From IMG/VR virus record IMGVR_UViG_2974784677_000001: 64,000 bases of DNA; one strand, written 5' to 3'. Every line of letters starts with the position of its first letter. The first letter of the stretch is position 1. Of this stretch, positions 1 to 64,000 are shown in pieces. The translations under genes were made by a program, and so were the position numbers. The notes under the pieces are model-generated. The model made no database searches. It was not told the DNA's origin and worked only from the letters and a program-made list of their open reading frames with translations. Origin of the DNA: Thalassavirus gary (lineage: Duplodnaviria > Heunggongvirae > Uroviricota > Caudoviricetes > Demerecviridae).

Positions 1-1782
1 GAACGTGATAGCTTTAGCAGCTTGACGCATCGCAGGGAACTTCTTCTTAACCTCATTAGGCTCACAAGGTAGGTTAAATACCATGTGTGCAATAGTTGAG
101 TGGAAGTCGGCATATTTATCAGGCTCATTGGTCATGTTGATAAATACTTGCTGTAGGTTACGGTCGCCAGATAGTACAGCAGCGTAGTAAACCTCAGCGG
201 TTGTCAAGTCTTTTGCGACAATCTTGTAGCCTTCTGGAGCTACGATACAACCTTTGATAATCGGGTTATCACGAGGAAGTTGTTGCGCGTTAAATGTACC
301 AGACGAACTCAAACGACCAGAAGTTGTACTTGTACATAGGAAGTTAGTACGAATACGACCATCTGCATCAATGTTGTCTAGCAACTTAATGATGAATGAG
401 TTAATCAGTTTACTGGTCTGACGAATTTTAAGGATAAGCTTAGGAATCGCGTGTTGCTCACCTAGTTTCTCCAATACCTCTGCATCAGTTGAATCAGCAC
501 CAGTTTCTGTCATTTTACCTGTAGGAGTAAGACCCACTACGTCGAATAATAGAGTACGTAGTTGTTGAGTAGAGTTAGGGTTAAACTGTTTGTCAAGCAT
601 AGCCTCACATTGTTTAACTTCTGGGTACTCGTATAGTTTCTCCGTGTATTCACGAAGTTGTAGTTCTAGATGCTCATGCGCTCTGTGTAGGCGACTGCGA
701 GATAGTGGCAAACCACGGTTCTCCATACGGCCTAGGAATCGAGTAGCCGGCATTAGCAAGTTCTCATACAACCATTTAAGCTTGTATGACGTGTCGCGAC
801 ATAGAATGTTCCAGAACTTATGGTATAGACGGATAGTTGCGTCTGTATCACCTGCTGCATATTTCCACATAATATCAAAAGGAATAAGGTCATAGGTGAA
901 CTCTTCCTGCTTGATTTTATGCTCTTTACAGTAGTTTTTCTTGAACTCGTCAAGCTCAAAGTCGTAATCACCCATATCGGTGTACTTCATTGCTAGTGAT
1001 TTCAAGCCGTGAGTACCTTGACGTTCATCAAGTACGTAGTGCATTACCATAGTATCGTGAAGACGACCTTCTTGGTGTGCTTTCTCGAAATCAGTACCGA
1101 AGTGGAAAGTCATGATGTGATCATCAAACTTCGAGTTGTGTAGAACAACGTCACGTTTCGGTGTATCAATAATTTTCTGTAGTAGCTCTGCACACTCATC
1201 ATCGAAATAGTCTGCGTCGATGTACACACCTTGATGTGTCATGTGAGACATAGAGATACCTAGTGGTTGACATTTACGAGCTGCCAGACCAGTAGTCTCC
1301 GTATCGAGTGCAATTACAGGCACTTGAGTGATAGGAAGCATGTACACAAGGTTTAGATATTCTAGAATACCTTCTGTACTTTGAATAGGTTTGTAATCTA
1401 CCTTAGCTTTTGCTGCTTTTGTTCCGTCCATAATAGACTTGATTTCAGCTACAGTTGCTTCGAATGCTGGACGCATTTCTGGTTTAATGAACAACATTGC
1501 TGGATTGGTAGATACTAGGAAGTTCTTATACGAACCGTCTTTAGATTCTACTTGCTTACCTGAGTAGTCTGATATACGAGTATGACGAGTGTACTGTTTT
1601 AGAGCTTCTGCACCGATAAGAATAATCCAGTCATAATCCTGCGGATCAATATCTAGAGTAATATCGGCTTTCTTTAGACGCTGAACTTTCTTGTCAGCTA
1701 GGTGTAGGGTTTCGACTGGGAAACCAAATAGTTTTGAGTAGTTTACCTTGTTAGGGCATTTATCAATTACGGCTACTTTCAT
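1..1782 (-). CDS. DNA polymerase family A (PolA-like), N-terminal ~590 aa; gene continues beyond window start
   Basis: Manual minus-strand translation from ATG at 1782: MKVAVIDKC.. with exo motif ALDTETTGL and motifs RIRTNFLCTSTTSGRLSSS..QQLP and AKAITF typical of Pol I family. Confidence 0.7.
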   Translation of the reverse strand, partial: MKVAVIDKCPNKVNYSKLFGFPVETLHLADKKVQRLKKADITLDIDPQDYDWIILIGAEALKQYTRHTRISDYSGKQVESKDGSYKNFLVSTNPAMLFIKPEMRPAFEATVAEIKSIMDGTKAAKAKVDYKPIQSTEGILEYLNLVYMLPITQVPVIALDTETTGLAARKCQPLGISMSHMTHQGVYIDADYFDDECAELLQKIIDTPKRDVVLHNSKFDDHIMTFHFGTDFEKAHQEGRLHDTMVMHYVLDERQGTHGLKSLAMKYTDMGDYDFELDEFKKNYCKEHKIKQEEFTYDLIPFDIMWKYAAGDTDATIRLYHKFWNILCRDTSYKLKWLYENLLMPATRFLGRMENRGLPLSRSRLHRAHEHLELQLREYTEKLYEYPEVKQCEAMLDKQFNPNSTQQLRTLLFDVVGLTPTGKMTETGADSTDAEVLEKLGEQHAIPKLILKIRQTSKLINSFIIKLLDNIDADGRIRTNFLCTSTTSGRLSSSGTFNAQQLPRDNPIIKGCIVAPEGYKIVAKDLTTAEVYYAAVLSGDRNLQQVFINMTNEPDKYADFHSTIAHMVFNLPCEPNEVKKKFPAMRQAAKAITF

Positions 1783-1878
1783 ATAATTCCTTACAATTAC
1801 TATGGGATGTGTACAACCAAATAAAAAGAGGTAATCCAGACTTCTCCGAATTACCTCAGTATTATATCAAAATTAGAA

Positions 1879-2751
1879 TTACCTTGCAATTAGTTTTTCA
1901 ATTTGGTATGCTAGTTTGTCTACGTCTGCTTTAGATAGGCAACCTGGGTCATCACCAGGGTCTAGCATGTAACTAATATCAAGGGCTTCCATCTTAGTTT
2001 TCATACGGATAATATCTTCGATCTTCTTGGCGGCGTACCTGCCAGCCTTATCATTATCCATAAGTATCAAGAAGCGTCTAACCCCTGATATTAGATAAGG
2101 CAATAGTTTTTGGTAAGCATTGGAGAATGTTAAGTTGTGCGTACCGAATACACATACTGCATTAGTAATCCCTTTATCATGTAAGTTAATCATATCGAAT
2201 AAACCTTCGGTAATAATTAACGTGTCAACTCCTTTGACAAATGGGAACACAGGTATGGTTGCTCGTTCTGGATAGAACTTATACTTAGGCTTCACATCTG
2301 AATACATATGTCTGCCATTGAAGCACTGGATTTTACCAGTGGCATCGCTGATTGGAAAGATAATTCTGTTCTCGTAATCTTCATGTCCATAAGTAAACGC
2401 CCCAAACTTTTCATAGGTCTCTCCGGAAATGTCACGGAAATCCTCAGAATAGGGACAGGCGCCAGCTGGAATTTCCATTCCACGAGTTTCTCTTTGTATA
2501 TCTGCGATTTTATCACGTACACTGTAAACTAAGTCATAAACAGGGCTTTGATACTCACCAAAGTGGACGAAGATATTTCCGTGAAAGCCACAACTAAAAC
2601 AGTTAAACTTCCCTGTTTCACTGTCAATCCGCATGGAAGGATTGGAATCATCGTGTTCTGGATTTATACACTTGACAAGGAGATCTCTCCCCTTGTTGAT
2701 ATAGTGTATATCTCTGTCTTTTAATAGCTTTTCCACATTAGTCGAGTTCAT
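1879..2751 (-). CDS. DNA primase (CHC2-type zinc finger + TOPRIM). Start taken at MNSTNVEK because the track ORF extends upstream into the helicase gene.
   Basis: Zn motif C..H..C..C (KCINPEHDD..FNCFSCGFHG), TOPRIM LIITEGLFDMI and LMDNDKAGR; start overlaps helicase stop by a few codons. Confidence 0.65.
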   Translation of the reverse strand: MNSTNVEKLLKDRDIHYINKGRDLLVKCINPEHDDSNPSMRIDSETGKFNCFSCGFHGNIFVHFGEYQSPVYDLVYSVRDKIADIQRETRGMEIPAGACPYSEDFRDISGETYEKFGAFTYGHEDYENRIIFPISDATGKIQCFNGRHMYSDVKPKYKFYPERATIPVFPFVKGVDTLIITEGLFDMINLHDKGITNAVCVFGTHNLTFSNAYQKLLPYLISGVRRFLILMDNDKAGRYAAKKIEDIIRMKTKMEALDISYMLDPGDDPGCLSKADVDKLAYQIEKLIAR

Positions 2752-4138
2752 AACTTGTGTCCTGTACTGATGTTGCAACCTGTGACTCTGCTTTATTTTG
2801 TTCTGCTTCAACCAAAGTGACCTCTCTAGGGTCGGCTTTAAGGCTTGTCCAATCCATACCAATGTTAAATTGGCAGTTAGGCATTGAACGAACTTTGTCA
2901 GTAGTAAGTTGTATAATTCCAGCTTCATGGTCAGCGTCCAATCTGACAGCAATGTCTACTGGTACTAGAATCGCTTTGGAGAAGCGAGCCTGTCCATTTT
3001 CATTAAGCTGGTACGGTGAGAAGATAGCACAATCATGTTTACGTGCCAGGGATTTGAAACCGCGAGATAGCTCTAGCTGGTAAACCCAATCATATGGATC
3101 TCCCTGTGTATCTAGTCTTGTCTCGTTAATGTAGTCTACAATACCCATTGTTAACTTCTTACCGTATTGCGATCTAAACTTACTTAAACTAACATCAATA
3201 GTAGATAGACGCAAGTTAGAATCATCAATGATAATCATAGGATGAATTTCCTCATGATTACGCATTAGTTCTTGGTCTAGTTCTACAAAGTCATCGGTTA
3301 TAAGATGGTTTTTATTTCGTACAAAATTCTTATAGGCTTCTGCGCCTCCATGAAACATTTTTGCTCTAGTCAGTGCTAGTTTACGTAGCTCATCACCCTC
3401 AAGGCATCCTTGCTTGGTGTGCAGAGCATTTACACCTGCCATAATTGCTAGGTTTCTTAACAGAACCTCACGACCTGACATCTCGATTGAGTAGTAGGGT
3501 GCAATATTACCTGCATTCCACTGTGCTACTTGTAGGTTTGAACAAAATACTGACTTACCTGAACCAGTACCACCACCAAGAAGAATGAACTCCTGACGGG
3601 CAGCTCCACCAAACTCGGAATCCCATTTATTAGAGATACCTGTATAAATCATTTCCATTTCTTTATCATTTGAGTGTTGGAATACTGGGATTTGAGAAGC
3701 AGTTAGGATAGTACCACTATTCTCTACTTTCTCTTCTAGTTTTAGAGGTAATGAGTTTAATCTATCAATTAGATCTTCTGCTGTTAGCATTGTAATATCA
3801 TCCAAAATACTACGGCTAATCAGCGTCAATGTTTCTTGTTGTGCAAATTCGTTTCTTAGAGCTTCGATTGCCATGTCGAAGTCTATGTCTAGATCATCAA
3901 GGTGCTGTAAGGCGGATAACGACATTTGTATGTTGTTATTACGACTAAATTTAATGCTAAGCTCATCCATGCTTGGCAGTTTACCATGGTCTTGGTAGTA
4001 TTTAGCGATTGCCTTATGAATTGTACCGTATGAACTAGAGAAGAAATGAGGCTTGATCTTGTCGAAGCAAGCTAGTGCTAATTCTTTATCAGTACAAGAC
4101 AGAAGTAGTTTAAGTACGACTGCTTGAACGTTTATCAT
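2738..4138 (-). CDS. DnaB-like replicative helicase (RecA-fold)
   Basis: Walker A GGGTGSGKSVF, Walker B-like IIIDDSNL, DnaB C-terminal domain pattern; directly upstream of primase. Confidence 0.65.
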   Translation of the reverse strand: MINVQAVVLKLLLSCTDKELALACFDKIKPHFFSSSYGTIHKAIAKYYQDHGKLPSMDELSIKFSRNNNIQMSLSALQHLDDLDIDFDMAIEALRNEFAQQETLTLISRSILDDITMLTAEDLIDRLNSLPLKLEEKVENSGTILTASQIPVFQHSNDKEMEMIYTGISNKWDSEFGGAARQEFILLGGGTGSGKSVFCSNLQVAQWNAGNIAPYYSIEMSGREVLLRNLAIMAGVNALHTKQGCLEGDELRKLALTRAKMFHGGAEAYKNFVRNKNHLITDDFVELDQELMRNHEEIHPMIIIDDSNLRLSTIDVSLSKFRSQYGKKLTMGIVDYINETRLDTQGDPYDWVYQLELSRGFKSLARKHDCAIFSPYQLNENGQARFSKAILVPVDIAVRLDADHEAGIIQLTTDKVRSMPNCQFNIGMDWTSLKADPREVTLVEAEQNKAESQVATSVQDTSYELD

Positions 4139-4149
4139 TATTGCTCCGA

Positions 4150-4195
4150 TAATAAAAAAGGGAAGCTATGCAGCCTCCCTCTTTTTAACTTAATA
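4150..4195 (-). terminator. rho-independent terminator (minus strand) after 4200-4964 gene
   Basis: minus-strand hairpin GGGAGGCTGCATAGCTTCCC followed by TTTTTTATT. Confidence 0.5.
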
Positions 4196-4199
4196 AGAA

Positions 4200-4964
4200 T
4201 TACTCAGCTTTTTCAGCTTTAGCGTCTAGTTTTGCACGTTGTTTTTCACCGTTATGGTCAGCACAAGCAAGACCACGACGAGTTAGAGCGTTTTTAACAC
4301 CGCGTTCTGATTTACCAACTTTTTCAGCGATTTCCGCAACAGTTAGATCAGCCATAACGTCCATTACAGGTTCTAACCAGTCAGCGCGTACTGTAGCTTT
4401 GCTTTCTGCTTGATGAGGGATTTCGTTGATACGACCTTCACGATGTAGGCTTAGACCTTTACCGCGTACAGATTGTAGTGGACGACCCATAGCTTCTGCG
4501 ATTGCTTCTAGTGAATCACCAGCGTTAGCCATTTCGATGAAAGTAGCTTCTTCTGCTTCAGTGTAAGTACGTTTAGCAGCAACTTTTTCAGCTTTCTTCA
4601 CAGCATCAGTCATTTCTAGAGAAAGAACCTTACCTTGAATTTGTTTAGCACTGAACTTACCAGCTAGGAAAGTAGCAGCTACTTCGTTGTAAGTCATTTC
4701 ACCGTTGTGAGCGTTTAGGAAGTCTACTAGAGCAGCTTCTTCGTCTTCAGCCCATGCTGATTTGTTAGCATCAGATGCTTTTTGAACTTCTAGAGAAAGT
4801 TCACCAACTTTTACAAGTTGACGTAGTTTAGAACCGATACCGCGTGCTGTGTGACCTAGCTCATCAGCAATGTCTTTTAGCAAATCTTGTGATACTAGAG
4901 TAACACCTTCTACACGAGCTTTAAGTACAGATACGTTTTCTTCATTCCAAGCGAATTTAGCCAT
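4200..4964 (-). CDS. hypothetical protein with repeated HTH-like segments
   Basis: 254-aa ORF; repeated AEIAEKVGKSERGV / AIAEAMGRPLQSV motifs; terminator hairpin downstream at 4150-4195. Confidence 0.35.
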   Translation of the reverse strand: MAKFAWNEENVSVLKARVEGVTLVSQDLLKDIADELGHTARGIGSKLRQLVKVGELSLEVQKASDANKSAWAEDEEAALVDFLNAHNGEMTYNEVAATFLAGKFSAKQIQGKVLSLEMTDAVKKAEKVAAKRTYTEAEEATFIEMANAGDSLEAIAEAMGRPLQSVRGKGLSLHREGRINEIPHQAESKATVRADWLEPVMDVMADLTVAEIAEKVGKSERGVKNALTRRGLACADHNGEKQRAKLDAKAEKAE

Positions 4965-4968
4965 TATT

Positions 4969-5745
4969 TTATTCTCCGATAATATTAATTAATTCTTTGA
5001 TAGTTACAATTGGTAGGTCGTTTGCAAGAGCTTTCTTGTAAGACGAAGATCCTTTCTTCGTCTCGTCTTCACAAACGAGATATTTAACAGTTTTGGTAAC
5101 GCTGCCTTTGACAGTGATACCGAATTGTGATAAGTAGTCAGCAGCCTTAGTACGACTAGCGTAGTCGTTAAGCTTGCCTGTGATACATACATCGAATTTG
5201 TGCTCTGTATTTTGTGTCGGTTTTGTGCTTACTTCCGCAAAAGTAATAAAACCGTCTAGAGCTTCGATTGTATCTAAACCCTCTAGTGAATTACACCAGT
5301 CCATGAGGGATTCCGTAGCTTTCGCACCTAGACCTGCATCCGTACAGGCTTTAGCAGTGATTTCCTGAAAGCTATTGATTTTTGTAGCAAGCTTCTCAGC
5401 GGCTACTTTACCGATTAACTTAATACCAAGTGAGCCAAGAACTAAGGCAAATTCACTGGTTTTAGTTTTCTGTATTTCGGTAAAGAGTTTCGAACCTACT
5501 TTGTCTCCAAGAACTGATGTGAGCCGCTGCTCGGTCAGGTTATATAGTCCTGAAATAGTAGTTAGTTCTAGTTTGGAAACAGTTGCAGAGCCAAAACCCT
5601 TAATTTTCATTTTCTTACAGTAGTTCTCAACAAGTTTTGAACTCTGTGCGGGACAAGCAGTTTTATTTCGACAGAATAATTGACCGTTAACGTTTTCAAG
5701 CGTTGAGCCGCATGACGGACATTCTGTTGGAATTACTATTTGCAT
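4969..5745 (-). CDS. NAD-dependent DNA ligase, C-terminal part (Zn-finger + HhH domains) = ligase subunit B
   Basis: CPSCGSTLENVNGQLFCRNKTACPAQ aligns with LigA C4 zinc finger; KGFGSATVSKL HhH motifs follow. Confidence 0.7.
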   Translation of the reverse strand: MQIVIPTECPSCGSTLENVNGQLFCRNKTACPAQSSKLVENYCKKMKIKGFGSATVSKLELTTISGLYNLTEQRLTSVLGDKVGSKLFTEIQKTKTSEFALVLGSLGIKLIGKVAAEKLATKINSFQEITAKACTDAGLGAKATESLMDWCNSLEGLDTIEALDGFITFAEVSTKPTQNTEHKFDVCITGKLNDYASRTKAADYLSQFGITVKGSVTKTVKYLVCEDETKKGSSSYKKALANDLPIVTIKELINIIGE

Positions 5746-5901
5746 TTCATTATCTCCCTCAACTTTATGATAATATTATAGCAAGAAATTTAGCAGTTGA
5801 GCAATTAACTTTTTAATCTTTTTGGTAACTGCTAAATTAATTAATTTGCTTTCCCTCAATTCGTGATAGATAGTATATACCGATTATCCAAAATTGTCAA
5901 A

Positions 5902-6462
5902 TCAGTTTTCTAGCATCTCTTCGAGGATAGCTTTCAACTCTTCGAAATCCGAGGTGAAGCGCAAGTTGAAAGTAGGGATACCGTAACTACGTGATATTTC
6001 CACAGCAGTTCTAGTACCACCCTTGACTACTCGTGCTGGAGTCTCACTAGCAGTATAGATTGTCAAGTCTGCCATAGTCTCAGGACTTAGTGATGTACCT
6101 AATGCTTGGAATACATTTCTAGTATGCATAGCACGGCCACCACGTTTTAGGTGATCCCACGCAGGGTGATGCTCTTCAGCGATACGACGAGCTTCCATTA
6201 ACAGTGCTTCTGGGCATGTATCAATAGATAACATCTGGGCATCGTCTGTTTCGAAGCCATCATTATACCCATTCCAAGGTAGGAAGTGCTGGACAAAGAT
6301 ATAGTTATCCCATTCTTTGTCGCTACCTAGAGCGTTACCAGAAGCGCCAGCAACACCTAGCTTTGCCAGTAACTCACCGATAACCATAATTCGGTGTCTA
6401 TCTAGCTCATCAATATTACGAGAGCCTACAACACAGGCTCTATGATTCTTTAGTTTTACCAT
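5902..6462 (-). CDS. SLOG/DprA-like Rossmann-fold protein (inserted between the ligase halves)
   Basis: VVGSRN...GASGNALGSD resembles the DprA/LOG GxxGxD nucleotide-binding motif; weak. Confidence 0.3.
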   Translation of the reverse strand: MVKLKNHRACVVGSRNIDELDRHRIMVIGELLAKLGVAGASGNALGSDKEWDNYIFVQHFLPWNGYNDGFETDDAQMLSIDTCPEALLMEARRIAEEHHPAWDHLKRGGRAMHTRNVFQALGTSLSPETMADLTIYTASETPARVVKGGTRTAVEISRSYGIPTFNLRFTSDFEELKAILEEMLEN

Positions 6463-6860
6463 GATACGTGTACCTCATTCTTACTTCTTGAAATGGTAGT
6501 TTTAGCTTCGTATCCCAATACTCTTAGTGCTGTTTTTAGTCTACATGCTTGGGAATAATCTTCTTTATATATAATCACACTATTTTTGAACTTAGACTCA
6601 GCTTCAGCAATTTTCTCACGAGCACCAACTTCCTCTACATAGATAGCTGCACTCGCTTTCATACAACGACGAGAGTATGCTGCATCCTTTATAGGTACTG
6701 GTCGCATTGCAGCAGCACCTAGAGTCGGTTCTACACGGGGCATTTTAGAACCAGAGCTTGGTTTAGGTGGGTCTTCTTTGGGGCATAGTGCAGCCGCCCC
6801 CGTAAGTGTTGCCTTTGGTTTTAGACCAGGCAGTCGTATATCCCAAAGTCTAATTCCCAT
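6456..6860 (-). CDS. hypothetical protein (inserted between ligase halves)
   Basis: 134-aa ORF, stop/start coupled with flanking genes; no recognisable nuclease motif. Confidence 0.3.
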   Translation of the reverse strand: MGIRLWDIRLPGLKPKATLTGAAALCPKEDPPKPSSGSKMPRVEPTLGAAAMRPVPIKDAAYSRRCMKASAAIYVEEVGAREKIAEAESKFKNSVIIYKEDYSQACRLKTALRVLGYEAKTTISRSKNEVHVSW

Positions 6861-7828
6861 TAGAAAGCCTCCACAATCTTAGGAATGATACCACCTGCAC
6901 GAATAATACGAACTTCTTGACCGATATGCGTGATACCCATCGCTTTCATATATTCTACATTATTTAAAGTAACACGAGTTACCTTGGCATCTTCAAGAAC
7001 TACTTCTTTAACAATAGCAACCGGAGTTACTTTACCGGAAGCGCCTACCCCCCAGATAACGTTTTCGATGGTAGTGATCTCACCTTCATCGTCTTCCTTA
7101 ACAGCGAATGCGCCTTTAGGGTACTTAGAAGTGAAACCCGCTGCGAAGTAAGCACGGTTACGTTTTAGACGGTATACTAGACCATCAGTCATGATTAGAC
7201 CATGCTCTACAGCTTTCTTAACGTTGTCGCTAAGAATAGTATGGAATCCTAGATTCTCTAGTTCTTTCATATCGTTATCGTACATAGCGCCTAGGCAACC
7301 ATCAGCACAAGTCTGTACGTTGTAAGCGATGAAACGCAAGCCGCCTTCCATGAGACGAGTCATGAACTCCTGACCATTATCAAGGTTCATAGCACCTGAC
7401 GCATAGTTACGAGCATTTTCAATATCTTTAGTAGTTACTACTTCACCAGTTACCTGCATAATCGGAGCGTAGTAGTCTACATTTGCAGGTACTAGATGCT
7501 CTAGGTTCTGTGTAATATCACGACCTTTAACACCGTCACCACGAGTCAAACATTGAACCAGCTTACCATTAATATATAGACAATCAACAGCACAGCCATC
7601 AAGTTTTGGTGACTCGATGTACGGTTCTAGATTAGGTAGTTCGTCACCACGACAAGGGTATTTCTTCTCTAGCGACCACATACGAAACATGTGAGCTTCC
7701 TCACCCTTGTGACCAATAGTTACTTCTGCATCTGGGAAGCGACGAATAAGAGCATCATACTCTTCGTCAGAGATTAGTGGTTCACCATCGTAGTACGCAC
7801 GCTGAAGTTCTGCAATAAATTGTTTCAT
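6860..7828 (-). CDS. NAD-dependent DNA ligase, N-terminal part (Ia + adenylation + OB domains) = ligase subunit A
   Basis: N-terminal Ia motif YYDGEPLISDEEYDAL, adenylation lysine motif KLDG, ends after OB fold (EVRIIRAGGIIPKIV). Confidence 0.8.
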   Translation of the reverse strand: MKQFIAELQRAYYDGEPLISDEEYDALIRRFPDAEVTIGHKGEEAHMFRMWSLEKKYPCRGDELPNLEPYIESPKLDGCAVDCLYINGKLVQCLTRGDGVKGRDITQNLEHLVPANVDYYAPIMQVTGEVVTTKDIENARNYASGAMNLDNGQEFMTRLMEGGLRFIAYNVQTCADGCLGAMYDNDMKELENLGFHTILSDNVKKAVEHGLIMTDGLVYRLKRNRAYFAAGFTSKYPKGAFAVKEDDEGEITTIENVIWGVGASGKVTPVAIVKEVVLEDAKVTRVTLNNVEYMKAMGITHIGQEVRIIRAGGIIPKIVEAF

Positions 7829-7861
7829 TCAAATCTCCTTTAATTTATAAACATATTATAC

Positions 7862-8128
7862 TTACATTCTACCTGAAACGCAAGTTGAGATTTGCGGAAT
7901 TGAGACCTGTAAATGCTTCTCAATTAAATCCGCAGATTCGTTTGCAGAAAATTGGTGACAGGCGCAGATAAAAACTCGAACCTGGGCACAGAACGTTTCA
8001 TAGTTATCACCCTGATTAAGCATCAAGATATGAGACTTACCCTTAGCTAAGTCATCAGCAGCTGCCTTACAACGACGATGGAATGACTGCTGTAAGTCTT
8101 TTTGTGATAGTGGTTTGCCATATTTCAT
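7862..8128 (-). CDS. hypothetical protein
   Basis: 88-aa ORF in co-directional gene string. Confidence 0.3.
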   Translation of the reverse strand: MKYGKPLSQKDLQQSFHRRCKAAADDLAKGKSHILMLNQGDNYETFCAQVRVFICACHQFSANESADLIEKHLQVSIPQISTCVSGRM

Positions 8129-8493
8129 TTTAGTTCCTCTACTTTGGTTGCTAGTGGGTCTGCATGTTTAAGTACTAACCCATAAGCCATTGGGGCTAGG
8201 CTTCTTACTACAGTATCTTTGTTTTCATCTACGTAGCCATCTAGCATACGACAGGATGGTGCTACATACATTTCTTTGGCTTGTTTTTCAAACTGAGGCA
8301 GGATTGTTCCAGTTATACGTAGTTTATTGCCGTCTACTTTAGCTGTATGAACTGTACCAACTGGTGGCTTGGAGCTATCGTAGCTAGCAAAGATTCTACC
8401 CTTAATACCCTCGAACTGTTTTAAAGCTTCGGGTGAGAATTTCAGCCCATTTTTATCCACTTCAGTAGAGGACGCAATACATGAAAAGTACAT
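8125..8493 (-). CDS. hypothetical protein
   Basis: 122-aa ORF, overlapping start/stop with neighbours. Confidence 0.35.
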   Translation of the reverse strand: MYFSCIASSTEVDKNGLKFSPEALKQFEGIKGRIFASYDSSKPPVGTVHTAKVDGNKLRITGTILPQFEKQAKEMYVAPSCRMLDGYVDENKDTVVRSLAPMAYGLVLKHADPLATKVEELK

Positions 8494-8726
8494 TAGTTTA
8501 CCTCTATAATTACATTGTCAAAACGAATAGTCGCCATCTCAAATGGGATACATTCCACTTGTAGTTCATCATCAATAATAATAAAGTGACCTTTATTATC
8601 TTTTACGTAACATTCTACGTATTTGTCTTTTGTATTTAGGTTGGCTACACCAAAAACTTCAACCCCATCTAGGTATATTTTTACGCCACCTGTAGTAGCC
8701 CCAATTGTACTTGAATTAATTAACAT
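8493..8726 (-). CDS. hypothetical protein
   Basis: 77-aa ORF, coupled ATGA junction. Confidence 0.3.
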   Translation of the reverse strand: MLINSSTIGATTGGVKIYLDGVEVFGVANLNTKDKYVECYVKDNKGHFIIIDDELQVECIPFEMATIRFDNVIIEVN

Positions 8727-8756
8727 TTATATTCCTTATATATGAGAAAAGCCGAA

Positions 8757-9062
8757 TCATTTACGATTCGGCTCATAGTCTATGTGCTTTAGCACTTCAT
8801 GTAACACTTCACCCTTACTTAATATCTTAGTCAATGCTCCGAATAACGCACCTGTAGTATTTAAGTTGTAAGGGAAAGTAAATCCTTGTCTAGTTGGCAT
8901 CCATGAATCATCTATATCTATGACCCACTTTCTCATGCCTAGATACAGATTGCCTCGAAACTCTGAGACTGTTAGACGAATCTGAGTGTCTTTCTCAAAA
9001 CTCTCGTAGATTATTTCGTCTAACAGATCATCATGCCCGTTGTAATTATCGGTTACGTCCAT
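8757..9062 (-). CDS. hypothetical protein
   Basis: 101-aa ORF. Confidence 0.3.
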   Translation of the reverse strand: MDVTDNYNGHDDLLDEIIYESFEKDTQIRLTVSEFRGNLYLGMRKWVIDIDDSWMPTRQGFTFPYNLNTTGALFGALTKILSKGEVLHEVLKHIDYEPNRK

Positions 9063-9366
9063 TACGTAGCTCCGCTGCTAACGGAGACATACGACGTACA
9101 TCTTGAGCGTGAATTAAGCGGAACTTATCATTAGTCCAGCTAAATACTAAGATGCTGTTCTCACCCTTAGCATGGTCTTGTGCTTCATCCAAAGGTAGGT
9201 CTGCACGAACGCCAGCTTTACCAGAAGCATGTTTTGCTTGGATGTATTTGTTGTCGAAGTCAGTAGTACCAACTAGGTAAGTAGTACCTTTGCCAGTATG
9301 TTTACGGTAGTATAGATAGAAATCACCGTGTTTGTCAGCCTGTTCTAGAATATGATTTAATTTCAT
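9046..9366 (-). CDS. hypothetical protein
   Basis: 106-aa ORF. Confidence 0.3.
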   Translation of the reverse strand: MKLNHILEQADKHGDFYLYYRKHTGKGTTYLVGTTDFDNKYIQAKHASGKAGVRADLPLDEAQDHAKGENSILVFSWTNDKFRLIHAQDVRRMSPLAAELRNGRNR

Positions 9367-9405
9367 AGCAACTTTCCTATGTTAGTTGTAGAAGGGAGGT
9401 GACGA

Positions 9406-9816
9406 TTACTCGTCGTCACCCATTGTGCGGATTGCGCCAGCAAGAGCTTGAGCTGCTTTACCAGTAAGTTTTTCGATCACTTCCATAAGTTCGTCACTTA
9501 CTTCTGCACCACCGTCTTGAAGTGCTGATACAAGCTCTGCTTGAGCGTCAGCTTTAGACATTTTCTTGCCACCAGTTGAAGCTGCTTTAGCTTTTGGAGC
9601 TTTAGTTGCTTTGATGTAAACTGGATTGCCTTCATCGTCAGTTGCACGTTGTAGAATTGCGCGAACAGAGTTCACAGAGAAATCTAGCTCATCAGCGATG
9701 CCCTTACAAACTTCGGTAGAGTTTGTTGCACGATCAGCTTCTTCAAATTCACCGATACGTTCTAGGTACATTTCAACAGCTTCTGCGCGTAGTTCATCAG
9801 TCCAAGTATTAGCCAT
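9406..9816 (-). CDS. hypothetical acidic protein
   Basis: 136-aa ORF with RBS. Confidence 0.35.
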   Translation of the reverse strand: MANTWTDELRAEAVEMYLERIGEFEEADRATNSTEVCKGIADELDFSVNSVRAILQRATDDEGNPVYIKATKAPKAKAASTGGKKMSKADAQAELVSALQDGGAEVSDELMEVIEKLTGKAAQALAGAIRTMGDDE

Positions 9817-9895
9817 AATTATATTTTCCTTTGGTTTGTTGTTTAACTTTGAGATTATATTATACGAAAGTTTCAGTGTTTTAGCAATTCAAGTT

Positions 9896-10726
9896 TTATT
9901 TTGATTTACGTGCTGCTAGTAAAGCTTTGTTTAGCATTTCAGCACATGTAGTACCATTTAGGTATGTACCGCGACTCTTAATATCTACACCTAGTTTTTC
10001 AAGGTGACGTAGAGAGCCAATATCCCAGTATAGTACGTTCACATACTGGTGACGGTCTGCATCTAGCAGATATAGTTGGTAAGCTTTTCCCTGCTTACAA
10101 GGTACTTCTTTAATAACTTCTGCGAGACATTGGTAGCCAGGTAGCCACACAACTTCACCTTTGAAGTCAAGAGCACACTCAGGACGCCATTTACCTGCTT
10201 GAGAACGAACATCCACAACTTGTGATGGTTGCCAGCCTTTCTCAGCGATAATTTTCTTCTTCTGAGTATCGAACTCAGAGATAGAGCTACACTCAAAATC
10301 CACACGCTCACGACAAGCAAAGTCTGGTTCTAGAAGAACGCACTCTTCTGGTAGCATAGGTGGTTTTAGTGGGTTACGTTCACCACGAGAACGAATTAAT
10401 GCGCCTGCAAGCTCTAAGCGATGCTTTATGTATGCAGTAGAGCGGTAGTAACGGCTTGAAAGTTCTTCAAATGGAGCACCATCAAAGTAGTCTTCGATGA
10501 TATTTACAAGTTCTGCACCTGTACAAGGCTGACGACGTTTCTCTTTACGCATACGCGCAGAAACTTCTAGTTCAGTTTTGTACTCTTCAATACGAGATTC
10601 CATTGTCTTGTTATTCGACACACCTAGAATCTCACAAGCACCTTTCTTAGTGCCACCGTTTTCTAGCCATGCAATAGCTTTCTTGAATTGTTCTTCTGAA
10701 ATATCCGCACGTTGACGTCTAGCCAT
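9896..10726 (-). CDS. hypothetical protein with N-terminal HTH-like segment
   Basis: 276 aa; GACEILGVSNNKTMESRIEEY resembles an HTH. Confidence 0.35.
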   Translation of the reverse strand: MARRQRADISEEQFKKAIAWLENGGTKKGACEILGVSNNKTMESRIEEYKTELEVSARMRKEKRRQPCTGAELVNIIEDYFDGAPFEELSSRYYRSTAYIKHRLELAGALIRSRGERNPLKPPMLPEECVLLEPDFACRERVDFECSSISEFDTQKKKIIAEKGWQPSQVVDVRSQAGKWRPECALDFKGEVVWLPGYQCLAEVIKEVPCKQGKAYQLYLLDADRHQYVNVLYWDIGSLRHLEKLGVDIKSRGTYLNGTTCAEMLNKALLAARKSK

Positions 10727-10735
10727 GATTAGCTC

Positions 10736-10936
10736 CTACTTAAATTTAGCAAATAAATCCGCTAAAGGATTTGATTCTTTATTTTCGTTCATTTTAGCAA
10801 GGAATCGTAAGTTTTGCAATTCCTTTTTTAATTTTTCTTCACACTTAGCGCAACGAACAACACATCCTTTTGCAAGTCTACCATCTTCTATTTCCATAGC
10901 GATTTTATTGCAACCAGCACATTTAATCAAACGCAT
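10736..10936 (-). CDS. small zinc-ribbon protein
   Basis: CAGC..(x17)..CAKC four-cysteine motif. Confidence 0.35.
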   Translation of the reverse strand: MRLIKCAGCNKIAMEIEDGRLAKGCVVRCAKCEEKLKKELQNLRFLAKMNENKESNPLADLFAKFK

Positions 10937-10937
10937 G

Positions 10938-11204
10938 TTAGATCTCCGTTAGAGTTTCTAGGGTTTGTTCATATGTAGCGTCTTTAGGCATAACTACATC
11001 GCCAATATATTCCATATCACCTTCTAGTGTATCCCAAACATGCATTTGGCAATGTTCGGGCGGTACTTTTGGCAGATAGGGTTTATCGTCGAAAGCAAAT
11101 ACTTCACCGTCAGAGTCAGCAGCCAAGAAGTTAAACGCGTCTTTAACATCTTCTGCATACACGCCAGAACGTAGACTTACTAGTAAACCATTACTTAATT
11201 TCAT
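10938..11204 (-). CDS. hypothetical protein
   Basis: 88-aa ORF. Confidence 0.3.
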   Translation of the reverse strand: MKLSNGLLVSLRSGVYAEDVKDAFNFLAADSDGEVFAFDDKPYLPKVPPEHCQMHVWDTLEGDMEYIGDVVMPKDATYEQTLETLTEI

Positions 11205-11529
11205 TATATTCTCCTCTTTTTCAATTTATGAGATTATTATATTACATATCACACATGTCTGCAATTGAATTTTCAAATTGAGTTATCTCAGGCTCTATAA
11301 ATGACCAATCCAATCCGAAGTCACCTTTCTCTGAGTAATTATAGGCACATGCGCAGAGAAGTCCGACAGTAACGTTGAATATTAATATTTTCCACACAGC
11401 TTGTCCTCCACGAGAGATGAAATTCTTCTTTCTATCTTTTTATAATATATCGCAGGTCTTGTAGTGACTTTGACGGGTTTTGGGAAGTTGAGTATTTCCG
11501 GATGCCTAGCAACTATTGGTGGAACAACT

Positions 11530-11766
11530 CTACATAGCATAGTTTTCTTCCTCATGGTCAGGCACTACTGGATAGAACTTATTATATATAGTATTTCCTA
11601 CTAAGGGGCAGGTAAAGACTCTGTGCTTAAACTTTCGTTCAGTCTTATCATAGATTGTACCCCAAGTCTTGTTGGCTAAATCTATAATATGGTCACGCTC
11701 TTTTTCACTGTACTTTCTAGTTTTAAGTAGCCACTCGATAGTGCCCACTGATTCTTCTCTATCCAT
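11530..11766 (-). CDS. hypothetical protein
   Basis: 78-aa ORF. Confidence 0.3.
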   Translation of the reverse strand: MDREESVGTIEWLLKTRKYSEKERDHIIDLANKTWGTIYDKTERKFKHRVFTCPLVGNTIYNKFYPVVPDHEEENYAM

Positions 11767-11815
11767 AACTCACCTATTAGTTTGTTGGGGTGTAAAAAAG
11801 TAGGGCTTTCAATCC

Positions 11816-14683
11816 CTACAGTAGTAATACGTCTTTATCACCTAGCATTGACAGCTCAAACTCAGTCATAAACTCAGTTGGAATCTGAATGCCTTCGATT
11901 TTGCAGTAAGTACGATACCAGCCAACAATATTATCGAAATCACCAGGCTCGGTAATTCCCATCATTTTGAAGTAGCGTTTAATACGCCATGGCTCTGTAC
12001 GTACATCTAGACCAGTACATTGATACCATTCACTAGGGAATCTCTTCAAATGATTAATAAATGGGTCGTAACTAGCTTCGCAAGACTTAATAATCTTCCA
12101 AAACTTCTTATGTACTTTATGGAAGAAGGCTGCACGATCATGCGGTTTTTGTTTCAACCACAACTCAACCATCTCTTCGTTAACATCACCCAAGTCGTCT
12201 ACATCCTCGTAGTAACGAGTAATAAACTGCTTCACTTCCCAAGCATCGTTATGACGCTGTAGCTGGAAGCTAGGTGTTGCTGATAGAATCGCATTAACTC
12301 GTTCTTCGTGATACTCCGAGTTAGCCGATTCAATTGTACCCCACTTGCCTGGGTCTAGGGAGATAGAACAACCTTGGTCACGTAATAGCATACGGAAGGT
12401 TGACTTATATTTACTACATTCTTCTTCTCGTCGTTTAGCAAAAATCTTACGACAACGCTGTAACCATCCTAGCGATTCTTCATACTTATCAGCACCCGCT
12501 TTAAACCCTTCGGTAGCCGGAGCAGTGTAGTAATAAATAGTTCTCGCACCACGGTCACGTCGGAGTGCTTGGAATCGTAGGTTTGGAGCATGAATACCTG
12601 AATCTCGTGTAATTAGGAATACAGTATCAAAGTAACTGAAATCCACCCCACTAGTAACAGAAGGGCTACACAATAGGCCATCAACTCTTTGTTGTTGAAG
12701 TGACGGGTTTCCATATGTTAGAATCTCCTTAATATCCGCATCTTTCGTAGAGTTCTTATGAATCTCTTTGATATTAGCTGCGGTTACACTTCTGAGAGCG
12801 ATACCTTTCTCATTTAGTTCATCAGGTGAACAATCGGATACAAGCAAGCATTTCTCACCAATCTCTAGAGCACCTTGCATTGCAGCCCATACAGAGTTTT
12901 CATCAAACAGTTCGATAGCTTGGGCGTTAGCTAGCATCTTTCTGTCGTGCTGATAAATAACCACTTGTTTTACAGGGTCACATAGACGAGCATACGCTTC
13001 GATAGTTTCAGGTGAAATGTCACCATCCGACAATACTACGTACTTAGCCTCTTGCAAGATTAGTTTTAGGGTCTTAATACACTTATCCTTCTCCTTGATT
13101 AGATCACTGAAAAGAATATCGTTCATTACGGCATCGCATTCATCAATGAATACCATGTCAAGACCTTTCTGATTGATTGTGTCGTAGAAACGGTGTAGCG
13201 AGTGAATAGTAGTTGACATGCGGTCAATCTTACCATCACGAAACTCAGTGTAATCTTTCAGCTTATTATAACATCCAGATTCAAGTTTCTTAGCGTTACC
13301 TTCTACTAGAGAAACGGTGTTTGTAATAGACAGGAAACGTCCTTTGAACAAACCACTAGCCAACCAAGTCTGAACAGTTGTAGTTTTACCAGTACCAAGA
13401 CTAGCTTTTACAAACGTCAGAGAATCTTCTGGTGGAAGATGGTTAATCTTCAAGAATCTGTCATTATCCGCACTGTCGGTTGCTTCATCTTTAACTGGAA
13501 GCATAGTAGATACCGTTGGGTCAGATGATACATTGATATTACCATCAACCTTACGAAGGCTACGAGATAGAATAATCTTTAGCGCCGCTTCCTTAGCGTT
13601 GCCAATATATTCCTTAACAGAACGAGTTCTGTTCTCATACCCTTCTAGAATCTTCTCTACCTGAGCGTCTAGCCAGTTAATATCCACACCCTGCTCTACT
13701 GCTGCACAGTAAACAGAGATGGTATGTCGCATGAATACGTTATCTTTTGCTTCTTTCAGCGTTTCAATACGCTTTTCGAAGTCCTTGCTAGGAAAGTCGT
13801 GTAGACCTTCGATACCAGTAATATAGGAAAAATGTTCCTTTTTAAGGACATAGTTCGAAATACCTTGGTACTCTTGCAAGTTTTCTGGCAATGTAATACT
13901 ATCCCCAAGAATATGCACTGCTCTTTCCTTATCCTTGAATGGATTGATTTCTGGATTCTCAAATACTGGTTCAGCAGTGTACATCAAATGCACTTTATCA
14001 TAAACCGAAGTATCCAGTAGCTCAAAACCATATTCTTCCTGAGCTTTCTTATTCAACTGATACGACAGGTACTTTAGCTGACCGTTAGACACGGCTTTGC
14101 TAGTCTGCATGTACATATGCAAACGAATACCTGGCTTAATACCTGCACTACCACTAGCTTTAGCGATAAATGCAGGATTATCCGGAAAGATGTCAGGCTC
14201 TAGTTTACGTAGAAGATCAATACAGTATCTGCCTTGGTCTTCGATAGACATTCCCTCACGAGGGGCTGAAATACCATCAATATCCATATGGATAATACGA
14301 GAACGTACAGAGCAATTAAATGTTTCTGCATTACGTCTAATATTACGGATATTAGAAATAGGGGCAGCTCGAACTAGAGCCACCTCTGGATTCTTTTGGT
14401 ACTCTGAAATCAGCTTAAACGTCTGGTCTAGAGAGTTAGGGTTAGTTGACTCTATCACGTTAAAGAACTTCGGCATGATAGGGTCTACAGATTTGCCATT
14501 TTTGTCAAAAACTTTTGCTAAACGAACTTTGCTATCTGGAGCGGGTTCGATGTACTCGTTTCCAGAAAAGTAAGGCTTAAATACGCCTTCGATAAACGTT
14601 AGCATTAAAAAATCTCCCATGTTAGTTAAACATATACATTTAAAGTGTGTAATACCAAAACCATTACTGATACCGACTTTCAC
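11816..14683 (-). CDS. large P-loop ATPase / SF2-type helicase, candidate replication-origin-binding protein
   Basis: 955 aa; Walker A LGTGKTTT and DExD-like box VFIDECDAV about 100 aa downstream; ~400-aa N-terminal extra domain. Confidence 0.5.
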   Translation of the reverse strand: MKVGISNGFGITHFKCICLTNMGDFLMLTFIEGVFKPYFSGNEYIEPAPDSKVRLAKVFDKNGKSVDPIMPKFFNVIESTNPNSLDQTFKLISEYQKNPEVALVRAAPISNIRNIRRNAETFNCSVRSRIIHMDIDGISAPREGMSIEDQGRYCIDLLRKLEPDIFPDNPAFIAKASGSAGIKPGIRLHMYMQTSKAVSNGQLKYLSYQLNKKAQEEYGFELLDTSVYDKVHLMYTAEPVFENPEINPFKDKERAVHILGDSITLPENLQEYQGISNYVLKKEHFSYITGIEGLHDFPSKDFEKRIETLKEAKDNVFMRHTISVYCAAVEQGVDINWLDAQVEKILEGYENRTRSVKEYIGNAKEAALKIILSRSLRKVDGNINVSSDPTVSTMLPVKDEATDSADNDRFLKINHLPPEDSLTFVKASLGTGKTTTVQTWLASGLFKGRFLSITNTVSLVEGNAKKLESGCYNKLKDYTEFRDGKIDRMSTTIHSLHRFYDTINQKGLDMVFIDECDAVMNDILFSDLIKEKDKCIKTLKLILQEAKYVVLSDGDISPETIEAYARLCDPVKQVVIYQHDRKMLANAQAIELFDENSVWAAMQGALEIGEKCLLVSDCSPDELNEKGIALRSVTAANIKEIHKNSTKDADIKEILTYGNPSLQQQRVDGLLCSPSVTSGVDFSYFDTVFLITRDSGIHAPNLRFQALRRDRGARTIYYYTAPATEGFKAGADKYEESLGWLQRCRKIFAKRREEECSKYKSTFRMLLRDQGCSISLDPGKWGTIESANSEYHEERVNAILSATPSFQLQRHNDAWEVKQFITRYYEDVDDLGDVNEEMVELWLKQKPHDRAAFFHKVHKKFWKIIKSCEASYDPFINHLKRFPSEWYQCTGLDVRTEPWRIKRYFKMMGITEPGDFDNIVGWYRTYCKIEGIQIPTEFMTEFELSMLGDKDVLLL

Positions 14684-15185
14684 TAGCTATCCTGAACGCA
14701 CTCCCTCAGAGATCATCATGGACACAGACTTCACTAGCTTCATTCTCTACGTAACCCTTGCATATCCCTACTCCAATTGTAGGTCGGTTAGTCACTCAAT
14801 CCCGATTCGCGTACTACTTCCACTAGGTGGTGGGCGAGTCTTCCTCCGTTAGACAATATGTTACTACCATCGCTATCCTTGGCGATAGGTACGTTGTTCG
14901 TTGGCTTCTGGAACTCCCCCATTAACATCCAACCTGAACACTTAGTTTTTGTTACCATTCCACTCTTATACCAATCAAGAATATACCAAAATACGGAAGA
15001 CTCCCACAGAGATCACTGCCTTAAGTACCCCAATATACCTATCATACTCACATATTATGTGCCACATAACCTTGTACCTCCGGAGCATTTCCGAGTCATA
15101 CCAAAATCAGTTACCAGCGATGTGGACGCCATACAGTTAGCCAAACCATACGGGTAAGTTATTTTTATAGACACTCCTAGAATGC

Positions 15186-15218
15186 CCATAAAGATAACGG
15201 GGTAGAGGGCACTACCCC
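15186..15218 (-). terminator. hairpin terminator after 15318-15758 gene (minus strand)
   Basis: GGGGTAG-AGGGCA-CTACCCC 7-bp stem, U-rich tail on minus strand. Confidence 0.4.
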
Positions 15219-15317
15219 AGGAGAAGCGTAATATGGAAATCGACTCTTTCGAATCAATACATATATTTTATAACATCTGGTTAACAATGTCAAACTAAAA
15301 ACTTTAATTGTTAACTG

Positions 15318-15758
15318 TTAACTGATGCCAAGCATCTTGCAACCGAGTTCCATTTTCAACTCTTTAGCGATTTGTTTGCCTTGGCCTTCGACGAAGTGCT
15401 TATAATTGTTAGGACGAATTATGTGCTCTGAGTGATGGACTGAGGCATCGTAGTAAACTTCCGCGATAACTTTAAGTTCGGGATGCTCTGCTAATAGGTC
15501 TACTTTTTTCTGTAGGTTGCATGGACGGACATTGTGTGCACGTCCTTCGGGATCAACAACGGTGACGTTAACATTAGATACCAAATGTTTTAAAATCTCC
15601 GTCAAATAACGTACTTTATCTGTCATATTCATTAAAATTTTCCTATGTCTTCTGAAACTGCATATATTATACGATAAATTGGGGCATCCTGGCAAATACA
15701 TTTTTGCTCTACTGCCAAACTCGTTCGCCCATAATATAAGTATGATGTCAAGTACCAC
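15318..15758 (-). CDS. hypothetical protein
   Basis: 146-aa ORF divergent from nrdD. Confidence 0.35.
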   Translation of the reverse strand: MVLDIILILWANEFGSRAKMYLPGCPNLSYNICSFRRHRKILMNMTDKVRYLTEILKHLVSNVNVTVVDPEGRAHNVRPCNLQKKVDLLAEHPELKVIAEVYYDASVHHSEHIIRPNNYKHFVEGQGKQIAKELKMELGCKMLGIS

Positions 15759-15823
15759 ATTTTAGGGAAACTTGTCAACTTGATTTTTACGATAAAAGGC
15801 ATAGCAGAAACTTAAAAACTTTA

Positions 15824-15852
15824 TTTGATCTATATCAACTTTTTTGCTATAA
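15824..15852 (+). promoter_or_regulatory. sigma70-type early promoter (TTGATC-17-TATAAT) for nrdD operon
   Basis: -35/-10 hexamers with 17-nt spacer upstream of RBS GGAGGAG and ATG at 15907. Confidence 0.5.
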
Positions 15853-15906
15853 TATATGTCCAATTTGGGAATTTTATAAACCAACCACAGACGTTGGAGG
15901 AGAAGT

Positions 15907-18081
15907 ATGATTATAATCAAACGTGATAACACACGACAAGCATTTAACTTACATAAACCGTATGAAGCTGCTTTCATGGCTGCTAGTGACGCGGGTTATG
16001 ATTACTCTGACGCTAGCCAAATCGCTAATGATACAACTCAATTAGTAATCCATAGACTTCAAACAGAAGCTAGAGAAGAAGTAAGTGTATACGAGATCGA
16101 ACAATTAGTAGAAGACACACTTATGTCTAGTTGCTGGAAAGATGTAGCAAGAAAGTACATCGAGTATCGTCACGATCGCCAACAGGCGCGAGATTTGGAA
16201 AGTGATCTGCACAAAAACATTGTGGGATTAGTTGACCAGACTAACCCAGATATTCTGCATGAAAATGCAAACAAGGAATCAACAGTATTCCACGTACAAC
16301 GGGATTTACTAGCGGGTGAAATTTCTCGCCACTATGCACTAAACTACCTACTACCACGCGAAGTAGCTCGTGAGCATATCGCCGGTAATCTTCATTTTCA
16401 CGACCTAGACTACTTCCCAATGATGGGTATGACAAACTGCTGTCTAGTAGATCTTGAAGGTATGTTGAAGAACGGCTTTAAAATGGGTAACGCACAGATT
16501 GAGTCTCCAAACTCAATTCAAACTGCTGCTACCGTAGTATCACAAATTGCCGCGGCTGTTGCAAGCTCACAGTATGGTGGTACATCGTTTGACCGTCTAG
16601 ATGAAGTTCTAGCACCTTACGTGACTAAGACTTACCAGAAAGAATATAAGCGAGCTATGTCATTATTCCGTCGCTTTACTGGTACAGATGTTGTAACTGG
16701 CGACCTAGCCTTAAACTGTATAAAATCCGAAGCGCGTATCGCTACTGAAAAAGCAGTATTCGATGCTTGCCAAACACTAGAGTACCAAGTAAACACTATT
16801 TACTCAACTAACGGTCAGACTCCATTCTTGACCTTCGGTTTTGGTCTAGGCACGTCATGGGAAGCTAAGCTAGTTCAAAAAGGTATTCTACAGAACCGTA
16901 TTGCAGGTTTAGGTAAAGAAGCAGCTACGCCTGTGTTCCCTAAACTAGTATTTGGTCTGCGTGATGGTGTTAACCTAAAACCGGAAGATCCAAACTACGA
17001 TATTAAGCAACTAGCATTAGAGTGTGCTACTAAACGCATGTATCCAGATATTCTTAACTATGATAAGACAGTCGAGATAACTGGCGGGTACAAAGCACCT
17101 ATGGGTTGTCGTTCATTCCTGTCTCCTTGGCACGATGAAAACGGTAAAGAAACTTATTCTGGTCGTAACAACTTAGGAGTTGTTTCACTGAACATCCCTA
17201 AAATCGCTCTAGAAGCTCAACTAGATTACGATAAATTCTGGGATCTACTAGACAATTACTGTGAAGTAGCACATCGTGCGCTACAGTACCGTTTAGAACG
17301 TTTATCAACCGTAAAAGCTAAATCCGCGCCGATTATGTATATGGAAGGTGCGCTAGGTCTACACCTAGACGGCGAAGAGCTTGTCCTTCCACACCTGTTG
17401 AAGCGCGGTGCTAGCATCTCCTTAGGTTACATTGGCCTAGAAGAAGCAGCTAACGCAATGCTAGGAAGTATGATTCATACTTATGATGAGCCAGAAAAGC
17501 AACAATTCGCTCTAGATATTGTTAAGTTCCTTGACAAGAAAGCTACAGAGTGGAAAGAGGCAGAGGGTATTGGTTACTCAATTTATGCAACTCCAAGTGA
17601 GTCTCTATGTAACCGATTCTGTAAAGCAATCGTTAGAGAATACGGTGAGTTTGAAGGTGTAACGGATAAAGGCTACTTGACTAACTCATTCCACTTAGAC
17701 GTACTGAAGAAGGTTAATCCTTATGACAAAATCGACTTTGAAGCCCAGTTTATCCCATACAGCTCAGGCGGTCACATCTGTTATGGAGAGTTCCCGAACA
17801 TGCGCCATAACATCGAAGCACTTGAAAATGTGTGGGATTTTTCCTACACAAGAGTACCGTACTACGGTACAAACACGCCTATCGACGAATGCTACGAATG
17901 TGGCTTCAAAGGTGAGTTCAATTGTACCAGTAAAGGTTTCGAGTGCCCCAATTGTGGCAACCATGAACCTGATAAATGCTCCGTCACTCGTCGTGTCTGT
18001 GGCTATCTAGGTAATCCTGGTACTCGTCCATTCAATGCAGGTAAACAGTCAGAAATGACTAAACGTGTAAAACATCTTTAA
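15907..18081 (+). CDS. nrdD: anaerobic ribonucleoside-triphosphate reductase (class III RNR)
   Basis: 724 aa; C-terminal glycyl-radical motif RVCGYLG and Zn cysteines CYECG..CPNCG. Confidence 0.9.
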   Translation: MIIIKRDNTRQAFNLHKPYEAAFMAASDAGYDYSDASQIANDTTQLVIHRLQTEAREEVSVYEIEQLVEDTLMSSCWKDVARKYIEYRHDRQQARDLESDLHKNIVGLVDQTNPDILHENANKESTVFHVQRDLLAGEISRHYALNYLLPREVAREHIAGNLHFHDLDYFPMMGMTNCCLVDLEGMLKNGFKMGNAQIESPNSIQTAATVVSQIAAAVASSQYGGTSFDRLDEVLAPYVTKTYQKEYKRAMSLFRRFTGTDVVTGDLALNCIKSEARIATEKAVFDACQTLEYQVNTIYSTNGQTPFLTFGFGLGTSWEAKLVQKGILQNRIAGLGKEAATPVFPKLVFGLRDGVNLKPEDPNYDIKQLALECATKRMYPDILNYDKTVEITGGYKAPMGCRSFLSPWHDENGKETYSGRNNLGVVSLNIPKIALEAQLDYDKFWDLLDNYCEVAHRALQYRLERLSTVKAKSAPIMYMEGALGLHLDGEELVLPHLLKRGASISLGYIGLEEAANAMLGSMIHTYDEPEKQQFALDIVKFLDKKATEWKEAEGIGYSIYATPSESLCNRFCKAIVREYGEFEGVTDKGYLTNSFHLDVLKKVNPYDKIDFEAQFIPYSSGGHICYGEFPNMRHNIEALENVWDFSYTRVPYYGTNTPIDECYECGFKGEFNCTSKGFECPNCGNHEPDKCSVTRRVCGYLGNPGTRPFNAGKQSEMTKRVKHL

Positions 18082-18103
18082 GAGGGCAATTGCCCTCTTT
18101 TTA
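18081..18103 (+). terminator. rho-independent terminator after nrdD
   Basis: AGAGGGCAATTGCCCTCT + TTTTT. Confidence 0.6.
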
Positions 18104-18120
18104 ACCCTAGGAGAAAGTAT

Positions 18121-18333
18121 ATGAAATTATTTATGGCATCTTGGTGTACATACTGCCAACCAGTTAAAGAACTAATCAAAAATAAAGGACTGGATGTACA
18201 ACTATTGGATATTGACCACTCGTTTGAGCTAGCTAGTCAATACCGCATCAAACAAATCCCTGCACTAGTATTAGACGATGACACAGTAATGTTAGAATCA
18301 CTAGAAATTATGCGCTACTTGGAGACCCTATAA
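18121..18333 (+). CDS. glutaredoxin/NrdH-like redoxin
   Basis: 70 aa, CxxC active site WCTYC, thioredoxin-fold length. Confidence 0.6.
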   Translation: MKLFMASWCTYCQPVKELIKNKGLDVQLLDIDHSFELASQYRIKQIPALVLDDDTVMLESLEIMRYLETL

Positions 18334-19325
18334 TGCCAGTACGTTGTCAAACATATAAAGAAGCCTACACCTTCGATTACCCTGAGGCAGTTGCATTTGC
18401 AGACGCCCAAAACTCAGTAATATGGTTTCACCACGAAATTAACGTAGAAAAAGACATTCAAGATATTCGTGTTAACATGACACCAGCAGAAGCTCACGGT
18501 GTTATTACTACACTAAAGCTGTTCACACTATATGAGCTAGTTCTAGGTAATGAATATTGGGGTGGTAGATTTAAACGCATGTTCCCCCGCCATGACTTCC
18601 GTCAGATGGGTAACGCATTCGCATTTGCTGAAATCAACATGCACGCACCTTTCTACAATAAAATCAATGAAGCTCTAATGCTTAATACAGATGAGTTCTA
18701 CACCAGCTACGTAGACGACCCTATTCTTAAATCTCGCATGGAATTTGTAGAATCATTAGTCTGCGATCCTGATGATCTAGTATCTGTAGGGGCATTTAGT
18801 ATGATTGAAGGTGCTGTACTGTATAGTGCATTCGCTTACCTAAAGCACTTCCAAGCACAAGGTAAGAACAGGATTCTAAACGTAGTACGTGGTATTAACT
18901 TCTCTGTACGTGATGAAAACCTACACTGTGAGGGCGGGGCTTGGGCATTCAATACATTGCGTCGTGAAATGGAACAATCCGGAGAGTTAACAGCTTCCCA
19001 ATTTAACAAGGTATCAAAACGCCTACAAAGTGCAGGACGTCAAGTATATGAGCACGAGGCTCGTATTATTGATATGATGTTCGAGAAAGGTGAGATTGAA
19101 GGCTTCCATGCAGAAGACCTAAAAACCTTTGTTAAATCACGTATCAACCTATGTCTAGGGCATCTAAGAATTGCTCCAATTTTTGAAATTGGTGAAAACC
19201 CTATTGCAGAATGGTTCTATGATAATATCAATGCCCTGAAGTTCCATGACTTCTTTACAGGTACAGGTTCAGAATATAACCGTGATTGGGATGAATCACG
19301 ACTAAGATGGAAGGTGAAAGCATAA
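18333..19325 (+). CDS. nrdB: ribonucleotide reductase class Ia small subunit
   Basis: Iron ligands and radical Tyr: AFAEINMHAPFY (E..H...Y), MIEGAVLYSAF, RDENLH. Confidence 0.85.
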   Translation: MPVRCQTYKEAYTFDYPEAVAFADAQNSVIWFHHEINVEKDIQDIRVNMTPAEAHGVITTLKLFTLYELVLGNEYWGGRFKRMFPRHDFRQMGNAFAFAEINMHAPFYNKINEALMLNTDEFYTSYVDDPILKSRMEFVESLVCDPDDLVSVGAFSMIEGAVLYSAFAYLKHFQAQGKNRILNVVRGINFSVRDENLHCEGGAWAFNTLRREMEQSGELTASQFNKVSKRLQSAGRQVYEHEARIIDMMFEKGEIEGFHAEDLKTFVKSRINLCLGHLRIAPIFEIGENPIAEWFYDNINALKFHDFFTGTGSEYNRDWDESRLRWKVKA

Positions 19326-21022
19326 TGGCAAGTATTTACGATAAATTAGGTGCAGAACGAAAAGAAGGTCAAGCAAAGGGTCAAATTCCTCAATGGATGA
19401 CTACTGCTGGATACCAGTTACTAAAACAAAAGTATCTCTCAGAAGGCGAAACTGTATTAGGTAGATACATCGCTATCGCTAAGACAGCAGCTAAACATAT
19501 GCCTATGGATAGAGAACTATGGGAAGATAGATTCTTCCAGCTATTCTGGAAAGGTTGGCTTGCAGCATCAACACCTGTACTTGCAAATATGGGTACAAAT
19601 AAAGGTATGCCTGTTAGCTGTTCCGGCGGATATATTGACGACTCAATTCATGGTTTCTACGATACTCTACACGAAACAGCAATGCTAACTAAAAATGGGT
19701 TTGGTACATCAGGTTATCTTGGTGATATTCGTCCTCGTGGAGCTAGTATCTCTATTGGTGGCACAGCCGCAGGTGTTATGCCTGTAATCGAAGATTACGT
19801 ACAATGTATGCGAGATGTAGCTCAAGGTGCTACAAGACGTGGTGCTTGGGCAGGGTATCTTCCAATGGATCATGGTGACTTCTACGAAGTAGTTACATTC
19901 TTAAAGAACTACCCTGACGATTTAAATCTAGGTTGGAATATTTCAGATGAGTTCGTAAGAAAACTTGAAGCTGGTAATGAAGACGCTATTGATCGTCTAG
20001 CTAAGTCTTTACATACTAAACTGATTACAGGTAAAGGTTACTACTTCTTCCCAGATAAAGTTAACCGTCAGTCACCTCAAATGTACAAAGATTTAGGTCT
20101 AGATGTACGTGCAAGTAACTTGTGTACTGAAATCAACTTGTTTAGTGACCCAGACCATACGTTTACGTGTGTACTAAGCTCAATGAACTTAGCAAGATTC
20201 GATGAGTGGAAAGTCACCGAAGCCGTATTTCATGCAACAGTATTCTTAGACTGTGTTGCGCAGGAGTTTATTGAACAAGCATACGATATTCCTGGTCTTG
20301 AAAAGGCTATTCGCTTCACCGAGAAATCTCGTGCATTAGGTCTAGGCGGTCTAGGTTTCCATACGTACCTACAGGACAACATGATTGCATTCGAAACATT
20401 CGAAGCTCACATGAAGAACCTAGAAATCTTTACCCATATGTCCAATGAGTCACTAAGAGCTTCTAAGTGGATGGCAGAAGAACTAGGTGAACCTGAGTGG
20501 TGTAAAGGTTACGGAGTACGCAACACCCACCGTCTAGCAGTAGCCCCAAATACTTCAAGTGCATTAGTATGTGGTGGGGTATCTCAAGGTATCGAACCAA
20601 TCCCAGGCAACAGCTATGTACAACCAAGTGCTGCTGGTGAGTTGACTCGCCTGAACCCTTCTTTCTTGAAATTCTGTAGAGAAAAGGGTGTAGAAGTAGA
20701 TAGAGAACTCATCAAGTCAATCAATGATAAGTTAGGTTCGGTACAGCATCTAGATTGGTTATCAGACCACGAAAAGATGGTGTTTAAGACTGCCTACGAG
20801 ATTGATCAAATGGCACTGATTCGTTTAGCAGCAGCTAGGCAGCCACGAATTTGTCAAGGTCAATCATTGAACCTATTCTTTGATGCTGATGAGGACGAGG
20901 AATACATCCTAGAAGTACATCAAGCCGCATTTACAAATGAAAATATTAAACAACTATACTACATGCGTACTATGGCAGGTGTTCAAGCATCCAAAGGTGA
21001 ATGTGTAGCGTGTGAGGGCTAA
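19307..21022 (+). CDS. nrdA: ribonucleotide reductase class I large subunit, lacking N-terminal ATP-cone
   Basis: 571 aa; active-site SNLCTEI, C-terminal CVACEG redox cysteines; overlaps nrdB stop (coupled). Confidence 0.8.
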   Translation: MEGESIMASIYDKLGAERKEGQAKGQIPQWMTTAGYQLLKQKYLSEGETVLGRYIAIAKTAAKHMPMDRELWEDRFFQLFWKGWLAASTPVLANMGTNKGMPVSCSGGYIDDSIHGFYDTLHETAMLTKNGFGTSGYLGDIRPRGASISIGGTAAGVMPVIEDYVQCMRDVAQGATRRGAWAGYLPMDHGDFYEVVTFLKNYPDDLNLGWNISDEFVRKLEAGNEDAIDRLAKSLHTKLITGKGYYFFPDKVNRQSPQMYKDLGLDVRASNLCTEINLFSDPDHTFTCVLSSMNLARFDEWKVTEAVFHATVFLDCVAQEFIEQAYDIPGLEKAIRFTEKSRALGLGGLGFHTYLQDNMIAFETFEAHMKNLEIFTHMSNESLRASKWMAEELGEPEWCKGYGVRNTHRLAVAPNTSSALVCGGVSQGIEPIPGNSYVQPSAAGELTRLNPSFLKFCREKGVEVDRELIKSINDKLGSVQHLDWLSDHEKMVFKTAYEIDQMALIRLAAARQPRICQGQSLNLFFDADEDEEYILEVHQAAFTNENIKQLYYMRTMAGVQASKGECVACEG

Positions 21023-21024
21023 AT

Positions 21025-21507
21025 ATGAATTATATGAATTACTACCCAACAGATGTAGTTAATGGAGAGGGGACGCGATGCGTCCTCTTTGTTTCTGGAT
21101 GTTCACATGGATGTAAGGGCTGCTACAATGAGGTAGCTTGGAATCCAAATAATGGACACGAGTTCACCCAAGAACTAGAAGACCAGATTATCAAGGACTT
21201 ACAAGATACTCGTATCAAGCGTAAAGGTATCACGCTATCTGGCGGAGATCCTATGCATAAACGTAATGCGCAACAACTAGTTCAGTTATGTCATAGAATT
21301 AAGACAGAATGCCCAGGAAAGGACATTTGGTTGTACACAGGATACGCTCTAGAAGAACTCAAGGAAGACAAAAATCCATACCGTCAAGCACTGCTAGGAT
21401 ATACAGATGTTCTAGTAGACGGCAAATTCGAACAAGAACTATATGATCCAGGCTTACGCTTCCGTGGAAGTAGTAATCAACGTATCATTTATCTAGGGGA
21501 CGCATAG
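21025..21507 (+). CDS. nrdG: anaerobic RNR activating enzyme (radical SAM)
   Basis: CSHGCKGC radical-SAM cysteine motif, 160 aa. Confidence 0.85.
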   Translation: MNYMNYYPTDVVNGEGTRCVLFVSGCSHGCKGCYNEVAWNPNNGHEFTQELEDQIIKDLQDTRIKRKGITLSGGDPMHKRNAQQLVQLCHRIKTECPGKDIWLYTGYALEELKEDKNPYRQALLGYTDVLVDGKFEQELYDPGLRFRGSSNQRIIYLGDA

Positions 21508-21520
21508 TCCCCTTTCATGT
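21495..21520 (+). terminator. hairpin terminator after nrdG
   Basis: AGGGGACGCATAGTCCCCT followed by TTCATGTCTTT. Confidence 0.45.
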
Positions 21521-21558
21521 CTTTATAGATGTTAACGTCATGTTATATAAAAATCTTC

Positions 21559-21588
21559 TTGCTATTTCGAGAGAATTTTTATATAATA
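21559..21588 (+). promoter_or_regulatory. early promoter TTGCTA-18-TATAAT
   Basis: member of the conserved promoter family, followed by leader CCATAAATTGAAAAGGAGATT. Confidence 0.6.
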
Positions 21589-21617
21589 GTTCCATAAATT
21601 GAAAAGGAGATTGTATT

Positions 21618-22001
21618 ATGTTTTTAGATTATCAATTCTGCGAAGATAATGATGTACGTATCGAAAAGATGCACCATCTTTCTACGCTAATCTCTAGTGA
21701 TAGACGCAGCGATGTTGACGAGCTAATGCACGACCTAGATGGTTGCCAAACTCAGTTCCACATCACAGAAAGAACAAAAGAGTTAGCTGACTTCCTAGAC
21801 TCTGCTTATGAGCAAAAACTGCCTGACTACGCTATCAAAAACGAACTCTTTAATAAGGGTTTCCATAAAGGTATTGTGCTAGAAACCACGGTATTTAAGC
21901 AAGGACAGATTGGACGTCCTATATTATACATTTACGCCGAATCCGAATTGGAAGTTAAAGCTTTCATGGAAGAAGTATCTAATATTGTTTGGGGTGAGTA
22001 A
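21618..22001 (+). CDS. hypothetical protein
   Basis: 127-aa ORF with RBS AAGGAGA. Confidence 0.4.
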   Translation: MFLDYQFCEDNDVRIEKMHHLSTLISSDRRSDVDELMHDLDGCQTQFHITERTKELADFLDSAYEQKLPDYAIKNELFNKGFHKGIVLETTVFKQGQIGRPILYIYAESELEVKAFMEEVSNIVWGE

Positions 22002-22360
22002 TGAATATTCTATTAAGAGAGCGTTGGGAGCAAATCGTAAGTAATGTTCCAGCAACAAACGTATCGGCATCAGATATACAAGACTTCGAATGCGAGTTCG
22101 GAGAGTCTCTAATTGACTCTAATGAGTGGCATGAAAACAGTTGGACTCTACTTGGCTTCGCTTTTGGCAATCCAAAGTGGTATCCCTTCGCCATAGAACT
22201 AGATATGGAAAAAGACTACACATACTGCCACATGGTGCATGAGTTATTCGATGGTGATGCTGGCTTAGAAAACGAATTTTTCGCAGACCTAATGAATGCT
22301 ATCCCTGCGTACCGTAAACGCTTCTGTGATAATTTACTGGAGTTATTGAATGACGATTAA
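22001..22360 (+). CDS. hypothetical protein
   Basis: 119-aa ORF, coupled start. Confidence 0.35.
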   Translation: MNILLRERWEQIVSNVPATNVSASDIQDFECEFGESLIDSNEWHENSWTLLGFAFGNPKWYPFAIELDMEKDYTYCHMVHELFDGDAGLENEFFADLMNAIPAYRKRFCDNLLELLNDD

Positions 22361-22799
22361 CAGTTTCAGAGGAGAACATGCGTTCCTCTCTAATATGTTT
22401 GAAGTGGTAATTGAACATGACGGCATTACTTATCCTTCTAGCGAGAACATGTATCAAGCGTTCAAAACGCCGGAAAGACGAGAACGTAAGTTAATAGCTA
22501 AGTTACCACCAAACCAGTCTAAGAACTACTGGAAATTCAACGTAGTTAAAAATCTAGACTTCCATTATAATAAACTAGATTACATGGAAACATGTCTAAG
22601 AGCCAAGTTCGCAAACAAACACCTAGCACATCTATTGCTAGCAACTGGTGACGCAGAGCTTATTGAAGGCAATTGGTGGGGTGACGGTTTCTGGGGTGTA
22701 ATTGAAAAGACCGGTCACGGCCATAACCACCTTGGTAAACTATTGATGAAGATTAGGGAGGAACTACGTGAAAAACTTGAAGAAGAAACTAACGAATAA
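22350..22799 (+). CDS. NADAR-domain protein (YbiA-like ADP-ribose/N-glycoside processing)
   Basis: GEHAFLSNMFEV...YPSSENMYQAFK...WGDGFWG matches the DUF1768/NADAR signature. Confidence 0.65.
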   Translation: MTINSFRGEHAFLSNMFEVVIEHDGITYPSSENMYQAFKTPERRERKLIAKLPPNQSKNYWKFNVVKNLDFHYNKLDYMETCLRAKFANKHLAHLLLATGDAELIEGNWWGDGFWGVIEKTGHGHNHLGKLLMKIREELREKLEEETNE

Positions 22800-22998
22800 T
22801 CCTAAGCTAACTTGTGGTGTAGGATTAAGAGACGCTACCCCAGAAGAAATAGCTGATATTAAGCAGTGGTTAGATGTTCGCGGTATTAAATACGTGCATA
22901 AGACAAAACATCTAAAAACAGGTAAGCCATTACCGTATAATGGGTTGTTAATAATCAATTACGTAGGAACTAAGAAAAATGCTAAAAATTTACACTGA
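22768..22998 (+). CDS. hypothetical small basic protein
   Basis: 76-aa ORF overlapping NADAR 3' end. Confidence 0.25.
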   Translation: MKNLKKKLTNNPKLTCGVGLRDATPEEIADIKQWLDVRGIKYVHKTKHLKTGKPLPYNGLLIINYVGTKKNAKNLH

Positions 22999-23437
22999 TG
23001 GTGCTTGCCGTGGTAATCCTGGGGTAGGTGCTTGGGCTTTCGCGGTTTTTGAAGGCTGGGCTAAGAAAGGTACTAAAAGCGCAGCTATGCCCCACACTAC
23101 AAACAATGAGGCTGAACTTACAGCCATTGTAAAAGCGTTAGAGTGGGCTATTCGTGCTAACCTATCTCAAGTAGAGATTCTTACAGACTCTAACTACGCA
23201 TGTCAAGGTTATAAAACGTGGATGCACGGTTGGGTGAAGAAAGGCTGGGTGACTGCGGGAGGTACTCCAGTCAAGAACCTAGAACTTTGGAAGACATTAT
23301 ATAATATTTCTCAAAAAATCAATGTAACCATGACAAAAGTCAAAGGTCACTCTGATGATGAAGGTAACGAGCTAGCAGATACTATATGCAATTGCGCAAT
23401 TGATGAGTACGAGCTACAGACAGTGGTGATGAAATGA
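22979..23437 (+). CDS. rnh: ribonuclease H (RNase HI family)
   Basis: IYTDGACRGNPG..., TDSNYA, HGW..KGW motifs of RNase HI. Confidence 0.85.
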   Translation: MLKIYTDGACRGNPGVGAWAFAVFEGWAKKGTKSAAMPHTTNNEAELTAIVKALEWAIRANLSQVEILTDSNYACQGYKTWMHGWVKKGWVTAGGTPVKNLELWKTLYNISQKINVTMTKVKGHSDDEGNELADTICNCAIDEYELQTVVMK

Positions 23438-23614
23438 GTAATTTTATTTGGAACATCAACTTTCTTATATTCTGGCGTCTAGCTTGGCTAAGAAAGACCA
23501 GCGGTAAAGTATATATGGATAATTGGGGCAATATTGGTCGTCTATACTTTACTACACAACCTAAACCATTTTTGTTCGTTATTCAACCAAAGATCACAAA
23601 AATTAAAAATTGGT

Positions 23615-23644
23615 TTGCTAATTTGGATAATAACTTGCTATAAT
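23615..23644 (+). promoter_or_regulatory. early promoter TTGCTA-18-TATAAT
   Basis: promoter family member; leader CGCATAGTTTGAAAGAACGGAGATA. Confidence 0.55.
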
Positions 23645-23676
23645 ATTCGCATAGTTTGAAAGAACGGAGATAAAAA

Positions 23677-23871
23677 ATGATTTTAAAAGAAGAAACCCCT
23701 GACAACTTCATCGTAGCCAAATCAAAAATCGACTACGGTGATATTCGTAAAGGTGGAAACGTGTTCGTGTATAAGACCATCCCAGGTCTAAAAGACTTGT
23801 CGGTTCACAAAGCCGTACAAGGGGACGAAAACAAAGTACACTACTTCTTCAACCACGAATTGGAGTTTTAA
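23677..23871 (+). CDS. hypothetical protein
   Basis: 64-aa ORF after promoter. Confidence 0.35.
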   Translation: MILKEETPDNFIVAKSKIDYGDIRKGGNVFVYKTIPGLKDLSVHKAVQGDENKVHYFFNHELEF

Positions 23872-23872
23872 T

Positions 23873-24133
23873 ATGACAGAACGAGTTGTAGCAACCGGCT
23901 TTGAGAAATTCTTTGTAAAAGCATGGAAAGACTGGGACGGTGATCAATCTTTCCTAGCATTTTACGACTGCGAACTAGATCCTATTTTTGCGGTAATCGC
24001 AGGCATTAAAGAAGTTGACGTAGTTGAAATTAGTATGGAAGACTGTGAAGTACGTCTATACAATAGTGGTGACGACGGCGTTCCATTCTTTAAACAACCT
24101 TATAAAATCACGTTGGTAGAGCCAACTAATTAA
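23873..24133 (+). CDS. hypothetical protein
   Basis: 86-aa ORF. Confidence 0.35.
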   Translation: MTERVVATGFEKFFVKAWKDWDGDQSFLAFYDCELDPIFAVIAGIKEVDVVEISMEDCEVRLYNSGDDGVPFFKQPYKITLVEPTN

Positions 24134-24137
24134 GTTA

Positions 24138-24166
24138 AAACTTGAATTGCTAAAACATCAAAAACT
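24138..24166 (+). promoter_or_regulatory. early promoter TTGCTA-17-TATAAT
   Basis: AACTTGAATTGCTAAAACATCAAAAACTTTATATAAT. Confidence 0.6.
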
Positions 24167-24186
24167 TTATATAATATTCCCATAGT

Positions 24187-24489
24187 TTGAAAACAAAGAA
24201 AGGAAAAATCAATATGACTGAACAAAAAGTAACTCTAAAACCTGTAGCTGGTGACTCTCTTCTAATCGGTAAATACCAGTCTGGTGTAGACCGTAAGGGA
24301 AAACCTGTGTTCCGTTCAATGTCAAAAGGCAAAGAACCTTCTACTATCGTGGAAGTGGTCTATGAAGACGGTCGTGTTCGCTCTAAAGAAGGCGATGTGT
24401 ACGCAGTACGTCTGAACAAACGTCCAACGGTCATTAAGACCCGTCATGGCAAGAAAGCACTTCCTGCCCAATGGATTACCGTAGCGTAA
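24187..24489 (+). CDS. hypothetical protein
   Basis: 100-aa ORF. Confidence 0.35.
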   Translation: MKTKKGKINMTEQKVTLKPVAGDSLLIGKYQSGVDRKGKPVFRSMSKGKEPSTIVEVVYEDGRVRSKEGDVYAVRLNKRPTVIKTRHGKKALPAQWITVA

Positions 24490-24656
24490 TGGCTAAGGTA
24501 CTTGTTGATGAGTCCGTATTGTGGGGACTCATTAACTCCGACTTACTACTTCAACACCTAGAAAACGAAGGTGTTGATAACTGGTCTGGGTACTATCATC
24601 CTGAAGACCTAGACGAACAAACTAACAAATTATTGAAGGAAATTAAGCATGGCTAA
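24471..24656 (+). CDS. hypothetical protein
   Basis: 61-aa ORF. Confidence 0.25.
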   Translation: MDYRSVMAKVLVDESVLWGLINSDLLLQHLENEGVDNWSGYYHPEDLDEQTNKLLKEIKHG

Positions 24657-24891
24657 GAAATCATCTGTAATGGCAACTGTAACAGCTAAAAACAAAGCAC
24701 GTCGTCTAGCACGCCACGTTAAGGCTCATCCAAAAGACGCACAGTCTGCTGCACGTGTAGGTAAACCACGTTCAGTACGCAAAGCACCTTTTGTTAAAGG
24801 TAGCTTTCGCAAGGTTAACAAAGCATACCGCGATGAAGCGGGTCACGTATTGGAAGCACCTCGCTTTGCTCCGGTCGCTAAACAAGCTTAA
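24649..24891 (+). CDS. hypothetical highly basic protein
   Basis: 80 aa, K/R-rich. Confidence 0.35.
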   Translation: MAKKSSVMATVTAKNKARRLARHVKAHPKDAQSAARVGKPRSVRKAPFVKGSFRKVNKAYRDEAGHVLEAPRFAPVAKQA

Positions 24892-24898
24892 CAAAATG

Positions 24899-24925
24899 AA
24901 AGGGGTTGGGTAATCCAGCCCCTTA
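24899..24925 (+). terminator. hairpin (weak terminator)
   Basis: AAGGGGTTGGGTAATCCAGCCCCTT, poor U-tract. Confidence 0.35.
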
Positions 24926-24939
24926 TTAAGGAGAAAGAA

Positions 24940-25926
24940 ATGAATAACTTCGTAGCAAAACACTGCCGAACATTTAACAAGGCAACTGTCCAACGTGACA
25001 GAACTAAGTATCATCGTCCTAGCTCTCGTAGCCTAATGGATGAGTGGTTTGAAGACGAAAATGACGGGTTCGAGCACCCAGGAATGGTCGAGCCAAAGGA
25101 GCTTGAGACTCCTTCTATAAGCGATAACGTTTATAAAAGAAGTTTCACTAACAAACAGGAGATAAATATGCCAGAGAACGCAATTGGTATAGCTTGCCCA
25201 CATGCAGTAGGTGAGCCAGGTGTAGACGCTAAACAGTGTGTACTAAACCACCAACTCTATGGTAATGTAAATCAAGAGCTAATGGAGTTAAGTCCAGTAA
25301 CTCACTACCATCTAAACTGGGTATTTGACCTAGAAACATACGCAACTTGTCAAAACGCTATCGTGCCTGAAATTTCAGCAGTAGCATTCGACATTCTTTC
25401 TGGTGAAGTATTTCACGAGATTACGTTGCACATTGATGTAGATTCTCAAGTTGCTCTCGGGCGCGAAGTTTCAGCTTCTACGCTATCATTTTGGCTAATG
25501 CAGTCAGAAGAAGCACGCCGTAAGATGTTGCTTGCTGACCCAGATTACTGCCGTAAGCGTGGTATTGAACTACCGATGCCTATCTGCGGAGCGATGAGCA
25601 AACTTTACCAAGAAATTATTGATGTATCAGCTAAGTGGGCAGAACAAACTGGCTTCAGCAAAGAACCTCTAGTATGGGGTAATGGTATCACCTTCGATTT
25701 AGGTAAAACTATCTCGTTGTTTGAAACAGCTCAAGTCCCATTGCCTTGGCAATTCTGGGCAGAGCGCGATGCTCGTACAATCATGGACTTAGCTCCAGAG
25801 ATTAAGAAACAATTTAGCCTAGACTTCCGTGGTGTACCTCATTATGGTCTTGACGACTGTAAGCACGAGCTACGTTACTTGTCTGCTACATACATCAAAA
25901 TCTGGGAAATGAGCAAAGAAAAGTAA
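24940..25926 (+). CDS. DEDDh-family 3'-5' exonuclease with N-terminal extension
   Basis: Exo I FDLETYA, Exo II GNGITFDLG, Exo III HYGLDDCKHE. Confidence 0.6.
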   Translation: MNNFVAKHCRTFNKATVQRDRTKYHRPSSRSLMDEWFEDENDGFEHPGMVEPKELETPSISDNVYKRSFTNKQEINMPENAIGIACPHAVGEPGVDAKQCVLNHQLYGNVNQELMELSPVTHYHLNWVFDLETYATCQNAIVPEISAVAFDILSGEVFHEITLHIDVDSQVALGREVSASTLSFWLMQSEEARRKMLLADPDYCRKRGIELPMPICGAMSKLYQEIIDVSAKWAEQTGFSKEPLVWGNGITFDLGKTISLFETAQVPLPWQFWAERDARTIMDLAPEIKKQFSLDFRGVPHYGLDDCKHELRYLSATYIKIWEMSKEK

Positions 25927-25934
25927 AAACTTAA

Positions 25935-25962
25935 TTGCTTAAACATCAAAAACTTTATATAA
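25935..25962 (+). promoter_or_regulatory. early promoter TTGCTT-16-TATAAT
   Basis: promoter family member. Confidence 0.55.
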
Positions 25963-26001
25963 TATATTCCTAAACTGAGAAAACAAAAGAAGGAAATCAA
26001 A

Positions 26002-26196
26002 ATGGCTAAACGTTCTAAAATGATTGGTATTAAAATGTCTGACCGCACTCGTAAAATGGCAGGTGAATACGGCATTGAAATTCTTGAGCAACGTCGCTCT
26101 GGTCTGGCTAAAGTCCTAGGCTTACTTGCTCGTGGTACTCGCGTCTCCAATCATCCTCGCGCTGTTGAATACACTGCGGCTCAATTCGGTCTTTAA
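26002..26196 (+). CDS. hypothetical protein
   Basis: 64-aa ORF with RBS AAGGAAA. Confidence 0.35.
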   Translation: MAKRSKMIGIKMSDRTRKMAGEYGIEILEQRRSGLAKVLGLLARGTRVSNHPRAVEYTAAQFGL

Positions 26197-26245
26197 TTAG
26201 ACCGTCTTAAAACTTTCTCATTAACTAATTATAAGGATACCAAAT

Positions 26246-26482
26246 ATGAATGGTAAAATGGCAAAAAATCTTCGTCGTATTGCACGTGGTCTTACTACTG
26301 TGGATTCTAACGAACTTGTAGACGTAACAGGTACAACCCGTATTCGTACTGCATCAAACGGTACTAAAGTAGCTACACGAACTCAAGCTCACGCTAAAGG
26401 TAGCTTCCGAAACATGCTTAAAGCGTGTAAATCAAATCGAATCTTCTCGTTTAACCCAGAAGAAAACGCTCACGTAGCTTAA
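26246..26482 (+). CDS. hypothetical basic protein
   Basis: 78-aa ORF. Confidence 0.35.
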   Translation: MNGKMAKNLRRIARGLTTVDSNELVDVTGTTRIRTASNGTKVATRTQAHAKGSFRNMLKACKSNRIFSFNPEENAHVA

Positions 26483-26615
26483 TAATTATGCAGAGAGCAT
26501 AAAAATTAAAAATATAATTGCTCTCTGCTAAAACCTTTGTTATAATGGTTATCTAAATTAAAGAAAACCTCTTCATCAAATTTGAAAGCATTTGGTACTT
26601 AAATTAAAAAATGTC

Positions 26616-26644
26616 TTGCTAAGTGCTTTGAAACTTGATATAAT
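26616..26644 (+). promoter_or_regulatory. early promoter TTGCTA-17-TATAAT heading the tRNA cluster
   Basis: promoter family; followed by a 51-aa ORF (26675-26830) and then tRNAs. Confidence 0.55.
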
Positions 26645-26674
26645 AGTTCCATAAATTGATAAGGAATTGAAGAT

Positions 26675-26830
26675 ATGAAAAAACGTGGTAAAATTCAAAA
26701 GATTGCAATGTTCGCTCTTGGTTACGGTTCTAGTATTCCTCTAGCGAGTAAGAAATCTGGTTTAGGTTTACGTCGTACTAAGACTCTAGCTAAACATATT
26801 GCCGAAAACGGTTTTCGTATTCGAGACTAA
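26675..26830 (+). CDS. small hypothetical protein (51 aa)
   Basis: ATG at 26675 after leader with AAGGAAT; below ORF-track cutoff. Confidence 0.25.
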   Translation: MKKRGKIQKIAMFALGYGSSIPLASKKSGLGLRRTKTLAKHIAENGFRIRD

Positions 26831-26835
26831 ATAAT

Positions 26836-26912
26836 TGCGAGGATGGAGAAATGGCGTCTTGCGAGTTTCATAAGCTCGATAACGTGGGGTTCGAATCCTC
26901 ACCTCGCATCCA
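26836..26912 (+). tRNA. tRNA, anticodon CAT (Met/fMet or Ile2)
   Basis: acceptor TGCGAGG/CCTCGCA, T-loop GGTTCGAATCC, anticodon loop TTCATAA, 3' CCA encoded. Confidence 0.55.
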
Positions 26913-26918
26913 AATTAT

Positions 26919-26995
26919 GCGCGTGTAGCTCAGTTGGTTAGAGCATCTGACTTTTAATCAGGTGGTCGAAGGTTCGAGTCCTTCTACGCGCACCA
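26919..26995 (+). tRNA. tRNA-Lys (TTT)
   Basis: GCGCGTG.../TACGCGC acceptor, D-loop TAGCTCAGTTGGTTAGAGC, loop CTTTTAA, T-loop GGTTCGAGTCC, CCA. Confidence 0.75.
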
Positions 26996-27015
26996 AATTA
27001 CTCTAGGAGTGAAGA

Positions 27016-27186
27016 TATGTATTATCAAGGAGAGCGTATTGTTATAAAGAGATACGACCCTACTCAGGCACAAAAGCGAAAGCTATTTAAGCGTCTAGAG
27101 AAAAAGAAGTTAGTAGAAAAAGTGTCCACAGAGAAAGAATGGTTACGCTACAAAGTTCTACGAAACTTCGATGAAGTAAATTATTA
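27016..27186 (+). CDS. small hypothetical protein (56 aa) between tRNAs
   Basis: RBS AGGAGTGAAGAT then ATG; MYYQGERIVIKRYDPTQAQKRKLFKRLEKKK... Confidence 0.3.
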
Positions 27187-27192
27187 AACAAT

Positions 27193-27269
27193 TCTCGGGC
27201 AGACCATCTGGTTGAGTCACTACCCTTTCAAGGTAGGATTAGCGGGTTCAATTCCCGTCCCGAGAACCA
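27193..27269 (+). tRNA. tRNA-Glu (TTC)
   Basis: acceptor TCTCGGG/CCCGAGA, anticodon stem CTACC/GGTAG, loop CTTTCAA, CCA. Confidence 0.55.
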
Positions 27270-27275
27270 AATTAC

Positions 27276-27352
27276 GGGGAATTAGCTCTAATTGGGAGAG
27301 CACCTGCTTTGCACGCAGGGGGTTATCGGTTCGAATCCGTTATTCTCCACCA
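27276..27352 (+). tRNA. tRNA-Ala (TGC)
   Basis: anticodon arm CCTGC-TTTGCAC-GCAGG, T-loop GGTTCGAATCC, CCA. Confidence 0.7.
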
Positions 27353-27358
27353 AATTCT

Positions 27359-27435
27359 AGAGGCTTGGCTGAGTTGGTTATAGCGACTCCTTCATGCGGA
27401 GTAAGACGTGGGTTCGAGTCCCTCAGCCTCTACCA
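27359..27435 (+). tRNA. tRNA-Met (CAT), second CAT tRNA
   Basis: acceptor AGAGGCT/AGCCTCT, anticodon arm ACTCC-TTCATGC-GGAGT, T-loop GGTTCGAGTCC, CCA. Confidence 0.6.
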
Positions 27436-27443
27436 AGAATATT

Positions 27444-27451
27444 TATAAATA
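27444..27451 (+). promoter_or_regulatory. TATAAATA motif (T4-late-like / extended -10) upstream of the T5orf172-like ORF
   Basis: exact TATAAATA 13 nt before the ATG; no -35 because a tRNA lies upstream. Confidence 0.3.
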
Positions 27452-27463
27452 GGAATAACCTAT

Positions 27464-27997
27464 ATGCCAAAACTAGTTACAAACAATAGAAAACAAAACC
27501 TAGAGAAAATAGAAGAACTATTTCTCGAACGCCTAAAATCAGAAGGTATCACAGAAGCTCTAATGGGTAAGATGGTAAAAACCTTTTACGGTACAGCTCC
27601 TTGGTATTCTGCTAGAAGCAGAAAAGCACAGAAATCTCGTAGACAAATGTTCTACTACATGGGTCACTCTCTGCTACTACTATGCAAAAAACACAGTATA
27701 CCTACTAAAGCTGGTTTTGTGTACGCTGTAACTAATAAAACATTTCCAAACTGTGTAAAGTTGGGACACACAAAAGATTGTGAAGACCGACTAATGCAGT
27801 ACCAAACACATAGCCCACTAAAAGACTATGAAATGACTTGGCAGCAGTTCACCCTAGACTCTTATGCTGCAGAGCAGAAACTTCTTTCATTATTTGAGAG
27901 AATACGCCCTAACGGGGAGTGGGTAAGTCTACAAACTGAGGACACTTTAAAGTTGAAACAGTTACTAAATAAAAGTTTTAAAAGTTTGTCGTATTAA
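27464..27997 (+). CDS. T5orf172 / GIY-YIG-like domain protein embedded in the tRNA cluster
   Basis: GFVYAVTNKTFPNCVKLGHTKDCEDRLMQYQ matches the GIY..YIG..R pattern of GIY-YIG/T5orf172 domains. Confidence 0.5.
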   Translation: MPKLVTNNRKQNLEKIEELFLERLKSEGITEALMGKMVKTFYGTAPWYSARSRKAQKSRRQMFYYMGHSLLLLCKKHSIPTKAGFVYAVTNKTFPNCVKLGHTKDCEDRLMQYQTHSPLKDYEMTWQQFTLDSYAAEQKLLSLFERIRPNGEWVSLQTEDTLKLKQLLNKSFKSLSY

Positions 27998-28000
27998 ACG

Positions 28001-28078
28001 TCTATGGAGGGCGGCGGGATTGTAGACCCCGTGTTGCGAAAGCAGCTCCCTAGGTTCGATTCCTAGATGCGGCACCAT
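28001..28078 (+). tRNA. tRNA-like element (degenerate: T-arm and 3' CCA present, acceptor and anticodon arms do not fold canonically)
   Basis: T-arm CTAGG-TTCGATT-CCTAG then ATGCGGCACCA; central GTTGC-GAAA-GCAGC tetraloop hairpin instead of a 7-nt anticodon loop. Confidence 0.3.
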
Positions 28079-28083
28079 ATTTT

Positions 28084-28159
28084 GGGGGATTAACTCAGTG
28101 GTTAGAGTGGCATCCTGTTAAGTTGCTGGTCGGTGGTTCGAGTCCACCATCCCTCGCCA
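28084..28159 (+). tRNA. tRNA-Asn (GTT)
   Basis: acceptor GGGGGAT/ATCCCTC, D-loop TAACTCAGTGGTTAGAGT, loop CTGTTAA, T-arm GGTGG-TTCGAGT-CCACC, CCA. Confidence 0.6.
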
Positions 28160-28177
28160 TTTTAAGTTAAAAAGTAA

Positions 28178-28206
28178 TTGCTCAACTAGTTACTTTTCTG
28201 TATAAT
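28178..28206 (+). promoter_or_regulatory. early promoter TTGCTC-17-TATAAT with conserved leader
   Basis: leader AGTTACATAAAGTTGAGAAACGGAGATAACAAA. Confidence 0.6.
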
Positions 28207-28239
28207 AGTTACATAAAGTTGAGAAACGGAGATAACAAA

Positions 28240-28434
28240 TTGAATAAACTAGGGCGACTAAAAGAAGCTGTTAAAGAGATTCGTAACGATACTGTTCACA
28301 ATCTTCTAACCAAGCTTGTTAATGCTGGTGACATGAGACAAGCTCTCTACTTTACAGCAGGTTGTTTAATGTACATTGAGCACGACAAACGTGACCGTGT
28401 ACATCTAGAATACATTCGAGACATTTTGTTATAA
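28240..28434 (+). CDS. hypothetical protein (probable TTG start)
   Basis: ORF begins LNKLGRLKEAVKEI...; the track start at 28219 uses the TTG inside the conserved leader; TTG at 28240 follows the GGAG RBS. Confidence 0.35.
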   Translation: MNKLGRLKEAVKEIRNDTVHNLLTKLVNAGDMRQALYFTAGCLMYIEHDKRDRVHLEYIRDILL

Positions 28435-28443
28435 AAGAATTAT

Positions 28444-28521
28444 GCGGCTGTGTGCGAGATGGTTTAGGCAACCTCCCTGTCACGGAGGAGTACGTGGGTT
28501 CAAGTCCCATCGGTCGCGCCA
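28444..28521 (+). tRNA. tRNA-Asp (GTC)
   Basis: acceptor GCGGCTG/CGGTCGC (G-U pairs), anticodon arm CCTCC-CTGTCAC-GGAGG, T-loop GGTTCAAGTCC, CCA. Confidence 0.6.
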
Positions 28522-28530
28522 AATTTAAAG

Positions 28531-28827
28531 GTGAAGATAATGATTAAAGTAATTGCATGTGGTGAAGTTGTTGAGTTTGATAGCATTAATGACGCTTTCG
28601 ATGAAGTAGACTTCTGGGCAGAAGTAACAATGATTGATACTGAAACCAACACAGTATACTGCTACAACGAGCAAGGTGTTCTAGAACACACAGAAAAGCT
28701 AAGTGTACACAAGAATCTTTTCTCTAAAGAAGAAATGGAAATCGTTAAGTCAGCGCTAGAGTTCGCAAACAACAATTCAGAAGGCTTAACTAAGATGGTC
28801 ATTGAAAACATTATCAATAAGATTTAA
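28531..28827 (+). CDS. hypothetical acidic protein
   Basis: 98-aa ORF with RBS GGTGAAGAT. Confidence 0.4.
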   Translation: MKIMIKVIACGEVVEFDSINDAFDEVDFWAEVTMIDTETNTVYCYNEQGVLEHTEKLSVHKNLFSKEEMEIVKSALEFANNNSEGLTKMVIENIINKI

Positions 28828-28905
28828 CGGGGTGTAATGTCAGTCTGGTAGACGGCTCGCTTTGGATGCGAGAGGTCGCTGGTTCGAATCCAGCCTCCCC
28901 GACCA
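28828..28905 (+). tRNA. tRNA-Pro (TGG)
   Basis: anticodon arm CTCGC-TTTGGAT-GCGAG, T-arm GCTGG-TTCGAAT-CCAGC, CCA. Confidence 0.7.
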
Positions 28906-28909
28906 AATG

Positions 28910-29205
28910 AGGAAACAGTATCCTTGCTCAAATGGGTACTCACTGAGGGACGAGCAATCCCAATATGTGCGGGCTGTCTAGCATATGCAGCTTTCGGTTG
29001 AAGTCACATGTTTAGTAATGCAAACCCATTAGCTACGGCTTGGGAGCTTGCCACTTACTCGGTTAAGTCCAAGAACCGCTGTGGAATATGTAAAGTCGTG
29101 ATTCCTTCGGGATAGCGCCTTCGGAAGTTATCTTCTGACTGCTAGCAAGTCCATAGCTATAGACTGTTGCAAAAGGCCGCAACAGGGCAGTACAAAAGAT
29201 AATTT
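28910..29205 (+). ncRNA. candidate small stable RNA(s) inside the tRNA operon (about 300 nt, non-coding)
   Basis: No ORF with RBS; several short GC hairpins with UUCG loops (GATTCCTTCGGGATAGCGCCTTCGGAAGTTATC); flanked directly by tRNAs on the same strand. Confidence 0.35.
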
Positions 29206-29208
29206 AAT

Positions 29209-29293
29209 GCAGAAGTGGTGAAATTGGCAGCCACGCTAGATTTAGGTTCTAGTGCCTTCGGGCGTGAGGGTTCGAGTCCCTCCTTCTGTACCA
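29209..29293 (+). tRNA. tRNA-Leu (TAG), long variable arm
   Basis: acceptor GCAGAAG/CTTCTGT, anticodon arm CTAGA-TTTAGGT-TCTAG, variable arm TGCCTTCGGGCGT, T-loop GGTTCGAGTCC, CCA. Confidence 0.7.
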
Positions 29294-29299
29294 AACAAT

Positions 29300-29396
29300 G
29301 GAAGAGTAAGCCAACAGATTCTGGGTACTGGCAACTGTCTTGAAAACAGTCGATCCTTGAAAGGGTGTGTGGGTTCGAATCCCACTTCTTCCGCCA
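29300..29396 (+). tRNA. tRNA-Ser (TGA), long variable arm, unusually long D region
   Basis: acceptor GGAAGAG/TTCTTCC, anticodon arm ACTGT-CTTGAAA-ACAGT, variable arm CGATCCTTGAAAGGGTGTG, T-loop GGTTCGAATCC, CCA; 97 nt. Confidence 0.5.
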
Positions 29397-29403
29397 AATT
29401 AAT

Positions 29404-29490
29404 GCGTACTGAAGACTGAGTGGTCGGTCAGCAGCCTTCCAAGCTGTCGCTCCGAAAGGGGCTGGGGTTCGACTCCCCCTGTACGCTCCA
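29404..29490 (+). tRNA. type-II (long-arm) tRNA, anticodon ambiguous (loop CTTCCAA reads TCC)
   Basis: acceptor GCGTACT/TGTACGC, extra arm GCTCC-GAAA-GGGGC, T-loop GGTTCGACTCC, CCA. Confidence 0.45.
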
Positions 29491-29575
29491 ACTTTAGGAA
29501 CTAGACAAAGATACTGACATCTCTAGTTCGACGCTGAAAAATTGCCCGTCAGACGAATATAAATTAAAAACGTAA

Positions 29576-29604
29576 TTGCTAAACATCGCATTTTAACGTA
29601 TAAT
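29576..29604 (+). promoter_or_regulatory. early promoter TTGCTA-17-TATAAT with conserved leader
   Basis: leader AGTTACATAAAGTTGAGAAACGGAGATAATAA then ATG 29637. Confidence 0.6.
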
Positions 29605-29636
29605 AGTTACATAAAGTTGAGAAACGGAGATAATAA

Positions 29637-29873
29637 ATGGCAATTTCAAAAGTACCACAATCTGCACAGAAACAGCTTGAAACACTAATCCATGTGTTTG
29701 CAGCAGGTGACGGTGGCGTATCGTTATGTCACTTTAAGGCTAACTACGAAGCTATCGAACGCGATGCTTTAGCTGGTGATGAAAACTCAATCACTATTAT
29801 GGCAAAAGTGCAGGGCGTTATCAATCTAGTTCAACACCTAGCAGGTATTGACAACGATAATCTACAGTATTAA
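29637..29873 (+). CDS. hypothetical protein
   Basis: 78-aa ORF immediately after conserved leader. Confidence 0.45.
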   Translation: MAISKVPQSAQKQLETLIHVFAAGDGGVSLCHFKANYEAIERDALAGDENSITIMAKVQGVINLVQHLAGIDNDNLQY

Positions 29874-29950
29874 GCTTCCTTAGCTCCAATTGGCAGAGCA
29901 TCTGTTTTGTACTCAGAGGGTTGTCCGTTCGAATCGGACAGGGAGCACCA
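29874..29950 (+). tRNA. tRNA-Thr (TGT)
   Basis: acceptor GCTTCCT/AGGGAGC, D-arm GCTC-CAATTGGCA-GAGC, loop TTTGTAC, T-arm GTCCG-TTCGAAT-CGGAC, CCA. Confidence 0.6.
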
Positions 29951-29954
29951 TACA

Positions 29955-30105
29955 ACGTTATATAGTTACTACTCCATAGTGCCGCTCTACGATGCCAGAG
30001 AATAGGACTGTTGTACTGCGATAATGTTAAGCAGTTAAAAGAAGATGCATGAGTGACACCTACTGTGAGTGGTGTGACCTTCCCACTAGGAGAGTTGAAG
30101 TGGAT
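29955..30105 (+). ncRNA. candidate small RNA between tRNA-Thr and tRNA-Gln (about 150 nt, non-coding)
   Basis: no plausible plus-strand ORF; co-transcribed position inside the tRNA operon. Confidence 0.3.
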
Positions 30106-30108
30106 AAT

Positions 30109-30184
30109 AGCGAGGTAGTTTAATTGGTAAAACATCGGACTTTGACTCCGACGTCGGTGGGTTCAAATCCCCCTCTCGCCGCCA
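30109..30184 (+). tRNA. tRNA-Gln (TTG)
   Basis: D-arm GTTT-AATTGGTA-AAAC, anticodon arm TCGGA-CTTTGAC-TCCGA, T-loop GGTTCAAATCC, CCA. Confidence 0.6.
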
Positions 30185-30185
30185 T

Positions 30186-30261
30186 ACTCCCTTAGCTCAG
30201 TGTGTAGAGCACCTCCCTTACAAGGAGGGGGTCGTTGGTTCGAATCCAACAGGGAGTACCA
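30186..30261 (+). tRNA. tRNA-Val (TAC)
   Basis: acceptor ACTCCCT/AGGGAGT, anticodon arm CCTCC-CTTACAA-GGAGG, T-loop GGTTCGAATCC, CCA. Confidence 0.7.
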
Positions 30262-30347
30262 TCTCTAAATATCTTGTCCTAGCAACGCGAATCCAATGGA
30301 TGGGCAGGATGTTTACAAATGGTAACACAATAACAAAGGATGAAGAT

Positions 30348-30752
30348 ATGCAACTTGATGAAATGAAAGCAAAATTGCTAGAAGTACGTAAAGCTCGTAA
30401 CGCAGTAGGTAAAGCAGCAATGCAATCACTTATCGCTGATTTCGACAAACAAGCACGTACTGGTAAAGAAGTTGACGGTATGGCTCTTATCAAGAAATAT
30501 GTAGCTAATGCCAAAGGTAACATGCGTCTAGAAAAAGACCGTGGCAACACCGCAGGTTACGAAGCTTACCGCGCAGAAGTAGATTTCCTAGAAACTCTAT
30601 TGCCAAAGCAGCTAACCGAAGCAGAGCTTCGTGAAGTAATCGAAGGTGGCTGTTTCAATAACATTGGTCAAGTAATGAAGCACTTGCGTGAACATTACCA
30701 AGGTCAATACGATGGTGGTCTAGCGTCTAAAATCGCTCGTGAGGTTGTATGA
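30348..30752 (+). CDS. GatB/YqeY-domain protein (start taken at MQLDEMKAK after RBS AAGGATGAAGAT)
   Basis: C-terminal LTEAELREVIEGG...GQVMKHLREHYQGQYDGGLASKIAREVV resembles the YqeY/GatB C-terminal domain. Confidence 0.5.
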   Translation: MQLDEMKAKLLEVRKARNAVGKAAMQSLIADFDKQARTGKEVDGMALIKKYVANAKGNMRLEKDRGNTAGYEAYRAEVDFLETLLPKQLTEAELREVIEGGCFNNIGQVMKHLREHYQGQYDGGLASKIAREVV

Positions 30753-30979
30753 ACCCAGCAGAAGTAAAAGCTAAACTAGACATTCTTGATGGGGAGCTTA
30801 AAGACCTCACCATCAAAGCAAAAGTCCTAGCAGATAAGAAACGCGAGTGTGAGAACGAGAAAGCTCGCTTGCGAGTAATTCAACAATCTGCTTGCGACCA
30901 TCCAAGAGAAGCACGTAGTTCAGTTATGGTAAATAACGAACCCGAATACTTCTGTACATTGTGTGGAAAAGATTTTTAG
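30749..30979 (+). CDS. small zinc-ribbon protein
   Basis: 76 aa, C-terminal CDHP...CTLCG cysteine cluster; ATGA coupling to upstream gene. Confidence 0.35.
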   Translation: MNPAEVKAKLDILDGELKDLTIKAKVLADKKRECENEKARLRVIQQSACDHPREARSSVMVNNEPEYFCTLCGKDF

Positions 30980-31049
30980 GGCTGAGCCGGTGGCGGCAAA
31001 GAGGATTCCAAACCCTCCTACGTAGGTTCGACTCCTACCAGTTCTGCCA
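30978..31049 (+). tRNA. tRNA-Trp (CCA), compact D-arm
   Basis: acceptor AGGGCTG/CAGTTCT (G-U pairs), anticodon arm GAGGA-TTCCAAA-CCCTC, T-arm GTAGG-TTCGACT-CCTAC, CCA; 72 nt. Confidence 0.45.
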
Positions 31050-31067
31050 AATTTATTAAAAATGCGT

Positions 31068-31096
31068 TTGCAAAACACATATTAACTTGCTATAAT
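31068..31096 (+). promoter_or_regulatory. early promoter TTGCAA-17-TATAAT that reads directly into tRNA genes
   Basis: TTTGCAAAACACATATTAACTTGCTATAAT then leader CGCATAAATTAAGAAATA and tRNA-Ile. Confidence 0.55.
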
Positions 31097-31116
31097 ATAC
31101 GCATAAATTAAGAAAT

Positions 31117-31192
31117 ACTTCCGTAGCTCAGTTGGTAGAGCAAACGACCGATAATCGTTAGGTCACTGGTTCGACTCCAGTCGGGAGTACCA
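31117..31192 (+). tRNA. tRNA-Ile (GAT)
   Basis: acceptor ACTTCCG/CGGGAGT, anticodon arm AACGA-CCGATAA-TCGTT, T-arm CACTGG-TTCGACT-CCAGT, CCA. Confidence 0.7.
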
Positions 31193-31197
31193 ATTTT

Positions 31198-31290
31198 AGT
31201 TCCTTAGCTCAGTTGGTAGAGCAGCGGGTTTATACTCCGTAGCAACAGATAATTGGCTGGTCATGGGTTCGAGTCCCATAGGAACTACCA
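31198..31290 (+). tRNA. atypical 93-nt tRNA, anticodon loop TTTATAC (TAT), with a 22-nt extra region before the T-arm
   Basis: perfect acceptor AGTTCCT/AGGAACT, canonical D-arm TAGCTCAGTTGGTAGAGC, anticodon stem GCGGG/TCCGT, T-arm ATGGG-TTCGAGT-CCCAT, CCA. Confidence 0.5.
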
Positions 31291-31321
31291 TATTTTTAAC
31301 TAACAAAACAAGGACACTTAT

Positions 31322-32701
31322 ATGTCAACATTTATTATTGCAGGTGTATCAGCAGCAGTATTAGCGGTACTTTTTATCATTCTAGCACTAGTACGAACAG
31401 TAGTTCCTGCCAATGAGGTTCACATCCTCCAGACGGCACGAAAGACAACCTCGTATGGTAAAGGTCAAAAGAACGGTAACGTTTACTTTGATTGGCCAGC
31501 GTCTATCCCGTTACTAGGTAACGTGGTCACGACCTTACCGGTATCAGTGTTCAGTGTAGATCTTCATAGTTACGAAGCCTACGATGCTGACCGACTACCG
31601 TTTGTAGTTGATGTCACCGCGTTCTTCCGAATTGAAGACTCAAATACCGCAGCACAGCGTGTAAGTGACTTCCACGAGTTGCGAGAGCAATTAGAAGCAA
31701 TCTTACAAGGTGCTACCCGTACAATCCTAGCTGGTTCTACTATCGAAGAAATCATGCAAGGTCGTTCAGAATACGGTGATAAGTTTACAGCAGAAGTAAA
31801 TGGTCAACTAGCAGAATGGGGTGTACAAACAGTTAAGAATATCGAGCTAATGGATATTCGTGACGCAAATAGCTCTAACGTTATCAGCAACATCATGGCT
31901 AAGAAAAAGTCTGAAATCGAGAAAGACTCTCGTATCGAAGTAGCTAATAACAAACGTGCAGCTGAAATTGCAGAAACAGAAAACTCGCGCGAAGCAGAAC
32001 TAGCTGCTCAAGAGGCACAACAACAAGTAGGTATTCGTACTGCTGAGAAAAACCGTGAAATCGGTCTAGCCAAAGAAAAAGCAGAACAAGCGGTTCAGGA
32101 ATCAGCAAAAATCACTGCTGAACGTGAAATGGATGTTAAACGTGTTAACGATACACAAGCAGCTAACATCGCTAAACAGGTTACACAAACCCGTGCAGAA
32201 GAAAACAAAATTGAAGTAGAGCTAAACGCCCAAGCAGCTAAAGCTAAAATTATTCTAGAAGCTGACGCTAAGTTAGCACAAGATACCAAACTTGCAGAAG
32301 GTACTAAGATTAAAGCAGACGCAGACGCAGAACAGATTCGCCTAACTGGTGAAGCTAAAGCAGAAGCAGCTAAGAAACTAGAACTTGCAAGCGTTGAGCC
32401 TCAAATCGTCCTTGCTCAAGAAATCGGTGAGAACGAAGGCTACCAAAGATACCTAATCGAAATTCGTAAGGTAGAAGCAGATGAAAATGTTGGTCTAGAA
32501 CAGGCTAAAGCACTACAGACTGCTGAAATGAAAGTCATCGCTAACTCTGGTGACGTAAATGGTGGAGTTAACTCCCTTATGAACTTGCTAACACCTGATG
32601 GTGGTACTAAAATGGCAGGTTCTCTAGAAGCTCTAGCGCAATCTGATGTTGGTCAGGCGTTCTTAACCAAGATTGGCTTCGACATGGTTAACAAACAATA
32701 A
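31322..32701 (+). CDS. SPFH/band-7 (flotillin/YqiK-like) membrane protein
   Basis: N-terminal TM helix IIAGVSAAVLAVLFIILALV, SPFH-like core, long Ala/Glu/Lys-rich coiled coil. Confidence 0.55.
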   Translation: MSTFIIAGVSAAVLAVLFIILALVRTVVPANEVHILQTARKTTSYGKGQKNGNVYFDWPASIPLLGNVVTTLPVSVFSVDLHSYEAYDADRLPFVVDVTAFFRIEDSNTAAQRVSDFHELREQLEAILQGATRTILAGSTIEEIMQGRSEYGDKFTAEVNGQLAEWGVQTVKNIELMDIRDANSSNVISNIMAKKKSEIEKDSRIEVANNKRAAEIAETENSREAELAAQEAQQQVGIRTAEKNREIGLAKEKAEQAVQESAKITAEREMDVKRVNDTQAANIAKQVTQTRAEENKIEVELNAQAAKAKIILEADAKLAQDTKLAEGTKIKADADAEQIRLTGEAKAEAAKKLELASVEPQIVLAQEIGENEGYQRYLIEIRKVEADENVGLEQAKALQTAEMKVIANSGDVNGGVNSLMNLLTPDGGTKMAGSLEALAQSDVGQAFLTKIGFDMVNKQ

Positions 32702-32777
32702 GTAACACCAAAACCCGCAGGTAACACTGCGGGTATATAAAACAAAATTCTAATTATAAATATCATGGAGATACTAT

Positions 32778-32996
32778 ATGAAAACAGCTAACCTACTTAA
32801 ATTCGCATCAGAAAAAGCTTTCGTTGTTAACCGTCACAAGCGTTCTCAAGAAAAGTTGCGCTCTCAGTGCCAACGCTTGTTAAAGGCAGGTCGTTTAGTA
32901 GAAGTTGAGAAGACACATGATCAAGTCATGTATCGTACTCCAGAATCAGTAGAGCAAGACGCTATCGCAGCATCACATCTACGAGAAGAAGTTTAA
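32778..32996 (+). CDS. hypothetical protein
   Basis: 72-aa ORF with RBS GGAGATACTATATG. Confidence 0.4.
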   Translation: MKTANLLKFASEKAFVVNRHKRSQEKLRSQCQRLLKAGRLVEVEKTHDQVMYRTPESVEQDAIAASHLREEV

Positions 32997-32997
32997 A

Positions 32998-33073
32998 GCG
33001 GGAATAGCTCAGTAGGTAGAGCACTTGGTTGAAGACCTAGGTGTCGCTGGTTCAACTCCAGCTTCCCGCACCA
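32998..33073 (+). tRNA. tRNA-Phe (GAA)
   Basis: acceptor GCGGGAA/TTCCCGC, D-loop TAGCTCAGTAGGTAGAGC, loop TTGAAGA, T-loop GGTTCAACTCC, CCA. Confidence 0.7.
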
Positions 33074-33082
33074 CAATTTAAT

Positions 33083-33158
33083 GCAGCTATAGTTCAACTG
33101 GATAGAGCACCACCCTACGAAGGTGATAATCTAGGTTCGAGTCCTAGTAGCTGCGCCA
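33083..33158 (+). tRNA. tRNA-Arg (ACG)
   Basis: acceptor GCAGCTA/TAGCTGC, loop CTACGAA, T-arm CTAGG-TTCGAGT-CCTAG, CCA. Confidence 0.65.
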
Positions 33159-33181
33159 ATTTAATAAAATAGGAACAGAAG

Positions 33182-33469
33182 ATGATTACAGCAAAAGAAC
33201 TTCAAGCATTAAATGTAGCTAAACACATGCAAAACGAACAACGTGTTAGCGATGCCCTAGACAAAGCTCTTACAGGCGTTACACTTAACTATAATCAACG
33301 CACAGTTTCAGGTTTATATGTTCCTGGTCTTAAATCTACAGATAGACCTTATGTGGAGTCAATGATGCGTGACGCCGGATATGATCAAGTATCCTTTGTT
33401 GCACAGAATGATGGGCGTAACGGTACAGATGTTCATATCTCGTTTGTACTACCACCACAAGCAGAATAA
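33182..33469 (+). CDS. hypothetical protein
   Basis: 95-aa ORF with RBS GGAACAGAAGATG. Confidence 0.4.
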   Translation: MITAKELQALNVAKHMQNEQRVSDALDKALTGVTLNYNQRTVSGLYVPGLKSTDRPYVESMMRDAGYDQVSFVAQNDGRNGTDVHISFVLPPQAE

Positions 33470-33471
33470 TT

Positions 33472-33561
33472 GGAGAGATGCCTGAATTGGTTAAGGGAGC
33501 GGGTTGCTAACCCGTCGGCTGCTTCGGTGGTCTCTGGGTTCGAGTCCCAGTCTCTCCGCCA
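33472..33561 (+). tRNA. tRNA-Ser (GCT), long variable arm
   Basis: acceptor GGAGAGA/TCTCTCC, anticodon arm GCGGG-TTGCTAA-CCCGT, variable arm CGGCTGCTTCGGTGGTC, T-loop GGTTCGAGTCC, CCA. Confidence 0.7.
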
Positions 33562-33689
33562 AATTTAATATTGTTATAACCATAACAGAGTCCACGAGAA
33601 CTCCTAAGGATGCTCGAAGATGTTTTATTACTTTAATGACTTCTTTCCTGAAACTGTAACTCCCGTTACAGTCACAATAGGAGAGAAAC

Positions 33690-33893
33690 ATGTGGCGAAG
33701 ACACAAAGTAAGAGTAAATTGGCATCGCCGTCTAAAAGACGATGAAATTGCAAAAGAAAACGGTTTTAACCAACGCTTGTTCAAACAAACTGAAGTCTAT
33801 GAATATGACTTGTCTTGGTGGGACTACCCACATAGAACAGTACAGCGTAACTGGAAAAGCCAAACTAAGAACAGAAAACAATGGGAACGCTAG
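33690..33893 (+). CDS. hypothetical basic protein
   Basis: 67-aa ORF with RBS AGGAGAGAAACATG. Confidence 0.35.
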   Translation: MWRRHKVRVNWHRRLKDDEIAKENGFNQRLFKQTEVYEYDLSWWDYPHRTVQRNWKSQTKNRKQWER

Positions 33894-33918
33894 ACGTTCC
33901 CTTTCTTGTGGAGAATAT

Positions 33919-34464
33919 ATGAAGAATCAAATTTACCTAGCAGGCGATATGCTAAACCGTGGTGCTCAACTTCAACGAGCAGAAGAAAAACGTGATTTGC
34001 TTAATCTAGGGTACGAATTATACGTGCCACAGGATAATAAAGATATAAATGATAAAGAAAATCTTAACTCGAATGATGGTCTAGCAGAGAAAATTGTTCG
34101 TGCAGATACAGATGGTATCGTGAATTCTGATATCGTGGTCATGGAAGCTCGTGAAGCAGCTCTTGGTACTTGTATTGAACTTGGTCAGATTAAAGGCATG
34201 AAAGACGTCGCTAAAACAGTCTTGTCTATGCTAGAGTCTGGTTGCTCTCTTAAAGAAGTAATTCATAATATGGAGCAAATTCGTGATAAGCTTGTTCTAG
34301 TTCACAACTCAGATATTCGTCGTGCAGGTAATCCTACCGAAACAGGCGATCGTCGCAGCTATGCCCCTCACCAGTACATGTACGGTGTAGTGCTTGATGT
34401 AACCAACGGTCATGGTTACTACGATTGGAACGAAGTTACATACATCCTAGACCGAGGTGTATAA
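33919..34464 (+). CDS. nucleoside 2-deoxyribosyltransferase-like (NDT/Rcl fold) protein; start taken at MKNQIYLAGD after RBS GGAG
   Basis: IYLAGDM motif (NDT family YLAGP-like) and downstream acidic GTCIELG; track ORF starts further upstream at 33742. Confidence 0.45.
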   Translation: MKNQIYLAGDMLNRGAQLQRAEEKRDLLNLGYELYVPQDNKDINDKENLNSNDGLAEKIVRADTDGIVNSDIVVMEAREAALGTCIELGQIKGMKDVAKTVLSMLESGCSLKEVIHNMEQIRDKLVLVHNSDIRRAGNPTETGDRRSYAPHQYMYGVVLDVTNGHGYYDWNEVTYILDRGV

Positions 34465-35090
34465 TGTTAGAAAAGATTTGGTCAGTTATTGCGGTGCTCC
34501 TAGTAATCGGAGCATCAATCATCTCAGGGGCAGATTTGTTTGTGTCTGCCTTGAGTCTAGTAGGTATTCTGTTTGTACTAGGTGTCGCCTTTAAGCGACC
34601 AGAGTCACAGTTACTGGGTGCTGTATTCTGCGGGTTCTTGGCGTTTGCCTCGATGGGCGCAGGCTTTTATGCGAATGCAGTCGTTAATGGATTGATACTA
34701 ATCCCCGCCTCTATATATGGATATTTTCATTGGAAGCGAAGAAAAGGTTTTCAATTAGAGCAAAGTATGTCTAGTGGTGGACTCACTAATATGATTGTTT
34801 CATTAGTGGCCGTCACAGCATTAGTGTTCTTCTTTGGAACTATGGGAGCAGGTGGGGCTATGCCTCTACTAGATGCCCTAACTGGAGTCATGCCAGTATT
34901 TGCAACATTCTTAATGATTGGTGCATATCGAGAGCAATGGCTTCTATGGATACCCTTTAATGCAATACAAGCCTTTATGTGGTTTACCGCCGCGTCTTTG
35001 CAGCCTGCGGTACTGGCGGTGTTTGTGTTGAAACTGGTATTCTTGATTAATTCATTAATCGGATTTTATACTTGGAGAAAAGAGGCGTAA
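34464..35090 (+). CDS. pnuC: PnuC-like nicotinamide riboside/NMN transporter (multi-TM)
   Basis: 6-7 predicted TM helices, IYGYFHWKRRKG resembles the PnuC GW..W motif; TAATG coupling to upstream NDT-like gene. Confidence 0.5.
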   Translation: MLEKIWSVIAVLLVIGASIISGADLFVSALSLVGILFVLGVAFKRPESQLLGAVFCGFLAFASMGAGFYANAVVNGLILIPASIYGYFHWKRRKGFQLEQSMSSGGLTNMIVSLVAVTALVFFFGTMGAGGAMPLLDALTGVMPVFATFLMIGAYREQWLLWIPFNAIQAFMWFTAASLQPAVLAVFVLKLVFLINSLIGFYTWRKEA

Positions 35091-35101
35091 GCCTCTTTTT
35101 A
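35078..35101 (+). terminator. rho-independent terminator
   Basis: AGAGGCGTAAGCCTCT + TTTTT. Confidence 0.6.
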
Positions 35102-35111
35102 AAAAGTTTTA

Positions 35112-35140
35112 TTTGCTAACTTCTCTTATTTAACGTATAA
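35112..35140 (+). promoter_or_regulatory. early promoter TTGCTA-17-TATAAT
   Basis: promoter family; leader AGTTATATAAATTGATGAGAGAGG. Confidence 0.6.
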
Positions 35141-35172
35141 TAGTTATATAAATTGATGAGAGAGGTTATCAA

Positions 35173-35433
35173 ATGATTGAAGAATGGGGATGGGCAGAGG
35201 TTGCCGCTAAAATCTTAGGTCTTCCAGAAGAAACCGACGAAGAAGTTGTAGAACACCACCTACTACAGGAGTATGGTCTAGACTTGGAAGGTTTTGGTAA
35301 TGTAGCTGAGAAGCTACTAGGTATGACTGCACCTATGCGAACTGTACTTGGTAATGAGTTAGTACAAGCGTTCGTTGTAAATGATGAGCATGGTACTCGT
35401 GCTATCGTCAAACAGGAGTTCAAACGTGATTAA
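35173..35433 (+). CDS. hypothetical acidic protein
   Basis: 86-aa ORF after promoter. Confidence 0.4.
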   Translation: MIEEWGWAEVAAKILGLPEETDEEVVEHHLLQEYGLDLEGFGNVAEKLLGMTAPMRTVLGNELVQAFVVNDEHGTRAIVKQEFKRD

Positions 35434-35573
35434 TTTATCCCTAAAACAAGCAGAAGCTATGTTGGCTTTCCTTAATGACATTGAAGAAGAGAAAGGCAAT
35501 CTACTCCCACAAGAAGAAGAATTACAAGCCTATCTTGACGCAGCAATTGATGCTGAAAAAGATAAAAACTGAA

Positions 35574-35602
35574 TTGCTAACTAGCCTTAAAATCTGTATA
35601 AT
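35574..35602 (+). promoter_or_regulatory. early promoter TTGCTA-17-TATAAT with conserved leader
   Basis: AGTTACATAAAGTTGAGAAACGGAGATTGTTAATG. Confidence 0.6.
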
Positions 35603-35628
35603 AGTTACATAAAGTTGAGAAACGGAGA

Positions 35629-36123
35629 TTGTTAATGAGTAAAGCACTTTTTGATTTAGTAACTGAAATGCGTGAAAAAGACATGAAAGCGCATTCCCTA
35701 GCATTATCTTATTTGGAAGATTTTGATACCATGCTTCTGGTAGAGCCCACCAAGAAACTAGCCTCACCATCGCTAGAAAACAACTATCGTGGGCGTCTTG
35801 CACTGTACTTCGAGAAAGAATTTAGCCAGCATATGGCTATACCTGAATATCGTGGTACTTATATTAAAGAGTATAGTCTAGAAGGTATCGACTATGAAAA
35901 CCGGACTATTATGCTAGAAAGTTGGGTAGGTGATTCTTGTGAGACTCTACGAGTACCTGTATTTGACTTCGCCAAACTGCGTGAAATACAAGAAGTAGCA
36001 AACGAAATTGCAACCAAGCTTAATGTTTTCCATGAAAACAGAAAAGAAGAAAAAGAAGCCAAGGCTAAAGAAGAACGTCGTAACCAATATCTTGAACTTC
36101 AAAAGGAGTTTGGTGATGAGTAA
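35629..36123 (+). CDS. hypothetical protein
   Basis: 164-aa ORF right after the conserved leader. Confidence 0.45.
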   Translation: MLMSKALFDLVTEMREKDMKAHSLALSYLEDFDTMLLVEPTKKLASPSLENNYRGRLALYFEKEFSQHMAIPEYRGTYIKEYSLEGIDYENRTIMLESWVGDSCETLRVPVFDFAKLREIQEVANEIATKLNVFHENRKEEKEAKAKEERRNQYLELQKEFGDE

Positions 36124-36334
36124 AGTAGTTATCAGTGCAACAACCCTACAGAATCTTATCAATCTAGCCTATCTTGCGAAAGAATGGGCGGATAATGACG
36201 AAGATGGGCTAATTGCAGAAACAATTGCTTACGGTGAAGCAGCATTATCAGAAGCTTCGCCTTATGTCTTCACTAAAGAAGAATACGAGCAGCTAGAAAA
36301 ACATTTTGACTTGGAGGCATTCTTCAGTGAGTAG
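36116..36334 (+). CDS. hypothetical protein (start at MSKVVISAT)
   Basis: GTGATGAGT coupling with upstream gene; the track ORF extends upstream in another frame. Confidence 0.35.
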   Translation: MSKVVISATTLQNLINLAYLAKEWADNDEDGLIAETIAYGEAALSEASPYVFTKEEYEQLEKHFDLEAFFSE

Positions 36335-36479
36335 AAAAGAATTAGACTACTACTGGGAACAGATTCGTACCCTAGCAAATAAAATCGACTCTGGGGCTAT
36401 CCGACATGGTACTCAAGCAGAGCGTAACGATGCTCAAGAAATTAGACAGCTAGCAGAGGCTAGACTGAAAAGAAAATAA

Positions 36480-36556
36480 GGGTTGTATGCTGAAGTGGAC
36501 GAAGCGCGGGATTGCAAACCCCGTCTTACTCGGTTCGAGTCCGAGACTTCCCTCCA
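36480..36556 (+). tRNA. tRNA-Cys (GCA)
   Basis: anticodon arm CGGGA-TTGCAAA-CCCCG, T-arm CTCGG-TTCGAGT-CCGAG, CCA; acceptor stem has two U-U mismatches. Confidence 0.45.
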
Positions 36557-36574
36557 AATTAATTAAAAATGGAA

Positions 36575-36603
36575 TTGCTAAATAACTAAAAATTCCGTAT
36601 AAT
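36575..36603 (+). promoter_or_regulatory. early promoter TTGCTA-17-TATAAT with conserved leader, driving a non-coding transcript and tRNA-His
   Basis: TTGCTAAATAACTAAAAATTCCGTATAATAGTTACATAAAGTTGAGAGAG. Confidence 0.6.
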
Positions 36604-36604
36604 A

Positions 36605-36868
36605 GTTACATAAAGTTGAGAGAGTCAAGTAAGCGCGGTAACTGGCGTAATGTAGTCACTACTTCGTGGATTGTAATTCTTTCTCGACTTGTCACATTAA
36701 AACATTCTTGAATTGTCTGGTGGAGTAAGAGCCGTCAGAAAAAGACAGAAAGCCGTGCTACTCACACTAGACTCTTACAGTGTTGGGTACGAAAGCCTGA
36801 ATAAGAATACGGTCAGGTCATGCCGTGGGGATAGCTACCTCTAGAGCTAACTGTGTAGAGTGTTTTAA
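36605..36868 (+). ncRNA. candidate structured ncRNA (about 260 nt) between promoter and tRNA-His
   Basis: no ORF; long-range complementarity TGTCACATTAAAACATTC (about 36686) with GAGTGTTTTAATGTGACG (about 36856) closes a roughly 170-nt domain; internal hairpins. Confidence 0.4.
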
Positions 36869-36869
36869 T

Positions 36870-36946
36870 GTGACGTTGGCTGAAGTGGGAATGGCTCTGG
36901 GTTGTGATTCCAGAATATGCGGGTTCGATCCCCGTACGTCACCCCA
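36870..36946 (+). tRNA. tRNA-His (GTG)
   Basis: acceptor GTGACGT/ACGTCAC, anticodon arm CTGGG-TTGTGAT-TCCAG, T-loop GGTTCGATCCC, CCA. Confidence 0.65.
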
Positions 36947-36965
36947 AATTTAATAGGAGATAACA

Positions 36966-37160
36966 ATGATTAAGAAAATCATTCGTCGTAATAAACAAAA
37001 ATTTACTGCAATCTTCAAAGAAGGTCGCACAATGTTCCCTCGTTACGAGTTTAATAACGTAACTTATCTAGGCAAAGCAAACGGTATTAACCTGTTCCGT
37101 GCTGATGAAGGCTTTGCTTACAAAGGTATGACTTTCTGTAACGAAGCGACTTGGTCTTAA
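36966..37160 (+). CDS. hypothetical protein
   Basis: 64-aa ORF with RBS AGGAGATAACAATG. Confidence 0.4.
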   Translation: MIKKIIRRNKQKFTAIFKEGRTMFPRYEFNNVTYLGKANGINLFRADEGFAYKGMTFCNEATWS

Positions 37161-37170
37161 ACAAATTAAT

Positions 37171-37255
37171 GCTCCGTGTGCCGACATCGCTCTTCTAAAG
37201 CGATACGTAAAACGTTGGGTGGACGTGAGAGGTTCGACTCCTCCACGGAGTGCCA
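37171..37255 (+). tRNA. tRNA-Arg (TCT) with extended variable region
   Basis: acceptor GCTCCGT/ACGGAGT, anticodon arm TCGCT-CTTCTAA-AGCGA, T-loop GGTTCGACTCC, CCA; 85 nt. Confidence 0.5.
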
Positions 37256-37438
37256 TTTTTATCGGAGAAGATTATGTTCACACTAGGCGTAATATGGCTA
37301 ATATTTCAAGGGATAACTTGTATTGCACTAGCCGATTGTAAAAGTGAAGACATGTGCAATAAAATCATGTGGATGCCAACTGTACTACGTTGGATTATCT
37401 TTACAGTCCCGTCATTAATTGTATGGGCTACTAAATAG
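37250..37438 (+). CDS. small membrane protein
   Basis: 62 aa, two hydrophobic helices. Confidence 0.35.
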   Translation: MPFLSEKIMFTLGVIWLIFQGITCIALADCKSEDMCNKIMWMPTVLRWIIFTVPSLIVWATK

Positions 37439-37447
37439 GGAGAAGAT

Positions 37448-37783
37448 ATGTCTTTCAAACGACAAGTAAAGTATGGTGTCTTTAGTCACAAAGATGCTGC
37501 TGTGCATTTAAGTAATGAAGAATACTTGCAGTTAGTATCCCTGATGTCAAAGATAGAAGAAAAACGCATGCAAAGTGGCAAAGCTCCAATTTCTGCGGTT
37601 GTTATTGACCAGAATACTTTAGGCAAAGAAGCATATGAAGCGGGCTTTAAAATAGTTGAAACAGCAGTAACTGCAAAACTTCAACGTGCTTGCACCCATC
37701 CAGAGTGGAAAACAGACTATGCTATAATGGGTGGATTCGATGTCCATACTTGCACTAAGTGCGGATACACAGAAACAAATTAA
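37448..37783 (+). CDS. hypothetical protein with C-terminal zinc ribbon
   Basis: CTHPEW...CTKCGYTETN. Confidence 0.4.
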   Translation: MSFKRQVKYGVFSHKDAAVHLSNEEYLQLVSLMSKIEEKRMQSGKAPISAVVIDQNTLGKEAYEAGFKIVETAVTAKLQRACTHPEWKTDYAIMGGFDVHTCTKCGYTETN

Positions 37784-37784
37784 T

Positions 37785-37871
37785 GCTGGCGTGGTGGAAT
37801 TGGTAATACACGTGGGACTTAAAATCCCATGCCCTAGAGGATTGAGAGTTCGAGTCTCTCCGCCAGTACCA
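37785..37871 (+). tRNA. tRNA-Leu (TAA), long variable arm
   Basis: acceptor GCTGGCG/CGCCAGT, anticodon arm TGGGA-CTTAAAA-TCCCA, T-loop GAGTTCGAGTCTC, CCA. Confidence 0.7.
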
Positions 37872-37888
37872 AATTCCTAAAAACTTGA

Positions 37889-37918
37889 ATTGCGAAGTAG
37901 GTCAATCTCAAGTATAAT
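37889..37918 (+). promoter_or_regulatory. early promoter TTGCGA-18-TATAAT
   Basis: promoter family; leader ACATAAATTGAAGAAGGAAACAGAATATG. Confidence 0.55.
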
Positions 37919-37948
37919 ATATACATAAATTGAAGAAGGAAACAGAAT

Positions 37949-38575
37949 ATGCAAATTACAGTAACTAAAGCACTTACTGAAATCAAAAAACTAGACAAAC
38001 AAATTGCTAAACATACCCAACGTGGTCAGTTTATCCTGACGGCAACTCGCGGTCGTGTAGCGGGTTTCACTTCTGTTGAAGAAGCAGGCAAAGCTGTTAA
38101 AAGCAACTTTGATAAAATTCAAGCTCTGATGAAGCGTCGTGCTAACATCAAAGCAAAAGTTACAGCATCTAACGCTGCAACTAAGCTAACAATCGCTGGT
38201 AGCGAAATGACAGTAGCGGAAGCGATTGAACGCAAAGATTCAATCGAGATGGAAGAAAACCTTCTTCAAGTAATGAAGAACCAGTTCAACCAAGCTGTTA
38301 ATAAACAGGTTCGTCACGAATCTCAAGTTCAAGACGAAATCGACCGTAAGGTTGAGCAAGTCTTCGGTAACGCGAAGAAAATCGACACCAACGATGGTAC
38401 TTACAAGGCTATCCGTGAGCAAGTCGAAGCAGCTAACAAGTTTGAGCTTGTTGACACGAACAAGCTAGCGGATCAAATCGAGCAGTTGGAAGACCGCATC
38501 GACGACTTCCGTGCTAACGTTGACGTAGAGTTGTCCGTTTCTAACGCGACTACTAGCATCGAAATCGACGATTAA
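37949..38575 (+). CDS. hypothetical coiled-coil protein
   Basis: 208 aa, heptad-rich, acidic. Confidence 0.4.
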   Translation: MQITVTKALTEIKKLDKQIAKHTQRGQFILTATRGRVAGFTSVEEAGKAVKSNFDKIQALMKRRANIKAKVTASNAATKLTIAGSEMTVAEAIERKDSIEMEENLLQVMKNQFNQAVNKQVRHESQVQDEIDRKVEQVFGNAKKIDTNDGTYKAIREQVEAANKFELVDTNKLADQIEQLEDRIDDFRANVDVELSVSNATTSIEIDD

Positions 38576-38739
38576 TAAAATTTCTAGGGGTTGGTGAAAA
38601 GAAGTAACTAGCTCACTCTTCCAAAGCGGTAGGGAGTATAAACAATACCGCTTACCAAACTAACTAATCGACATAGTATGATAAATGTTTTCGGGCTTTG
38701 CCGCTCTAACTCATTTCCTTAGTAAAAGTTCAGCTTTTA

Positions 38740-38816
38740 GCGTTCAAGATTTAAGTGTTAGTTTTTAAGTTTTAAGTATTACGCCTTACACGCTTATGCT
38801 TTATACGCTTATCAAA
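38740..38816. repeat. short tandem direct repeats (TTAAGT x3; ACGCTTAT x2) in an untranslated region
   Basis: TTAAGTGTTAGTTTTTAAGTTTTAAGTATTACGCCTTACACGCTTATGCTTTATACGCTTATC. Confidence 0.4.
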
Positions 38817-38893
38817 TCCCTGAGTAGTTTAGTGAGTGTCGAGGCTATTGACTCCATTCTTTGTACAGGGCTGCCAATTCCTAGAACCCATTC

Positions 38894-38926
38894 AGCCCCT
38901 TAGCTATCAGCGAGGGGCTTTCTTGT
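38894..38926 (+). terminator. rho-independent terminator-like hairpin
   Basis: AGCCCCT-(12 nt)-AGGGGCT + TTCTTGT. Confidence 0.4.
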
Positions 38927-38939
38927 AGGTGTCAGATTT

Positions 38940-39206
38940 ATGACAAAAATTATTAATATAAAGAATGAAGATTGTGATGTGTATATCGGTAGAGGCTCTC
39001 CATTAGGTAATCCTTTTTCTCGTGCCACATTTGGGAGATTAAAAGCAATCGAACTGTATCATGAACATTACTTACCTGCCATGAGAAAGCAAGGAAGAAT
39101 TACGGACGATTACTTACGTTCTCTAAAAGGTAAAAGACTAGGATGCCATTGCAAGCCACAACCTTGTCATGGAGATAAGCTAGTAGAGATTATAAACAAT
39201 GTTTAA
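38940..39206 (+). CDS. hypothetical protein
   Basis: 88-aa ORF. Confidence 0.35.
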   Translation: MTKIINIKNEDCDVYIGRGSPLGNPFSRATFGRLKAIELYHEHYLPAMRKQGRITDDYLRSLKGKRLGCHCKPQPCHGDKLVEIINNV

Positions 39207-39570
39207 CCCATACGTAATCATTGGTGTACTTTCTGTATCGCTGGCAGGCGCAGGGTATTTTGGATACTACCAAACCAAACAGCTAGGTGCAGCCGAAGCA
39301 AAGCTAGAAGCTGCTAATTTAGAAATTAAAAATAAAGAAGCTACCATTACACAGCTTCAAATAGAAAATGGAAAAATTATCGAAAAAGCTCAACGGTATC
39401 AAGCTGATGTTCAGCGTGTACAGATTGAGAAAGATAGAATAAAAGAAAAAGCCATTAAAGACTTAGGTAGGGTCGAGAAGATCGCTAAAAGAAAGTCAAA
39501 ATTATATGAAAAATTAATAAATAAAGATTATAAGAATACACAACGTCAATTGGAGGAGCTAACTCAATGA
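39199..39570 (+). CDS. i-spanin-like (Rz-like): N-terminal TM helix + periplasmic coiled coil
   Basis: VIIGVLSVSLAGAGYFGYY TM helix, then a K/E-rich coiled coil; followed by a lipoprotein gene. Confidence 0.5.
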   Translation: MFNPYVIIGVLSVSLAGAGYFGYYQTKQLGAAEAKLEAANLEIKNKEATITQLQIENGKIIEKAQRYQADVQRVQIEKDRIKEKAIKDLGRVEKIAKRKSKLYEKLINKDYKNTQRQLEELTQ

Positions 39571-39857
39571 GATATTTAGCTACTCTTCTATTGCTAGTTG
39601 GCTGTGTGTCTGTAGAACCAAAACCTGATAGTGTTACACTACAAACATATAAACCTACCAAACCATCACCAGTACAAACCTATAATGTAGATTGGAAAGT
39701 AGATACTAATGGCAATGTGTATCTTTCTAGTGAAGACGGTGTTAAAGTAAATGCCGAAAGAAAAGATACTCTAAGATATATTAAAGACATGCAAAATCTT
39801 GTATGTTACTACGAAGACTCATACTCATTCTGTAAGGAGAATATTAATGAAAAATAA
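39567..39857 (+). CDS. o-spanin-like outer-membrane lipoprotein (Rz1-like)
   Basis: lipobox LLLVGC at residues 9-14; 96 aa; ATGA coupling to the i-spanin-like gene. Confidence 0.5.
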   Translation: MRYLATLLLLVGCVSVEPKPDSVTLQTYKPTKPSPVQTYNVDWKVDTNGNVYLSSEDGVKVNAERKDTLRYIKDMQNLVCYYEDSYSFCKENINEK

Positions 39858-40494
39858 ATGCACCGCTGGCTTTGCTCGTTCAGGAAAAGATACTTTTGCA
39901 GGATTTCTAGCAGATAAGCTAAATATGGATACATATGCTCTAGCACAACCTATTAAAGACATTATGTGCGCCCTATTTGGTTGGGGTGACGAGCATCGTG
40001 ATGGTTCTTATAAAGAAATAGAAATGTTGTACTCAATCTCACCTGAAACCCTTGATCAAGCGGGTATTCTATATAACCAATATGGACTAGACACCTATGA
40101 AGCATTTCATGATTGCTGGGATAAGCTTGTAATTCTATTCGGTATAGAAATCAAAGAAGATGATCTAGGTTACTGTGTAATTAGTCCTAGACGCGCATTC
40201 CAACTATTTGGTACAGAGTGGGGCAGAACCCTCCATGATGATATTTGGCTAGAGATTGCTCCTAAAGAAAATACAATAATTACTGATGTTCGTTTCGACA
40301 ATGAAGCTAAGTATTTCAGTGCGTTAGGTGCTGAAATAATTCACATTGAACGTCCTGGATTCAGACCAGTAACAAACGGACATGCTAGTGAAGCTGGTGT
40401 ATCCTACGAGCTTGTAGACTTCTTTATTGTTAATGATAAAGGATTAAAAAAGTTACAAGAAGCCGCCAACGAAATAGCTAAGTTAGTGAAATAA
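39847..40494 (+). CDS. dnk: deoxynucleoside monophosphate kinase (T4 gp1 / T5 Dnk-like)
   Basis: MKNKCTAGFARSGKDTFAGFLADKL matches the T4 gp1 N-terminus LSGVKRSGKDTTADFI P-loop; start at ATG 39847 overlapping o-spanin stop. Confidence 0.65.
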   Translation: MKNKCTAGFARSGKDTFAGFLADKLNMDTYALAQPIKDIMCALFGWGDEHRDGSYKEIEMLYSISPETLDQAGILYNQYGLDTYEAFHDCWDKLVILFGIEIKEDDLGYCVISPRRAFQLFGTEWGRTLHDDIWLEIAPKENTIITDVRFDNEAKYFSALGAEIIHIERPGFRPVTNGHASEAGVSYELVDFFIVNDKGLKKLQEAANEIAKLVK

Positions 40495-40503
40495 ATAAGT
40501 TTA

Positions 40504-40533
40504 AGCCCTTGCAGAGATGCAGGGGCTTTTTTG
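40504..40533 (+). terminator. rho-independent terminator
   Basis: AGCCCTTGCAGAGATGCAGGGGCT + TTTTTTG. Confidence 0.65.
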
Positions 40534-40577
40534 TATCTGAATAAAATGATCTTCATGTAACATCTATTAAACATTTC

Positions 40578-40606
40578 TTTACATTTTTGTAAAATTCTCC
40601 TATAAT
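40578..40606 (+). promoter_or_regulatory. sigma70-like promoter TTTACA-17-TATAAT before the tail-fibre genes
   Basis: hexamers with 17-nt spacer, AT-rich upstream. Confidence 0.4.
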
Positions 40607-40649
40607 ATTAACAAATGTTGAACAAATTTTTATAAGGAGAAAGAAATAA

Positions 40650-40985
40650 ATGGCATATCAAATTTTTACAAGTGACAAGAAAGGTATTGGTGAAATCATT
40701 GAACTACCTATATCCCCAGAGTACGCTCACTGTTTTGCAGGAGTTCGATACTTCGATTCTAACGATGATCAAATAGTTCCTACATCTGGCTCAGTAAATA
40801 TTAAAGCCAGACACCTAACTAATAACAACTACGATGACGTAGTTAATGCGGATCTAGATGCATCAGAAGCAGGTGCGGAAGCAGAATGGGGTGGTAATGT
40901 TACCTCAGTAAAAGCAACGCCTTCTAGTCTTGCCGGAACAGATCTTGCTACATATCAAGTAGTGGTTGTTCAAAACCTAAGTTAA
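40650..40985 (+). CDS. hypothetical structural protein
   Basis: 111-aa ORF with RBS AAGGAGAAAGAAATAAATG. Confidence 0.4.
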   Translation: MAYQIFTSDKKGIGEIIELPISPEYAHCFAGVRYFDSNDDQIVPTSGSVNIKARHLTNNNYDDVVNADLDASEAGAEAEWGGNVTSVKATPSSLAGTDLATYQVVVVQNLS

Positions 40986-40995
40986 GGAGAAAAAT

Positions 40996-43900
40996 ATGGG
41001 ATTTGGCCCAGCCTATGGTACTGGTAGGGGCGGTGGAGCAGTAGACATCTTTACTAAAAAAGATGGTAACCCTGCCATTTTCGCCAATACTGGTGCTAGA
41101 GACACATACTTTACAACAAACCCTGACGAACTAACAAAAGTTAAGTCTTCAGGTAATGCAGTAGCAATAGGTACTACTAACCAAATAACAGCCGCCTACG
41201 TATATAAAGGTAACACATGGCAAGCAATAGCAACTAACTTCAAAGGTGACAAAGGTGCGCCTGGAGCACCTGGTGATGGTATTGACTATAGCCACCTAGA
41301 AGATAACCAAGTGCCTAAGTGGGACTCGAAAACTAAGATGTTTATTAGTTCCGGTGTACGCTCCCTAGAAGATGGCTCTATCTCCCTAGAACCAGCGTCA
41401 ATGCACTTAGGCTCTCACACTATTTCTAGCAGTGCTGAGAACGTAACATTCACTAATATCGTTACAAGAAAAACATACTCACCTTTATGGCAAGAGGTAG
41501 CGCCAGGAGCTAAGACAGGATATATTAGAGCCCATGGTGAGTACCAAGATGTAATGCTAGAGGCTGATGGTTCTGTTGACTTACTGAATCCATCATTTAT
41601 ATACACAGCACCTACAGATGCATCTCTATTTGGTGCTACAATAGAATTATCAAGGGATGCTACAAATGTAGAGATACATGTAGAGTTCAATAATGAAGAA
41701 CTATGGTTAGCTAGGCTCGGTGATCTGTCGGCAGGTGAAAGAAAAATATTATTCAGTAATCCAGCTGATTTCAAGATGGGGAATAATTACAGGGTAATAA
41801 TTGATAGCTCTGATGGGTCTGAGGTTATTCTAAAAGGTAGTAACTTCAACACACCAAAAGCAACCCTCCATGCAGCGAAATGGGAAGATAGGGTAGTCAC
41901 TTCTATGAGAGAAGGGGCACTAGAAACCGGTGATGTCCCAGTATGGTCTGAGAAAGAAAATGAGTTTATAAAAAATAGTCTAAGCGTTACTCCTGCTGGA
42001 GGCTTGGAAGTTAGCGCAGATGGGGTAAAATTAGGTACTACAAAAGTAACTTCTTCATCATCTGGTCTAACATTTAACTCAGACCTAGACTTATACTCCT
42101 ATAAACCTATAGTACAGGCTGTAGAAGAAGACTCAACGGCTGTATACTCCAGAATCTATAAAGATTCTGAGGATTTCGAGGTAAATACTACAATAGGTAA
42201 GGAGATAGTATCTCCTATAGTATCGTATACTCCAACAGAAAATGTGACACTAACTGCACTAAAAATACATTTATCTAAAGATGCTTCAGTACTTAGAGTG
42301 AGCATTTTCCAAGGACTTAGAGAGGTATCAACACTTGTCGAAACTAATGTATCTGCAGGACAGCATATACTCCAGTTAGAGGACTATCCTGACTTAAAAG
42401 CAAATACAGAATATAGGTTAGCGTTTACAGGTACTAATAAAGATGGCACTACTGATTTTAAATTAGTGGGGGATTCATTACCTTATTTAGTAATAAGTAC
42501 AATACCTTGGTCTGGACATGAGTTAGCGAGTAGAAGTTGGGTTTCTGATCAAATCAAGGCTGTGGCTCATGGTACAGATAAGTTCTTGGTAGAAAGAACA
42601 GCATCACCAACATATTATGTACCGGCTGACAAGGCATTTGAGCAAAGAACCACATTTATCTATTCTGGAGTAGAGAATGGTCGTTTTATTCTACCAGATA
42701 TTAGTAATCCTGCGAATCACCCAGGTGGATCTCTTCTTTTACTAAAAAATGAGTCTAGTACTAGTAGCCCACTAACTGTAATAACGTCGGCTGGGGCAGG
42801 ACTAAATACTAGATCTGTAACATCAGCTTCAGTACCCTTTAGTCACGTGATGTTATTTATAGCAGATATAAGTAATAACATTTGGATAATGCTACCTCTA
42901 GTAGGTGGTGGAACTGGTGGGCAAACACTAGATACAGATAAAGTGGTAAAAAACGTTGGGACTAGTGTATCTGGTAATCAGTTGGTTGTAACTTATTATG
43001 ATGATTCTAGTGTTACATTGGACTTTGACCCTTGGGTTGATGATATAACCAAACTAAACACTGCTGTAGCTTCCTTTGAGAAACAACTGAAATCTAGAAC
43101 TAGGTTCTATATTTATAAAGGTGATAACTCTACACCACCTGATTTCCCAAGAGGTAATAGGGGTGGTTACTACTTAACTTTCTATGGGTTGAGTTCGACA
43201 GCAGACATTACCATACCTACAGGGGCTAGGGATGGTACTATATTATTCTTAGATAACGACTCTACCAGCTACTCTGTTAGCGCTACAGCAGGGCAGGGGG
43301 AGACTATAGCCACCCAAAGTAAAATTACAATAGTACCAGAGAGCACTGCTTGGTATGTGAAGAGCGGTACAAACTGGCAAGAATTATATTCTGGTTACTT
43401 ACCCGCCTCGCATAAGAAGCTGATAGATGAGATTAAAACTCTAATCTCAGCAAGTAATACATTCATGCGAGATGTTGGTGTACAGGGTGATGATCCTAAC
43501 GCTGGTAAAGTAGAATGTACAGAGCTAGAGTTTCATAAGTGTAAGGTAACTCAAGATACTACAGTACCTACTAAAGGTATTGTTAAGTTTGAAGGTACTA
43601 CGTTTGTAAACCCAGACGGTTCAGAAATAACTACTGATAAAATCAAGCTAGTAGGTATGGAATTAGTGGATCCATTAGACGGAACTCCACCTAAACTATT
43701 ACTACATGGCAGCGGTAACTTACCTACACCACACCCAACTAGTGGTTATGGTTTCTTTAGTGATTCTGCTACTGCTCCTGATACTATTAACTTAAATAGT
43801 CTTCCAGTGTTTAGGAATGGTAGAGTAAGCATCCATAAAGACACCGCGGATCCACAATATGCATATATCTTACTACCACCAGGTGAAGGTGCTGACGCTG

Positions 43901-44049
43901 ATCGAATTGGTGAGCTAGGTGGACTTCCTTCTTACTGGGCTAAGAGTGAGAAAATCTATAATATTGGTGGCGTATCAAGAACATATACAGTGTTCCGTTC
44001 TCCTTATCCATTTAAGGAGCAAGATGTAACACTAATAATTTACCATTAA
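40996..44049 (+). CDS. tail fibre protein with collagen-like Gly-X-Y segment
   Basis: 1017 aa; GDKGAPGAPGDG near the N-terminus, Ser/Thr/Gly/Asn-rich beta-type composition. Confidence 0.55.
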   Translation: MGFGPAYGTGRGGGAVDIFTKKDGNPAIFANTGARDTYFTTNPDELTKVKSSGNAVAIGTTNQITAAYVYKGNTWQAIATNFKGDKGAPGAPGDGIDYSHLEDNQVPKWDSKTKMFISSGVRSLEDGSISLEPASMHLGSHTISSSAENVTFTNIVTRKTYSPLWQEVAPGAKTGYIRAHGEYQDVMLEADGSVDLLNPSFIYTAPTDASLFGATIELSRDATNVEIHVEFNNEELWLARLGDLSAGERKILFSNPADFKMGNNYRVIIDSSDGSEVILKGSNFNTPKATLHAAKWEDRVVTSMREGALETGDVPVWSEKENEFIKNSLSVTPAGGLEVSADGVKLGTTKVTSSSSGLTFNSDLDLYSYKPIVQAVEEDSTAVYSRIYKDSEDFEVNTTIGKEIVSPIVSYTPTENVTLTALKIHLSKDASVLRVSIFQGLREVSTLVETNVSAGQHILQLEDYPDLKANTEYRLAFTGTNKDGTTDFKLVGDSLPYLVISTIPWSGHELASRSWVSDQIKAVAHGTDKFLVERTASPTYYVPADKAFEQRTTFIYSGVENGRFILPDISNPANHPGGSLLLLKNESSTSSPLTVITSAGAGLNTRSVTSASVPFSHVMLFIADISNNIWIMLPLVGGGTGGQTLDTDKVVKNVGTSVSGNQLVVTYYDDSSVTLDFDPWVDDITKLNTAVASFEKQLKSRTRFYIYKGDNSTPPDFPRGNRGGYYLTFYGLSSTADITIPTGARDGTILFLDNDSTSYSVSATAGQGETIATQSKITIVPESTAWYVKSGTNWQELYSGYLPASHKKLIDEIKTLISASNTFMRDVGVQGDDPNAGKVECTELEFHKCKVTQDTTVPTKGIVKFEGTTFVNPDGSEITTDKIKLVGMELVDPLDGTPPKLLLHGSGNLPTPHPTSGYGFFSDSATAPDTINLNSLPVFRNGRVSIHKDTADPQYAYILLPPGEGADADRIGELGGLPSYWAKSEKIYNIGGVSRTYTVFRSPYPFKEQDVTLIIYH

Positions 44050-44062
44050 GGAGTGAGTAAAT

Positions 44063-46627
44063 ATGACAAAAATAACAGTTGGTACTCCAGTTACAGCACC
44101 TCTTACACCAGGTCGTGATGACACCAATGTTTGGCCAACACATTTAGCCAAGTATGGTGCTGGTGGTTTAGAGGTAGTAGAGACTACCTCTGATAGAGAT
44201 GGTATTTCAGATGCTAGAAAAACAGATAAAGCTGTACTAGTACGTTCAGACGATGGAGGGCGAGCAGCCCTCTATGAATGGTCTTCAGGTGGTTGGAATA
44301 AAGTAGATATCGGCGATTTCTCTGGTATGACAATCTCAGATGGAACTAATGTCTTTAACGATATAGTAGAAATAAAATTAGCTAATATGACAGCTAATCA
44401 GTACCCTAACGACTCAATTGACTCTGTGACACTAACAGCAGAGGGATCTCTAGATTGGGCTACGATGGGTGATCCTTCCTCTGGTAGTAGGGCAACATCA
44501 GTATTAGTAGAGCCACCCCTACAAACATACCCAGACCCAGATAATACCGGGGTTACTCGTCTTAGAGTGAAGGAAGGTTCCTATGAGCCAATGAAAGCTC
44601 CAGGATACTTAGCTTACGTTGACTTCCCAGAAAAAGTCATCGGTAAGTTGGGCTACCATACTCTAGGTCACTACGATAGCGCTATTTGGCCTACTGATAC
44701 TGTAGTATCTGGTGGTGGGTTAATTCCTACTATTACGGACAAAAAGCACATTGGGCTACAAGAGTATGACGGTAAAGACCCTAATAAGACAGGTGGTACA
44801 GACTTTTTAGTAGCTTTCCGAGTCGCCTTTAAAGGGCATGCTGTAAACGCAGGTAAAATTAAAGCTTACCTAGCTAAACAACCTGCACCAGGTACATCTG
44901 ACTCTGCTGATTACCTAAGAGATGTAAACGGTGAGTTACTAGTTCGAGAAGTGAACTATAAAGCCGGAGATGAGTACGGTTATATAGAGGTACTTGGTAT
45001 TGTTAATGCCAAGGGTCTTACTAACATGTCTATGCATGTTGAGCACAACTTCAGTGATAGCTTACTTATTGAAGAGCGTGCTGTAGGACTGTCTGGTGTA
45101 ATGGTACAAGCACTAGAATCTAAGTCTAAAACCGGTGCTGCGTTAATGCAGTATGAAATAGATACTAAACAAAACATTGAGTTTAATAAGATCTATTACG
45201 GGGACAGTATTATGGATTTCAATTGGGAAGCTACTCATGGCCTACCAATGGAAGAAATCCAAGCCGGTATAGGGGCAAACCTGCCTGATGGTTTCCACTT
45301 TAAAAACCTGTCAAACATCCATATCGGTAGTAAAGATGACCACATCTATATACACGATGCTGGTACAGTGTGTGACTTCAGTCTAGGTAAGATCTTTAAT
45401 GCCTTCGATACTAGATCATTGCATGGTAAAGAAATCAACGTTAAAGCTACGATTATAGACAAAGATGCACCATTTACTATTGGTGTAGTTAAATGGACAG
45501 GAAAACCAGACCAATACACTAATAACATCTTCTCTAGCAGAAACAGTGCAACGGTTGTATTTGACGCTGGCTGGGAACTAGTAGGTTCGCTATTCTTCCC
45601 TTCAGAATCTGTAACAGGTGACCATACACTAACTAAGAAGTTTACAGTTCCTTCGGATGCTAATAACTTTGCAGTTATTATTTATCCTGGCGTGCCTAAC
45701 TCTCCGCTTACACTGAAGATTAAGGACTTTGATGTTGATGTAGTCAATCCTTTCTATGGCTACGAAATGTATGTAGCAGGAAAACTTAACGAGCTACACC
45801 TAGAAGAAGACACTGAGTTTGCACACTTCAGTCAAGCTAACGAGAACTATGTATCTCTACGCTATACAATAGGTAAGTCAGCAGATGGTGACCCAATGCC
45901 TGTTGGTGTTTTGAGAAAAGGTAAAGCTGATATTACTCTAGACCCATCAATCAATAAAATTGTTGGCTCAGCTGCTACTAGTGGTGAGGGTGGTCTTAAA
46001 TTCGGAAAAGATGGTAAAGCTATTGTTAATACCACTTTATGGATTCATTCAGAGCAACCTGAAAAGACTGCGTCAGACGTTACATTCTGGTATGAGTTAG
46101 TTAACTCTCACGGCATAGCTACTAAGATTATTCCATCAGAAACTACCTTTAAGGTTAGTGGTGACTCTTCAGGGGATTACTCAATGAAAGAGTTTTCACT
46201 TGATGTAATAACTGGCGATAGAATCGTTCTTAAAGCTTCTGCTGATAAGGATGATGGTGCATTTATTCAATCCAACTCACCAGCACACCCACTGGTTGAT
46301 ATTGAGATTAGAATTGATGAGTTAACCGCTTTTGCTAATGACGACCCATTTACAGGTGTAGAGCTAGATCAATTTGATAAAGTATACACCGGAGTACTTA
46401 CAGCTACTAAATATGTATCACATACTGACTCAGCTACCTTCCATATTGAGGTACCAGATGATATGAATGTGTCAGTGCTAGAAGCTATTAAGAAACTAGA
46501 TGATGGCACTGTAACAACAGTGAAAAGCCTAGACTGGTCTTACAACTTGAAATCACAAATGCTAACAGTATATTTTGGTGAAGTTGTAGAGGAATGTGCT
46601 ATTACTCTAGGTATTTATACAGCATAA
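44063..46627 (+). CDS. tail fibre / candidate receptor-binding protein
   Basis: 854 aa, Gly/Thr/Asp-rich, RBS AAGGAGTGAGTAAATATG; followed by small secreted proteins and a lipoprotein. Confidence 0.5.
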   Translation: MTKITVGTPVTAPLTPGRDDTNVWPTHLAKYGAGGLEVVETTSDRDGISDARKTDKAVLVRSDDGGRAALYEWSSGGWNKVDIGDFSGMTISDGTNVFNDIVEIKLANMTANQYPNDSIDSVTLTAEGSLDWATMGDPSSGSRATSVLVEPPLQTYPDPDNTGVTRLRVKEGSYEPMKAPGYLAYVDFPEKVIGKLGYHTLGHYDSAIWPTDTVVSGGGLIPTITDKKHIGLQEYDGKDPNKTGGTDFLVAFRVAFKGHAVNAGKIKAYLAKQPAPGTSDSADYLRDVNGELLVREVNYKAGDEYGYIEVLGIVNAKGLTNMSMHVEHNFSDSLLIEERAVGLSGVMVQALESKSKTGAALMQYEIDTKQNIEFNKIYYGDSIMDFNWEATHGLPMEEIQAGIGANLPDGFHFKNLSNIHIGSKDDHIYIHDAGTVCDFSLGKIFNAFDTRSLHGKEINVKATIIDKDAPFTIGVVKWTGKPDQYTNNIFSSRNSATVVFDAGWELVGSLFFPSESVTGDHTLTKKFTVPSDANNFAVIIYPGVPNSPLTLKIKDFDVDVVNPFYGYEMYVAGKLNELHLEEDTEFAHFSQANENYVSLRYTIGKSADGDPMPVGVLRKGKADITLDPSINKIVGSAATSGEGGLKFGKDGKAIVNTTLWIHSEQPEKTASDVTFWYELVNSHGIATKIIPSETTFKVSGDSSGDYSMKEFSLDVITGDRIVLKASADKDDGAFIQSNSPAHPLVDIEIRIDELTAFANDDPFTGVELDQFDKVYTGVLTATKYVSHTDSATFHIEVPDDMNVSVLEAIKKLDDGTVTTVKSLDWSYNLKSQMLTVYFGEVVEECAITLGIYTA

Positions 46628-46675
46628 TATAGGGGCGTGATAGCCCCTATAAAAGAGGGGTGAAAGCCCCTATTA
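46628..46675 (+). terminator. tandem hairpin terminators after the fibre gene
   Basis: TATAGGGGCGTGATAGCCCCTATA and AGGGGTGAAAGCCCCT. Confidence 0.5.
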
Positions 46676-46687
46676 TAGGTAAAAACT

Positions 46688-47158
46688 ATGAATAAACTAA
46701 AACTACTAACGTTAGCAGTACTAACATCAGTAGGTATGAGCGGAGCAGCTTTAGCAAATACAATTAATGCTGATTTCTCTACAAACCTACAAAGTTACTG
46801 TACTATTGGTCAAACCTCCCCAGGTATTATGCACCTAGATGGTACAGCCCTTACTACAGATACCCCTGCACAACTCGTTGTAAATAACAACGATGCTGGT
46901 ATTTATCAAGTAAGTATCAATGCTCCTGCTGACTTTACAAATAAACCAAATAGCTATGCAGGTACTACATCGTTTACGTCAGCATTTGGTCTACAGGGGC
47001 AAAACCCTACAGACAACCCTGTTGCTAATGGTGCAACTCATGCGCTAGCTAACAGTGGTACTGATAATATGAGTGTATCTCTATTTGGTACTTCTACAAC
47101 TGACTTTACGGCAGGTAACTACTCGGCGGTAGTTGTAGCATCATGCGTAGCTCAGTAA
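46688..47158 (+). CDS. secreted protein (signal peptide)
   Basis: MNKLKLLTLAVLTSVGMSGAALA signal, 156 aa. Confidence 0.45.
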   Translation: MNKLKLLTLAVLTSVGMSGAALANTINADFSTNLQSYCTIGQTSPGIMHLDGTALTTDTPAQLVVNNNDAGIYQVSINAPADFTNKPNSYAGTTSFTSAFGLQGQNPTDNPVANGATHALANSGTDNMSVSLFGTSTTDFTAGNYSAVVVASCVAQ

Positions 47159-47550
47159 TACTATTAAGCCTATTAATCTCAGGGTGGGCAAATGCGCTCA
47201 CCCTGTCACCAATGTATAAAGATGACTTGGTGTACCAGGATTTATATATGGCTAAGTTTAAACTAGAGAATAATGGAGCAGATCTACAAGAGTACGATGT
47301 ATCATTGCATAAAGAATCCCCAGAAGGTGAAATACTATATACTTCAGAGGATGTACTAGGTGGTGATGGGTATAAATCTTTAAGTGTTCCTATTTACGAT
47401 ATAAAACCAGATAAGTTACAAAAGTATTATATATGTGTAACGGAAAAGCCTAAGGAGAACCAAAAATGGGGTGTAGTTGGAAGAGCTTGTGCAAAAGTGC
47501 GATTATATTGGCCACAATCACAGCTACGTCAGTTAGCGCAGCAGGATTAA
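47143..47550 (+). CDS. secreted/periplasmic small protein
   Basis: N-terminal hydrophobic signal SVILLSLLISGWANA. Confidence 0.4.
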   Translation: MRSSVILLSLLISGWANALTLSPMYKDDLVYQDLYMAKFKLENNGADLQEYDVSLHKESPEGEILYTSEDVLGGDGYKSLSVPIYDIKPDKLQKYYICVTEKPKENQKWGVVGRACAKVRLYWPQSQLRQLAQQD

Positions 47551-47843
47551 TTCCTAGCCCAGAGCTACCTTACGGTAATGATTCAATACGTACACCGGAT
47601 GGTTTCCAATGTTCTAGTGCCATAGCTCCCTCTGCTTACATGGATGCTGGTGTGTACCAAGAAGATGATAATAGTAAGTATGGGGACCCTGATAGGGGTG
47701 TGTACGTACGAATAATGGTACCATTATACAGTGGTACTAAGAGGCTTGATTGTAGTCAGCTTTACAAACAAGCATTAAAGGAGAGGCAGCGTGAGCAAGC
47801 TCTCAGCAATATTAAAGACAACGTGTTTAAGTCTAATAATTAG
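47466..47843 (+). CDS. secreted small protein (overlaps upstream ORF; start may be internal)
   Basis: signal-like AIILATITATSVSAAG. Confidence 0.3.
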   Translation: MGCSWKSLCKSAIILATITATSVSAAGLIPSPELPYGNDSIRTPDGFQCSSAIAPSAYMDAGVYQEDDNSKYGDPDRGVYVRIMVPLYSGTKRLDCSQLYKQALKERQREQALSNIKDNVFKSNN

Positions 47844-47994
47844 TGGCTGTACATTTAACTTTACTATAGACACAGATTATGCATCACAAAGAGATCATGG
47901 TGGACCAATTGAAGAAGAAGTCACAACTCATAACAAAACTGAGACAGATCCTAATGTCGACGCGAACATAGAAGTTCCTGGAGCAGCCCTATGA
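47791..47994 (+). CDS. small lipoprotein, candidate receptor-blocking/superinfection-exclusion lipoprotein (T5 Llp-like by context)
   Basis: lipobox LIISGC at residues 14-19, 67 aa, downstream of the putative receptor-binding gene. Confidence 0.4.
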   Translation: MSKLSAILKTTCLSLIISGCTFNFTIDTDYASQRDHGGPIEEEVTTHNKTETDPNVDANIEVPGAAL

Positions 47995-48200
47995 GATTAT
48001 CCCCAGATGTGGAAAGAATCCTAGAGGCTATTAACACTATAAAAGGTGGAGCAAGTATTGTTCCGGAAGACATAGACTCTGCAGTTAGTCACGTACTATC
48101 AGGCTTACCTAAAAATGCTCGAATGGAGTGTATAGGCATGAGACCAGAACAGAAACGTGCATTTTTACTTGGGTATGCAGCATGTATGCGCTTTCAATAA
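47991..48200 (+). CDS. hypothetical protein
   Basis: 69-aa ORF, ATGA coupling. Confidence 0.3.
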   Translation: MRLSPDVERILEAINTIKGGASIVPEDIDSAVSHVLSGLPKNARMECIGMRPEQKRAFLLGYAACMRFQ

Positions 48201-48288
48201 TATCAGCTGCAGCATGTACTAGTTATATACTAGATTGGAGTATACCAAAATCATTAGCAGTATTATTTATTACTCTATTAATTATATA

Positions 48289-48318
48289 AGCCGAGGTTAA
48301 AAGCCTCGGCTTTTTATT
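48289..48318 (+). terminator. strong rho-independent terminator
   Basis: AAGCCGAGGTTAAAAGCCTCGGCTT + TTTATTTG. Confidence 0.7.
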
Positions 48319-48424
48319 TGTTACATGTCCATAACACTTCTCCCCACAAGTTCTTAACATCTCTATTAATTGTCTTGAAATTGAGACATTTATATTATAT
48401 ACTAACAATTGGAGGTGTTTATTT

Positions 48425-49096
48425 ATGAACAAAATGAATCTTTTAGCCTCTCTATATGCTTTATTGCAGGATATAAAAGATCCAAAAACTCTGTTAATGA
48501 GAGTAATTTCTATTTTTATTCTCTTGGTTAGCTATCTAATAGTAACCAATCAGAGCACCTTCTTTGACTTTGCAAAAAACTTTTCTAGGACTACCGTTGT
48601 AGAGCAAGTACAGGCTGAAAGAGTAGCGCAATATCCTAGGGTTGCCAAGGAGAAAGCTTCAATGCTATACGTGCAAGCTAACTCTGATGCTGTATTTATC
48701 GCAGAATATACACCTAAGTTTATTAATAACTATCAGGATATTATAGCTTGGGAAGGTAGAATAAACGTAGATCCGTCTAAACTAAGAAAAGCAGTTATTG
48801 ATAAATCAAGCACCACTTACCAAAATCATTTGGTTGGTCGCAATGAGGTAGTAACCTTTGAAAATAACTCACCAATACGTGGGGCATTTGTAACTAATGG
48901 ACTAGAGTATGAATCTCTAGGAATAAAATATATGTACACTTGTCCTATATTCAACCAGGCTAATAGCTACTCTGGTTATATTGGTATAGCATGGGCGGAT
49001 AAACCGTTTGAAGATAAAAACGAAAAGGCTCTATTGGAAGCATACCTAGAAAGAGTATGTAATCCACAAGCAAGGGCACTGGGGAGATCTAAGTAA
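48425..49096 (+). CDS. holin-like membrane protein (single N-terminal TM, about 220 aa, directly upstream of endolysin)
   Basis: TM helix VISIFILLVSYLIVT; gene order and size as for the T5-type holin-endolysin pair. Confidence 0.4.
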   Translation: MNKMNLLASLYALLQDIKDPKTLLMRVISIFILLVSYLIVTNQSTFFDFAKNFSRTTVVEQVQAERVAQYPRVAKEKASMLYVQANSDAVFIAEYTPKFINNYQDIIAWEGRINVDPSKLRKAVIDKSSTTYQNHLVGRNEVVTFENNSPIRGAFVTNGLEYESLGIKYMYTCPIFNQANSYSGYIGIAWADKPFEDKNEKALLEAYLERVCNPQARALGRSK

Positions 49097-49097
49097 T

Positions 49098-49487
49098 ATG
49101 GGTTGGTCATTACCTTTCGGAAAACTATGGACTGGATTCAGTCGTAAAGAGTTTGCATGTAAATGTGGTTGTGGTTACGATACTGTAGACGCTGAATTAC
49201 TAGCTGTACTCAAGAAGTTGAAAAAACACTTTAAGAATAAAGCGGTATTTATTGATAGTGGTTGCAGGTGTGTACAACATAACAAGAAAATCGGGGGTAC
49301 TCCTAAGTCTAGTCATTTATCTGGTAGGGCAGCAGATATTAGAGTAGCTGGGGTATTTCCAGATATGGTAGCGGAGTATTTATTGGAAACATATCCCGAT
49401 AAATATGGTATTGGACGATACCGATCATTTACGCATATTGATACTAGAAAAGGAAAAGCACGTTGGGATAACCGTGCTAAACTGTAA
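49098..49487 (+). CDS. endolysin, peptidase M15 (L-alanyl-D-glutamate peptidase family)
   Basis: Zn-ligand motifs H..(6)..D: SSHLSGRAADI and C-terminal FTHIDTR. Confidence 0.65.
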   Translation: MGWSLPFGKLWTGFSRKEFACKCGCGYDTVDAELLAVLKKLKKHFKNKAVFIDSGCRCVQHNKKIGGTPKSSHLSGRAADIRVAGVFPDMVAEYLLETYPDKYGIGRYRSFTHIDTRKGKARWDNRAKL

Positions 49488-49490
49488 TCT

Positions 49491-49522
49491 ATGGGAGCTT
49501 CGGCTCCCATTTTTTATTTTTT
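49491..49522 (+). terminator. rho-independent terminator
   Basis: ATGGGAGCTTCGGCTCCCAT + TTTTTATTTTTT. Confidence 0.7.
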
Positions 49523-49525
49523 GAA

Positions 49526-49554
49526 TTGTCAACTTACAAAAATTTTCATATAAT
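49526..49554 (+). promoter_or_regulatory. promoter TTGTCA-17-TATAAT
   Basis: hexamers and spacing; leader AAGAAATTAAGGAGAGCTTATG. Confidence 0.5.
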
Positions 49555-49578
49555 ATATAAAGAAATTAAGGAGAGCTT

Positions 49579-50040
49579 ATGAAGATTGAAAAATTAGAAC
49601 ATCTACTGGCAACAGCAGAACAATGGGCAAAAGACCTACATTACGGACAAACCTACGCTTTTGGTGATGATTACTTTGAGGCTCACATCAAAGAAGTAGA
49701 GAAGACGGTAATTGAACTTACTCGTAGCGATTCGTATACACGAACAGATCGTTACCTAGCACGAATTGTAGCACTCCTGCATGATGCTGTGGAAGATACA
49801 GATTGCACTATCGCAGAGATTCAACGCACATTTGGTACTCGTATTGCACAGTGTGTAATGAACCTAACCAAAGTAGATAAAGAGTCTTGGGAATCGCAAT
49901 GGTCTAGAGCTACACGTGACCCTATCTCTCTGGTAGGTAAGAAAGCAGACATAATGGTTAACCTTCGAGTTTCTTTAGCAAACAACCGTGTAAACCTAAT
50001 TGAAAAATACACAACAGGCTTACGTTATTTATCTCTTTAA
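49579..50040 (+). CDS. HD-domain hydrolase, SpoT/Mesh1-like small alarmone hydrolase candidate
   Basis: H..(about 30)..ALLHDAVEDT motif, 153 aa. Confidence 0.5.
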   Translation: MKIEKLEHLLATAEQWAKDLHYGQTYAFGDDYFEAHIKEVEKTVIELTRSDSYTRTDRYLARIVALLHDAVEDTDCTIAEIQRTFGTRIAQCVMNLTKVDKESWESQWSRATRDPISLVGKKADIMVNLRVSLANNRVNLIEKYTTGLRYLSL

Positions 50041-50069
50041 TTGCTAAACATCGTTAAATAACGTATAAT
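50041..50069 (+). promoter_or_regulatory. early promoter TTGCTA-17-TATAAT with conserved leader
   Basis: AGTTACATAAAGTTGAGAAATGGAGATTGTCTTG. Confidence 0.6.
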
Positions 50070-50088
50070 AGTTACATAAAGTTGAGAA

Positions 50089-51141
50089 ATGGAGATTGTC
50101 TTGAACATTTTCGTATTAGACCTAGACCCCAAGCTAGCAGCACAGTATCACTGTGATAAGCACATTATTTCTCAAATGAAAGAAAGTGTACAGATGTTAT
50201 GTACGGCTATGATTCATTGGGGCAATAAACCACCACTTAATAAATCTGGTGAGCCATATAAGAAAGCTCACGAAAACCATCCGTGTACTAAATGGGTACG
50301 CGACGGTATTGACAACTATCAATGGTTATGGGATTTGACTTATGCGCTTGTCGAAGAAGCTGAGTATCGTTTTGGTAATACATACCATATTGCAAGTATT
50401 ATACGTGATGGCTCACTACCTCGCTTACCAGAGCAGCACCCCACACCCCGTACTCGCACACCTTTCGCTAATGCTACAGCAGATTGGCTTAAGTCTAGTG
50501 ACAATTGGGAGAATAAGTCGTCTTTCGTGACGCTTAACGCTGTTGATATTTATCGTCTTTACTACATTGTAGATAAGATGCACATGACAGCAGTTGATAT
50601 GGGTGAGCAAAACCTACACTGGCAATCTAAGCATACTCTAGGTGAAGAGTTCACTGAGTATTCTATTTGGACTAAACGTGGAGCACCAGAATTTATGAGT
50701 GATCGTTTCTATGCACAGCAATGTGAATACTTTGGTATCAAACCAGCACAACTTATTCATATGGGTCGTTACCCAGACTCAGATGAAGCCAAAAAGCTTA
50801 AAGCTAAGATGTATCGTAAGCTTGGCAAAAAGTCTACAGGTACAGTGGCTAACGCTAAAGCTAAGAAAACAACCAAAGCAGATGTGCTAGTAGACGTTCG
50901 TGAGCTTATGGGTCACGAGGGTATGGATTGCCTACTTAAACTAACGCTACCTGACTTACAGAAACTTAAGTTAGCACTTGTTGCTATGCACGAGAACCAA
51001 GTAGAATGTCCAGATATGCCAACTGGTCGTACGAAAGCGCCATTTATTACAGCGTTAAATACGTTTTTCAATAGCGATATTGACTTCGCTAAAATGACTA
51101 TCGCAGGTCTTAAAGAAGTTCTTGAGCACTTCGGTGCTTAA
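50089..51141 (+). CDS. hypothetical protein; N-terminus weakly resembles pyrimidine-dimer DNA glycosylase (DenV family). The start may be the TTG at about 50101.
   Basis: NIFVLDLDPKLAAQYHCDKHI versus DenV [20 protein letters not shown] pattern; the ATG at 50089 lies inside the conserved leader (C to T change). Confidence 0.3.
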   Translation: MEIVLNIFVLDLDPKLAAQYHCDKHIISQMKESVQMLCTAMIHWGNKPPLNKSGEPYKKAHENHPCTKWVRDGIDNYQWLWDLTYALVEEAEYRFGNTYHIASIIRDGSLPRLPEQHPTPRTRTPFANATADWLKSSDNWENKSSFVTLNAVDIYRLYYIVDKMHMTAVDMGEQNLHWQSKHTLGEEFTEYSIWTKRGAPEFMSDRFYAQQCEYFGIKPAQLIHMGRYPDSDEAKKLKAKMYRKLGKKSTGTVANAKAKKTTKADVLVDVRELMGHEGMDCLLKLTLPDLQKLKLALVAMHENQVECPDMPTGRTKAPFITALNTFFNSDIDFAKMTIAGLKEVLEHFGA

Positions 51142-51156
51142 TAAACAAAACTTGAT

Positions 51157-51185
51157 TTGCTTAAACATCAAAATTTTTATATAAT
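51157..51185 (+). promoter_or_regulatory. early promoter TTGCTT-17-TATAAT
   Basis: AACTTGATTTGCTTAAACATCAAAATTTTTATATAAT. Confidence 0.6.
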
Positions 51186-51212
51186 ATACGCATAGTTTGA
51201 AAGGAGATTAGC

Positions 51213-51518
51213 ATGGCTAAAGAAGAATTTGAAAAACCAGCAAATGACTACGATAAACCTGAGCTTGTGTACGCAGTTACTTTACTGCTTAACCTACACG
51301 ACATGCCTCAAGAAGTAAACAAGCTTTCTAAAAAGGCTCTATGGCGTATTTATGATGCGTTCCAAGAACGTGGTAATGCATTTGCAAACATCGAAGACGA
51401 CCTTCGAAAAGCAGAACGAGAACGTAACGAATGGCAAACTCGTGCAGTAGTTGCAGAGCGTAAAGTTAAGAAAATGGAAGGAGCACGACATGGTAAGCGT
51501 ACCAAGCCACGTAAATAA
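51213..51518 (+). CDS. hypothetical protein
   Basis: 101-aa ORF with RBS AAGGAGATTAGCATG. Confidence 0.45.
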   Translation: MAKEEFEKPANDYDKPELVYAVTLLLNLHDMPQEVNKLSKKALWRIYDAFQERGNAFANIEDDLRKAERERNEWQTRAVVAERKVKKMEGARHGKRTKPRK

Positions 51519-51690
51519 CACTCTACCACCAGTAGACTTATTTATCTATGTTAAGGTAGAGGGCGAGTTCAAGCGTGTAAAACGTAAGACTTGGGCTACG
51601 TCTAATCATCCAAACCATATTGAAGTCTTCGATGAAGAAGACAACTCTTACCTAGTTAAGATGGAGAAAGTACAATGGTTCTATCCTTAG
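51451..51690 (+). CDS. hypothetical protein (start probably internal, about 51492)
   Basis: 79-aa ORF overlapping upstream gene. Confidence 0.3.
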   Translation: MQSVKLRKWKEHDMVSVPSHVNNTLPPVDLFIYVKVEGEFKRVKRKTWATSNHPNHIEVFDEEDNSYLVKMEKVQWFYP

Positions 51691-51868
51691 AGACAACTTT
51701 ACTAGTAGTTGGTACAGTAGCTACTGTAGCCAACACGCTAACTAACGGTTTTACAGCAGACTTATATAATAGTGTGTGTATCTTATTCGCTATCTGGGAT
51801 ATGAACAGATGGCTAGACGAAGGTTGGACTACTTCTAGCCTACGTAAATACTTCTTTGGAGACAAGTA

Positions 51869-52240
51869 GTGTCAACAGAATTAAAGGACTTTTTAGTAGA
51901 AAAGATTCTACCTCAATACTGCGAGGAGACTAATTCGTTCTCCCCGCAAATTCAAGAAGAATATCTAACCAAGGAAGGTTGGCTAGATAAAACTTACATA
52001 TGTAAAAGCTTAAAGCTGCATATGTCAACTGCTACTTTTCGTAAGGTAGTAAAACATGTATTTGATGAAGCACAATTCATCCAGATGCCGACGGAAACCG
52101 AACTAACAAAAGAAGAGTTCCTAGAACATTATGAGTTCGAGAAATTCCCATTCGGTCGTGGTTGGATTGGCTACATGTACGGACTAACTGGTAAGGTGGT
52201 TAAACGTGAAGATGTATTTAAGTGGGTTTGCAGTATTTAG
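51869..52240 (+). CDS. hypothetical protein
   Basis: 123-aa ORF. Confidence 0.35.
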   Translation: MSTELKDFLVEKILPQYCEETNSFSPQIQEEYLTKEGWLDKTYICKSLKLHMSTATFRKVVKHVFDEAQFIQMPTETELTKEEFLEHYEFEKFPFGRGWIGYMYGLTGKVVKREDVFKWVCSI

Positions 52241-52457
52241 CCTATGTGTATCTAGTTTCTTTGCAGGAGCTTATGTACAACGCTTACGACTAGAGGCGGA
52301 GAAGCCCACATTCCCATTACGGGCAATTCAAGCGACGTGTACAAAAACAAACGACTGCACAATTTTTCTATACCAGAACAAACCAGAGATTCAATCCGTA
52401 GCTTCGGGTAAAGATCAAACGCCTATAAAGGCAAAAACGGTAATAGTGAGAAACTAA
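52206..52457 (+). CDS. small secreted/membrane protein
   Basis: N-terminal hydrophobic segment LSGFAVFSLCVSSFFAGA. Confidence 0.3.
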   Translation: MKMYLSGFAVFSLCVSSFFAGAYVQRLRLEAEKPTFPLRAIQATCTKTNDCTIFLYQNKPEIQSVASGKDQTPIKAKTVIVRN

Positions 52458-52458
52458 T

Positions 52459-52782
52459 ATGAAGATGATAGTACCGCAAGACCAAATTGATACTCTAATG
52501 ACTAGAGAAGATTTCATCAAGCGAGTAGAAGAGTGTGTTAACTCTGAAAACCTCCGCCTAGTTGGAATCACTCTATTCAACATCACCAATATCAATGCAA
52601 AAGCAGGTTCACATATCTTGCAAGCACTAGCGTTGCTAAAACCTATTGCACTCGAAAATCCTGAGCTTGCTGCAAAAATCAACAGAGAGCTAGTAGCTGC
52701 TTCCGATACTTTGAAACAGCTTACTCAGCATTTCGAAATCGAAAAAGCAATGGGGGAGAAGCTCCATGAAACACAACATTAA
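52459..52782 (+). CDS. hypothetical protein
   Basis: 107-aa ORF. Confidence 0.35.
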   Translation: MKMIVPQDQIDTLMTREDFIKRVEECVNSENLRLVGITLFNITNINAKAGSHILQALALLKPIALENPELAAKINRELVAASDTLKQLTQHFEIEKAMGEKLHETQH

Positions 52783-52981
52783 CCTAGTTGAAATTAATAA
52801 GTTTCTGGACACTACCCATGAAAAGAACCTAGAAAGGCTACGTGCTAAGTTAGCTAAAGGTGAGTGGCATTGGTTATTCCCAGATAATTGGGTTAACGAT
52901 GCCACCAATCGTAACGTACTATTCCACGCTATCAACGCTAAACTAATGCCCAAGCCTAAGTTCTTCGGGAGCGCCAGTTAA
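52766..52981 (+). CDS. hypothetical protein
   Basis: 71-aa ORF. Confidence 0.3.
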   Translation: MKHNINLVEINKFLDTTHEKNLERLRAKLAKGEWHWLFPDNWVNDATNRNVLFHAINAKLMPKPKFFGSAS

Positions 52982-53144
52982 AAATGAGTTGGATAGGCAT
53001 AACAGCCCTGGTGTCGCTATTTGTAGTCTTTGCGGCACTTATTAGCGCGTATAGCAGAGGGTATGCGGTAGGCTACAAGGATGGTGAGGAATCAGGGCAA
53101 GTATTAAGTTCACTGGAGTCTCTCAAGCCAGTGGAGGAGAAAAA

Positions 53145-53459
53145 ATGAAAGGCTCAATGAAACTTAAATTCGACCTAGGTTGGGTTTTCTCGGTAACACT
53201 TGCAGTAGGTGTGGTTATGTTTGGTGCTGCTAGAATTAGTCTGGCAATGGAAGCGCAGGAACGTCTAGCCACCTCGTGTCAATTGTTCGAAGAAAGTTTG
53301 TATGATGCTCTAGAGAAAGATCCAGGTGAGAAGCGTGGTATAATAACCGCACGTTGTATTAATGAGTATAAAAAGCCTACTTTGGCAATAGCTCTAGATA
53401 CAGATAAGTGGTCTTACCAAGAAATTTACGCTAAAGCGGTAAGAACTTTAAAGATGTAA
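53145..53459 (+). CDS. small membrane-anchored protein
   Basis: TM helix LGWVFSVTLAVGVVMFGAA. Confidence 0.35.
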   Translation: MKGSMKLKFDLGWVFSVTLAVGVVMFGAARISLAMEAQERLATSCQLFEESLYDALEKDPGEKRGIITARCINEYKKPTLAIALDTDKWSYQEIYAKAVRTLKM

Positions 53460-53488
53460 TTGCTAAACAACCTGAAATTCTCTATAAT
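53460..53488 (+). promoter_or_regulatory. early promoter TTGCTA-17-TATAAT
   Basis: leader ACATAAATTAAAGAGAAGGAAGATTAAAATG. Confidence 0.6.
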
Positions 53489-53520
53489 ATATACATAAAT
53501 TAAAGAGAAGGAAGATTAAA

Positions 53521-54759
53521 ATGTTAAATAAAGATATGAATGGCAAGATGCTCTCTAAGGAGATGGCAGTTGCCCTAGGCAAAGCCAAACCTCTTCTTGA
53601 GCCTATCCGCCATCTATTACGTGCTAACCGCGCGGCCATCTTTGAAGCATCTCGTGCAATTATCAGTGTACCACGCAGTTACGGTACATACTGTGATTGG
53701 GCAGTACAAAAGCCTAGTAAGCATGGTTTCAAGTTCGATGCTAGATTCGACTTCTGGGCTGAGACTAAGAAAGGTATGGAAGGCGTGGCTTTCATCAACA
53801 ACTATGGTGAAGTGTTTATGCCTATATATCGAGATGGCTATGTAGTATATGCAGTACACCTAGCATCAGGTAGAAAACATGCACTGGACATAGAGCACCT
53901 AATGCCTCTGTTCCCACGCGCAGTGTGCCAAACACTAAACAAAGAACAGAAGCGTATGTTCAATGACTTCCAAGACCAAATCTCGAATGTCTGTGATGCT
54001 CGTACAGACTGGTTAAACGGAAAAGGTACTTATACTCAGGGTCAACTAGACCAAGATTACACAGGCAGCCTAACTCATTGTGAGCAGGAAGCAATTTCAG
54101 AATTGGATGATGATATGGGATATACAACTTGTGACTACGACAACTCTTGGGCAACTGTGGGTCGTCGCGGAATGGGTGGGGGTATTAAAGATAAGAAACC
54201 AAACCCTTGGGCAACTCGCACTCCGGAAGGTAAGCAGTTCATCACAAAAGAAATGCTTGAAAAAGCAATGGTAAAAGAATCAGTTCTAAACGCACAAACT
54301 ATTAAATCAGAAAAAGGTACAGAAGATATGACTAAAGCAACTCAAGTAAAAACTGGCATGATCAACGTAAACAAAGAAGCTCTTAAACAAGTAGGTTACT
54401 TAAATGCAGGTCGTGCTTCAAACAAACTAATCAAAGAATCGGTTCGTCCACTATTGAACGTAATGTTCAAACCAACCTTCATGCAAAAAATCGCTATGAA
54501 GCTATTCAAAATGGAAAACCCAGTGGACGTAGCACTAAAATCAGGTCTATCTGACTTGCTATGTGCTCAAATGGTTCAAGCAATCGTGGAAATCAAGGGC
54601 GTAGAAAACGAATACGTTCGTGAAGTAACTCAAGCAGGTATCACTCAAGCGGGTTACGAACTATCTAAGTCTATCCCATTCGAAGATGCTATCGACAAAG
54701 TGGTTGCAAACCTAGAGAAAGGTGCTGAAGGCATCGTGGCAAAAATCTCTAAAAAATAA
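53521..54759 (+). CDS. hypothetical protein (412 aa)
   Basis: long ORF after promoter; no recognisable motif. Confidence 0.45.
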   Translation: MLNKDMNGKMLSKEMAVALGKAKPLLEPIRHLLRANRAAIFEASRAIISVPRSYGTYCDWAVQKPSKHGFKFDARFDFWAETKKGMEGVAFINNYGEVFMPIYRDGYVVYAVHLASGRKHALDIEHLMPLFPRAVCQTLNKEQKRMFNDFQDQISNVCDARTDWLNGKGTYTQGQLDQDYTGSLTHCEQEAISELDDDMGYTTCDYDNSWATVGRRGMGGGIKDKKPNPWATRTPEGKQFITKEMLEKAMVKESVLNAQTIKSEKGTEDMTKATQVKTGMINVNKEALKQVGYLNAGRASNKLIKESVRPLLNVMFKPTFMQKIAMKLFKMENPVDVALKSGLSDLLCAQMVQAIVEIKGVENEYVREVTQAGITQAGYELSKSIPFEDAIDKVVANLEKGAEGIVAKISKK

Positions 54760-54823
54760 TTGCTAAAGCGGGTTAAAACCCGCTGTAATAACCTCATAAA
54801 TTGATAAACAAAGAGAGAAAATT

Positions 54824-55153
54824 ATGTTTAATAAACAAGAACGCAAAGAAATTCGTGGTGGTATTTTTCAGACTTTTGGCTTCTGGGTACTAATTGTCTG
54901 TCTATTCGGTGGCTTTGGCTTTATCGCTAACTCGGTAGGTCTTATTGGACAAACAGCAGTAGAACATGCCGTTATCAAAAACTCCTTCCAGTACAAAGAA
55001 GGTATGGAACAACAAGCAGCTATATGGGAATCAACTCTAGTAGAGCTAGAAGAACAGCGTATGCAATGCCAAGACGAAGCAGCATGTGCTAATATTGATG
55101 GTCAAATCCGTATGGTCAACGCTCGACTACGTGCAGTAACAATCAATAAATAA
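54824..55153 (+). CDS. small membrane protein
   Basis: TM helix IFQTFGFWVLIVCLFGGFGFI. Confidence 0.4.
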   Translation: MFNKQERKEIRGGIFQTFGFWVLIVCLFGGFGFIANSVGLIGQTAVEHAVIKNSFQYKEGMEQQAAIWESTLVELEEQRMQCQDEAACANIDGQIRMVNARLRAVTINK

Positions 55154-55157
55154 TTAA

Positions 55158-55186
55158 TTGCCAAATCACTGAAATTTCCGTATAAT
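55158..55186 (+). promoter_or_regulatory. early promoter TTGCCA-17-TATAAT
   Basis: leader AGTTATATAAATTGAGAAAAGAGAAGATTATG. Confidence 0.55.
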
Positions 55187-55197
55187 AGTTATATAAA

Positions 55198-55785
55198 TTG
55201 AGAAAAGAGAAGATTATGAATAAATTCGTACTAACAGCAATCACAGCGTCATTACTTTCAGCTCAAGCTTTTGCAGGTTGGGGTACTGATACCGCAGCAA
55301 CTATTGAGGCAAATGGTGTTAACCGCCAACAAAAACAATATGCTAAAGTTCAGCCAGTACCGTTCTACCAATGGTCACTAGAACGTGACTTAGTTATCCA
55401 GCTGTATAATACACGTAACCTAAAAGCAGCCACTCACGTAGTATGGCGTGGAGATACTTCTGTTATCGAAGGTGATTGTCCTGCAATTGGCTACGGTATT
55501 CCTTACGACACCAGCTTGACTAACCCACAAACAGCTACAGACGAAGATAACTACGGTGGCCGTAACAATGCGCTGTCAAGTATTGGTCAAGCAGAACCTA
55601 ATGGTGTTTACGCTTCAACCAATACATCAGCTACTTGGGTGATGTGTGTAAATGAACAAGGCTTGATTGAGCCAGTGTACGTTGAAGCAAAAGTTACTGG
55701 TTATCCTTACCCAGTTAACGTTGATTACAACACTAACCGTGTTACTAAAGCAGGTAGAGCATCAGTAACACTACGAGTTAAGTAA
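55198..55785 (+). CDS. secreted protein (signal peptide)
   Basis: signal FVLTAITASLLSAQAFA, 195 aa. Confidence 0.45.
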   Translation: MRKEKIMNKFVLTAITASLLSAQAFAGWGTDTAATIEANGVNRQQKQYAKVQPVPFYQWSLERDLVIQLYNTRNLKAATHVVWRGDTSVIEGDCPAIGYGIPYDTSLTNPQTATDEDNYGGRNNALSSIGQAEPNGVYASTNTSATWVMCVNEQGLIEPVYVEAKVTGYPYPVNVDYNTNRVTKAGRASVTLRVK

Positions 55786-55799
55786 TAACTGCATAATTG

Positions 55800-55820
55800 G
55801 CTACCTTCGGGTGGCTTTTT
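55800..55820 (+). terminator. rho-independent terminator
   Basis: GCTACC-TTCG-GGTGGC + TTTTT. Confidence 0.55.
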
Positions 55821-55841
55821 GCGTATATGTACACGTAACAC

Positions 55842-56264
55842 TTGGAGGATTTCATGAATTGGCGGAAAGACGCGGGTAAAATCTGTCGTGGTATTTGTTA
55901 TTTAGGTATATGTTTTTATTTTATGCTGGTAGGCACATATATACACGCAGTTACAGGTTCTGCTTTCTTAATGGGGGCCGCTATCTTCATTATAAACCTA
56001 CTATTCTGGCAAGCGATGGGCTATATCCAGAATAAAACAGATAAATTAAAAGAAGAACGCATAGAAGCCGAAACAGAAGCTATGCGGAAGCAAAATATTG
56101 CTGACCAACGGGCTTGGAATCACGTATCTTTAGTAATTTATATGATACTTGTAAGTAATATGTCTGAAAAACCTATTAACACATTTGAAACACTATCATT
56201 TAAGATGGGTTACAGAGACTTGCTAAAAGCTATAGCTAGAGGAGAAAGAGTATGGCGAATATAG
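55842..56264 (+). CDS. membrane protein
   Basis: two TM helices (ICYLGICFYFMLVGTYI; MGAAIFIINLLFWQAMGYI). Confidence 0.4.
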   Translation: MEDFMNWRKDAGKICRGICYLGICFYFMLVGTYIHAVTGSAFLMGAAIFIINLLFWQAMGYIQNKTDKLKEERIEAETEAMRKQNIADQRAWNHVSLVIYMILVSNMSEKPINTFETLSFKMGYRDLLKAIARGERVWRI

Positions 56265-56653
56265 ATAATTTTGCTAAAAAGTTCAGTCTATTGACAGAAG
56301 AAGAAAGAAAACAATTGCTTGATATAGTAAAACTTGATAAAATTAAGTCTGAATTTGAAAATCACAAAAACTCACTTTCAGAGAAAGGTTATCACCTTAG
56401 TTCACATTGTACGTCATACGAACAGTCACATTTTTCAAAGAATGTACTGAATGACGAGCCAATGTTACACGTTAAACTCGTTCGAAACGACTTAGGTGAG
56501 TGGAAGTGTGAAATCTCGCATATGATAGGGCTGATTAAAGTCACATCAGGAGAATTTTGCTATCCTCATGATGGATTTTCAAGAGTCTTTGAGAAACAGG
56601 TCTTAAATGTTGCTATGGCAACAGAGCACCTTCAGCCAGAGAGGTTACGATGA
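56252..56653 (+). CDS. hypothetical protein
   Basis: 133-aa ORF. Confidence 0.35.
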   Translation: MANIDNFAKKFSLLTEEERKQLLDIVKLDKIKSEFENHKNSLSEKGYHLSSHCTSYEQSHFSKNVLNDEPMLHVKLVRNDLGEWKCEISHMIGLIKVTSGEFCYPHDGFSRVFEKQVLNVAMATEHLQPERLR

Positions 56654-56756
56654 AGACACGAGCTATTTGGGCAACTATTCTAGGGCTGTTAGGCTTCGCA
56701 TTAACGGGAAGCCTGCTAGCAGGTATTATTAGTTCAATTATAGGAGCATTACTAGT

Positions 56757-57506
56757 ATGAGCGTAATTGATATTACAGATCGTCGCCATATTTACTTCGT
56801 TGGCGACCTTCATGGTGACTGGAAAGCACTAAAGTTTTTCCTAGACCAAGTAGAATTCAACTACAGAGACATTATTGTCTCTGTAGGGGACTTATTCGAC
56901 CGTGGTGAGAAGCCACTAGAAGTAATTAACTTCTTCCTATACACTGAGAACGCTTTAGCAGTTCTTGGCAACCACGAAGATATGGCAATCCAAGGTCTAG
57001 TGCATGGCGATAACCGTTGGGCTATGACTTGGATACAAAATGGCGGGGATTGGTTCTTAGACTATCCTGAAGGTATGATTAAAGGGATTCTCAAGCAGAT
57101 TGAGAAGGAGTTCCCGTACCAGCTAACATTGCGATACGAAAATACAAAATTTGGAGTAACACATGCAGAAGCACCAACAGAGCACTGGGATGACTATGTT
57201 CAAAGAGCAGGCAAATACCATCCTGACGACAATCGAGCAATCTGGGGACGCAGCGCCATCAAAGGTAATAGATTTACTAACATTCGTGGGGTGGACTTCA
57301 CTATTCACGGGCACAGTGTTCGTGACTCTGTTACTAACATCGGTAATCAAATGTGGATTGATACTGGCTCAGTATTTGATGGGGGCGACCGTAAATACGG
57401 ACTCACAGTAATGGAGTGGGACAAATCTGGTAAAGGTGGTTGGGTAAATCACCGTATAATCAGAAATCATTTTGAACGTGGTGGTCTAGAACATCTAATT
57501 ATCTAA
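56757..57506 (+). CDS. Ser/Thr protein phosphatase (PPP-family metallophosphatase)
   Basis: GDLHGD, GDLFDRG, GNHE signature motifs. Confidence 0.8.
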   Translation: MSVIDITDRRHIYFVGDLHGDWKALKFFLDQVEFNYRDIIVSVGDLFDRGEKPLEVINFFLYTENALAVLGNHEDMAIQGLVHGDNRWAMTWIQNGGDWFLDYPEGMIKGILKQIEKEFPYQLTLRYENTKFGVTHAEAPTEHWDDYVQRAGKYHPDDNRAIWGRSAIKGNRFTNIRGVDFTIHGHSVRDSVTNIGNQMWIDTGSVFDGGDRKYGLTVMEWDKSGKGGWVNHRIIRNHFERGGLEHLII

Positions 57507-57535
57507 TTGCTAAAACACGTTAAAAAGCGTATAAT
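57507..57535 (+). promoter_or_regulatory. early promoter TTGCTA-17-TATAAT with conserved leader
   Basis: AGTTACATAAAGTTGAGAATCGGAGATAGTCATTATG. Confidence 0.6.
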
Positions 57536-57569
57536 AGTTACATAAAGTTGAGAATCGGAGATAGTCATT

Positions 57570-57833
57570 ATGGTAGATTTTTGGGACAAACACCTTAACA
57601 AAGTGCAACAATTCGAAATCGTAGATTCAGTAGCAGGTACTTGTGAAACAGGTTGTGATGCTGAATACTGGCAAAAAGAATTTGGATTCAGCGATGAAGT
57701 ACGTGACGAGCTAGATTGGGACTTCCCTAGTCTAGCTGCTAAATTCGAGCTATTCCGCTGTGAAGACTGCATGTGGTGGGGCGACATGGGTGAAGTTGGC
57801 GAATGTAATGAATGTGGGGGAGATTTAGTATGA
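57570..57833 (+). CDS. small cysteine-rich protein (zinc-binding candidate)
   Basis: CETGCDAEYW ... CEDCMWWGD..CNECGG. Confidence 0.4.
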   Translation: MVDFWDKHLNKVQQFEIVDSVAGTCETGCDAEYWQKEFGFSDEVRDELDWDFPSLAAKFELFRCEDCMWWGDMGEVGECNECGGDLV

Positions 57834-58078
57834 ACGTAATTATTTTTAACGGAAACGTACTACCAGCAGATAGAGCCGCTCTGTTTGGTGACGAAGAGGT
57901 AGTGTTCGTAGCTCCTAGTGATGCCCGAGATCTACCTAGCCTGTTAGCTTTCCTAGGCATCTACAAGTCTACCTCTCAGGCTCGTCAGGCAGGTCGTAAA
58001 GGCAAAATCCCTACTGGCTGGACAGTGATGAAGGCTAGTAAGAAAGTTGAACTATTTATTTGGAATCCTACGGAGTAG
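57812..58078 (+). CDS. hypothetical protein
   Basis: 88-aa ORF. Confidence 0.35.
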   Translation: MWGRFSMNVIIFNGNVLPADRAALFGDEEVVFVAPSDARDLPSLLAFLGIYKSTSQARQAGRKGKIPTGWTVMKASKKVELFIWNPTE

Positions 58079-59010
58079 AAGATATGAAATTTAACGTACA
58101 AGATTTGATCGACCGTGGCTTGGTTAAAGCTAAAGAATACGACAATGGACTAAAAGTATTGAAGTACGACCGTAAGGTATTCTTCAAGAACTTGTGGCAT
58201 CTAGACGAACGCTTGCTTGAGTGTCGTGGTCGTGTGGTAGACGCTGACTGGAATGTGATTGTTAATCCATTCAAGAAAGTATTCAACTATGGTGAAAACG
58301 GTACTGGTAACGAACTACGTACTGACTGCCTGTACCGTGAAGTACACAAGCTTAATGGCTTCTTGGGCTGCGTGACTAACTCGTCTGAATATGGTATGTT
58401 GTACTCTACTACTGGTACACTGGATTCTACGTATGCACAGATGGTTAAAGATATGTTCGTACACCATACTCACCATGCAGATCTGCTTCACAAAGACTTT
58501 ACTATGATGTTTGAGGTGTGTCACCCAGATGACCCACACATTGTAGAAGAGCAAGTGGGTCTATATCTAATTGGTATCAGACACACTGGTGAAGGCGACG
58601 AGTGTGAAGAAGACCAGTTTACAGAAGCAGAGCTAGATAAAATGGCACGCTGGTTCGGTTGGAGTCGTCCAGAGCATCGTCTAGATACACTCGACAATAT
58701 CCTAGCACGAGCTAAAATGTCTAAAACAGAAGGTGTTATGGTGTGTTCAGCATTAAATGACGAGCACTTGTTTAAATACAAGACTCCACACTATCTGTCT
58801 AAAAAGCTGCTGATGCGTCTAGGTAAAGCTCGTGTGGAGCAGTTGTTTGACAACCCAGAGCAGTTTAAGAAGAACTTAAAGGATGAAGAGTTCTTTGGTT
58901 TTGTGGAATATGTTTCTTCTAATATCCCCCGCGATGTGTGGAAGACCATGAAAGATCAAGAACGACGTAACCTTATTGAGTGTTGGTTCGATAAAAACAA
59001 CGCTTTTTAA
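58060..59010 (+). CDS. ATP-dependent RNA/polynucleotide ligase (covalent nucleotidyltransferase superfamily, Rnl-like)
   Basis: motif I HKLNGF (KxNG), motif III FEVCH, motif IV TEGVMV, motif V LFKYKTP. Confidence 0.5.
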   Translation: MESYGVEDMKFNVQDLIDRGLVKAKEYDNGLKVLKYDRKVFFKNLWHLDERLLECRGRVVDADWNVIVNPFKKVFNYGENGTGNELRTDCLYREVHKLNGFLGCVTNSSEYGMLYSTTGTLDSTYAQMVKDMFVHHTHHADLLHKDFTMMFEVCHPDDPHIVEEQVGLYLIGIRHTGEGDECEEDQFTEAELDKMARWFGWSRPEHRLDTLDNILARAKMSKTEGVMVCSALNDEHLFKYKTPHYLSKKLLMRLGKARVEQLFDNPEQFKKNLKDEEFFGFVEYVSSNIPRDVWKTMKDQERRNLIECWFDKNNAF

Positions 59011-59030
59011 ATTGCCAAAGCAGGGATGCT
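59002..59030 (+). promoter_or_regulatory. early promoter TTGCCA-17-TATAAT
   Basis: inside the 3' end of the ligase gene; leader TAGAAATTGAGGAGATTGTTATG. Confidence 0.5.
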
Positions 59031-59065
59031 TTGATATAATATCTGTAGAAATTGAGGAGATTGTT

Positions 59066-59470
59066 ATGAAAAAACTATATTTGATTCGCGGTGTATCTGG
59101 TTCTGGCAAAACTACTCTAGCTAAAACAATGGAACAAGGTATGCTATACTCTCGTGCTGTTGCTGCTGATGACTACTTTATGGTAGAAGGCAAATATCTG
59201 TTTGATGTAAACAAGCTACATGCAGCACATCAATGGTGTCAAGACCAAGTTGATGGTCTTATGGTTTGCGAAATGCACCACATTATTGTGCATAACACCT
59301 TCACTACAGAAAAAGAAATGAAACCATACCTTAACCTAGCAGAAAAGTATGGTTATGAAGTAACAACTCTAGTGGTTGAAAATCGTCACGAATCGGAATC
59401 GGTACACGATGTACCAGAAGAAACTCTAACACGTCAGCATCAACGCCTACGTGCGAACATCCGTCTATAA
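59066..59470 (+). CDS. polynucleotide 5'-kinase (T4 Pnk kinase-domain-like P-loop protein)
   Basis: LIRGVSGSGKTTLAK Walker A; C-terminal VHDVPEETLTRQHQRLR resembles T4 Pnk VFDVPWTELVKRNSKR; start at MKKLYLIRG after RBS GAGGAG. Confidence 0.5.
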   Translation: MKKLYLIRGVSGSGKTTLAKTMEQGMLYSRAVAADDYFMVEGKYLFDVNKLHAAHQWCQDQVDGLMVCEMHHIIVHNTFTTEKEMKPYLNLAEKYGYEVTTLVVENRHESESVHDVPEETLTRQHQRLRANIRL

Positions 59471-59479
59471 GGAGATAAT

Positions 59480-60043
59480 ATGCGTCTACAGTTCGGAGCA
59501 AAACTAAATCCAGATGTGAATTATTTTATCACGTCTGACTTACACTTCTTTCATACTAACATTATGAAGTTCTGCCCAGAGACGCGTCCTTGGGCTGACC
59601 ATAATGAAATGACGGAAGCACTTATTGCACATTGGAACTCTATTGTGGGTGAAGATGATGTAGTGTTCCACCTTGGAGATTTTTCATTCGCAGGAATGGA
59701 GAAAACTCAGGCTGTCCTAGACCGATTGAATGGTACAATTGTATTTGTAATGGGCAACCACGACAAAACTGTTCGAAATCAGTTGAAGTCACCAAACAAG
59801 TTCGAATATCTCGAAGTTACTTATAATAAAATCAAAATCTGTATGTTCCACTATGCAATGCGTGTATGGAATATGCAACATCATGGTAGCATCCATTTCT
59901 ATGGTCACTCTCATGGGTCACTAGAAGGTACTGGACGCTCTATGGACGTGGGCTATGATGCTCATGGTCGAATCCTGCCGCTAGATTGGGCAGTAAAACG
60001 AATGCAGAAAATTCAAGACATCGAAACAGAGGATCATCACTAA
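59480..60043 (+). CDS. calcineurin-like metallophosphoesterase (candidate 2',3'/3'-phosphatase partner)
   Basis: DLHFFH, GDFSF, GNHD, GHSHG motifs. Confidence 0.6.
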   Translation: MRLQFGAKLNPDVNYFITSDLHFFHTNIMKFCPETRPWADHNEMTEALIAHWNSIVGEDDVVFHLGDFSFAGMEKTQAVLDRLNGTIVFVMGNHDKTVRNQLKSPNKFEYLEVTYNKIKICMFHYAMRVWNMQHHGSIHFYGHSHGSLEGTGRSMDVGYDAHGRILPLDWAVKRMQKIQDIETEDHH

Positions 60044-60627
60044 TGAAAAAGTTTCTAGTATTAATGGCGGCAGTACTATCTTTCAACGCATCTGCTGGTA
60101 GCTGTGCGCAGCAGGTAGGAAATATTAGTGGTCTAGATAAGGCTACTAAACAAACAATGATAATTCAGTGTGAGCAAGCAAAGCTAACAAGCATTAAAAA
60201 TGCTCCACAAGAAGTTGGTGAGATTTCGGATGCAACCGTCGAAAAGATGGATAAATGGTCAGAAATTTCCTTGAAGTTCGCGAAAGCGATTGGTGTGGCA
60301 GCTAAGGAAGTTGGTGTAGCCACTAACGAGTTCCTAGGGACTCCGGCTGGTAAGTTTACAGCAACTATTATAGCATGGAAGATATTTAATGGTACATCAT
60401 GGCTTGCTTTCTTTTTGATGCTAGCTATTACTACCATTATAATCCGAAGTTTCATTCGATTCGTACGCCATAGCGGGTACGAGGAAGTATCTGGTAAGCT
60501 CTTTAATTATAAGAGACCAACCAAGTATACATGGAAAGAAATGGGTGAGAACCAAGTTGGTATGTGCGTTCTAGCATATATTGTCTATATAGTAGTCGTA
60601 TTCTTTACAGCAGTTAATTTATTCTAA
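59986..60627 (+). CDS. membrane protein with signal peptide and C-terminal TM helices
   Basis: signal FLVLMAAVLSFNASA; TM WLAFFLMLAITTIII and LAYIVYIVVVFFTAV. Confidence 0.4.
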   Translation: MGSKTNAENSRHRNRGSSLMKKFLVLMAAVLSFNASAGSCAQQVGNISGLDKATKQTMIIQCEQAKLTSIKNAPQEVGEISDATVEKMDKWSEISLKFAKAIGVAAKEVGVATNEFLGTPAGKFTATIIAWKIFNGTSWLAFFLMLAITTIIIRSFIRFVRHSGYEEVSGKLFNYKRPTKYTWKEMGENQVGMCVLAYIVYIVVVFFTAVNLF

Positions 60628-61088
60628 TGATTAAATATATTGCAATACTATCAAGCCTAGTGCTAATGCTAGGCTTTGCTCACGATGCCCTTGCAACTGA
60701 AAAAGTTGAAGACCCCACTAAGATTGAAGTCTATGGCGGGGCTCTGTCGTATCACTTCGATACTGATAAAGACCTTAACAATGTAAACCCACTAGTCATT
60801 GCTACATATGACGATTGGGCTACAGGCTACTTCTATAATAGCTATAAAGAGAACTCCTTTATGGTAGGTAGAAACTTCTACCTAGAAAGACCTGATCGTT
60901 CTCCTGTAGTTATAGGGGTAATACTCGGAGCTGTAACGGGCTATAATAAAAATCAAGTACCTATGTGCTTTACAGATGGATTCTGTCCTATGGTAATGCC
61001 TTATATTCAATGGCATTATGGAAACTGGAAGCCAACCATAATCTTCGGCGGAGCATTTGTGTCTGCTGCTGTTGGGTACGAATTTTAA
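60627..61088 (+). CDS. outer-membrane beta-barrel protein candidate (PagL/OmpW-size)
   Basis: signal peptide ILSSLVLMLGFAHDALA, alternating amphipathic strands, C-terminal GYEF ending in Phe. Confidence 0.4.
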   Translation: MIKYIAILSSLVLMLGFAHDALATEKVEDPTKIEVYGGALSYHFDTDKDLNNVNPLVIATYDDWATGYFYNSYKENSFMVGRNFYLERPDRSPVVIGVILGAVTGYNKNQVPMCFTDGFCPMVMPYIQWHYGNWKPTIIFGGAFVSAAVGYEF

Positions 61089-61093
61089 ATCTT

Positions 61094-61117
61094 AGGTTGC
61101 TTCGGCAACCTTTTTTA
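61094..61117 (+). terminator. rho-independent terminator
   Basis: AGGTTGC-TTCG-GCAACCT + TTTTTT. Confidence 0.65.
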
Positions 61118-61125
61118 CGTATAAT
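61097..61125 (+). promoter_or_regulatory. early promoter TTGCTT-17-TATAAT overlapping the upstream terminator
   Basis: leader ATGTATAAATTAAAGAGAAGGAAACAATATG. Confidence 0.55.
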
Positions 61126-61155
61126 ATATGTATAAATTAAAGAGAAGGAAACAAT

Positions 61156-62028
61156 ATGTCAAATATTAGCATTATGTGTAACGGCGACAACCACCATTAC
61201 GAACTACAAGTAGACTTCACTAAATTCTCAGATGGAGCAGAAACTTGTACTATTCGCAAACCAAATGTAGACCTTACTAAGTCTAACTTCGTGGTCGTTA
61301 CTATTAACTTCCAAGACGTTACTCGTGATATTGTACGTCTACTCCTAGTGAAAGATGCGCTAGACAATATGCGTGCTGAAAACTGTATCAATTGGGGACG
61401 TATCTCACTAAACATGCCATATATCCCTAACGCCCGTGCTGACCGTAAGTTTGGTTTCGGTATGCCGCTACCTGTTAAGGTATTTGCTAACCTTATCAAT
61501 GCAATGAACTTCGATGAAGTAATGGTAGAAGACCCTCATTCAGATGTTAGTGTGGCACTTATCAACAACGCCACTGTGCTAGACCAATCAGCATTGGTTA
61601 GTATGATGGAACATCATATCGAAAGATACATGCCAGACTTCACTCTGTGTGCACCAGACCTAGGTGCTGCAAAGAAAATCTTTGATGTAGCGTTTGCTAT
61701 GGATAAGCGTGACTGGATTCAAGGTCTTAAAATCCGTGACGTACTTACAGGTGATATTGTTAAGTGTGACCTAGTGCAAGATGAAGTGCCTGAAAATGTT
61801 CTTATTGTAGACGACATTTCAGACGGTGGAGCATCATTCAAGTTCTTGGCTAAGAAACTAAAAGAGCGCGGAGCTAAGAAAGTAGGTCTATATGTTACTC
61901 ATGGTATCTTCTCTAAGGGTCTAGACCCAATCCGCGAAGATATTGATTATGTATTCGTACACAACTTCATTGGTGGCTACATCAATGCAGCAAACGTTCT
62001 AGCATTCAACGAAGGTAAGGATCAATAA
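61156..62028 (+). CDS. ribose-phosphate pyrophosphokinase (PRPP synthetase) family protein; candidate ADP-ribose pyrophosphokinase (Adps-like)
   Basis: VLIVDDISDGGASFKFLAKKLKERGAKKVGLYVTHGIFS closely parallels Prs [38 protein letters not shown]. Confidence 0.7.
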   Translation: MSNISIMCNGDNHHYELQVDFTKFSDGAETCTIRKPNVDLTKSNFVVVTINFQDVTRDIVRLLLVKDALDNMRAENCINWGRISLNMPYIPNARADRKFGFGMPLPVKVFANLINAMNFDEVMVEDPHSDVSVALINNATVLDQSALVSMMEHHIERYMPDFTLCAPDLGAAKKIFDVAFAMDKRDWIQGLKIRDVLTGDIVKCDLVQDEVPENVLIVDDISDGGASFKFLAKKLKERGAKKVGLYVTHGIFSKGLDPIREDIDYVFVHNFIGGYINAANVLAFNEGKDQ

Positions 62029-62504
62029 TGATTAAAGTAGTTCATGGTGATATGGTCAAACATCTACAATCAAAAGACCACCTAGATGCATATGCTCACC
62101 AATGTAACTGTTTCTGTAGAATGGGGAGAGGCATTGCGCCTCTTCTAGCTAAGGCAGTTCCTGGCCTTAGAAAAGCAGATGATATGACTGTTCCTGGTGA
62201 TAAGTCTAAGTTAGGTAGTGTATCTTTATCTGCACATCCTAACGGAGCAGTAGTATTTAATGTCTATGGTCAATATCATTGGCACGCACATAAAGTAGCA
62301 CCAGGCAGAAATACTGACTATGGTGCGCTTAGAAATGGACTAATTACAGTTATTGATCTAATGCAAGAGCATGATTTTAAGACTCTAGGTCTACCTTTGA
62401 TTGGCTGTGGGCTAGCAGGTGGCGATTGGGATAATGTTGTACTCCCAATGATTCACGAATTATTTAATGGATCGGGTGTTGACGTTACTATTTTTAAATT
62501 GTAA
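62028..62504 (+). CDS. macro-domain protein (ADP-ribose binding/processing)
   Basis: 158 aa; HQCNCFCRMGRGIA and GLPLIGCGLAGGDW resemble macro-domain Gly-rich loops; ATGA coupling to the Prs-like gene. Confidence 0.55.
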   Translation: MIKVVHGDMVKHLQSKDHLDAYAHQCNCFCRMGRGIAPLLAKAVPGLRKADDMTVPGDKSKLGSVSLSAHPNGAVVFNVYGQYHWHAHKVAPGRNTDYGALRNGLITVIDLMQEHDFKTLGLPLIGCGLAGGDWDNVVLPMIHELFNGSGVDVTIFKL

Positions 62505-62533
62505 TTGCTTAACTAACTAAAATCTCGTATAAT
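62505..62533 (+). promoter_or_regulatory. early promoter TTGCTT-17-TATAAT
   Basis: leader ACACATAAATTAAAGAAGACAACAAAGGAAATAATCTATG. Confidence 0.55.
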
Positions 62534-62572
62534 ATACACATAAATTAAAGAAGACAACAAAGGAAATAATCT

Positions 62573-64000
62573 ATGTCATACAATATCCCTTACCTAGCAG
62601 CACTTATCACTGACGGTTACAAAGTATTCCACCCGTTTGCTTACCGCCCAGGCACTACTCACGTGTACAGTAACGGTACTGCTCGATTTAATAAACACTC
62701 GAACGTACCAAACAACGCTGAAATTGTTCACTTTGGTATCCAAATGGCTCTACAGAAGCTAAACACATTGTGGAACGAAAACTTCTTCAAGCACCCTAAA
62801 GAAGCAGTTCTAGCAGAATACCAACGTGTTATCTCTGGCTACCTTGGCAAGAAAATCAGCGTAGACCATATCGATAAACTACACGATGTTGGTTATCTGC
62901 CAATCGAAGTTAAGTCGCTACCAGAAGGTTCTCTTGTACCTTATGGTGTGCCACCATACACTATTCATAACACTGTGGAAGGTCTAGGTTGGGTAACTAA
63001 CTTGCTAGAAACTCCGTTCAGTGCTGAATACTGGCCTGCTGTAACATCTGCAACTACTGCGTTTGCTTACCGCTCTCGCTTCGAACAAGTACCTGCACTA
63101 CGTGCTGGTGGCATGATTAAGTTCATGGGTCACGACTTCTCTGCTCGTGGTCTATGGGGTATGTTTGCACCCGAACAGAATGGTCACTTGACTTCATTCG
63201 TTGGTACAGACTCTATGGTATCTGGTCTGGCAATGGAGCAATACTACGATGCTCGAATCGACAAAGAGCTAGTAATGGCTTCTGTTGATGCTACTGAGCA
63301 CTCAGTAATGTGTTCATACGAAACAGAGAACGAGCTAGAGTCATTGATTCACTTGATCAGTAATGTTACCCCAAACGGTATCATCTCTATCGTTTCTGAT
63401 ACATGGGACTTCTGGCAGTTGGTAACTCAGTACCTACCAGAAATCAAAGACCTAATCATGTCTCGTGATGGTACAGTGGTTATTCGTCCAGACTCAGGCG
63501 ACCCAGTTAAGATTCTTACTGGTTACACTATCGGCGAACAAGAGTTCGTAAGCGTAGATGACTACTACGAATACTATGACTACCGAATCGCTCCTAAACC
63601 AGAAGCGGTTAAAATCGGTGGAGTCTACCATGAAATGGGTGGTATTTCACAAGATGGTCGAGTTGGTCTAGGTAAAACGCTAGAAGAACACGAAGTAAAA
63701 GGTCTAATCGAGTGCCTATGGGATACATTCGGTGGTACAGAAGTTGATGGTCTACGTCTACTAGACTCACACATTGGAGCTATCTATGGTGACTCTATTA
63801 CCCTAGAACGTCAAGACCAAATTATCAAGCGTTTGCTTGCTAAAGGTTTCGTTCCTAGCGTAGTTCTTGGTATTGGTTCATTCACATACCAGTACGTTAC
63901 TCGTGATACTCACGGCTTTGCTATTAAAGCTACTGACATTCAAGTTGGTGAAGGCAATCACATTGCTATTAGCAAAGACCCTAAAACTGACCAAAGCAAA
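62573..64000 (+). CDS. nicotinamide phosphoribosyltransferase family protein (NadV/Nampt or Namat-like), 5' partial; continues beyond window end
   Basis: ITDGYKVFH..., LPIEVKSLPEGSLVPYG..., EYWPAVTSATTA closely parallel human NAMPT LATDSYKVTH, LPIEIKAVPEGFVIPRG, SWYPITVATNS. Confidence 0.75.
   Translation, partial: MSYNIPYLAALITDGYKVFHPFAYRPGTTHVYSNGTARFNKHSNVPNNAEIVHFGIQMALQKLNTLWNENFFKHPKEAVLAEYQRVISGYLGKKISVDHIDKLHDVGYLPIEVKSLPEGSLVPYGVPPYTIHNTVEGLGWVTNLLETPFSAEYWPAVTSATTAFAYRSRFEQVPALRAGGMIKFMGHDFSARGLWGMFAPEQNGHLTSFVGTDSMVSGLAMEQYYDARIDKELVMASVDATEHSVMCSYETENELESLIHLISNVTPNGIISIVSDTWDFWQLVTQYLPEIKDLIMSRDGTVVIRPDSGDPVKILTGYTIGEQEFVSVDDYYEYYDYRIAPKPEAVKIGGVYHEMGGISQDGRVGLGKTLEEHEVKGLIECLWDTFGGTEVDGLRLLDSHIGAIYGDSITLERQDQIIKRLLAKGFVPSVVLGIGSFTYQYVTRDTHGFAIKATDIQVGEGNHIAISKDPKTDQSK

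What the first reader, a model, noticed from the sequence alone, without database searches (positions are those of the whole stretch)
4969..7828. NAD-dependent DNA ligase split into two genes at the OB/Zn-finger boundary, with two unrelated ORFs inserted
ORF 6860-7828 encodes the Ia, adenylation (KLDG) and OB domains. ORF 4969-5745 starts exactly at the LigA zinc finger (CPSCGS..C..C) and continues with the HhH domain. Between them lie a 134-aa ORF of unknown function and a 186-aa SLOG/DprA-like Rossmann protein. Neither shows HNH, GIY-YIG or LAGLIDADG motifs, so this does not look like a classical homing-endonuclease split. Two-subunit NAD-ligases are annotated in T5-like phages, but the identity of the inserted genes and how the halves assemble are open. 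A DprA/SLOG-like nucleotide-binding protein next to an NAD-using enzyme is intriguing.
Basis: partly seen in the sequence, partly recalled or inferred. Interest (0 to 1): 0.6.

Follow-up and report, generated by a model that had tools for sequence, protein, structure and literature searches.

The report
Two-gene phage DNA ligase with cargo
This is the already annotated two-subunit NAD-dependent DNA ligase of a T5-like Vibrio phage; the gap between its two genes is a variable slot that here carries two accessory genes which the ligase probably does not need.

Summary
The window is Vibrio phage Gary (Thalassavirus, Demerecviridae). The four ORFs are its annotated gp60, gp59, gp58 and gp57.

- **The split is real and old.** The ligase is cut at the same OB/zinc-finger linker in all 86 related loci I examined. 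The distance between the two genes ranges from 50 to 1374 nt, so this is an old gene fission and not a sequencing error.
- **A homologous two-chain ligase is already solved.** PDB 9HU3/9I5I match Providencia phage PR1 subunits A and B.
- **The gap content varies.** It is empty in most T5-like coliphages and holds a GIY-YIG endonuclease in Salmonella phage SP3. Proteus phage Stubb carries a NADAR gene there, other Vibrio phages carry small ORFs, and Thalassavirus and V. cholerae phage phi 3 carry a DprA-like/SLOG gene.
- **A promoter module sits before the C-half.** Promoter-like sequences lie directly upstream of the C-half gene in most lineages. Cargo always sits upstream of them and, in Thalassavirus, is translationally coupled to the N-half.
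- **gp58** belongs to a large phage SLOG family whose members are often fused to NADAR or DUF4326. It is next to an NAD ligase only in some Demerecviridae (0 of 77 other loci).
- **gp59** is a genus-restricted ORFan.

Interest is low to moderate.

The parts
6860..7828 (-). [quoted passage not shown]
   Evidence: Pfam adenylation and OB domains and PHROG 3359. Matches PDB 9HU3 chain A at E 2e-99. A profile of five phage N-halves aligns over residues 11-389 of Thermus LigA and keeps KxDG, TRGDG, GEV, DGxV(R) and the motif V lysine. dN/dS 0.03-0.17.
6456..6860 (-). gp59, a 134-aa ORFan. Its ATG overlaps the ligN stop codon (TAATG).
   Evidence: No Pfam or PHROG family. Only 6 homologue clusters, the named ones from Thalassavirus phages. 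The N-terminus is variable and predicted disordered; the conserved C-terminal domain of about 80 aa has pLDDT about 80. No significant PDB fold match, best E 0.59. dN/dS 0.11-0.26. Junction overlap shown.
5902..6462 (-). gp58, a 186-aa single-domain DprA-like/SLOG Rossmannoid protein. It overlaps the gp59 stop by 7 nt.
   Evidence: PHROG 768, E 5e-49. AlphaFold model with pLDDT 96.5. Nearest solved folds are DprA Rossmann domains (E 5e-5, TM about 0.5), then ShosA, MoCo carrier, LOG and the ThsA SLOG domain. The family has 5275 cluster representatives, and multi-domain members are fused to NADAR, DUF4326 and other SLOG domains. dN/dS 0.04-0.10.
5872..5900 (-). Promoter-like site P1 (TTGACA-17-TATACT). 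It starts 2 nt after the gp58 stop codon.
   Evidence: 11 of 12 consensus match, sequence read. The same element lies 119-132 nt upstream of the C-half ATG in every cultured Demerecviridae lineage sampled. Function is inferred, not shown.
5775..5804 (-). Promoter-like site P2 (TTGCTC-18-TATAAT). Its -10 box ends 29 nt before the ligC ATG, and it is followed by the Shine-Dalgarno sequence GAGGGAG (5754-5760).
   Evidence: Sequence read. A TTGC[T/C]N-17/18-TATAAT element lies 25-33 nt before the ligC ATG in most other cultured lineages (9 nt in Pectobacterium phage My1). Function is inferred.
4969..5745 (-). ligC (Gary gp57, 'NAD-dependent DNA ligase subunit B'): Zn finger + HhH + BRCT, 258 aa
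   Evidence: PHROG 3498, E 1.5e-109, and BRCT Pfam hit. Matches PDB 9HU3 chain B at E 1e-56 and E. coli LigA residues 401-667. Four Cys at residues 9, 12, 25 and 31.
4200..4964 (-). D5-like DNA-binding regulator (gp56). It starts 4 nt after ligC and is probably in the same transcription unit (context only).
   Evidence: PHROG 323, E 1e-61. The order ligC then D5 is kept in all five annotated comparison phages. Co-transcription is inferred.

Best explanation
An ancestor of the T5-like phages (Demerecviridae and uncultured relatives) broke its LigA-type ligase gene in the short linker between the OB fold and the zinc finger.

**The two subunits**
- The N-terminal product (Ia, adenylation and OB domains) would carry the NAD+-dependent self-adenylation and nick-sealing chemistry.
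- The C-terminal product (Zn, HhH, BRCT) would supply DNA binding and clamp closure.
- The two would work as a non-covalent two-subunit enzyme. That they form one complex is inferred from the deposited two-chain structure of a homologue.

**The spacer**
- The space between the genes has become a transcription-unit boundary. Promoter-like modules sit directly before the C-half gene, which heads a ligC-D5 unit leading into the helicase and primase genes.
- DNA between the N-half stop codon and those promoters is a permissive slot where different lineages have gained and lost cargo.

**The cargo in Gary**
- gp59 is a genus-restricted ORFan.
- gp58 is a member of a large phage SLOG/DprA-like family. 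Its most likely role is binding or processing a nucleotide or ADP-ribose-derived molecule as a counter-defence or accessory function.
- Both are translationally coupled to the N-half, so they are probably expressed with it.
- Neither is needed to make the ligase work.
For: **Shown**
- The split lies at the same position in 86 of 86 loci, with spacers of 50-1374 nt, and both halves are always adjacent and co-oriented.
- Both halves are 45-54% identical across five genera, with catalytic and Zn motifs invariant.
- Purifying selection acts on all four genes.
- PDB 9HU3/9I5I hold both chains of the Providencia phage PR1 enzyme.
- There are no extra tails. The break maps to E. coli LigA residues of about 390-401.
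- Most T5-like phages have an empty 199-202-nt spacer, so the cargo is dispensable for the ligase.
- Cargo differs by lineage: GIY-YIG in Salmonella phage SP3 (at most 3 of 441 records), NADAR in Proteus phage Stubb but not in its relatives, and SLOG in Thalassavirus and phage phi 3.
- At least four length alleles occur within Thalassavirus, and all keep the TAATG junction.
- Promoter-like sites scoring at least 10 of 12 occur in 32 of 45 distinct spacers, against 2.5 expected (maximum 6) in shuffles. They are always next to ligC.
- The gp58 family is fused to NADAR (4 of 10) and DUF4326 (3 of 10) in the multi-domain members sampled. This matches the viral SLOG class described in PMC9503650.

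**Inferred**
- Heterodimer formation in Gary itself.
- Promoter activity.
- The biochemical role of gp58.
Against: - No experiment exists on the Gary proteins.
- I could not read the 9HU3 coordinates or find a paper, so the nature of the interface is unknown to me.
- The SLOG gene touches ligN in four Demerecviridae lineages at two different positions. That is more than a purely random slot would predict.
- The nearest solved folds to gp58 are DprA ssDNA-binding domains, not LOG or ThsA. A DNA-transaction role next to replication genes therefore remains possible.
- Promoter calls are consensus matches only.
Confidence: 0.8

Rival explanations
1. Functional coupling. gp58 (SLOG), and possibly gp59, are partners of the ligase. 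They might sense or handle NAD+, NMN or ADP-ribose derivatives to keep an NAD+-dependent ligase working when host defences deplete NAD+. Alternatively they might chaperone assembly of the two halves.
For: - The SLOG gene lies between the halves in Thalassavirus and V. cholerae phage phi 3. It lies immediately upstream of ligN, with overlapping stop and start codons, in Pectobacterium phage My1 and in Proteus phages.
- In Proteus phage Stubb, the SLOG and NADAR genes flank ligN.
- Family members are fused to NADAR and DUF4326.
- gp59 and gp58 are translationally coupled to ligN.
Against: - 0 of 77 SLOG loci outside the Thalassavirus group have an NAD ligase within 8 kb.
- In Vibrio phages L038/L039 the SLOG gene is about 47 kb from the ligase.
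- Most T5-like phages with the same split ligase have no SLOG gene within 4-6 kb, and the PR1 enzyme was deposited as two chains only.
- gp59 is confined to one genus.
Confidence: 0.1
2. Mobile-element origin. The fission was created by a free-standing homing endonuclease that landed in the linker, as in the 'genes-in-pieces' cases. Today's cargo is what remains after the endonuclease was lost or replaced.
For: - A GIY-YIG ORF occupies the equivalent gap in Salmonella phage SP3, with the sporadic distribution typical of homing endonuclease genes (at most 3 of 441 records).
- Synonymous divergence is mosaic around the gap. For Gary against Chester, gp59 has dS 0.87 while its neighbours have 0.05-0.08.
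- There is a precedent in phage Aeh1, where nrdA is split by mobE (PMC3045599).
Against: - No nuclease domain is present in the Gary gap.
- The most divergent relatives have only a 50-52-nt spacer containing a TATAAT box and no ORF.
- The halves carry no unique interaction tails, unlike NrdA-a and NrdA-b.
- The SP3 endonuclease sits in an already split gene, so it shows that the site can be targeted, not how the split arose.
Confidence: 0.15
3. The two ORFs are rejoined into one chain by a group I intron, an intein or translational bypass, or the split is a sequencing artefact.
For: None beyond the general precedent of introns and inteins in phage replication genes.
Against: - No Rfam intron or other RNA family was found in 4000-9000 at E<=1, apart from one chance-level sRNA hit.
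- There are no surplus residues at the break that could form split-intein halves.
- The gap holds two genes under purifying selection.
- The same stop and start arrangement occurs in 86 loci from independent assemblies.
- The PDB entry contains two separate chains.
Confidence: 0.01

Closest known systems
Two-subunit NAD+-dependent DNA ligase of T5-like phages (T5 ligA/ligB; Providencia phage PR1 PR1_116/PR1_117, PDB 9HU3 and 9I5I)
   Same: - Same break point between OB and Zn finger.
- Same gene order, and the same downstream D5-like gene.
- The Gary N-half is 51% and the C-half 46% identical to PR1, and they match the PDB chains at E 2e-99 and 1e-56.
- The same promoter-like module lies before the C-half.
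   Different: PR1 and T5 have a 192-202-nt non-coding spacer. Gary has 1114 nt carrying two extra genes upstream of the promoters.
Bacterial LigA (E. coli 2OWO, Thermus 1V9P/1DGS)
   Same: All domains are present in the canonical order: Ia, NTase, OB, Zn, HhH, BRCT. The catalytic lysine motif and the four zinc cysteines are conserved.
   Different: There are two polypeptides instead of one. The N-terminal part is about 60 aa shorter than in Thermus LigA (profile positions 2-321 against residues 11-389). At the motif IV position where I recall a lysine in bacterial LigA, the aligned Thermus and E. coli sequences show DGVV[V/I]K and the phage clade has an invariant arginine.
'Genes-in-pieces': phage Aeh1 nrdA split by the mobE homing endonuclease (PMC3045599). 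From my own knowledge, also T4 topoisomerase genes 39 and 60.
   Same: An essential replication enzyme is encoded as two adjacent genes with foreign DNA between them, and function is restored by non-covalent assembly.
   Different: The Gary gap has no endonuclease. The ligase halves have no novel tails. The split is fixed across a whole phage family rather than sporadic.
Viral SLOG / DprA-like family (PHROG 768; SLOG class of Iyer et al. 2022, PMC9503650)
   Same: gp58 is a standalone Rossmannoid domain of about 180 aa with GSR, SGxAxGxD and GGT motifs. Relatives are fused to NADAR and DUF4326, as that paper describes for phage SLOG domains.
   Different: No function has been tested for this family as far as I could find. 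Its position inside a split ligase is specific to a few Vibrio phage lineages.

Membership tests
NAD+-dependent DNA ligase (LigA) | Adenylation domain with the KxDG lysine and NTase motifs III, IV and V | tested here: met
   Pfam PF01653, 69.7 bits against a cutoff of 27. K75 lies in KLDG. TRGDG, GEV, DGxVxR and the motif V lysine are invariant in 5 genera and align to Thermus LigA.
NAD+-dependent DNA ligase (LigA) | N-terminal Ia domain that confers NAD+ specificity | tested here: met
   Residues 5-31 (YYxGxPxISDEEYDxL) are invariant across the clade and align to the Ia region of Thermus LigA. NAD+ use itself was not tested.
NAD+-dependent DNA ligase (LigA) | OB fold, four-cysteine zinc finger, HhH and BRCT domains | tested here: met
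   OB domain PF03120, 62.4 bits. Cys 9, 12, 25 and 31 are invariant. The C-half aligns to 2OWO residues 401-667. BRCT hit at E 1.6e-7. The Pfam HhH hit is below threshold.
NAD+-dependent DNA ligase (LigA) | All domains on a single polypeptide | tested here: not met
   A stop codon follows the OB fold, and 1114 nt with two genes come before the Zn finger ORF.
NAD+-dependent DNA ligase (LigA) | Nick sealing that depends on NAD+ | not testable with these tools
   Needs a biochemical assay.
Two-subunit ligase of T5-like phages (9HU3 type) | Break between OB and Zn finger, with the halves adjacent and co-oriented | tested here: met
   Same break in 86 of 86 loci, including Gary.
Two-subunit ligase of T5-like phages (9HU3 type) | Sequence homology of each half to the solved chains A and B | tested here: met
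   E 2e-99 for chain A and E 1.1e-56 for chain B. The chains match PR1_116 and PR1_117 over the aligned stretches.
Two-subunit ligase of T5-like phages (9HU3 type) | Physical heterodimer | not testable with these tools
   The structure tool takes one chain only, and the PDB coordinates could not be read.
DprA (DNA recombination mediator) | Match to the DprA Rossmann domain model above the curated cutoff | tested here: not met
   PF02481 scores 15.9 bits against a cutoff of 29.6, and the match covers only residues 6-50. Fold similarity to HpDprA is real but distant (E 5e-5, TM about 0.5, 15% identity).
DprA (DNA recombination mediator) | Accessory SAM and C-terminal winged-helix-type domains; ssDNA binding and RecA loading | tested here: not met
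   gp58 is a single 186-aa domain with no extra domains. Binding activities were not testable.
SLOG superfamily, viral SLOG class (PHROG 768) | Profile match and conserved glycine-rich nucleotide-binding loops | tested here: met
   PHROG 768, E 5.3e-49 over the full length. The G13-S-R, S41-G-x-A-x-G-x-D and G148-G-T motifs are invariant.
SLOG superfamily, viral SLOG class (PHROG 768) | Structural similarity to characterised SLOG or LOG domains | tested here: inconclusive
   LOG, the ThsA SLOG domain and the MoCo carrier appear only at E 0.006-0.08 with TM 0.37-0.52.
SLOG superfamily, viral SLOG class (PHROG 768) | Association with ADP-ribose-processing domains (NADAR, Macro, DUF4326) | tested here: met
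   Of 10 multi-domain family members, 4 carry NADAR and 3 carry DUF4326. A NADAR gene lies beside the SLOG-ligN pair in Proteus phage Stubb.
Homing-endonuclease 'genes-in-pieces' | Endonuclease ORF between the two halves | tested here: not met
   No HNH, GIY-YIG or LAGLIDADG hit for gp58 or gp59. It is met only in Salmonella phage SP3.
Group I intron or intein interruption | Intron RNA fold, or intein blocks flanking the break | tested here: not met
   The Rfam scan of 4000-9000 found no intron. There are no extra residues at the break.

The most novel reading that the evidence does not exclude
The OB/Zn linker of the Demerecviridae ligase may be more than a tolerated break. It could be a dedicated expression slot that ties NAD+/ADP-ribose-network counter-defence genes (SLOG here, NADAR in Proteus phage Stubb) to the N-half of an NAD+-consuming enzyme. 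In that reading gp58 senses or processes an NAD-derived molecule and so protects or tunes ligase activity during infection of hosts with NAD-depleting or ADP-ribosylating defences.
Probability: 0.1. Interest if true: 0.6.

Novelty: already known. Interest (0 to 1): 0.25.

Why it matters
The split ligase itself is a textbook-level annotation for T5-like phages and now has a deposited structure, so this locus adds no new principle.

The comparative picture has modest value in three ways:
- It shows that an essential enzyme can tolerate a permanent break at a domain linker across a whole phage family.
- It shows that the break doubles as an operon boundary with conserved promoter-like sequences.
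- It shows that the DNA just upstream of those promoters is a hotspot where accessory and selfish genes (SLOG, NADAR, GIY-YIG, ORFans) come and go.

This makes the slot a convenient place to look for new counter-defence genes in Demerecviridae. It may also be a safe site for engineering cargo into these phages.

Tried and rejected
- **Intron, sRNA or bypass:** the Rfam scan of 4000-9000 at E<=1 gave only one chance-level hit.
- **Intein:** rejected because there are no surplus residues at the break.
- **Sequencing frameshift:** rejected by 86 independent loci and by purifying selection.
- **Homing endonuclease in Gary:** no nuclease domain found.
- **Function of gp59:** only 6 homologue clusters. 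The model is moderate (mean pLDDT 65; about 80 in the C-terminal domain). The PDB fold search had a best E of 0.59, with ribosomal protein S8-like chance hits. It remains unknown.
- **Paper for 9HU3/9I5I:** four full-text searches found none. I also did not obtain the entry's release date.
- **General SLOG-ligase linkage:** 0 of 77 other loci.
- **NADAR in the ligase gap of T5-like Bas32**, whose NADAR counters DarTG1 (PMC11825919): not there, the gap is empty.
- **First structure job for gp59:** It was repeated with 7 rows.
Full report
**Identity of the window.** Bases 4200-8500 are 100% identical to Vibrio phage Gary (NC_055913; Thalassavirus, Ermolyevavirinae, Demerecviridae). 43 related Vibrio phage records cover at least 80% of this stretch. 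The four ORFs in the finding are Gary gp60 (ligase subunit A), gp59 (hypothetical), gp58 ('DprA-like DNA recombination-mediator protein' in RefSeq) and gp57 (ligase subunit B). The arrangement is therefore already annotated.

**Check of the observation.** All four ORFs lie on the minus strand at the stated coordinates.
- The 322-aa product matches the Pfam NAD-ligase adenylation and OB domains and PHROG 3359.
- The 258-aa product begins MQIVIPTECPSCGS, has four cysteines at positions 9, 12, 25 and 31, has a BRCT domain, and matches PHROG 3498.
- Against E. coli LigA (2OWO), the N-half ends at about residue 389 and the C-half starts at residue 401. The break is therefore in the short OB/Zn linker, and no residues are added or lost.
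- A profile of five phage N-halves aligns across residues 11-389 of Thermus LigA. It keeps the Ia motif, KxDG, TRGDG, GEV, DGxV and the motif V lysine. The phage N-half is about 60 aa shorter than the Thermus region.

**Is the split real, and how old is it?** I collected 5 annotated Demerecviridae loci and 80 IMG/VR loci, which makes 86 with the Gary record itself.
- In every one of the 86 loci the N-half ORF ends just after the OB fold, and a separate ORF starts a few residues before the first zinc cysteine.
- The non-coding or cargo-bearing distance between them is 50-52 nt in 31 environmental contigs that are 42-44% identical. It is 76-118 nt in 12 others.
- It is 170-202 nt in My1, Providencia, Klebsiella and T5-like coliphages and Salmonella phages, and up to 1374 nt in Vibrio phage Chester.
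- A tblastn search found 1155 phage records with a relative of the N-half. Relatives outside the T5-like group drop to 30% identity or less.
- Both halves are 45-54% identical between genera.
- The fission is therefore ancestral to the clade and is maintained by selection. T5 ligA and ligB are cited as subunits A and B in PMC3632103.

**Assembly.** PDB entries 9HU3 and 9I5I contain a 339-aa 'DNA ligase (NAD(+))' chain and a 248-aa 'DNA ligase subunit B' chain. These match the Gary halves at E 2e-99 and 1.1e-56. Over the aligned stretches their sequences match Providencia phage vB_PreS_PR1 PR1_116 and PR1_117. A two-chain homologue has therefore been solved. I could not read the coordinates or find the paper. 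The mechanism I give is inference from LigA biology: catalysis in the Ia-NTase-OB subunit, DNA clamping by the Zn-HhH-BRCT subunit, and non-covalent association. Unlike the Aeh1 NrdA split (PMC3045599), the halves carry no novel tails.

**What lies in the gap across relatives.**
- Most T5-like coliphages and Salmonella phages have a 202-nt spacer with no convincing ORF.
- Salmonella phage SP3 has a 218-aa GIY-YIG ORF there (Pfam E 1e-5). Only 3 of 441 related records cover at least 80% of the SP3 query that includes this insert.
- Proteus phage Stubb has a 218-aa NADAR ORF (E 1.8e-31). The matches in the other Proteus phages cover only 76-81% of that region, in two or three pieces.
- Vibrio phages D411, VCPH and L038/L039 have unrelated small ORFs.
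- V. cholerae phage phi 3, JSF10 and JSF12 have a 73-aa ORF plus a 230-aa SLOG protein.
- Within Thalassavirus there are at least four length alleles: Cody-type with a 112-aa gp59, Gary-type with 134 aa, and Thalassa-type and Chester-type with an extra 88-aa ORF (PHROG 7775). L007/L008 carry different small ORFs altogether.
- Synonymous divergence is mosaic. For Gary against Chester, dS is 0.87 in gp59 but 0.05-0.08 in the flanking genes.

**A conserved promoter module.** The 156 nt between gp58 and ligC hold TTGACA-17-TATACT (5900-5872) and TTGCTC-18-TATAAT (5804-5775), followed by a GAGGGAG Shine-Dalgarno sequence.
- The same pair is found in every cultured lineage sampled, with -10 ends at 119-132 nt (97 nt in My1) and mostly 25-33 nt (9 nt in My1) before the ligC ATG.
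- The 76-118-nt environmental spacers hold a single promoter, fully consensus in the 76-81-nt spacers and 10-11 of 12 in the longer ones.
- The 50-52-nt spacers still contain TATAAT.
- 32 of 45 distinct spacers have a match of at least 10 of 12, against 2.5 (maximum 6) in shuffles.
- The PR1 depositors also annotated a terminator and a promoter there.
- Cargo is always upstream of this module. In all Thalassavirus alleles the first cargo ATG overlaps the ligN stop codon (TAATG), and gp58 overlaps gp59 by 7 nt.
- I infer that the break is an operon boundary, that the cargo rides on the ligN transcript, and that ligC heads the next unit with the D5-like regulator. This is not shown experimentally.

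**gp58.**
- The AlphaFold model is confident (pLDDT 96.5).
- The nearest solved folds are DprA Rossmann domains (E 5e-5, TM about 0.5, 15% identity). These are followed by ShosA, MoCo carrier proteins, LOG and the ThsA SLOG domain.
- Many phage proteins match at TM about 0.8.
- The family is large, with 5275 cluster representatives at E<=0.001.
- Of 10 multi-domain members sampled, 4 carry NADAR and 3 carry DUF4326, and the two longest (both NADAR-bearing) also carry extra SLOG domains. This is the pattern Iyer et al. describe for viral SLOG domains, which they predict act on ADP-ribose-derived signals (PMC9503650).
- Phage NADARs have been shown to reverse DarT1 DNA ADP-ribosylation (PMC11825919).
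- The Pfam DprA match is below threshold, and gp58 lacks DprA's accessory domains. 'DprA' is therefore a fold resemblance, not membership.

**Is gp58 linked to the ligase?**
- For: the gene abuts ligN in four Demerecviridae lineages. It is in the gap in Thalassavirus and phi 3, and immediately upstream with overlapping codons in Pectobacterium phage My1 and in Proteus phages.
- Against: in Vibrio phages L038/L039 it is about 47 kb away.
- Against: it is absent within 4-6 kb in T5-like, Klebsiella and Providencia phages.
- Against: none of 77 other family loci in IMG/VR has an NAD ligase within 8 kb.
- I therefore treat the adjacency as local synteny plus hotspot behaviour, and give a functional link a residual probability of about 10%.

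**gp59.** It has only six homologue clusters. It has a variable, disordered N-terminus and a conserved α-α-β-α-β-β domain of about 80 aa with no significant fold match. dN/dS of 0.11-0.26 shows that it is a real gene. Its function is unknown.

**Verdict.** The core phenomenon is already known and structurally characterised in a homologue. The added value is the family-wide view: a fixed gene fission, a conserved promoter module at the break, and a variable cargo slot. Interest is low to moderate.

Noticed in passing
window 5775-5900 (-); also L003, L004, L009, L010, L015, L016 and others: A tandem pair of promoter-like sites directly upstream of the ligase C-half gene is conserved from E. coli T5-like phages to Vibrio Thalassavirus. 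Both sites keep nearly fixed distances to the ATG. Each is followed by a similar ATTATCA...GAGGGA stretch, as if a promoter-RBS cassette had been duplicated. In T5-like and PR1 spacers, a tiny ORF of 8-9 codons follows the first site.
   Followed up: partly
window 6680-6760 (gp59 residues ~36-60); L007 6959-7180: gp59 and the otherwise unrelated 73-aa ORF that follows ligN in L007/L008 share only a short motif, P[RK]..P..GAAAM.P...P..D. It lies in a predicted disordered region. It could be a short linear interaction motif kept at this position.
   Followed up: no
L015 5357-8541 (Proteus phage Stubb): The gene order is SLOG, ligN, NADAR, ligC. The NADAR gene appears to be missing from the other Proteus phages (their matches cover 76-81% of the region, in pieces). 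This is a presence/absence polymorphism of a likely anti-DarT-type gene inside the ligase gap.
   Followed up: partly
L019 6940-7760 (Salmonella phage SP3): A GIY-YIG homing-endonuclease-like ORF occupies the ligase gap. Only 3 of 441 related T5-like records cover at least 80% of the query that includes it.
   Followed up: partly
L009 ~6960-7180 (Vibrio phage phi 3): The 73-aa gap ORF belongs to PHROG 13916, which is labelled 'DNA ligase'. It has no ligase domain, so the label looks like an annotation carried over from its neighbours.
   Followed up: no
window 5902-7828 compared with L002, L007, L008: Synonymous divergence is strongly mosaic along the locus. For Gary against L007, dS is 1.5 in gp58, 0.66 in ligN and 0.25 in ligC. 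This points to recombination breakpoints at or near the ligase gap.
   Followed up: partly
window 7191-7205 (ligN motif IV, residue R220): At the motif IV position where, from memory, bacterial LigA has an essential lysine, the aligned Thermus and E. coli sequences read DGVV[V/I]K, and all five phage genera have an invariant arginine (DGxVxR).
   Followed up: no

What the first reader, a model, noticed from the sequence alone, without database searches (positions are those of the whole stretch)
15824..62533. More than 20 copies of one early promoter fused to a conserved 27-nt leader (AGTTACATAAAGTTGAGAAACGGAGAT)
A TTGCTA(A/T)-17-TATAAT promoter recurs before almost every plus-strand transcription unit. 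In at least 8 copies the sequence from the -10 through the RBS is nearly identical (GTATAATAGTTACATAAAGTTGAGAAACGGAGATNNNNNATG). Other copies share the core (C)ATAAATT(G/A)A(G/A)A..GGA. Conservation extending about 30 nt downstream of the -10 is more than RNA polymerase needs. It suggests a shared 5'-UTR operator for translational repression (a RegA-like role), an RNase site, or a phage-encoded transcription or anti-termination factor site. One copy (50066-50100) has a C-to-T change that creates an in-leader ATG. Another (28208-28245) is followed by a TTG start.
Basis: seen in the sequence. Interest (0 to 1): 0.55.

Follow-up and report, generated by a model that had tools for sequence, protein, structure and literature searches.

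The report
T5-type early promoters with conserved start
The repeated element is the standard early-gene promoter of T5-like phages, here in Vibrio phage Gary. Its "conserved leader" is the promoter's own initial transcribed sequence plus a ribosome-binding site, so this is a known kind of signal and not a new RNA operator.

Summary
The window is Vibrio phage Gary (Demerecviridae, T5-like), bases 46313-110312. The repeat is real. I found 29 copies: 24 on the + strand within the stated range and 5 on the - strand upstream of it. The exact 27-mer occurs only 3 times, plus 2 copies with one mismatch, not in "at least 8".

The "leader" has three parts. There is a 6-nt untranscribed discriminator. 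There is a roughly 12-nt initial transcribed sequence (ATAAA[G/T]TTGA / ATAAATT[G/A]A followed by purines). Then comes a Shine-Dalgarno sequence. The 5'UTRs are only about 25 nt long.

A model built from Gary finds 33 sites in phage T5, including P-N25, P-N26 and P-K28a. All lie in early-gene regions. The same start motif occurs in Pectobacterium, Aeromonas and V. cholerae relatives. Published work on T5 P-N25 shows that this downstream region controls promoter escape about 10-fold.

The motif sits at a fixed distance from the -10 element, not from start codons. It is absent from internal cistrons and is kept in front of tRNA and non-coding transcripts. No RegA homolog is present.

The result is a new member of a known kind. 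What remains open is why the early class alone carries TTGCTW plus this start sequence. It could be the target of the still-unknown early-gene shutoff.

The parts
5748..5804 (-). Early promoter with class-A-like start (TTGCTC-18-TATAAT ATTATC ATAAAGTTGAGGGAGAT). Drives ligB (gp57).
   Evidence: Orthologous to T5 P-K28a and JSF12 9081.
7828..7883 (-). Weaker early promoter (TTGCGT-17-TATAAT, ATAAATTAAAGGAG). Drives ligA (gp60).
   Evidence: nhmmer E 0.04
9832..9887 (-). Early promoter with a divergent start (TCAAAGTTAAAC). Drives the D3-like gp66.
11209..11264 (-). Early promoter, class B (ATAAATTGAAAAAG). Drives gp69.
15639..15695 (-). Promoter with core elements only (TTGCCA-18-TATAAT) and no start motif. 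Drives gp76.
15825..15880 (+). Promoter with TTGATC at -35 and no start motif. Drives nrdD (gp77).
21559..21614 (+). Early promoter, class B. Drives gp82.
23615..23671 (+). Early promoter, class C (ATAGTTTGAAAGAACGGAGAT). Drives gp88. The start sequence closely resembles that of T5 P-N26.
24147..24202 (+). Early promoter, class C. Drives gp90.
25935..25990 (+). Early promoter with variant start CTAAACTGAGAAAA. Drives gp94.
26518..26573 (+). Upstream member of a tandem promoter pair. No ORF lies before the next promoter, 98 nt downstream.
26616..26671 (+). Early promoter, class B. Drives gp96.
28178..28233 (+). Class-A promoter with the exact 27-mer. Drives gp105, which has a TTG start at 28240.
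29576..29631 (+). Class-A promoter with the exact 27-mer. Drives gp112.
31068..31123 (+). Early promoter, class B, with no RBS. The transcript runs into tRNA-Ile 14 nt after the predicted start.
35113..35168 (+). Early promoter, class B (ATAAATTGATGAGAGAGG, T5-like). Drives gp130.
35574..35629 (+). Class-A promoter with the exact 27-mer. Drives gp132.
36575..36630 (+). Class-A promoter with no RBS. It drives a 260-nt unannotated non-coding stretch (36610-36869) followed by tRNA-His.
37890..37945 (+). Early promoter, class B. Drives gp141.
49526..49581 (+). Weak copy (TTGTCA at -35, AGAAATTAAGGAG). Drives gp156.
   Evidence: E 0.04
50041..50096 (+). Class-A promoter with the C-to-T change (in-leader ATG at 50089, in frame with the TTG start at 50101). 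Drives gp157.
51157..51212 (+). Early promoter, class C. Drives gp158.
53460..53515 (+). Early promoter, class B. Drives gp167.
54760..54816 (+). Early promoter with a TGTAAT -10 and a hairpin in the spacer. Drives gp168.
55158..55213 (+). Early promoter, class B. Drives gp169.
57507..57562 (+). Class-A promoter with one mismatch to the 27-mer. Drives gp174.
59012..59067 (+). Weak copy with a spacer hairpin (AGAAATTGAGGAGATTGT). Drives gp177.
   Evidence: E 0.05
61097..61152 (+). Early promoter, class B. Its -35 lies inside a terminator-like hairpin (61095-61116). Drives gp181.
62505..62560 (+). Early promoter, class B. Drives gp183 (NAMPT).

Best explanation
These are the early-class sigma-70 promoters of a T5-like phage, read by the host RNA polymerase.

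**Anatomy of each unit**
- An A-rich block near -43.
- A class-specific -35 element, TTGCTW.
- A spacer of 17 nt (sometimes 18).
- TATAAT followed by A.
- A 6-nt discriminator ending in a pyrimidine.
- A start at A. This is predicted by homology, not mapped.
- An initial transcribed sequence (ITS): A-T-A-A-A-T/G-T-(T)-G/A-A, followed by a pyrimidine-poor purine run that merges into the Shine-Dalgarno sequence.

**How it most likely works**
- The 5'UTR is only about 25 nt long (median 25.5), so the ITS plus the Shine-Dalgarno fill almost all of it. That is why the whole "leader" looks conserved.
- By homology to T5 P-N25, the ITS is part of the promoter. P-N25 binds polymerase very tightly and is limited at the escape step. 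An A/T-rich then purine-rich ITS lets the polymerase clear the promoter quickly.
- The same composition leaves the mRNA 5' end unstructured, which favours ribosome binding.
- The near-identity of one subclass (class A, ATAAAGTTGAGAAACGGAGAT) has two layers. The first 14 nt of the ITS are old and are shared with the V. cholerae phage JSF12. The Shine-Dalgarno-side portion is homogenised within each lineage.

**Shown versus inferred**
- Shown here: the anatomy, copy number, restriction to the early class, family-wide conservation, linkage to the -10, and lack of RNA structure.
- Inferred: the transcription start position and the promoter-escape role in Vibrio.
For: - **Identity of the window.** It is Vibrio phage Gary, NC_055913 46313-110312, family Demerecviridae.
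- **Homology to T5 promoters.** The Gary-derived HMM hits 33 T5 sites. These include the annotated P-N25 (TATAATAGATTCATAAATTTGAGAGAGGAGTT), P-N26, P-K28a, P-H207, P-D/E33, P13-P16 and P31A/B. All lie in early regions.
- **Class restriction.** T5 pre-early and late promoters, and Gary late-region promoter candidates, have TTGACA-type -35 elements and lack the motif. The 38 sites in the Gary genome all fall between 43 and 118 kb. None lies in the terminal repeats or the structural block.
- **Family-wide conservation.** The same ITS is found in My1, AhSzq-1, JSF12 and 70E37.1 using sites chosen only by their core elements.
- **Composition.** C and T are each at most 0.09 at +11..+14.
- **Prior description.** A T5-like coliphage (AKFV33) was reported with 32 promoters of the form TTGCTw / TATAATA, an AAAAATT block at -43, and TAAATT at +1 (PMC3326045).
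- **Experimental basis.** The effect of the ITS (DSR) on N25 escape is documented.
- **Leader properties.** UTR lengths are. Leader mean folding energy is -1.5 kcal/mol, against -4.8 for random 39-mers (p=1e-9).
- **Linkage to the promoter.** The motif is tied to the -10 and is absent from internal cistrons. It is retained before tRNA and non-coding transcripts.
Against: - There is no 5'-end mapping or transcription assay for Gary or for Vibrio RNA polymerase.
- Pre-early and late promoters of these phages are also strong but lack the motif, so fast escape alone does not explain why only the early class carries it.
- Five to seven copies are identical at every degenerate position while their spacers have diverged. 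GGAGAT is enriched at promoter-proximal ribosome-binding sites (11/25 against 6/81, p=8e-5). Both facts hint at an extra constraint, or at concerted evolution, beyond a generic escape-plus-Shine-Dalgarno function.
- The primary papers (Gentz & Bujard 1985; Kammerer 1986) were not readable here. They are cited second-hand.
Confidence: 0.8

Rival explanations
1. The early-class signature (TTGCTW at -35, the discriminator and the ITS motif) is the cis-target of the phage's temporal switch. A phage protein would recognise it and selectively shut off, or permit, early transcription. Candidates are the D5 DNA-binding protein, or an RNA-polymerase-binding factor like gpT5.026. This reading is compatible with the best explanation and could hold alongside it.
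For: - The motif and TTGCTW are confined to the early class in both T5 and Gary.
- They are conserved across the T5, My1, AhSzq-1 and Ermolyevavirinae lineages and across three host orders, although D5 itself is only 48% identical between Gary and T5.
- The mechanism of the T5 class switch is stated to be unknown. gpT5.026 weakens polymerase contacts with the -5/+2 region (PMC7472727).
- T5 D5 is annotated as required for late transcription and involved in shutoff.
- The Gary D5 homolog scores above the Pfam cutoff for Sigma70_r4_2, a domain type that reads -35 elements (30.3 bits, E 3e-7).
Against: - There are no binding data.
- No gpT5.026 homolog is detectable in Gary by tblastn.
- TATAAT-N6-ATAAAGTTGAGA also occurs as single copies in viral contigs whose sizes (5-23 kb and 160-227 kb) and -35 elements do not look T5-like. 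That fits a generic polymerase-level optimum.
Confidence: 0.2
2. The conserved T(+2)A(+3)AA(T/G)T(+7) is a second, -10-like hexamer. Retained sigma-70 would read it and cause a promoter-proximal pause at about +16..+18, as at lambda PR'.
For: - The two most conserved ITS positions are A(+3) and T(+7), which correspond to positions 2 and 6 of a -10 hexamer.
- The promoters also have the canonical -10, the 6-nt spacer and the Y-R(+1)-Y start that predict sigma-dependent pauses in E. coli. An added -10-like region gives pauses at 16-20 nt (PMC7876045).
- Lambda PR' has AACGAT at +1..+6 and pauses at +16/17.
Against: - No paper found reports such a pause at N25, despite decades of gel assays.
- The hexamer lies 1 nt further downstream than in the E. 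coli set.
- No Q-like factor is known in T5-like phages.
- An A/T-rich start is equally explained by easy melting and scrunching.
Confidence: 0.1
3. The repeats persist and stay alike because they act as recombination linkers that shuffle small early genes. They would be composite terminator/promoter cassettes like the PeSLs of T4-type phages. Similarity would be maintained by gene conversion and not by sequence-specific function.
For: - 5 of 32 indel breakpoints between Gary and four congeners lie within 10 nt of a promoter (4.5% expected, p=0.013).
- One example is the replacement of gp157 exactly between the leader at 50084 and the next promoter at 51135.
- Several promoters carry terminator-like hairpins on or just before the -35.
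- The PeSL concept is described in PMC4122927.
- The Shine-Dalgarno-side leader sequence is lineage-specific: CGGAGAT in Gary, GGAACAGAAGA in JSF12.
Against: - Conversion does not explain why identity stops at the -10 while the adjacent spacer is only 49% identical.
- It does not explain conservation of the ITS across subfamilies whose flanking DNA cannot be aligned.
- The breakpoint enrichment is modest and rests on few independent events.
Confidence: 0.2
4. The leader is an RNA operator for a RegA-like translational repressor, or a specific RNase site, shared by early mRNAs.
For: - Short, A/U-rich, unstructured leaders next to the RBS are what a RegA-type repressor binds. This point rests on my own knowledge of T4 RegA.
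- GGAGAT(T/A)GT extends beyond the Shine-Dalgarno core in many copies.
Against: - The motif is positioned relative to the -10, not relative to the start codon.
- It is absent from all 81 internal cistrons.
- It is retained before tRNA-Ile and before a non-coding RNA that lacks an RBS.
- There is no RegA homolog in Gary or T5.
- There is no Rfam match.
Confidence: 0.04

Closest known systems
Early promoters of coliphage T5 (P-N25, P-N26, P-K28a, P-H207 and others) with their downstream sequence region / initial transcribed sequence
   Same: - Same architecture and spacing: an A-rich block at -43, TTGCTW, a 17-nt spacer, TATAAT-A, a 6-nt discriminator, then ATAAATTTGAGAG... and the Shine-Dalgarno.
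- 12 of the first 14 transcribed nt are identical between Gary class A and N25.
- Class C matches the P-N26 start.
- Restricted to early genes.
- Also used in front of tRNA and stable-RNA genes.
   Different: - The host is Vibrio.
- The discriminators are AGTTAC or ATATAC, where T5 is reported to have ATATT.
- The dominant Gary subclass has G at +6 and a lineage-specific CGGAGAT(T/A)GT tail.
- Nothing has been tested experimentally in this phage.
Promoter sets described bioinformatically in T5-like coliphages (for example AKFV33, PMC3326045)
   Same: The reported consensus is TTGCTw / TATAATA with a 17-18 bp spacer, AAAAATT at -43 and TAAATT at +1, in 32 copies.
   Different: That description covered a close relative of T5. 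The Gary record carries no promoter annotation.
PeSL composite terminator/early-promoter cassettes of T4-type phages
   Same: Many near-identical early promoters, some fused to stem-loops, lie between small ORFs. Some indels between close relatives end at them.
   Different: - An unrelated phage family and an unrelated sequence.
- Only a minority of Gary promoters carry a hairpin.
- The breakpoint association is weak (p=0.013).
Sigma-70-dependent promoter-proximal pause elements (lambda PR', E. coli G1p/G1d promoters)
   Same: A canonical -10, a 6-nt spacer, a Y-R-Y start and a TAnnnT hexamer early in the transcribed region.
   Different: No pause has been demonstrated, no Q-type factor is known, and the hexamer is offset by 1 nt.
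T4 RegA translational operators
   Same: A/U-rich, unstructured sequence close to the RBS of many early genes.
   Different: The motif is tied to the promoter, is absent from internal genes, is present before RNA genes, and there is no RegA homolog.

Membership tests
T5-type early promoter | Sigma-70 core: -35 TTGCTW, spacer 17 +/- 1, -10 TATAAT(A) | tested here: met
   There are 16 exact matches against 0.21 expected. Of the 29 HMM sites, 28 have TATAAT, 26 have TTGC at -35, and all have a spacer of 17 or 18 nt.
T5-type early promoter | A-rich block around -43 | tested here: met
   The consensus is tAAAa about 8-12 nt upstream of the -35 in Gary and AAAAaT in T5.
T5-type early promoter | Conserved downstream / initial transcribed sequence (ATAAATT.. 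then purines) | tested here: met
   22 of 29 window copies fall in classes A, B or C. Pooled frequencies at core-only-selected sites are T+2 0.84, A+3 0.82 and T+7 0.88. The Gary HMM recovers P-N25 and 32 other T5 sites.
T5-type early promoter | Restricted to the early gene class; pre-early and late promoters differ | tested here: met
   Gary: 38 sites, all between 43 and 118 kb. Late-region promoter candidates have TTGACA and no motif. T5 shows the same pattern.
T5-type early promoter | Transcription by host E-sigma-70 starting at the A 7 nt after the -10; the ITS modulates promoter escape | not testable with these tools
   This is inferred from T5 N25.
RegA-type translational operator | Motif positioned relative to the Shine-Dalgarno or start codon of its target cistrons, including internal ones | tested here: not met
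   The offset from the -10 is fixed, while the distance to the start codon varies from 18 to 47 nt. None of the 81 internal cistrons carries the motif. 22 of 27 occurrences are promoter-attached and the rest are about what chance predicts.
RegA-type translational operator | A cognate repressor is encoded | tested here: not met
   tblastn with T4 RegA against Gary and T5 gives a best E-value of 1.4. A non-homologous repressor cannot be excluded.
PeSL-like mobile regulatory cassette | Composite stem-loop terminator plus early promoter | tested here: inconclusive
   Hairpins lie on or just upstream of the -35, or within the spacer, in about 7 of 29 copies. The remaining copies have none.
PeSL-like mobile regulatory cassette | Indel or replacement boundaries between close relatives fall at the cassettes | tested here: inconclusive
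   5 of 32 breakpoints lie within 10 nt of a promoter, against 4.5% expected (p=0.013).
Sigma-70-dependent pause element | A -10-like hexamer in the early transcribed region, on the non-template strand | tested here: met
   TAAA(T/G)T lies at +2..+7, with A+3 and T+7 the most conserved positions.
Sigma-70-dependent pause element | A sigma-dependent pause at about +16..+20 | not testable with these tools
   No report for N25 was found.

The most novel reading that the evidence does not exclude
The early-class promoter signature is a family-wide "early code". It consists of the non-consensus TTGCTW at -35, plus the discriminator, plus a -10-like TAAATT start. It has been conserved from E. coli phages to Vibrio, Aeromonas and Pectobacterium phages. 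In this reading the phage's own switch machinery reads it to turn early genes off. The candidates are D5, whose Gary homolog carries a sigma-70 region-4-like helix-turn-helix, and/or an RNA-polymerase-binding protein. A sigma-dependent pause at the start motif might be part of the mechanism. If true, this would give a cis-element handle on the still-unsolved T5 early-to-late switch.
Probability: 0.15. Interest if true: 0.6.

Novelty: new member of a known kind. Interest (0 to 1): 0.25.

Why it matters
- For annotation, the result supplies 29 unannotated transcription units and their predicted start sites in a Vibrio T5-like phage. It also shows that a simple model transfers across the whole family.
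- For biology, it shows that the P-N25 initial transcribed sequence is not a peculiarity of one coliphage promoter. P-N25 is a workhorse of promoter-escape research and of expression vectors. Its ITS is a deeply conserved, class-specific element.
- That conservation sharpens an old open question. Why do only early promoters of T5-like phages carry TTGCTW plus this start, and is this how early genes are shut off?
- As a discovery it is ordinary, because the element and its main function are already described for T5.

Tried and rejected
- **Eight near-identical 27-mers.** A search allowing up to 3 mismatches finds only 5.
- **Known RNA family in the leaders or the tRNA region.** An Rfam E-value search of 26000-38500 returns only tRNAs and sub-threshold noise.
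- **Structured RNA operator.** The leaders fold more weakly than random sequence.
- **RegA homolog.** None found.
- **gpT5.026 homolog in Gary.** None found by tblastn at E<=0.01, although D5, D3 and T5.115 homologs are found.
- **Simple recent cassette duplication.** Rejected, because spacers and upstream regions of the identical-leader copies are only 42-49% identical and the ITS is shared across subfamilies.
- **Second overlapping promoter using TAAATT as its -10.** Rejected, because nothing is conserved where its -35 would lie, inside the spacer.
- **A consensus elemental pause (G-10 Y-1 G+1) in the leader.** It fits only class A (G6...C15 G16) and not the other classes, so I dropped it.
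- **Primary papers.** Gentz & Bujard 1985 and Kammerer et al. 1986 are not held in the library.
- **Literature search for a sigma-dependent pause at N25.** Nothing found.

Full report
**What the window is.** Megablast places the window at 100% identity on Vibrio phage Gary (NC_055913.1, 46313-110312). This is a T5-like siphovirus of Demerecviridae / Ermolyevavirinae / Thalassavirus that infects Vibrio harveyi. The record annotates only CDS and tRNA features and no promoters. The - strand of 1-15.7 kb carries replication genes: polymerase, primase, helicase, D5, the ligases and homologs of D2 and D3. The + strand from 15.9 kb onward carries nucleotide-metabolism genes, a 23-tRNA cluster and many small ORFs. 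In T5 terms this is the early region.

**Checking the observation.**
- The pattern TTGCTW-N16-18-TATAAT occurs 16 times against 0.21 expected.
- An nhmmer profile built from 19 core-defined sites finds 29 copies at E<0.1. Of these, 24 are on the + strand, with the -10 ending between 15853 and 62533.
- The exact 27-mer occurs 3 times, plus 2 copies with one mismatch, not "at least 8".
- A sixth copy (36575) shares 18 nt and then diverges. A seventh (5748-5804, - strand) has another discriminator.
- Further copies lie outside the window: the exact 27-mer at genome positions 110490 and 111198, and partial matches at 113224 (first ~21 nt) and 43148 (ITS only).
- The TTG start at 28240 and the C-to-T change that makes ATG 50089 are correct. 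That ATG is in frame with the annotated TTG at 50101.

**Anatomy.** T5 P-N25 provides the reference, where TATAATAGATTCAT corresponds to -12..+2 (PMC7472727). By that homology the first 6 nt of the "leader" (AGTTAC) are the untranscribed discriminator, and transcription should start at the following A.

I pooled 103 sites from six Demerecviridae genomes, chosen only by TTGC-N-TATAAT and therefore blind to downstream sequence. Their base frequencies are:

| Position | Most frequent base(s) | Frequency |
|---|---|---|
| -6 | A | 0.88 |
| -1 | C / T | 0.51 / 0.41 |
| +1 | A | 0.80 |
| +2 | T | 0.84 |
| +3 | A | 0.82 |
| +4 | A | 0.83 |
| +5 | A | 0.81 |
| +6 | T | 0.66 |
| +7 | T | 0.88 |

A run follows in which C and T are each at most 0.09 at +11..+14. 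Of the 103 sites, 74 have T+2/A+3/T+7 against 2.6% by chance (p about 1e-92).

In the window the starts fall into classes:

| Class | Start sequence | Copies |
|---|---|---|
| A | ATAAAGTTGAG | 7 |
| B | ATAAATT[G/A]A | 12 |
| C | ATAGTTTGA | 3 |
| divergent | various | 7 |

Predicted 5'UTRs are very short. The median is 25.5 nt and most fall between 18 and 36 nt. The initial transcribed sequence (ITS) plus the Shine-Dalgarno therefore occupy nearly the whole UTR.

**Is it just recent duplication?** No, for three reasons.
- Among the six class-A copies, the discriminator plus ITS is 97% identical. The adjacent 17-nt spacer is 49% identical, the upstream 31 nt are 42% identical and the next 18 nt are 33% identical.
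- Against four congeners (Chester, Athena, Direpillow8, Quinn), ITS positions are variable at 4/300 sites (1.3%). This is like second codon positions (1.4%) and far below third positions (8.4%; p=3e-7). Spacer plus upstream sites vary at 3.8% (p=0.03).
- The same motif is present in distant relatives (next section).

**Related genomes.**
- The Gary-derived profile finds 33 sites in coliphage T5 (NC_005859). They coincide with the annotated promoters P-N25, P-N26, P-K28a, P-H207, P-D/E33, P13a/b, P14a/b, P15a-c, P16-17 and P31A/B. All lie between 16 and 76 kb, apart from the early lpp promoter at 110 kb. None lies in the pre-early terminal repeat or the late block.
- P-N25 reads TATAAT AGATTC ATAAATTTGAGAGAGGAGTT. 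Gary class A reads TATAAT AGTTAC ATAAAGTTGAGAAACGGAGAT.
- T5 P-N26 (ATTCTC ATAGTTTGAAAGAAC) mirrors Gary class C.
- T5 pre-early (P-H22) and late (P-G25, P-J5) promoters have TTGACA or TTGATA at -35 and no such start.
- In Gary's structural region the promoter candidates are likewise TTGACA or TTGACT without the motif. The 38 motif-bearing sites genome-wide all lie between 43 and 118 kb.
- Core-only scans show the same start in Pectobacterium phage My1, Aeromonas phage AhSzq-1, V. cholerae phage JSF12 and, more degenerately, Vibrio phage 70E37.1.
- D5 proteins of Gary and T5 are only 48% identical, so the element is old.
- JSF12 shares ATAAAGTTGAGAAA with Gary class A but continues GGAACAGAAGA, where Gary has CGGAGAT. 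The ITS is therefore the ancient part, and the Shine-Dalgarno-side tail is homogenised within each lineage.

**DNA-level or RNA-level?**
- The motif sits at a fixed distance from the -10, while its distance to start codons varies.
- Of 27 occurrences of the 9-10-mers in the window, 22 are attached to a -10. The other 5 match the chance expectation of about 6.
- None of the 81 internal cistrons has the motif, although most have GGAG-type Shine-Dalgarno sequences.
- Three copies drive no ORF: 31068 runs into tRNA-Ile after 14 nt, 36575 into a 260-nt non-coding stretch and then tRNA-His, and 26518 is the upstream member of a tandem pair. All three keep the ITS but lack the Shine-Dalgarno. T5 does the same at P13b, P15b and P16-17.
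- In the 36610 transcript the ITS-derived AAGUUGAGAGAG pairs with a downstream complement to form a 5' hairpin. T5 P16-17 and a My1 promoter show the same arrangement. It looks as if the RNA accommodates a start sequence that the promoter imposes.
- mRNA leaders are nearly unstructured. Mean folding energy is -1.5 kcal/mol, against -3.7 for internal translation-initiation regions and -4.8 for random 39-mers.
- There is no Rfam match and no RegA homolog.

**What is known.**
- For the T5-like coliphage AKFV33, 32 promoters were described with TTGCTw, TATAATA, a 17-18 bp spacer, AAAAATT at -43 and TAAATT at +1 (PMC3326045).
- For P-N25, changing +3..+20 ("antiDSR") lowers full-length RNA to about one tenth and lengthens the abortive products. 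[quoted passage not shown] 1986 and Hsu et al.).
- The region downstream of the -10 is therefore something RNA polymerase does use.

**Best explanation.** These are T5-type early promoters. The conserved "leader" is the discriminator, plus the ITS (a promoter-escape element that also keeps the 5' end unstructured), plus the Shine-Dalgarno, packed into a UTR of about 25 nt. My confidence is about 0.8 that this is what the element is. The escape mechanism in Vibrio is inferred.

**What remains unexplained.**
- Why only the early class carries TTGCTW plus this start. The mechanism of the T5 temporal switch is explicitly unknown. gpT5.026 perturbs polymerase contacts at -5/+2 (PMC7472727).
- The Gary D5 homolog scores above the Pfam threshold for sigma-70 region 4. 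This makes D5 a candidate reader of class-specific promoter elements, but that is speculation.
- The ITS hexamer TAAA(T/G)T at +2..+7 looks like a -10 element. The promoters also have the canonical -10, the 6-nt spacer and the Y-R-Y start that predict sigma-dependent pauses in E. coli (PMC7876045). I found no report of such a pause at N25.
- GGAGAT is enriched at promoter-proximal ribosome-binding sites (11/25 against 6/81, p=8e-5). In addition, 5 of 32 indel breakpoints against congeners fall at promoters (p=0.013). Both are compatible with some cassette-like concerted evolution of the kind described for PeSLs in T4-type phages (PMC4122927).

**Verdict.** The feature is real and functionally constrained, but it is a known kind of element, so interest is low to moderate. 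The residual value lies in the family-wide, class-specific conservation as a handle on T5-type temporal control.

Noticed in passing
window 36610-36869 (+): A 260-nt stretch that is unannotated and lacks any long ORF (longest 43 aa). It is driven by a class-A promoter and runs into tRNA-His. Its 5' ITS pairs with 36679-36690 to form a terminal hairpin (folding z-score -2.5). It has no Rfam match. It is 96.6-100% conserved in 27 Thalassavirus records and is never annotated. It is absent from Chester, Athena and Quinn. T5 has "stable RNAs" of unknown function at the equivalent place, just upstream of tRNA-His.
   Followed up: partly
window 61095-61116 (+); also L016 about 39600 and 43020 (JSF12): A terminator-like hairpin, GGTTGC-TTCG-GCAACC followed by T6. 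Its 5' arm and loop contain the -35 TTGCTT of the next promoter, and its T-run forms the spacer. The arrangement is conserved at the orthologous PRPP-synthase promoter of JSF12, with a changed loop and a 1-bp longer stem. Hairpins inside the spacer occur at 54768-54783 and 59016-59033.
   Followed up: partly
window 5872-5900 (-): A second promoter of a different type (TTGACA-17-TATACT) lies about 95 nt upstream of the ligB early promoter. It is the counterpart of T5 P-K28b. Tandem pairs 93-105 nt apart also occur before ligB in JSF12 and 70E37.1, and at 26518/26616 in the window.
   Followed up: partly
window 4200-4964 (-), gp56 (D5 homolog): The C-terminal part matches Pfam Sigma70_r4_2 above the curated cutoff (30.3 bits, E 3e-7). 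T5 D5 is annotated as required for late transcription and early shutoff. gp64 (8757-9062, -) is PC4-like.
   Followed up: no
window 50084-51135 (+): gp157 (Pfam Pyr_excise N-terminus) is replaced by an unrelated shorter gene in Athena, Quinn and Direpillow8. The breakpoints fall inside the class-A leader on one side and 10 nt before the next promoter on the other. The start of gp157 is ambiguous: ATG 50089 without a Shine-Dalgarno, or the annotated TTG 50101 with a 4-nt spacing.
   Followed up: partly
window 37170-37252 (+): A weak tRNA-like match (Rfam tRNA-Sec model, 29.5 bits, below threshold) that ARAGORN does not call. Congeners annotate a tRNA-Arg just after the homologous small ORF.
   Followed up: no
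loci L017-L079 (IMG/VR): TATAAT-N6-ATAAAGTTGAGA occurs in 63 stretches of viral contigs. These include single copies in contigs of 5-23 kb and 160-227 kb with other -35 elements. Some are followed by a complement of the ITS (AAGTTGAGAAAAGAGTTTTTCAACTT). The start sequence may therefore be favoured beyond T5-like phages.
   Followed up: no
window 60000-64000 and 34000-35100: The phage carries an NAD salvage set among its early genes: NAMPT, PRPP synthase, a PnuC-like transporter and a nucleoside 2-deoxyribosyltransferase. Each block is headed by one of these promoters.
   Followed up: no
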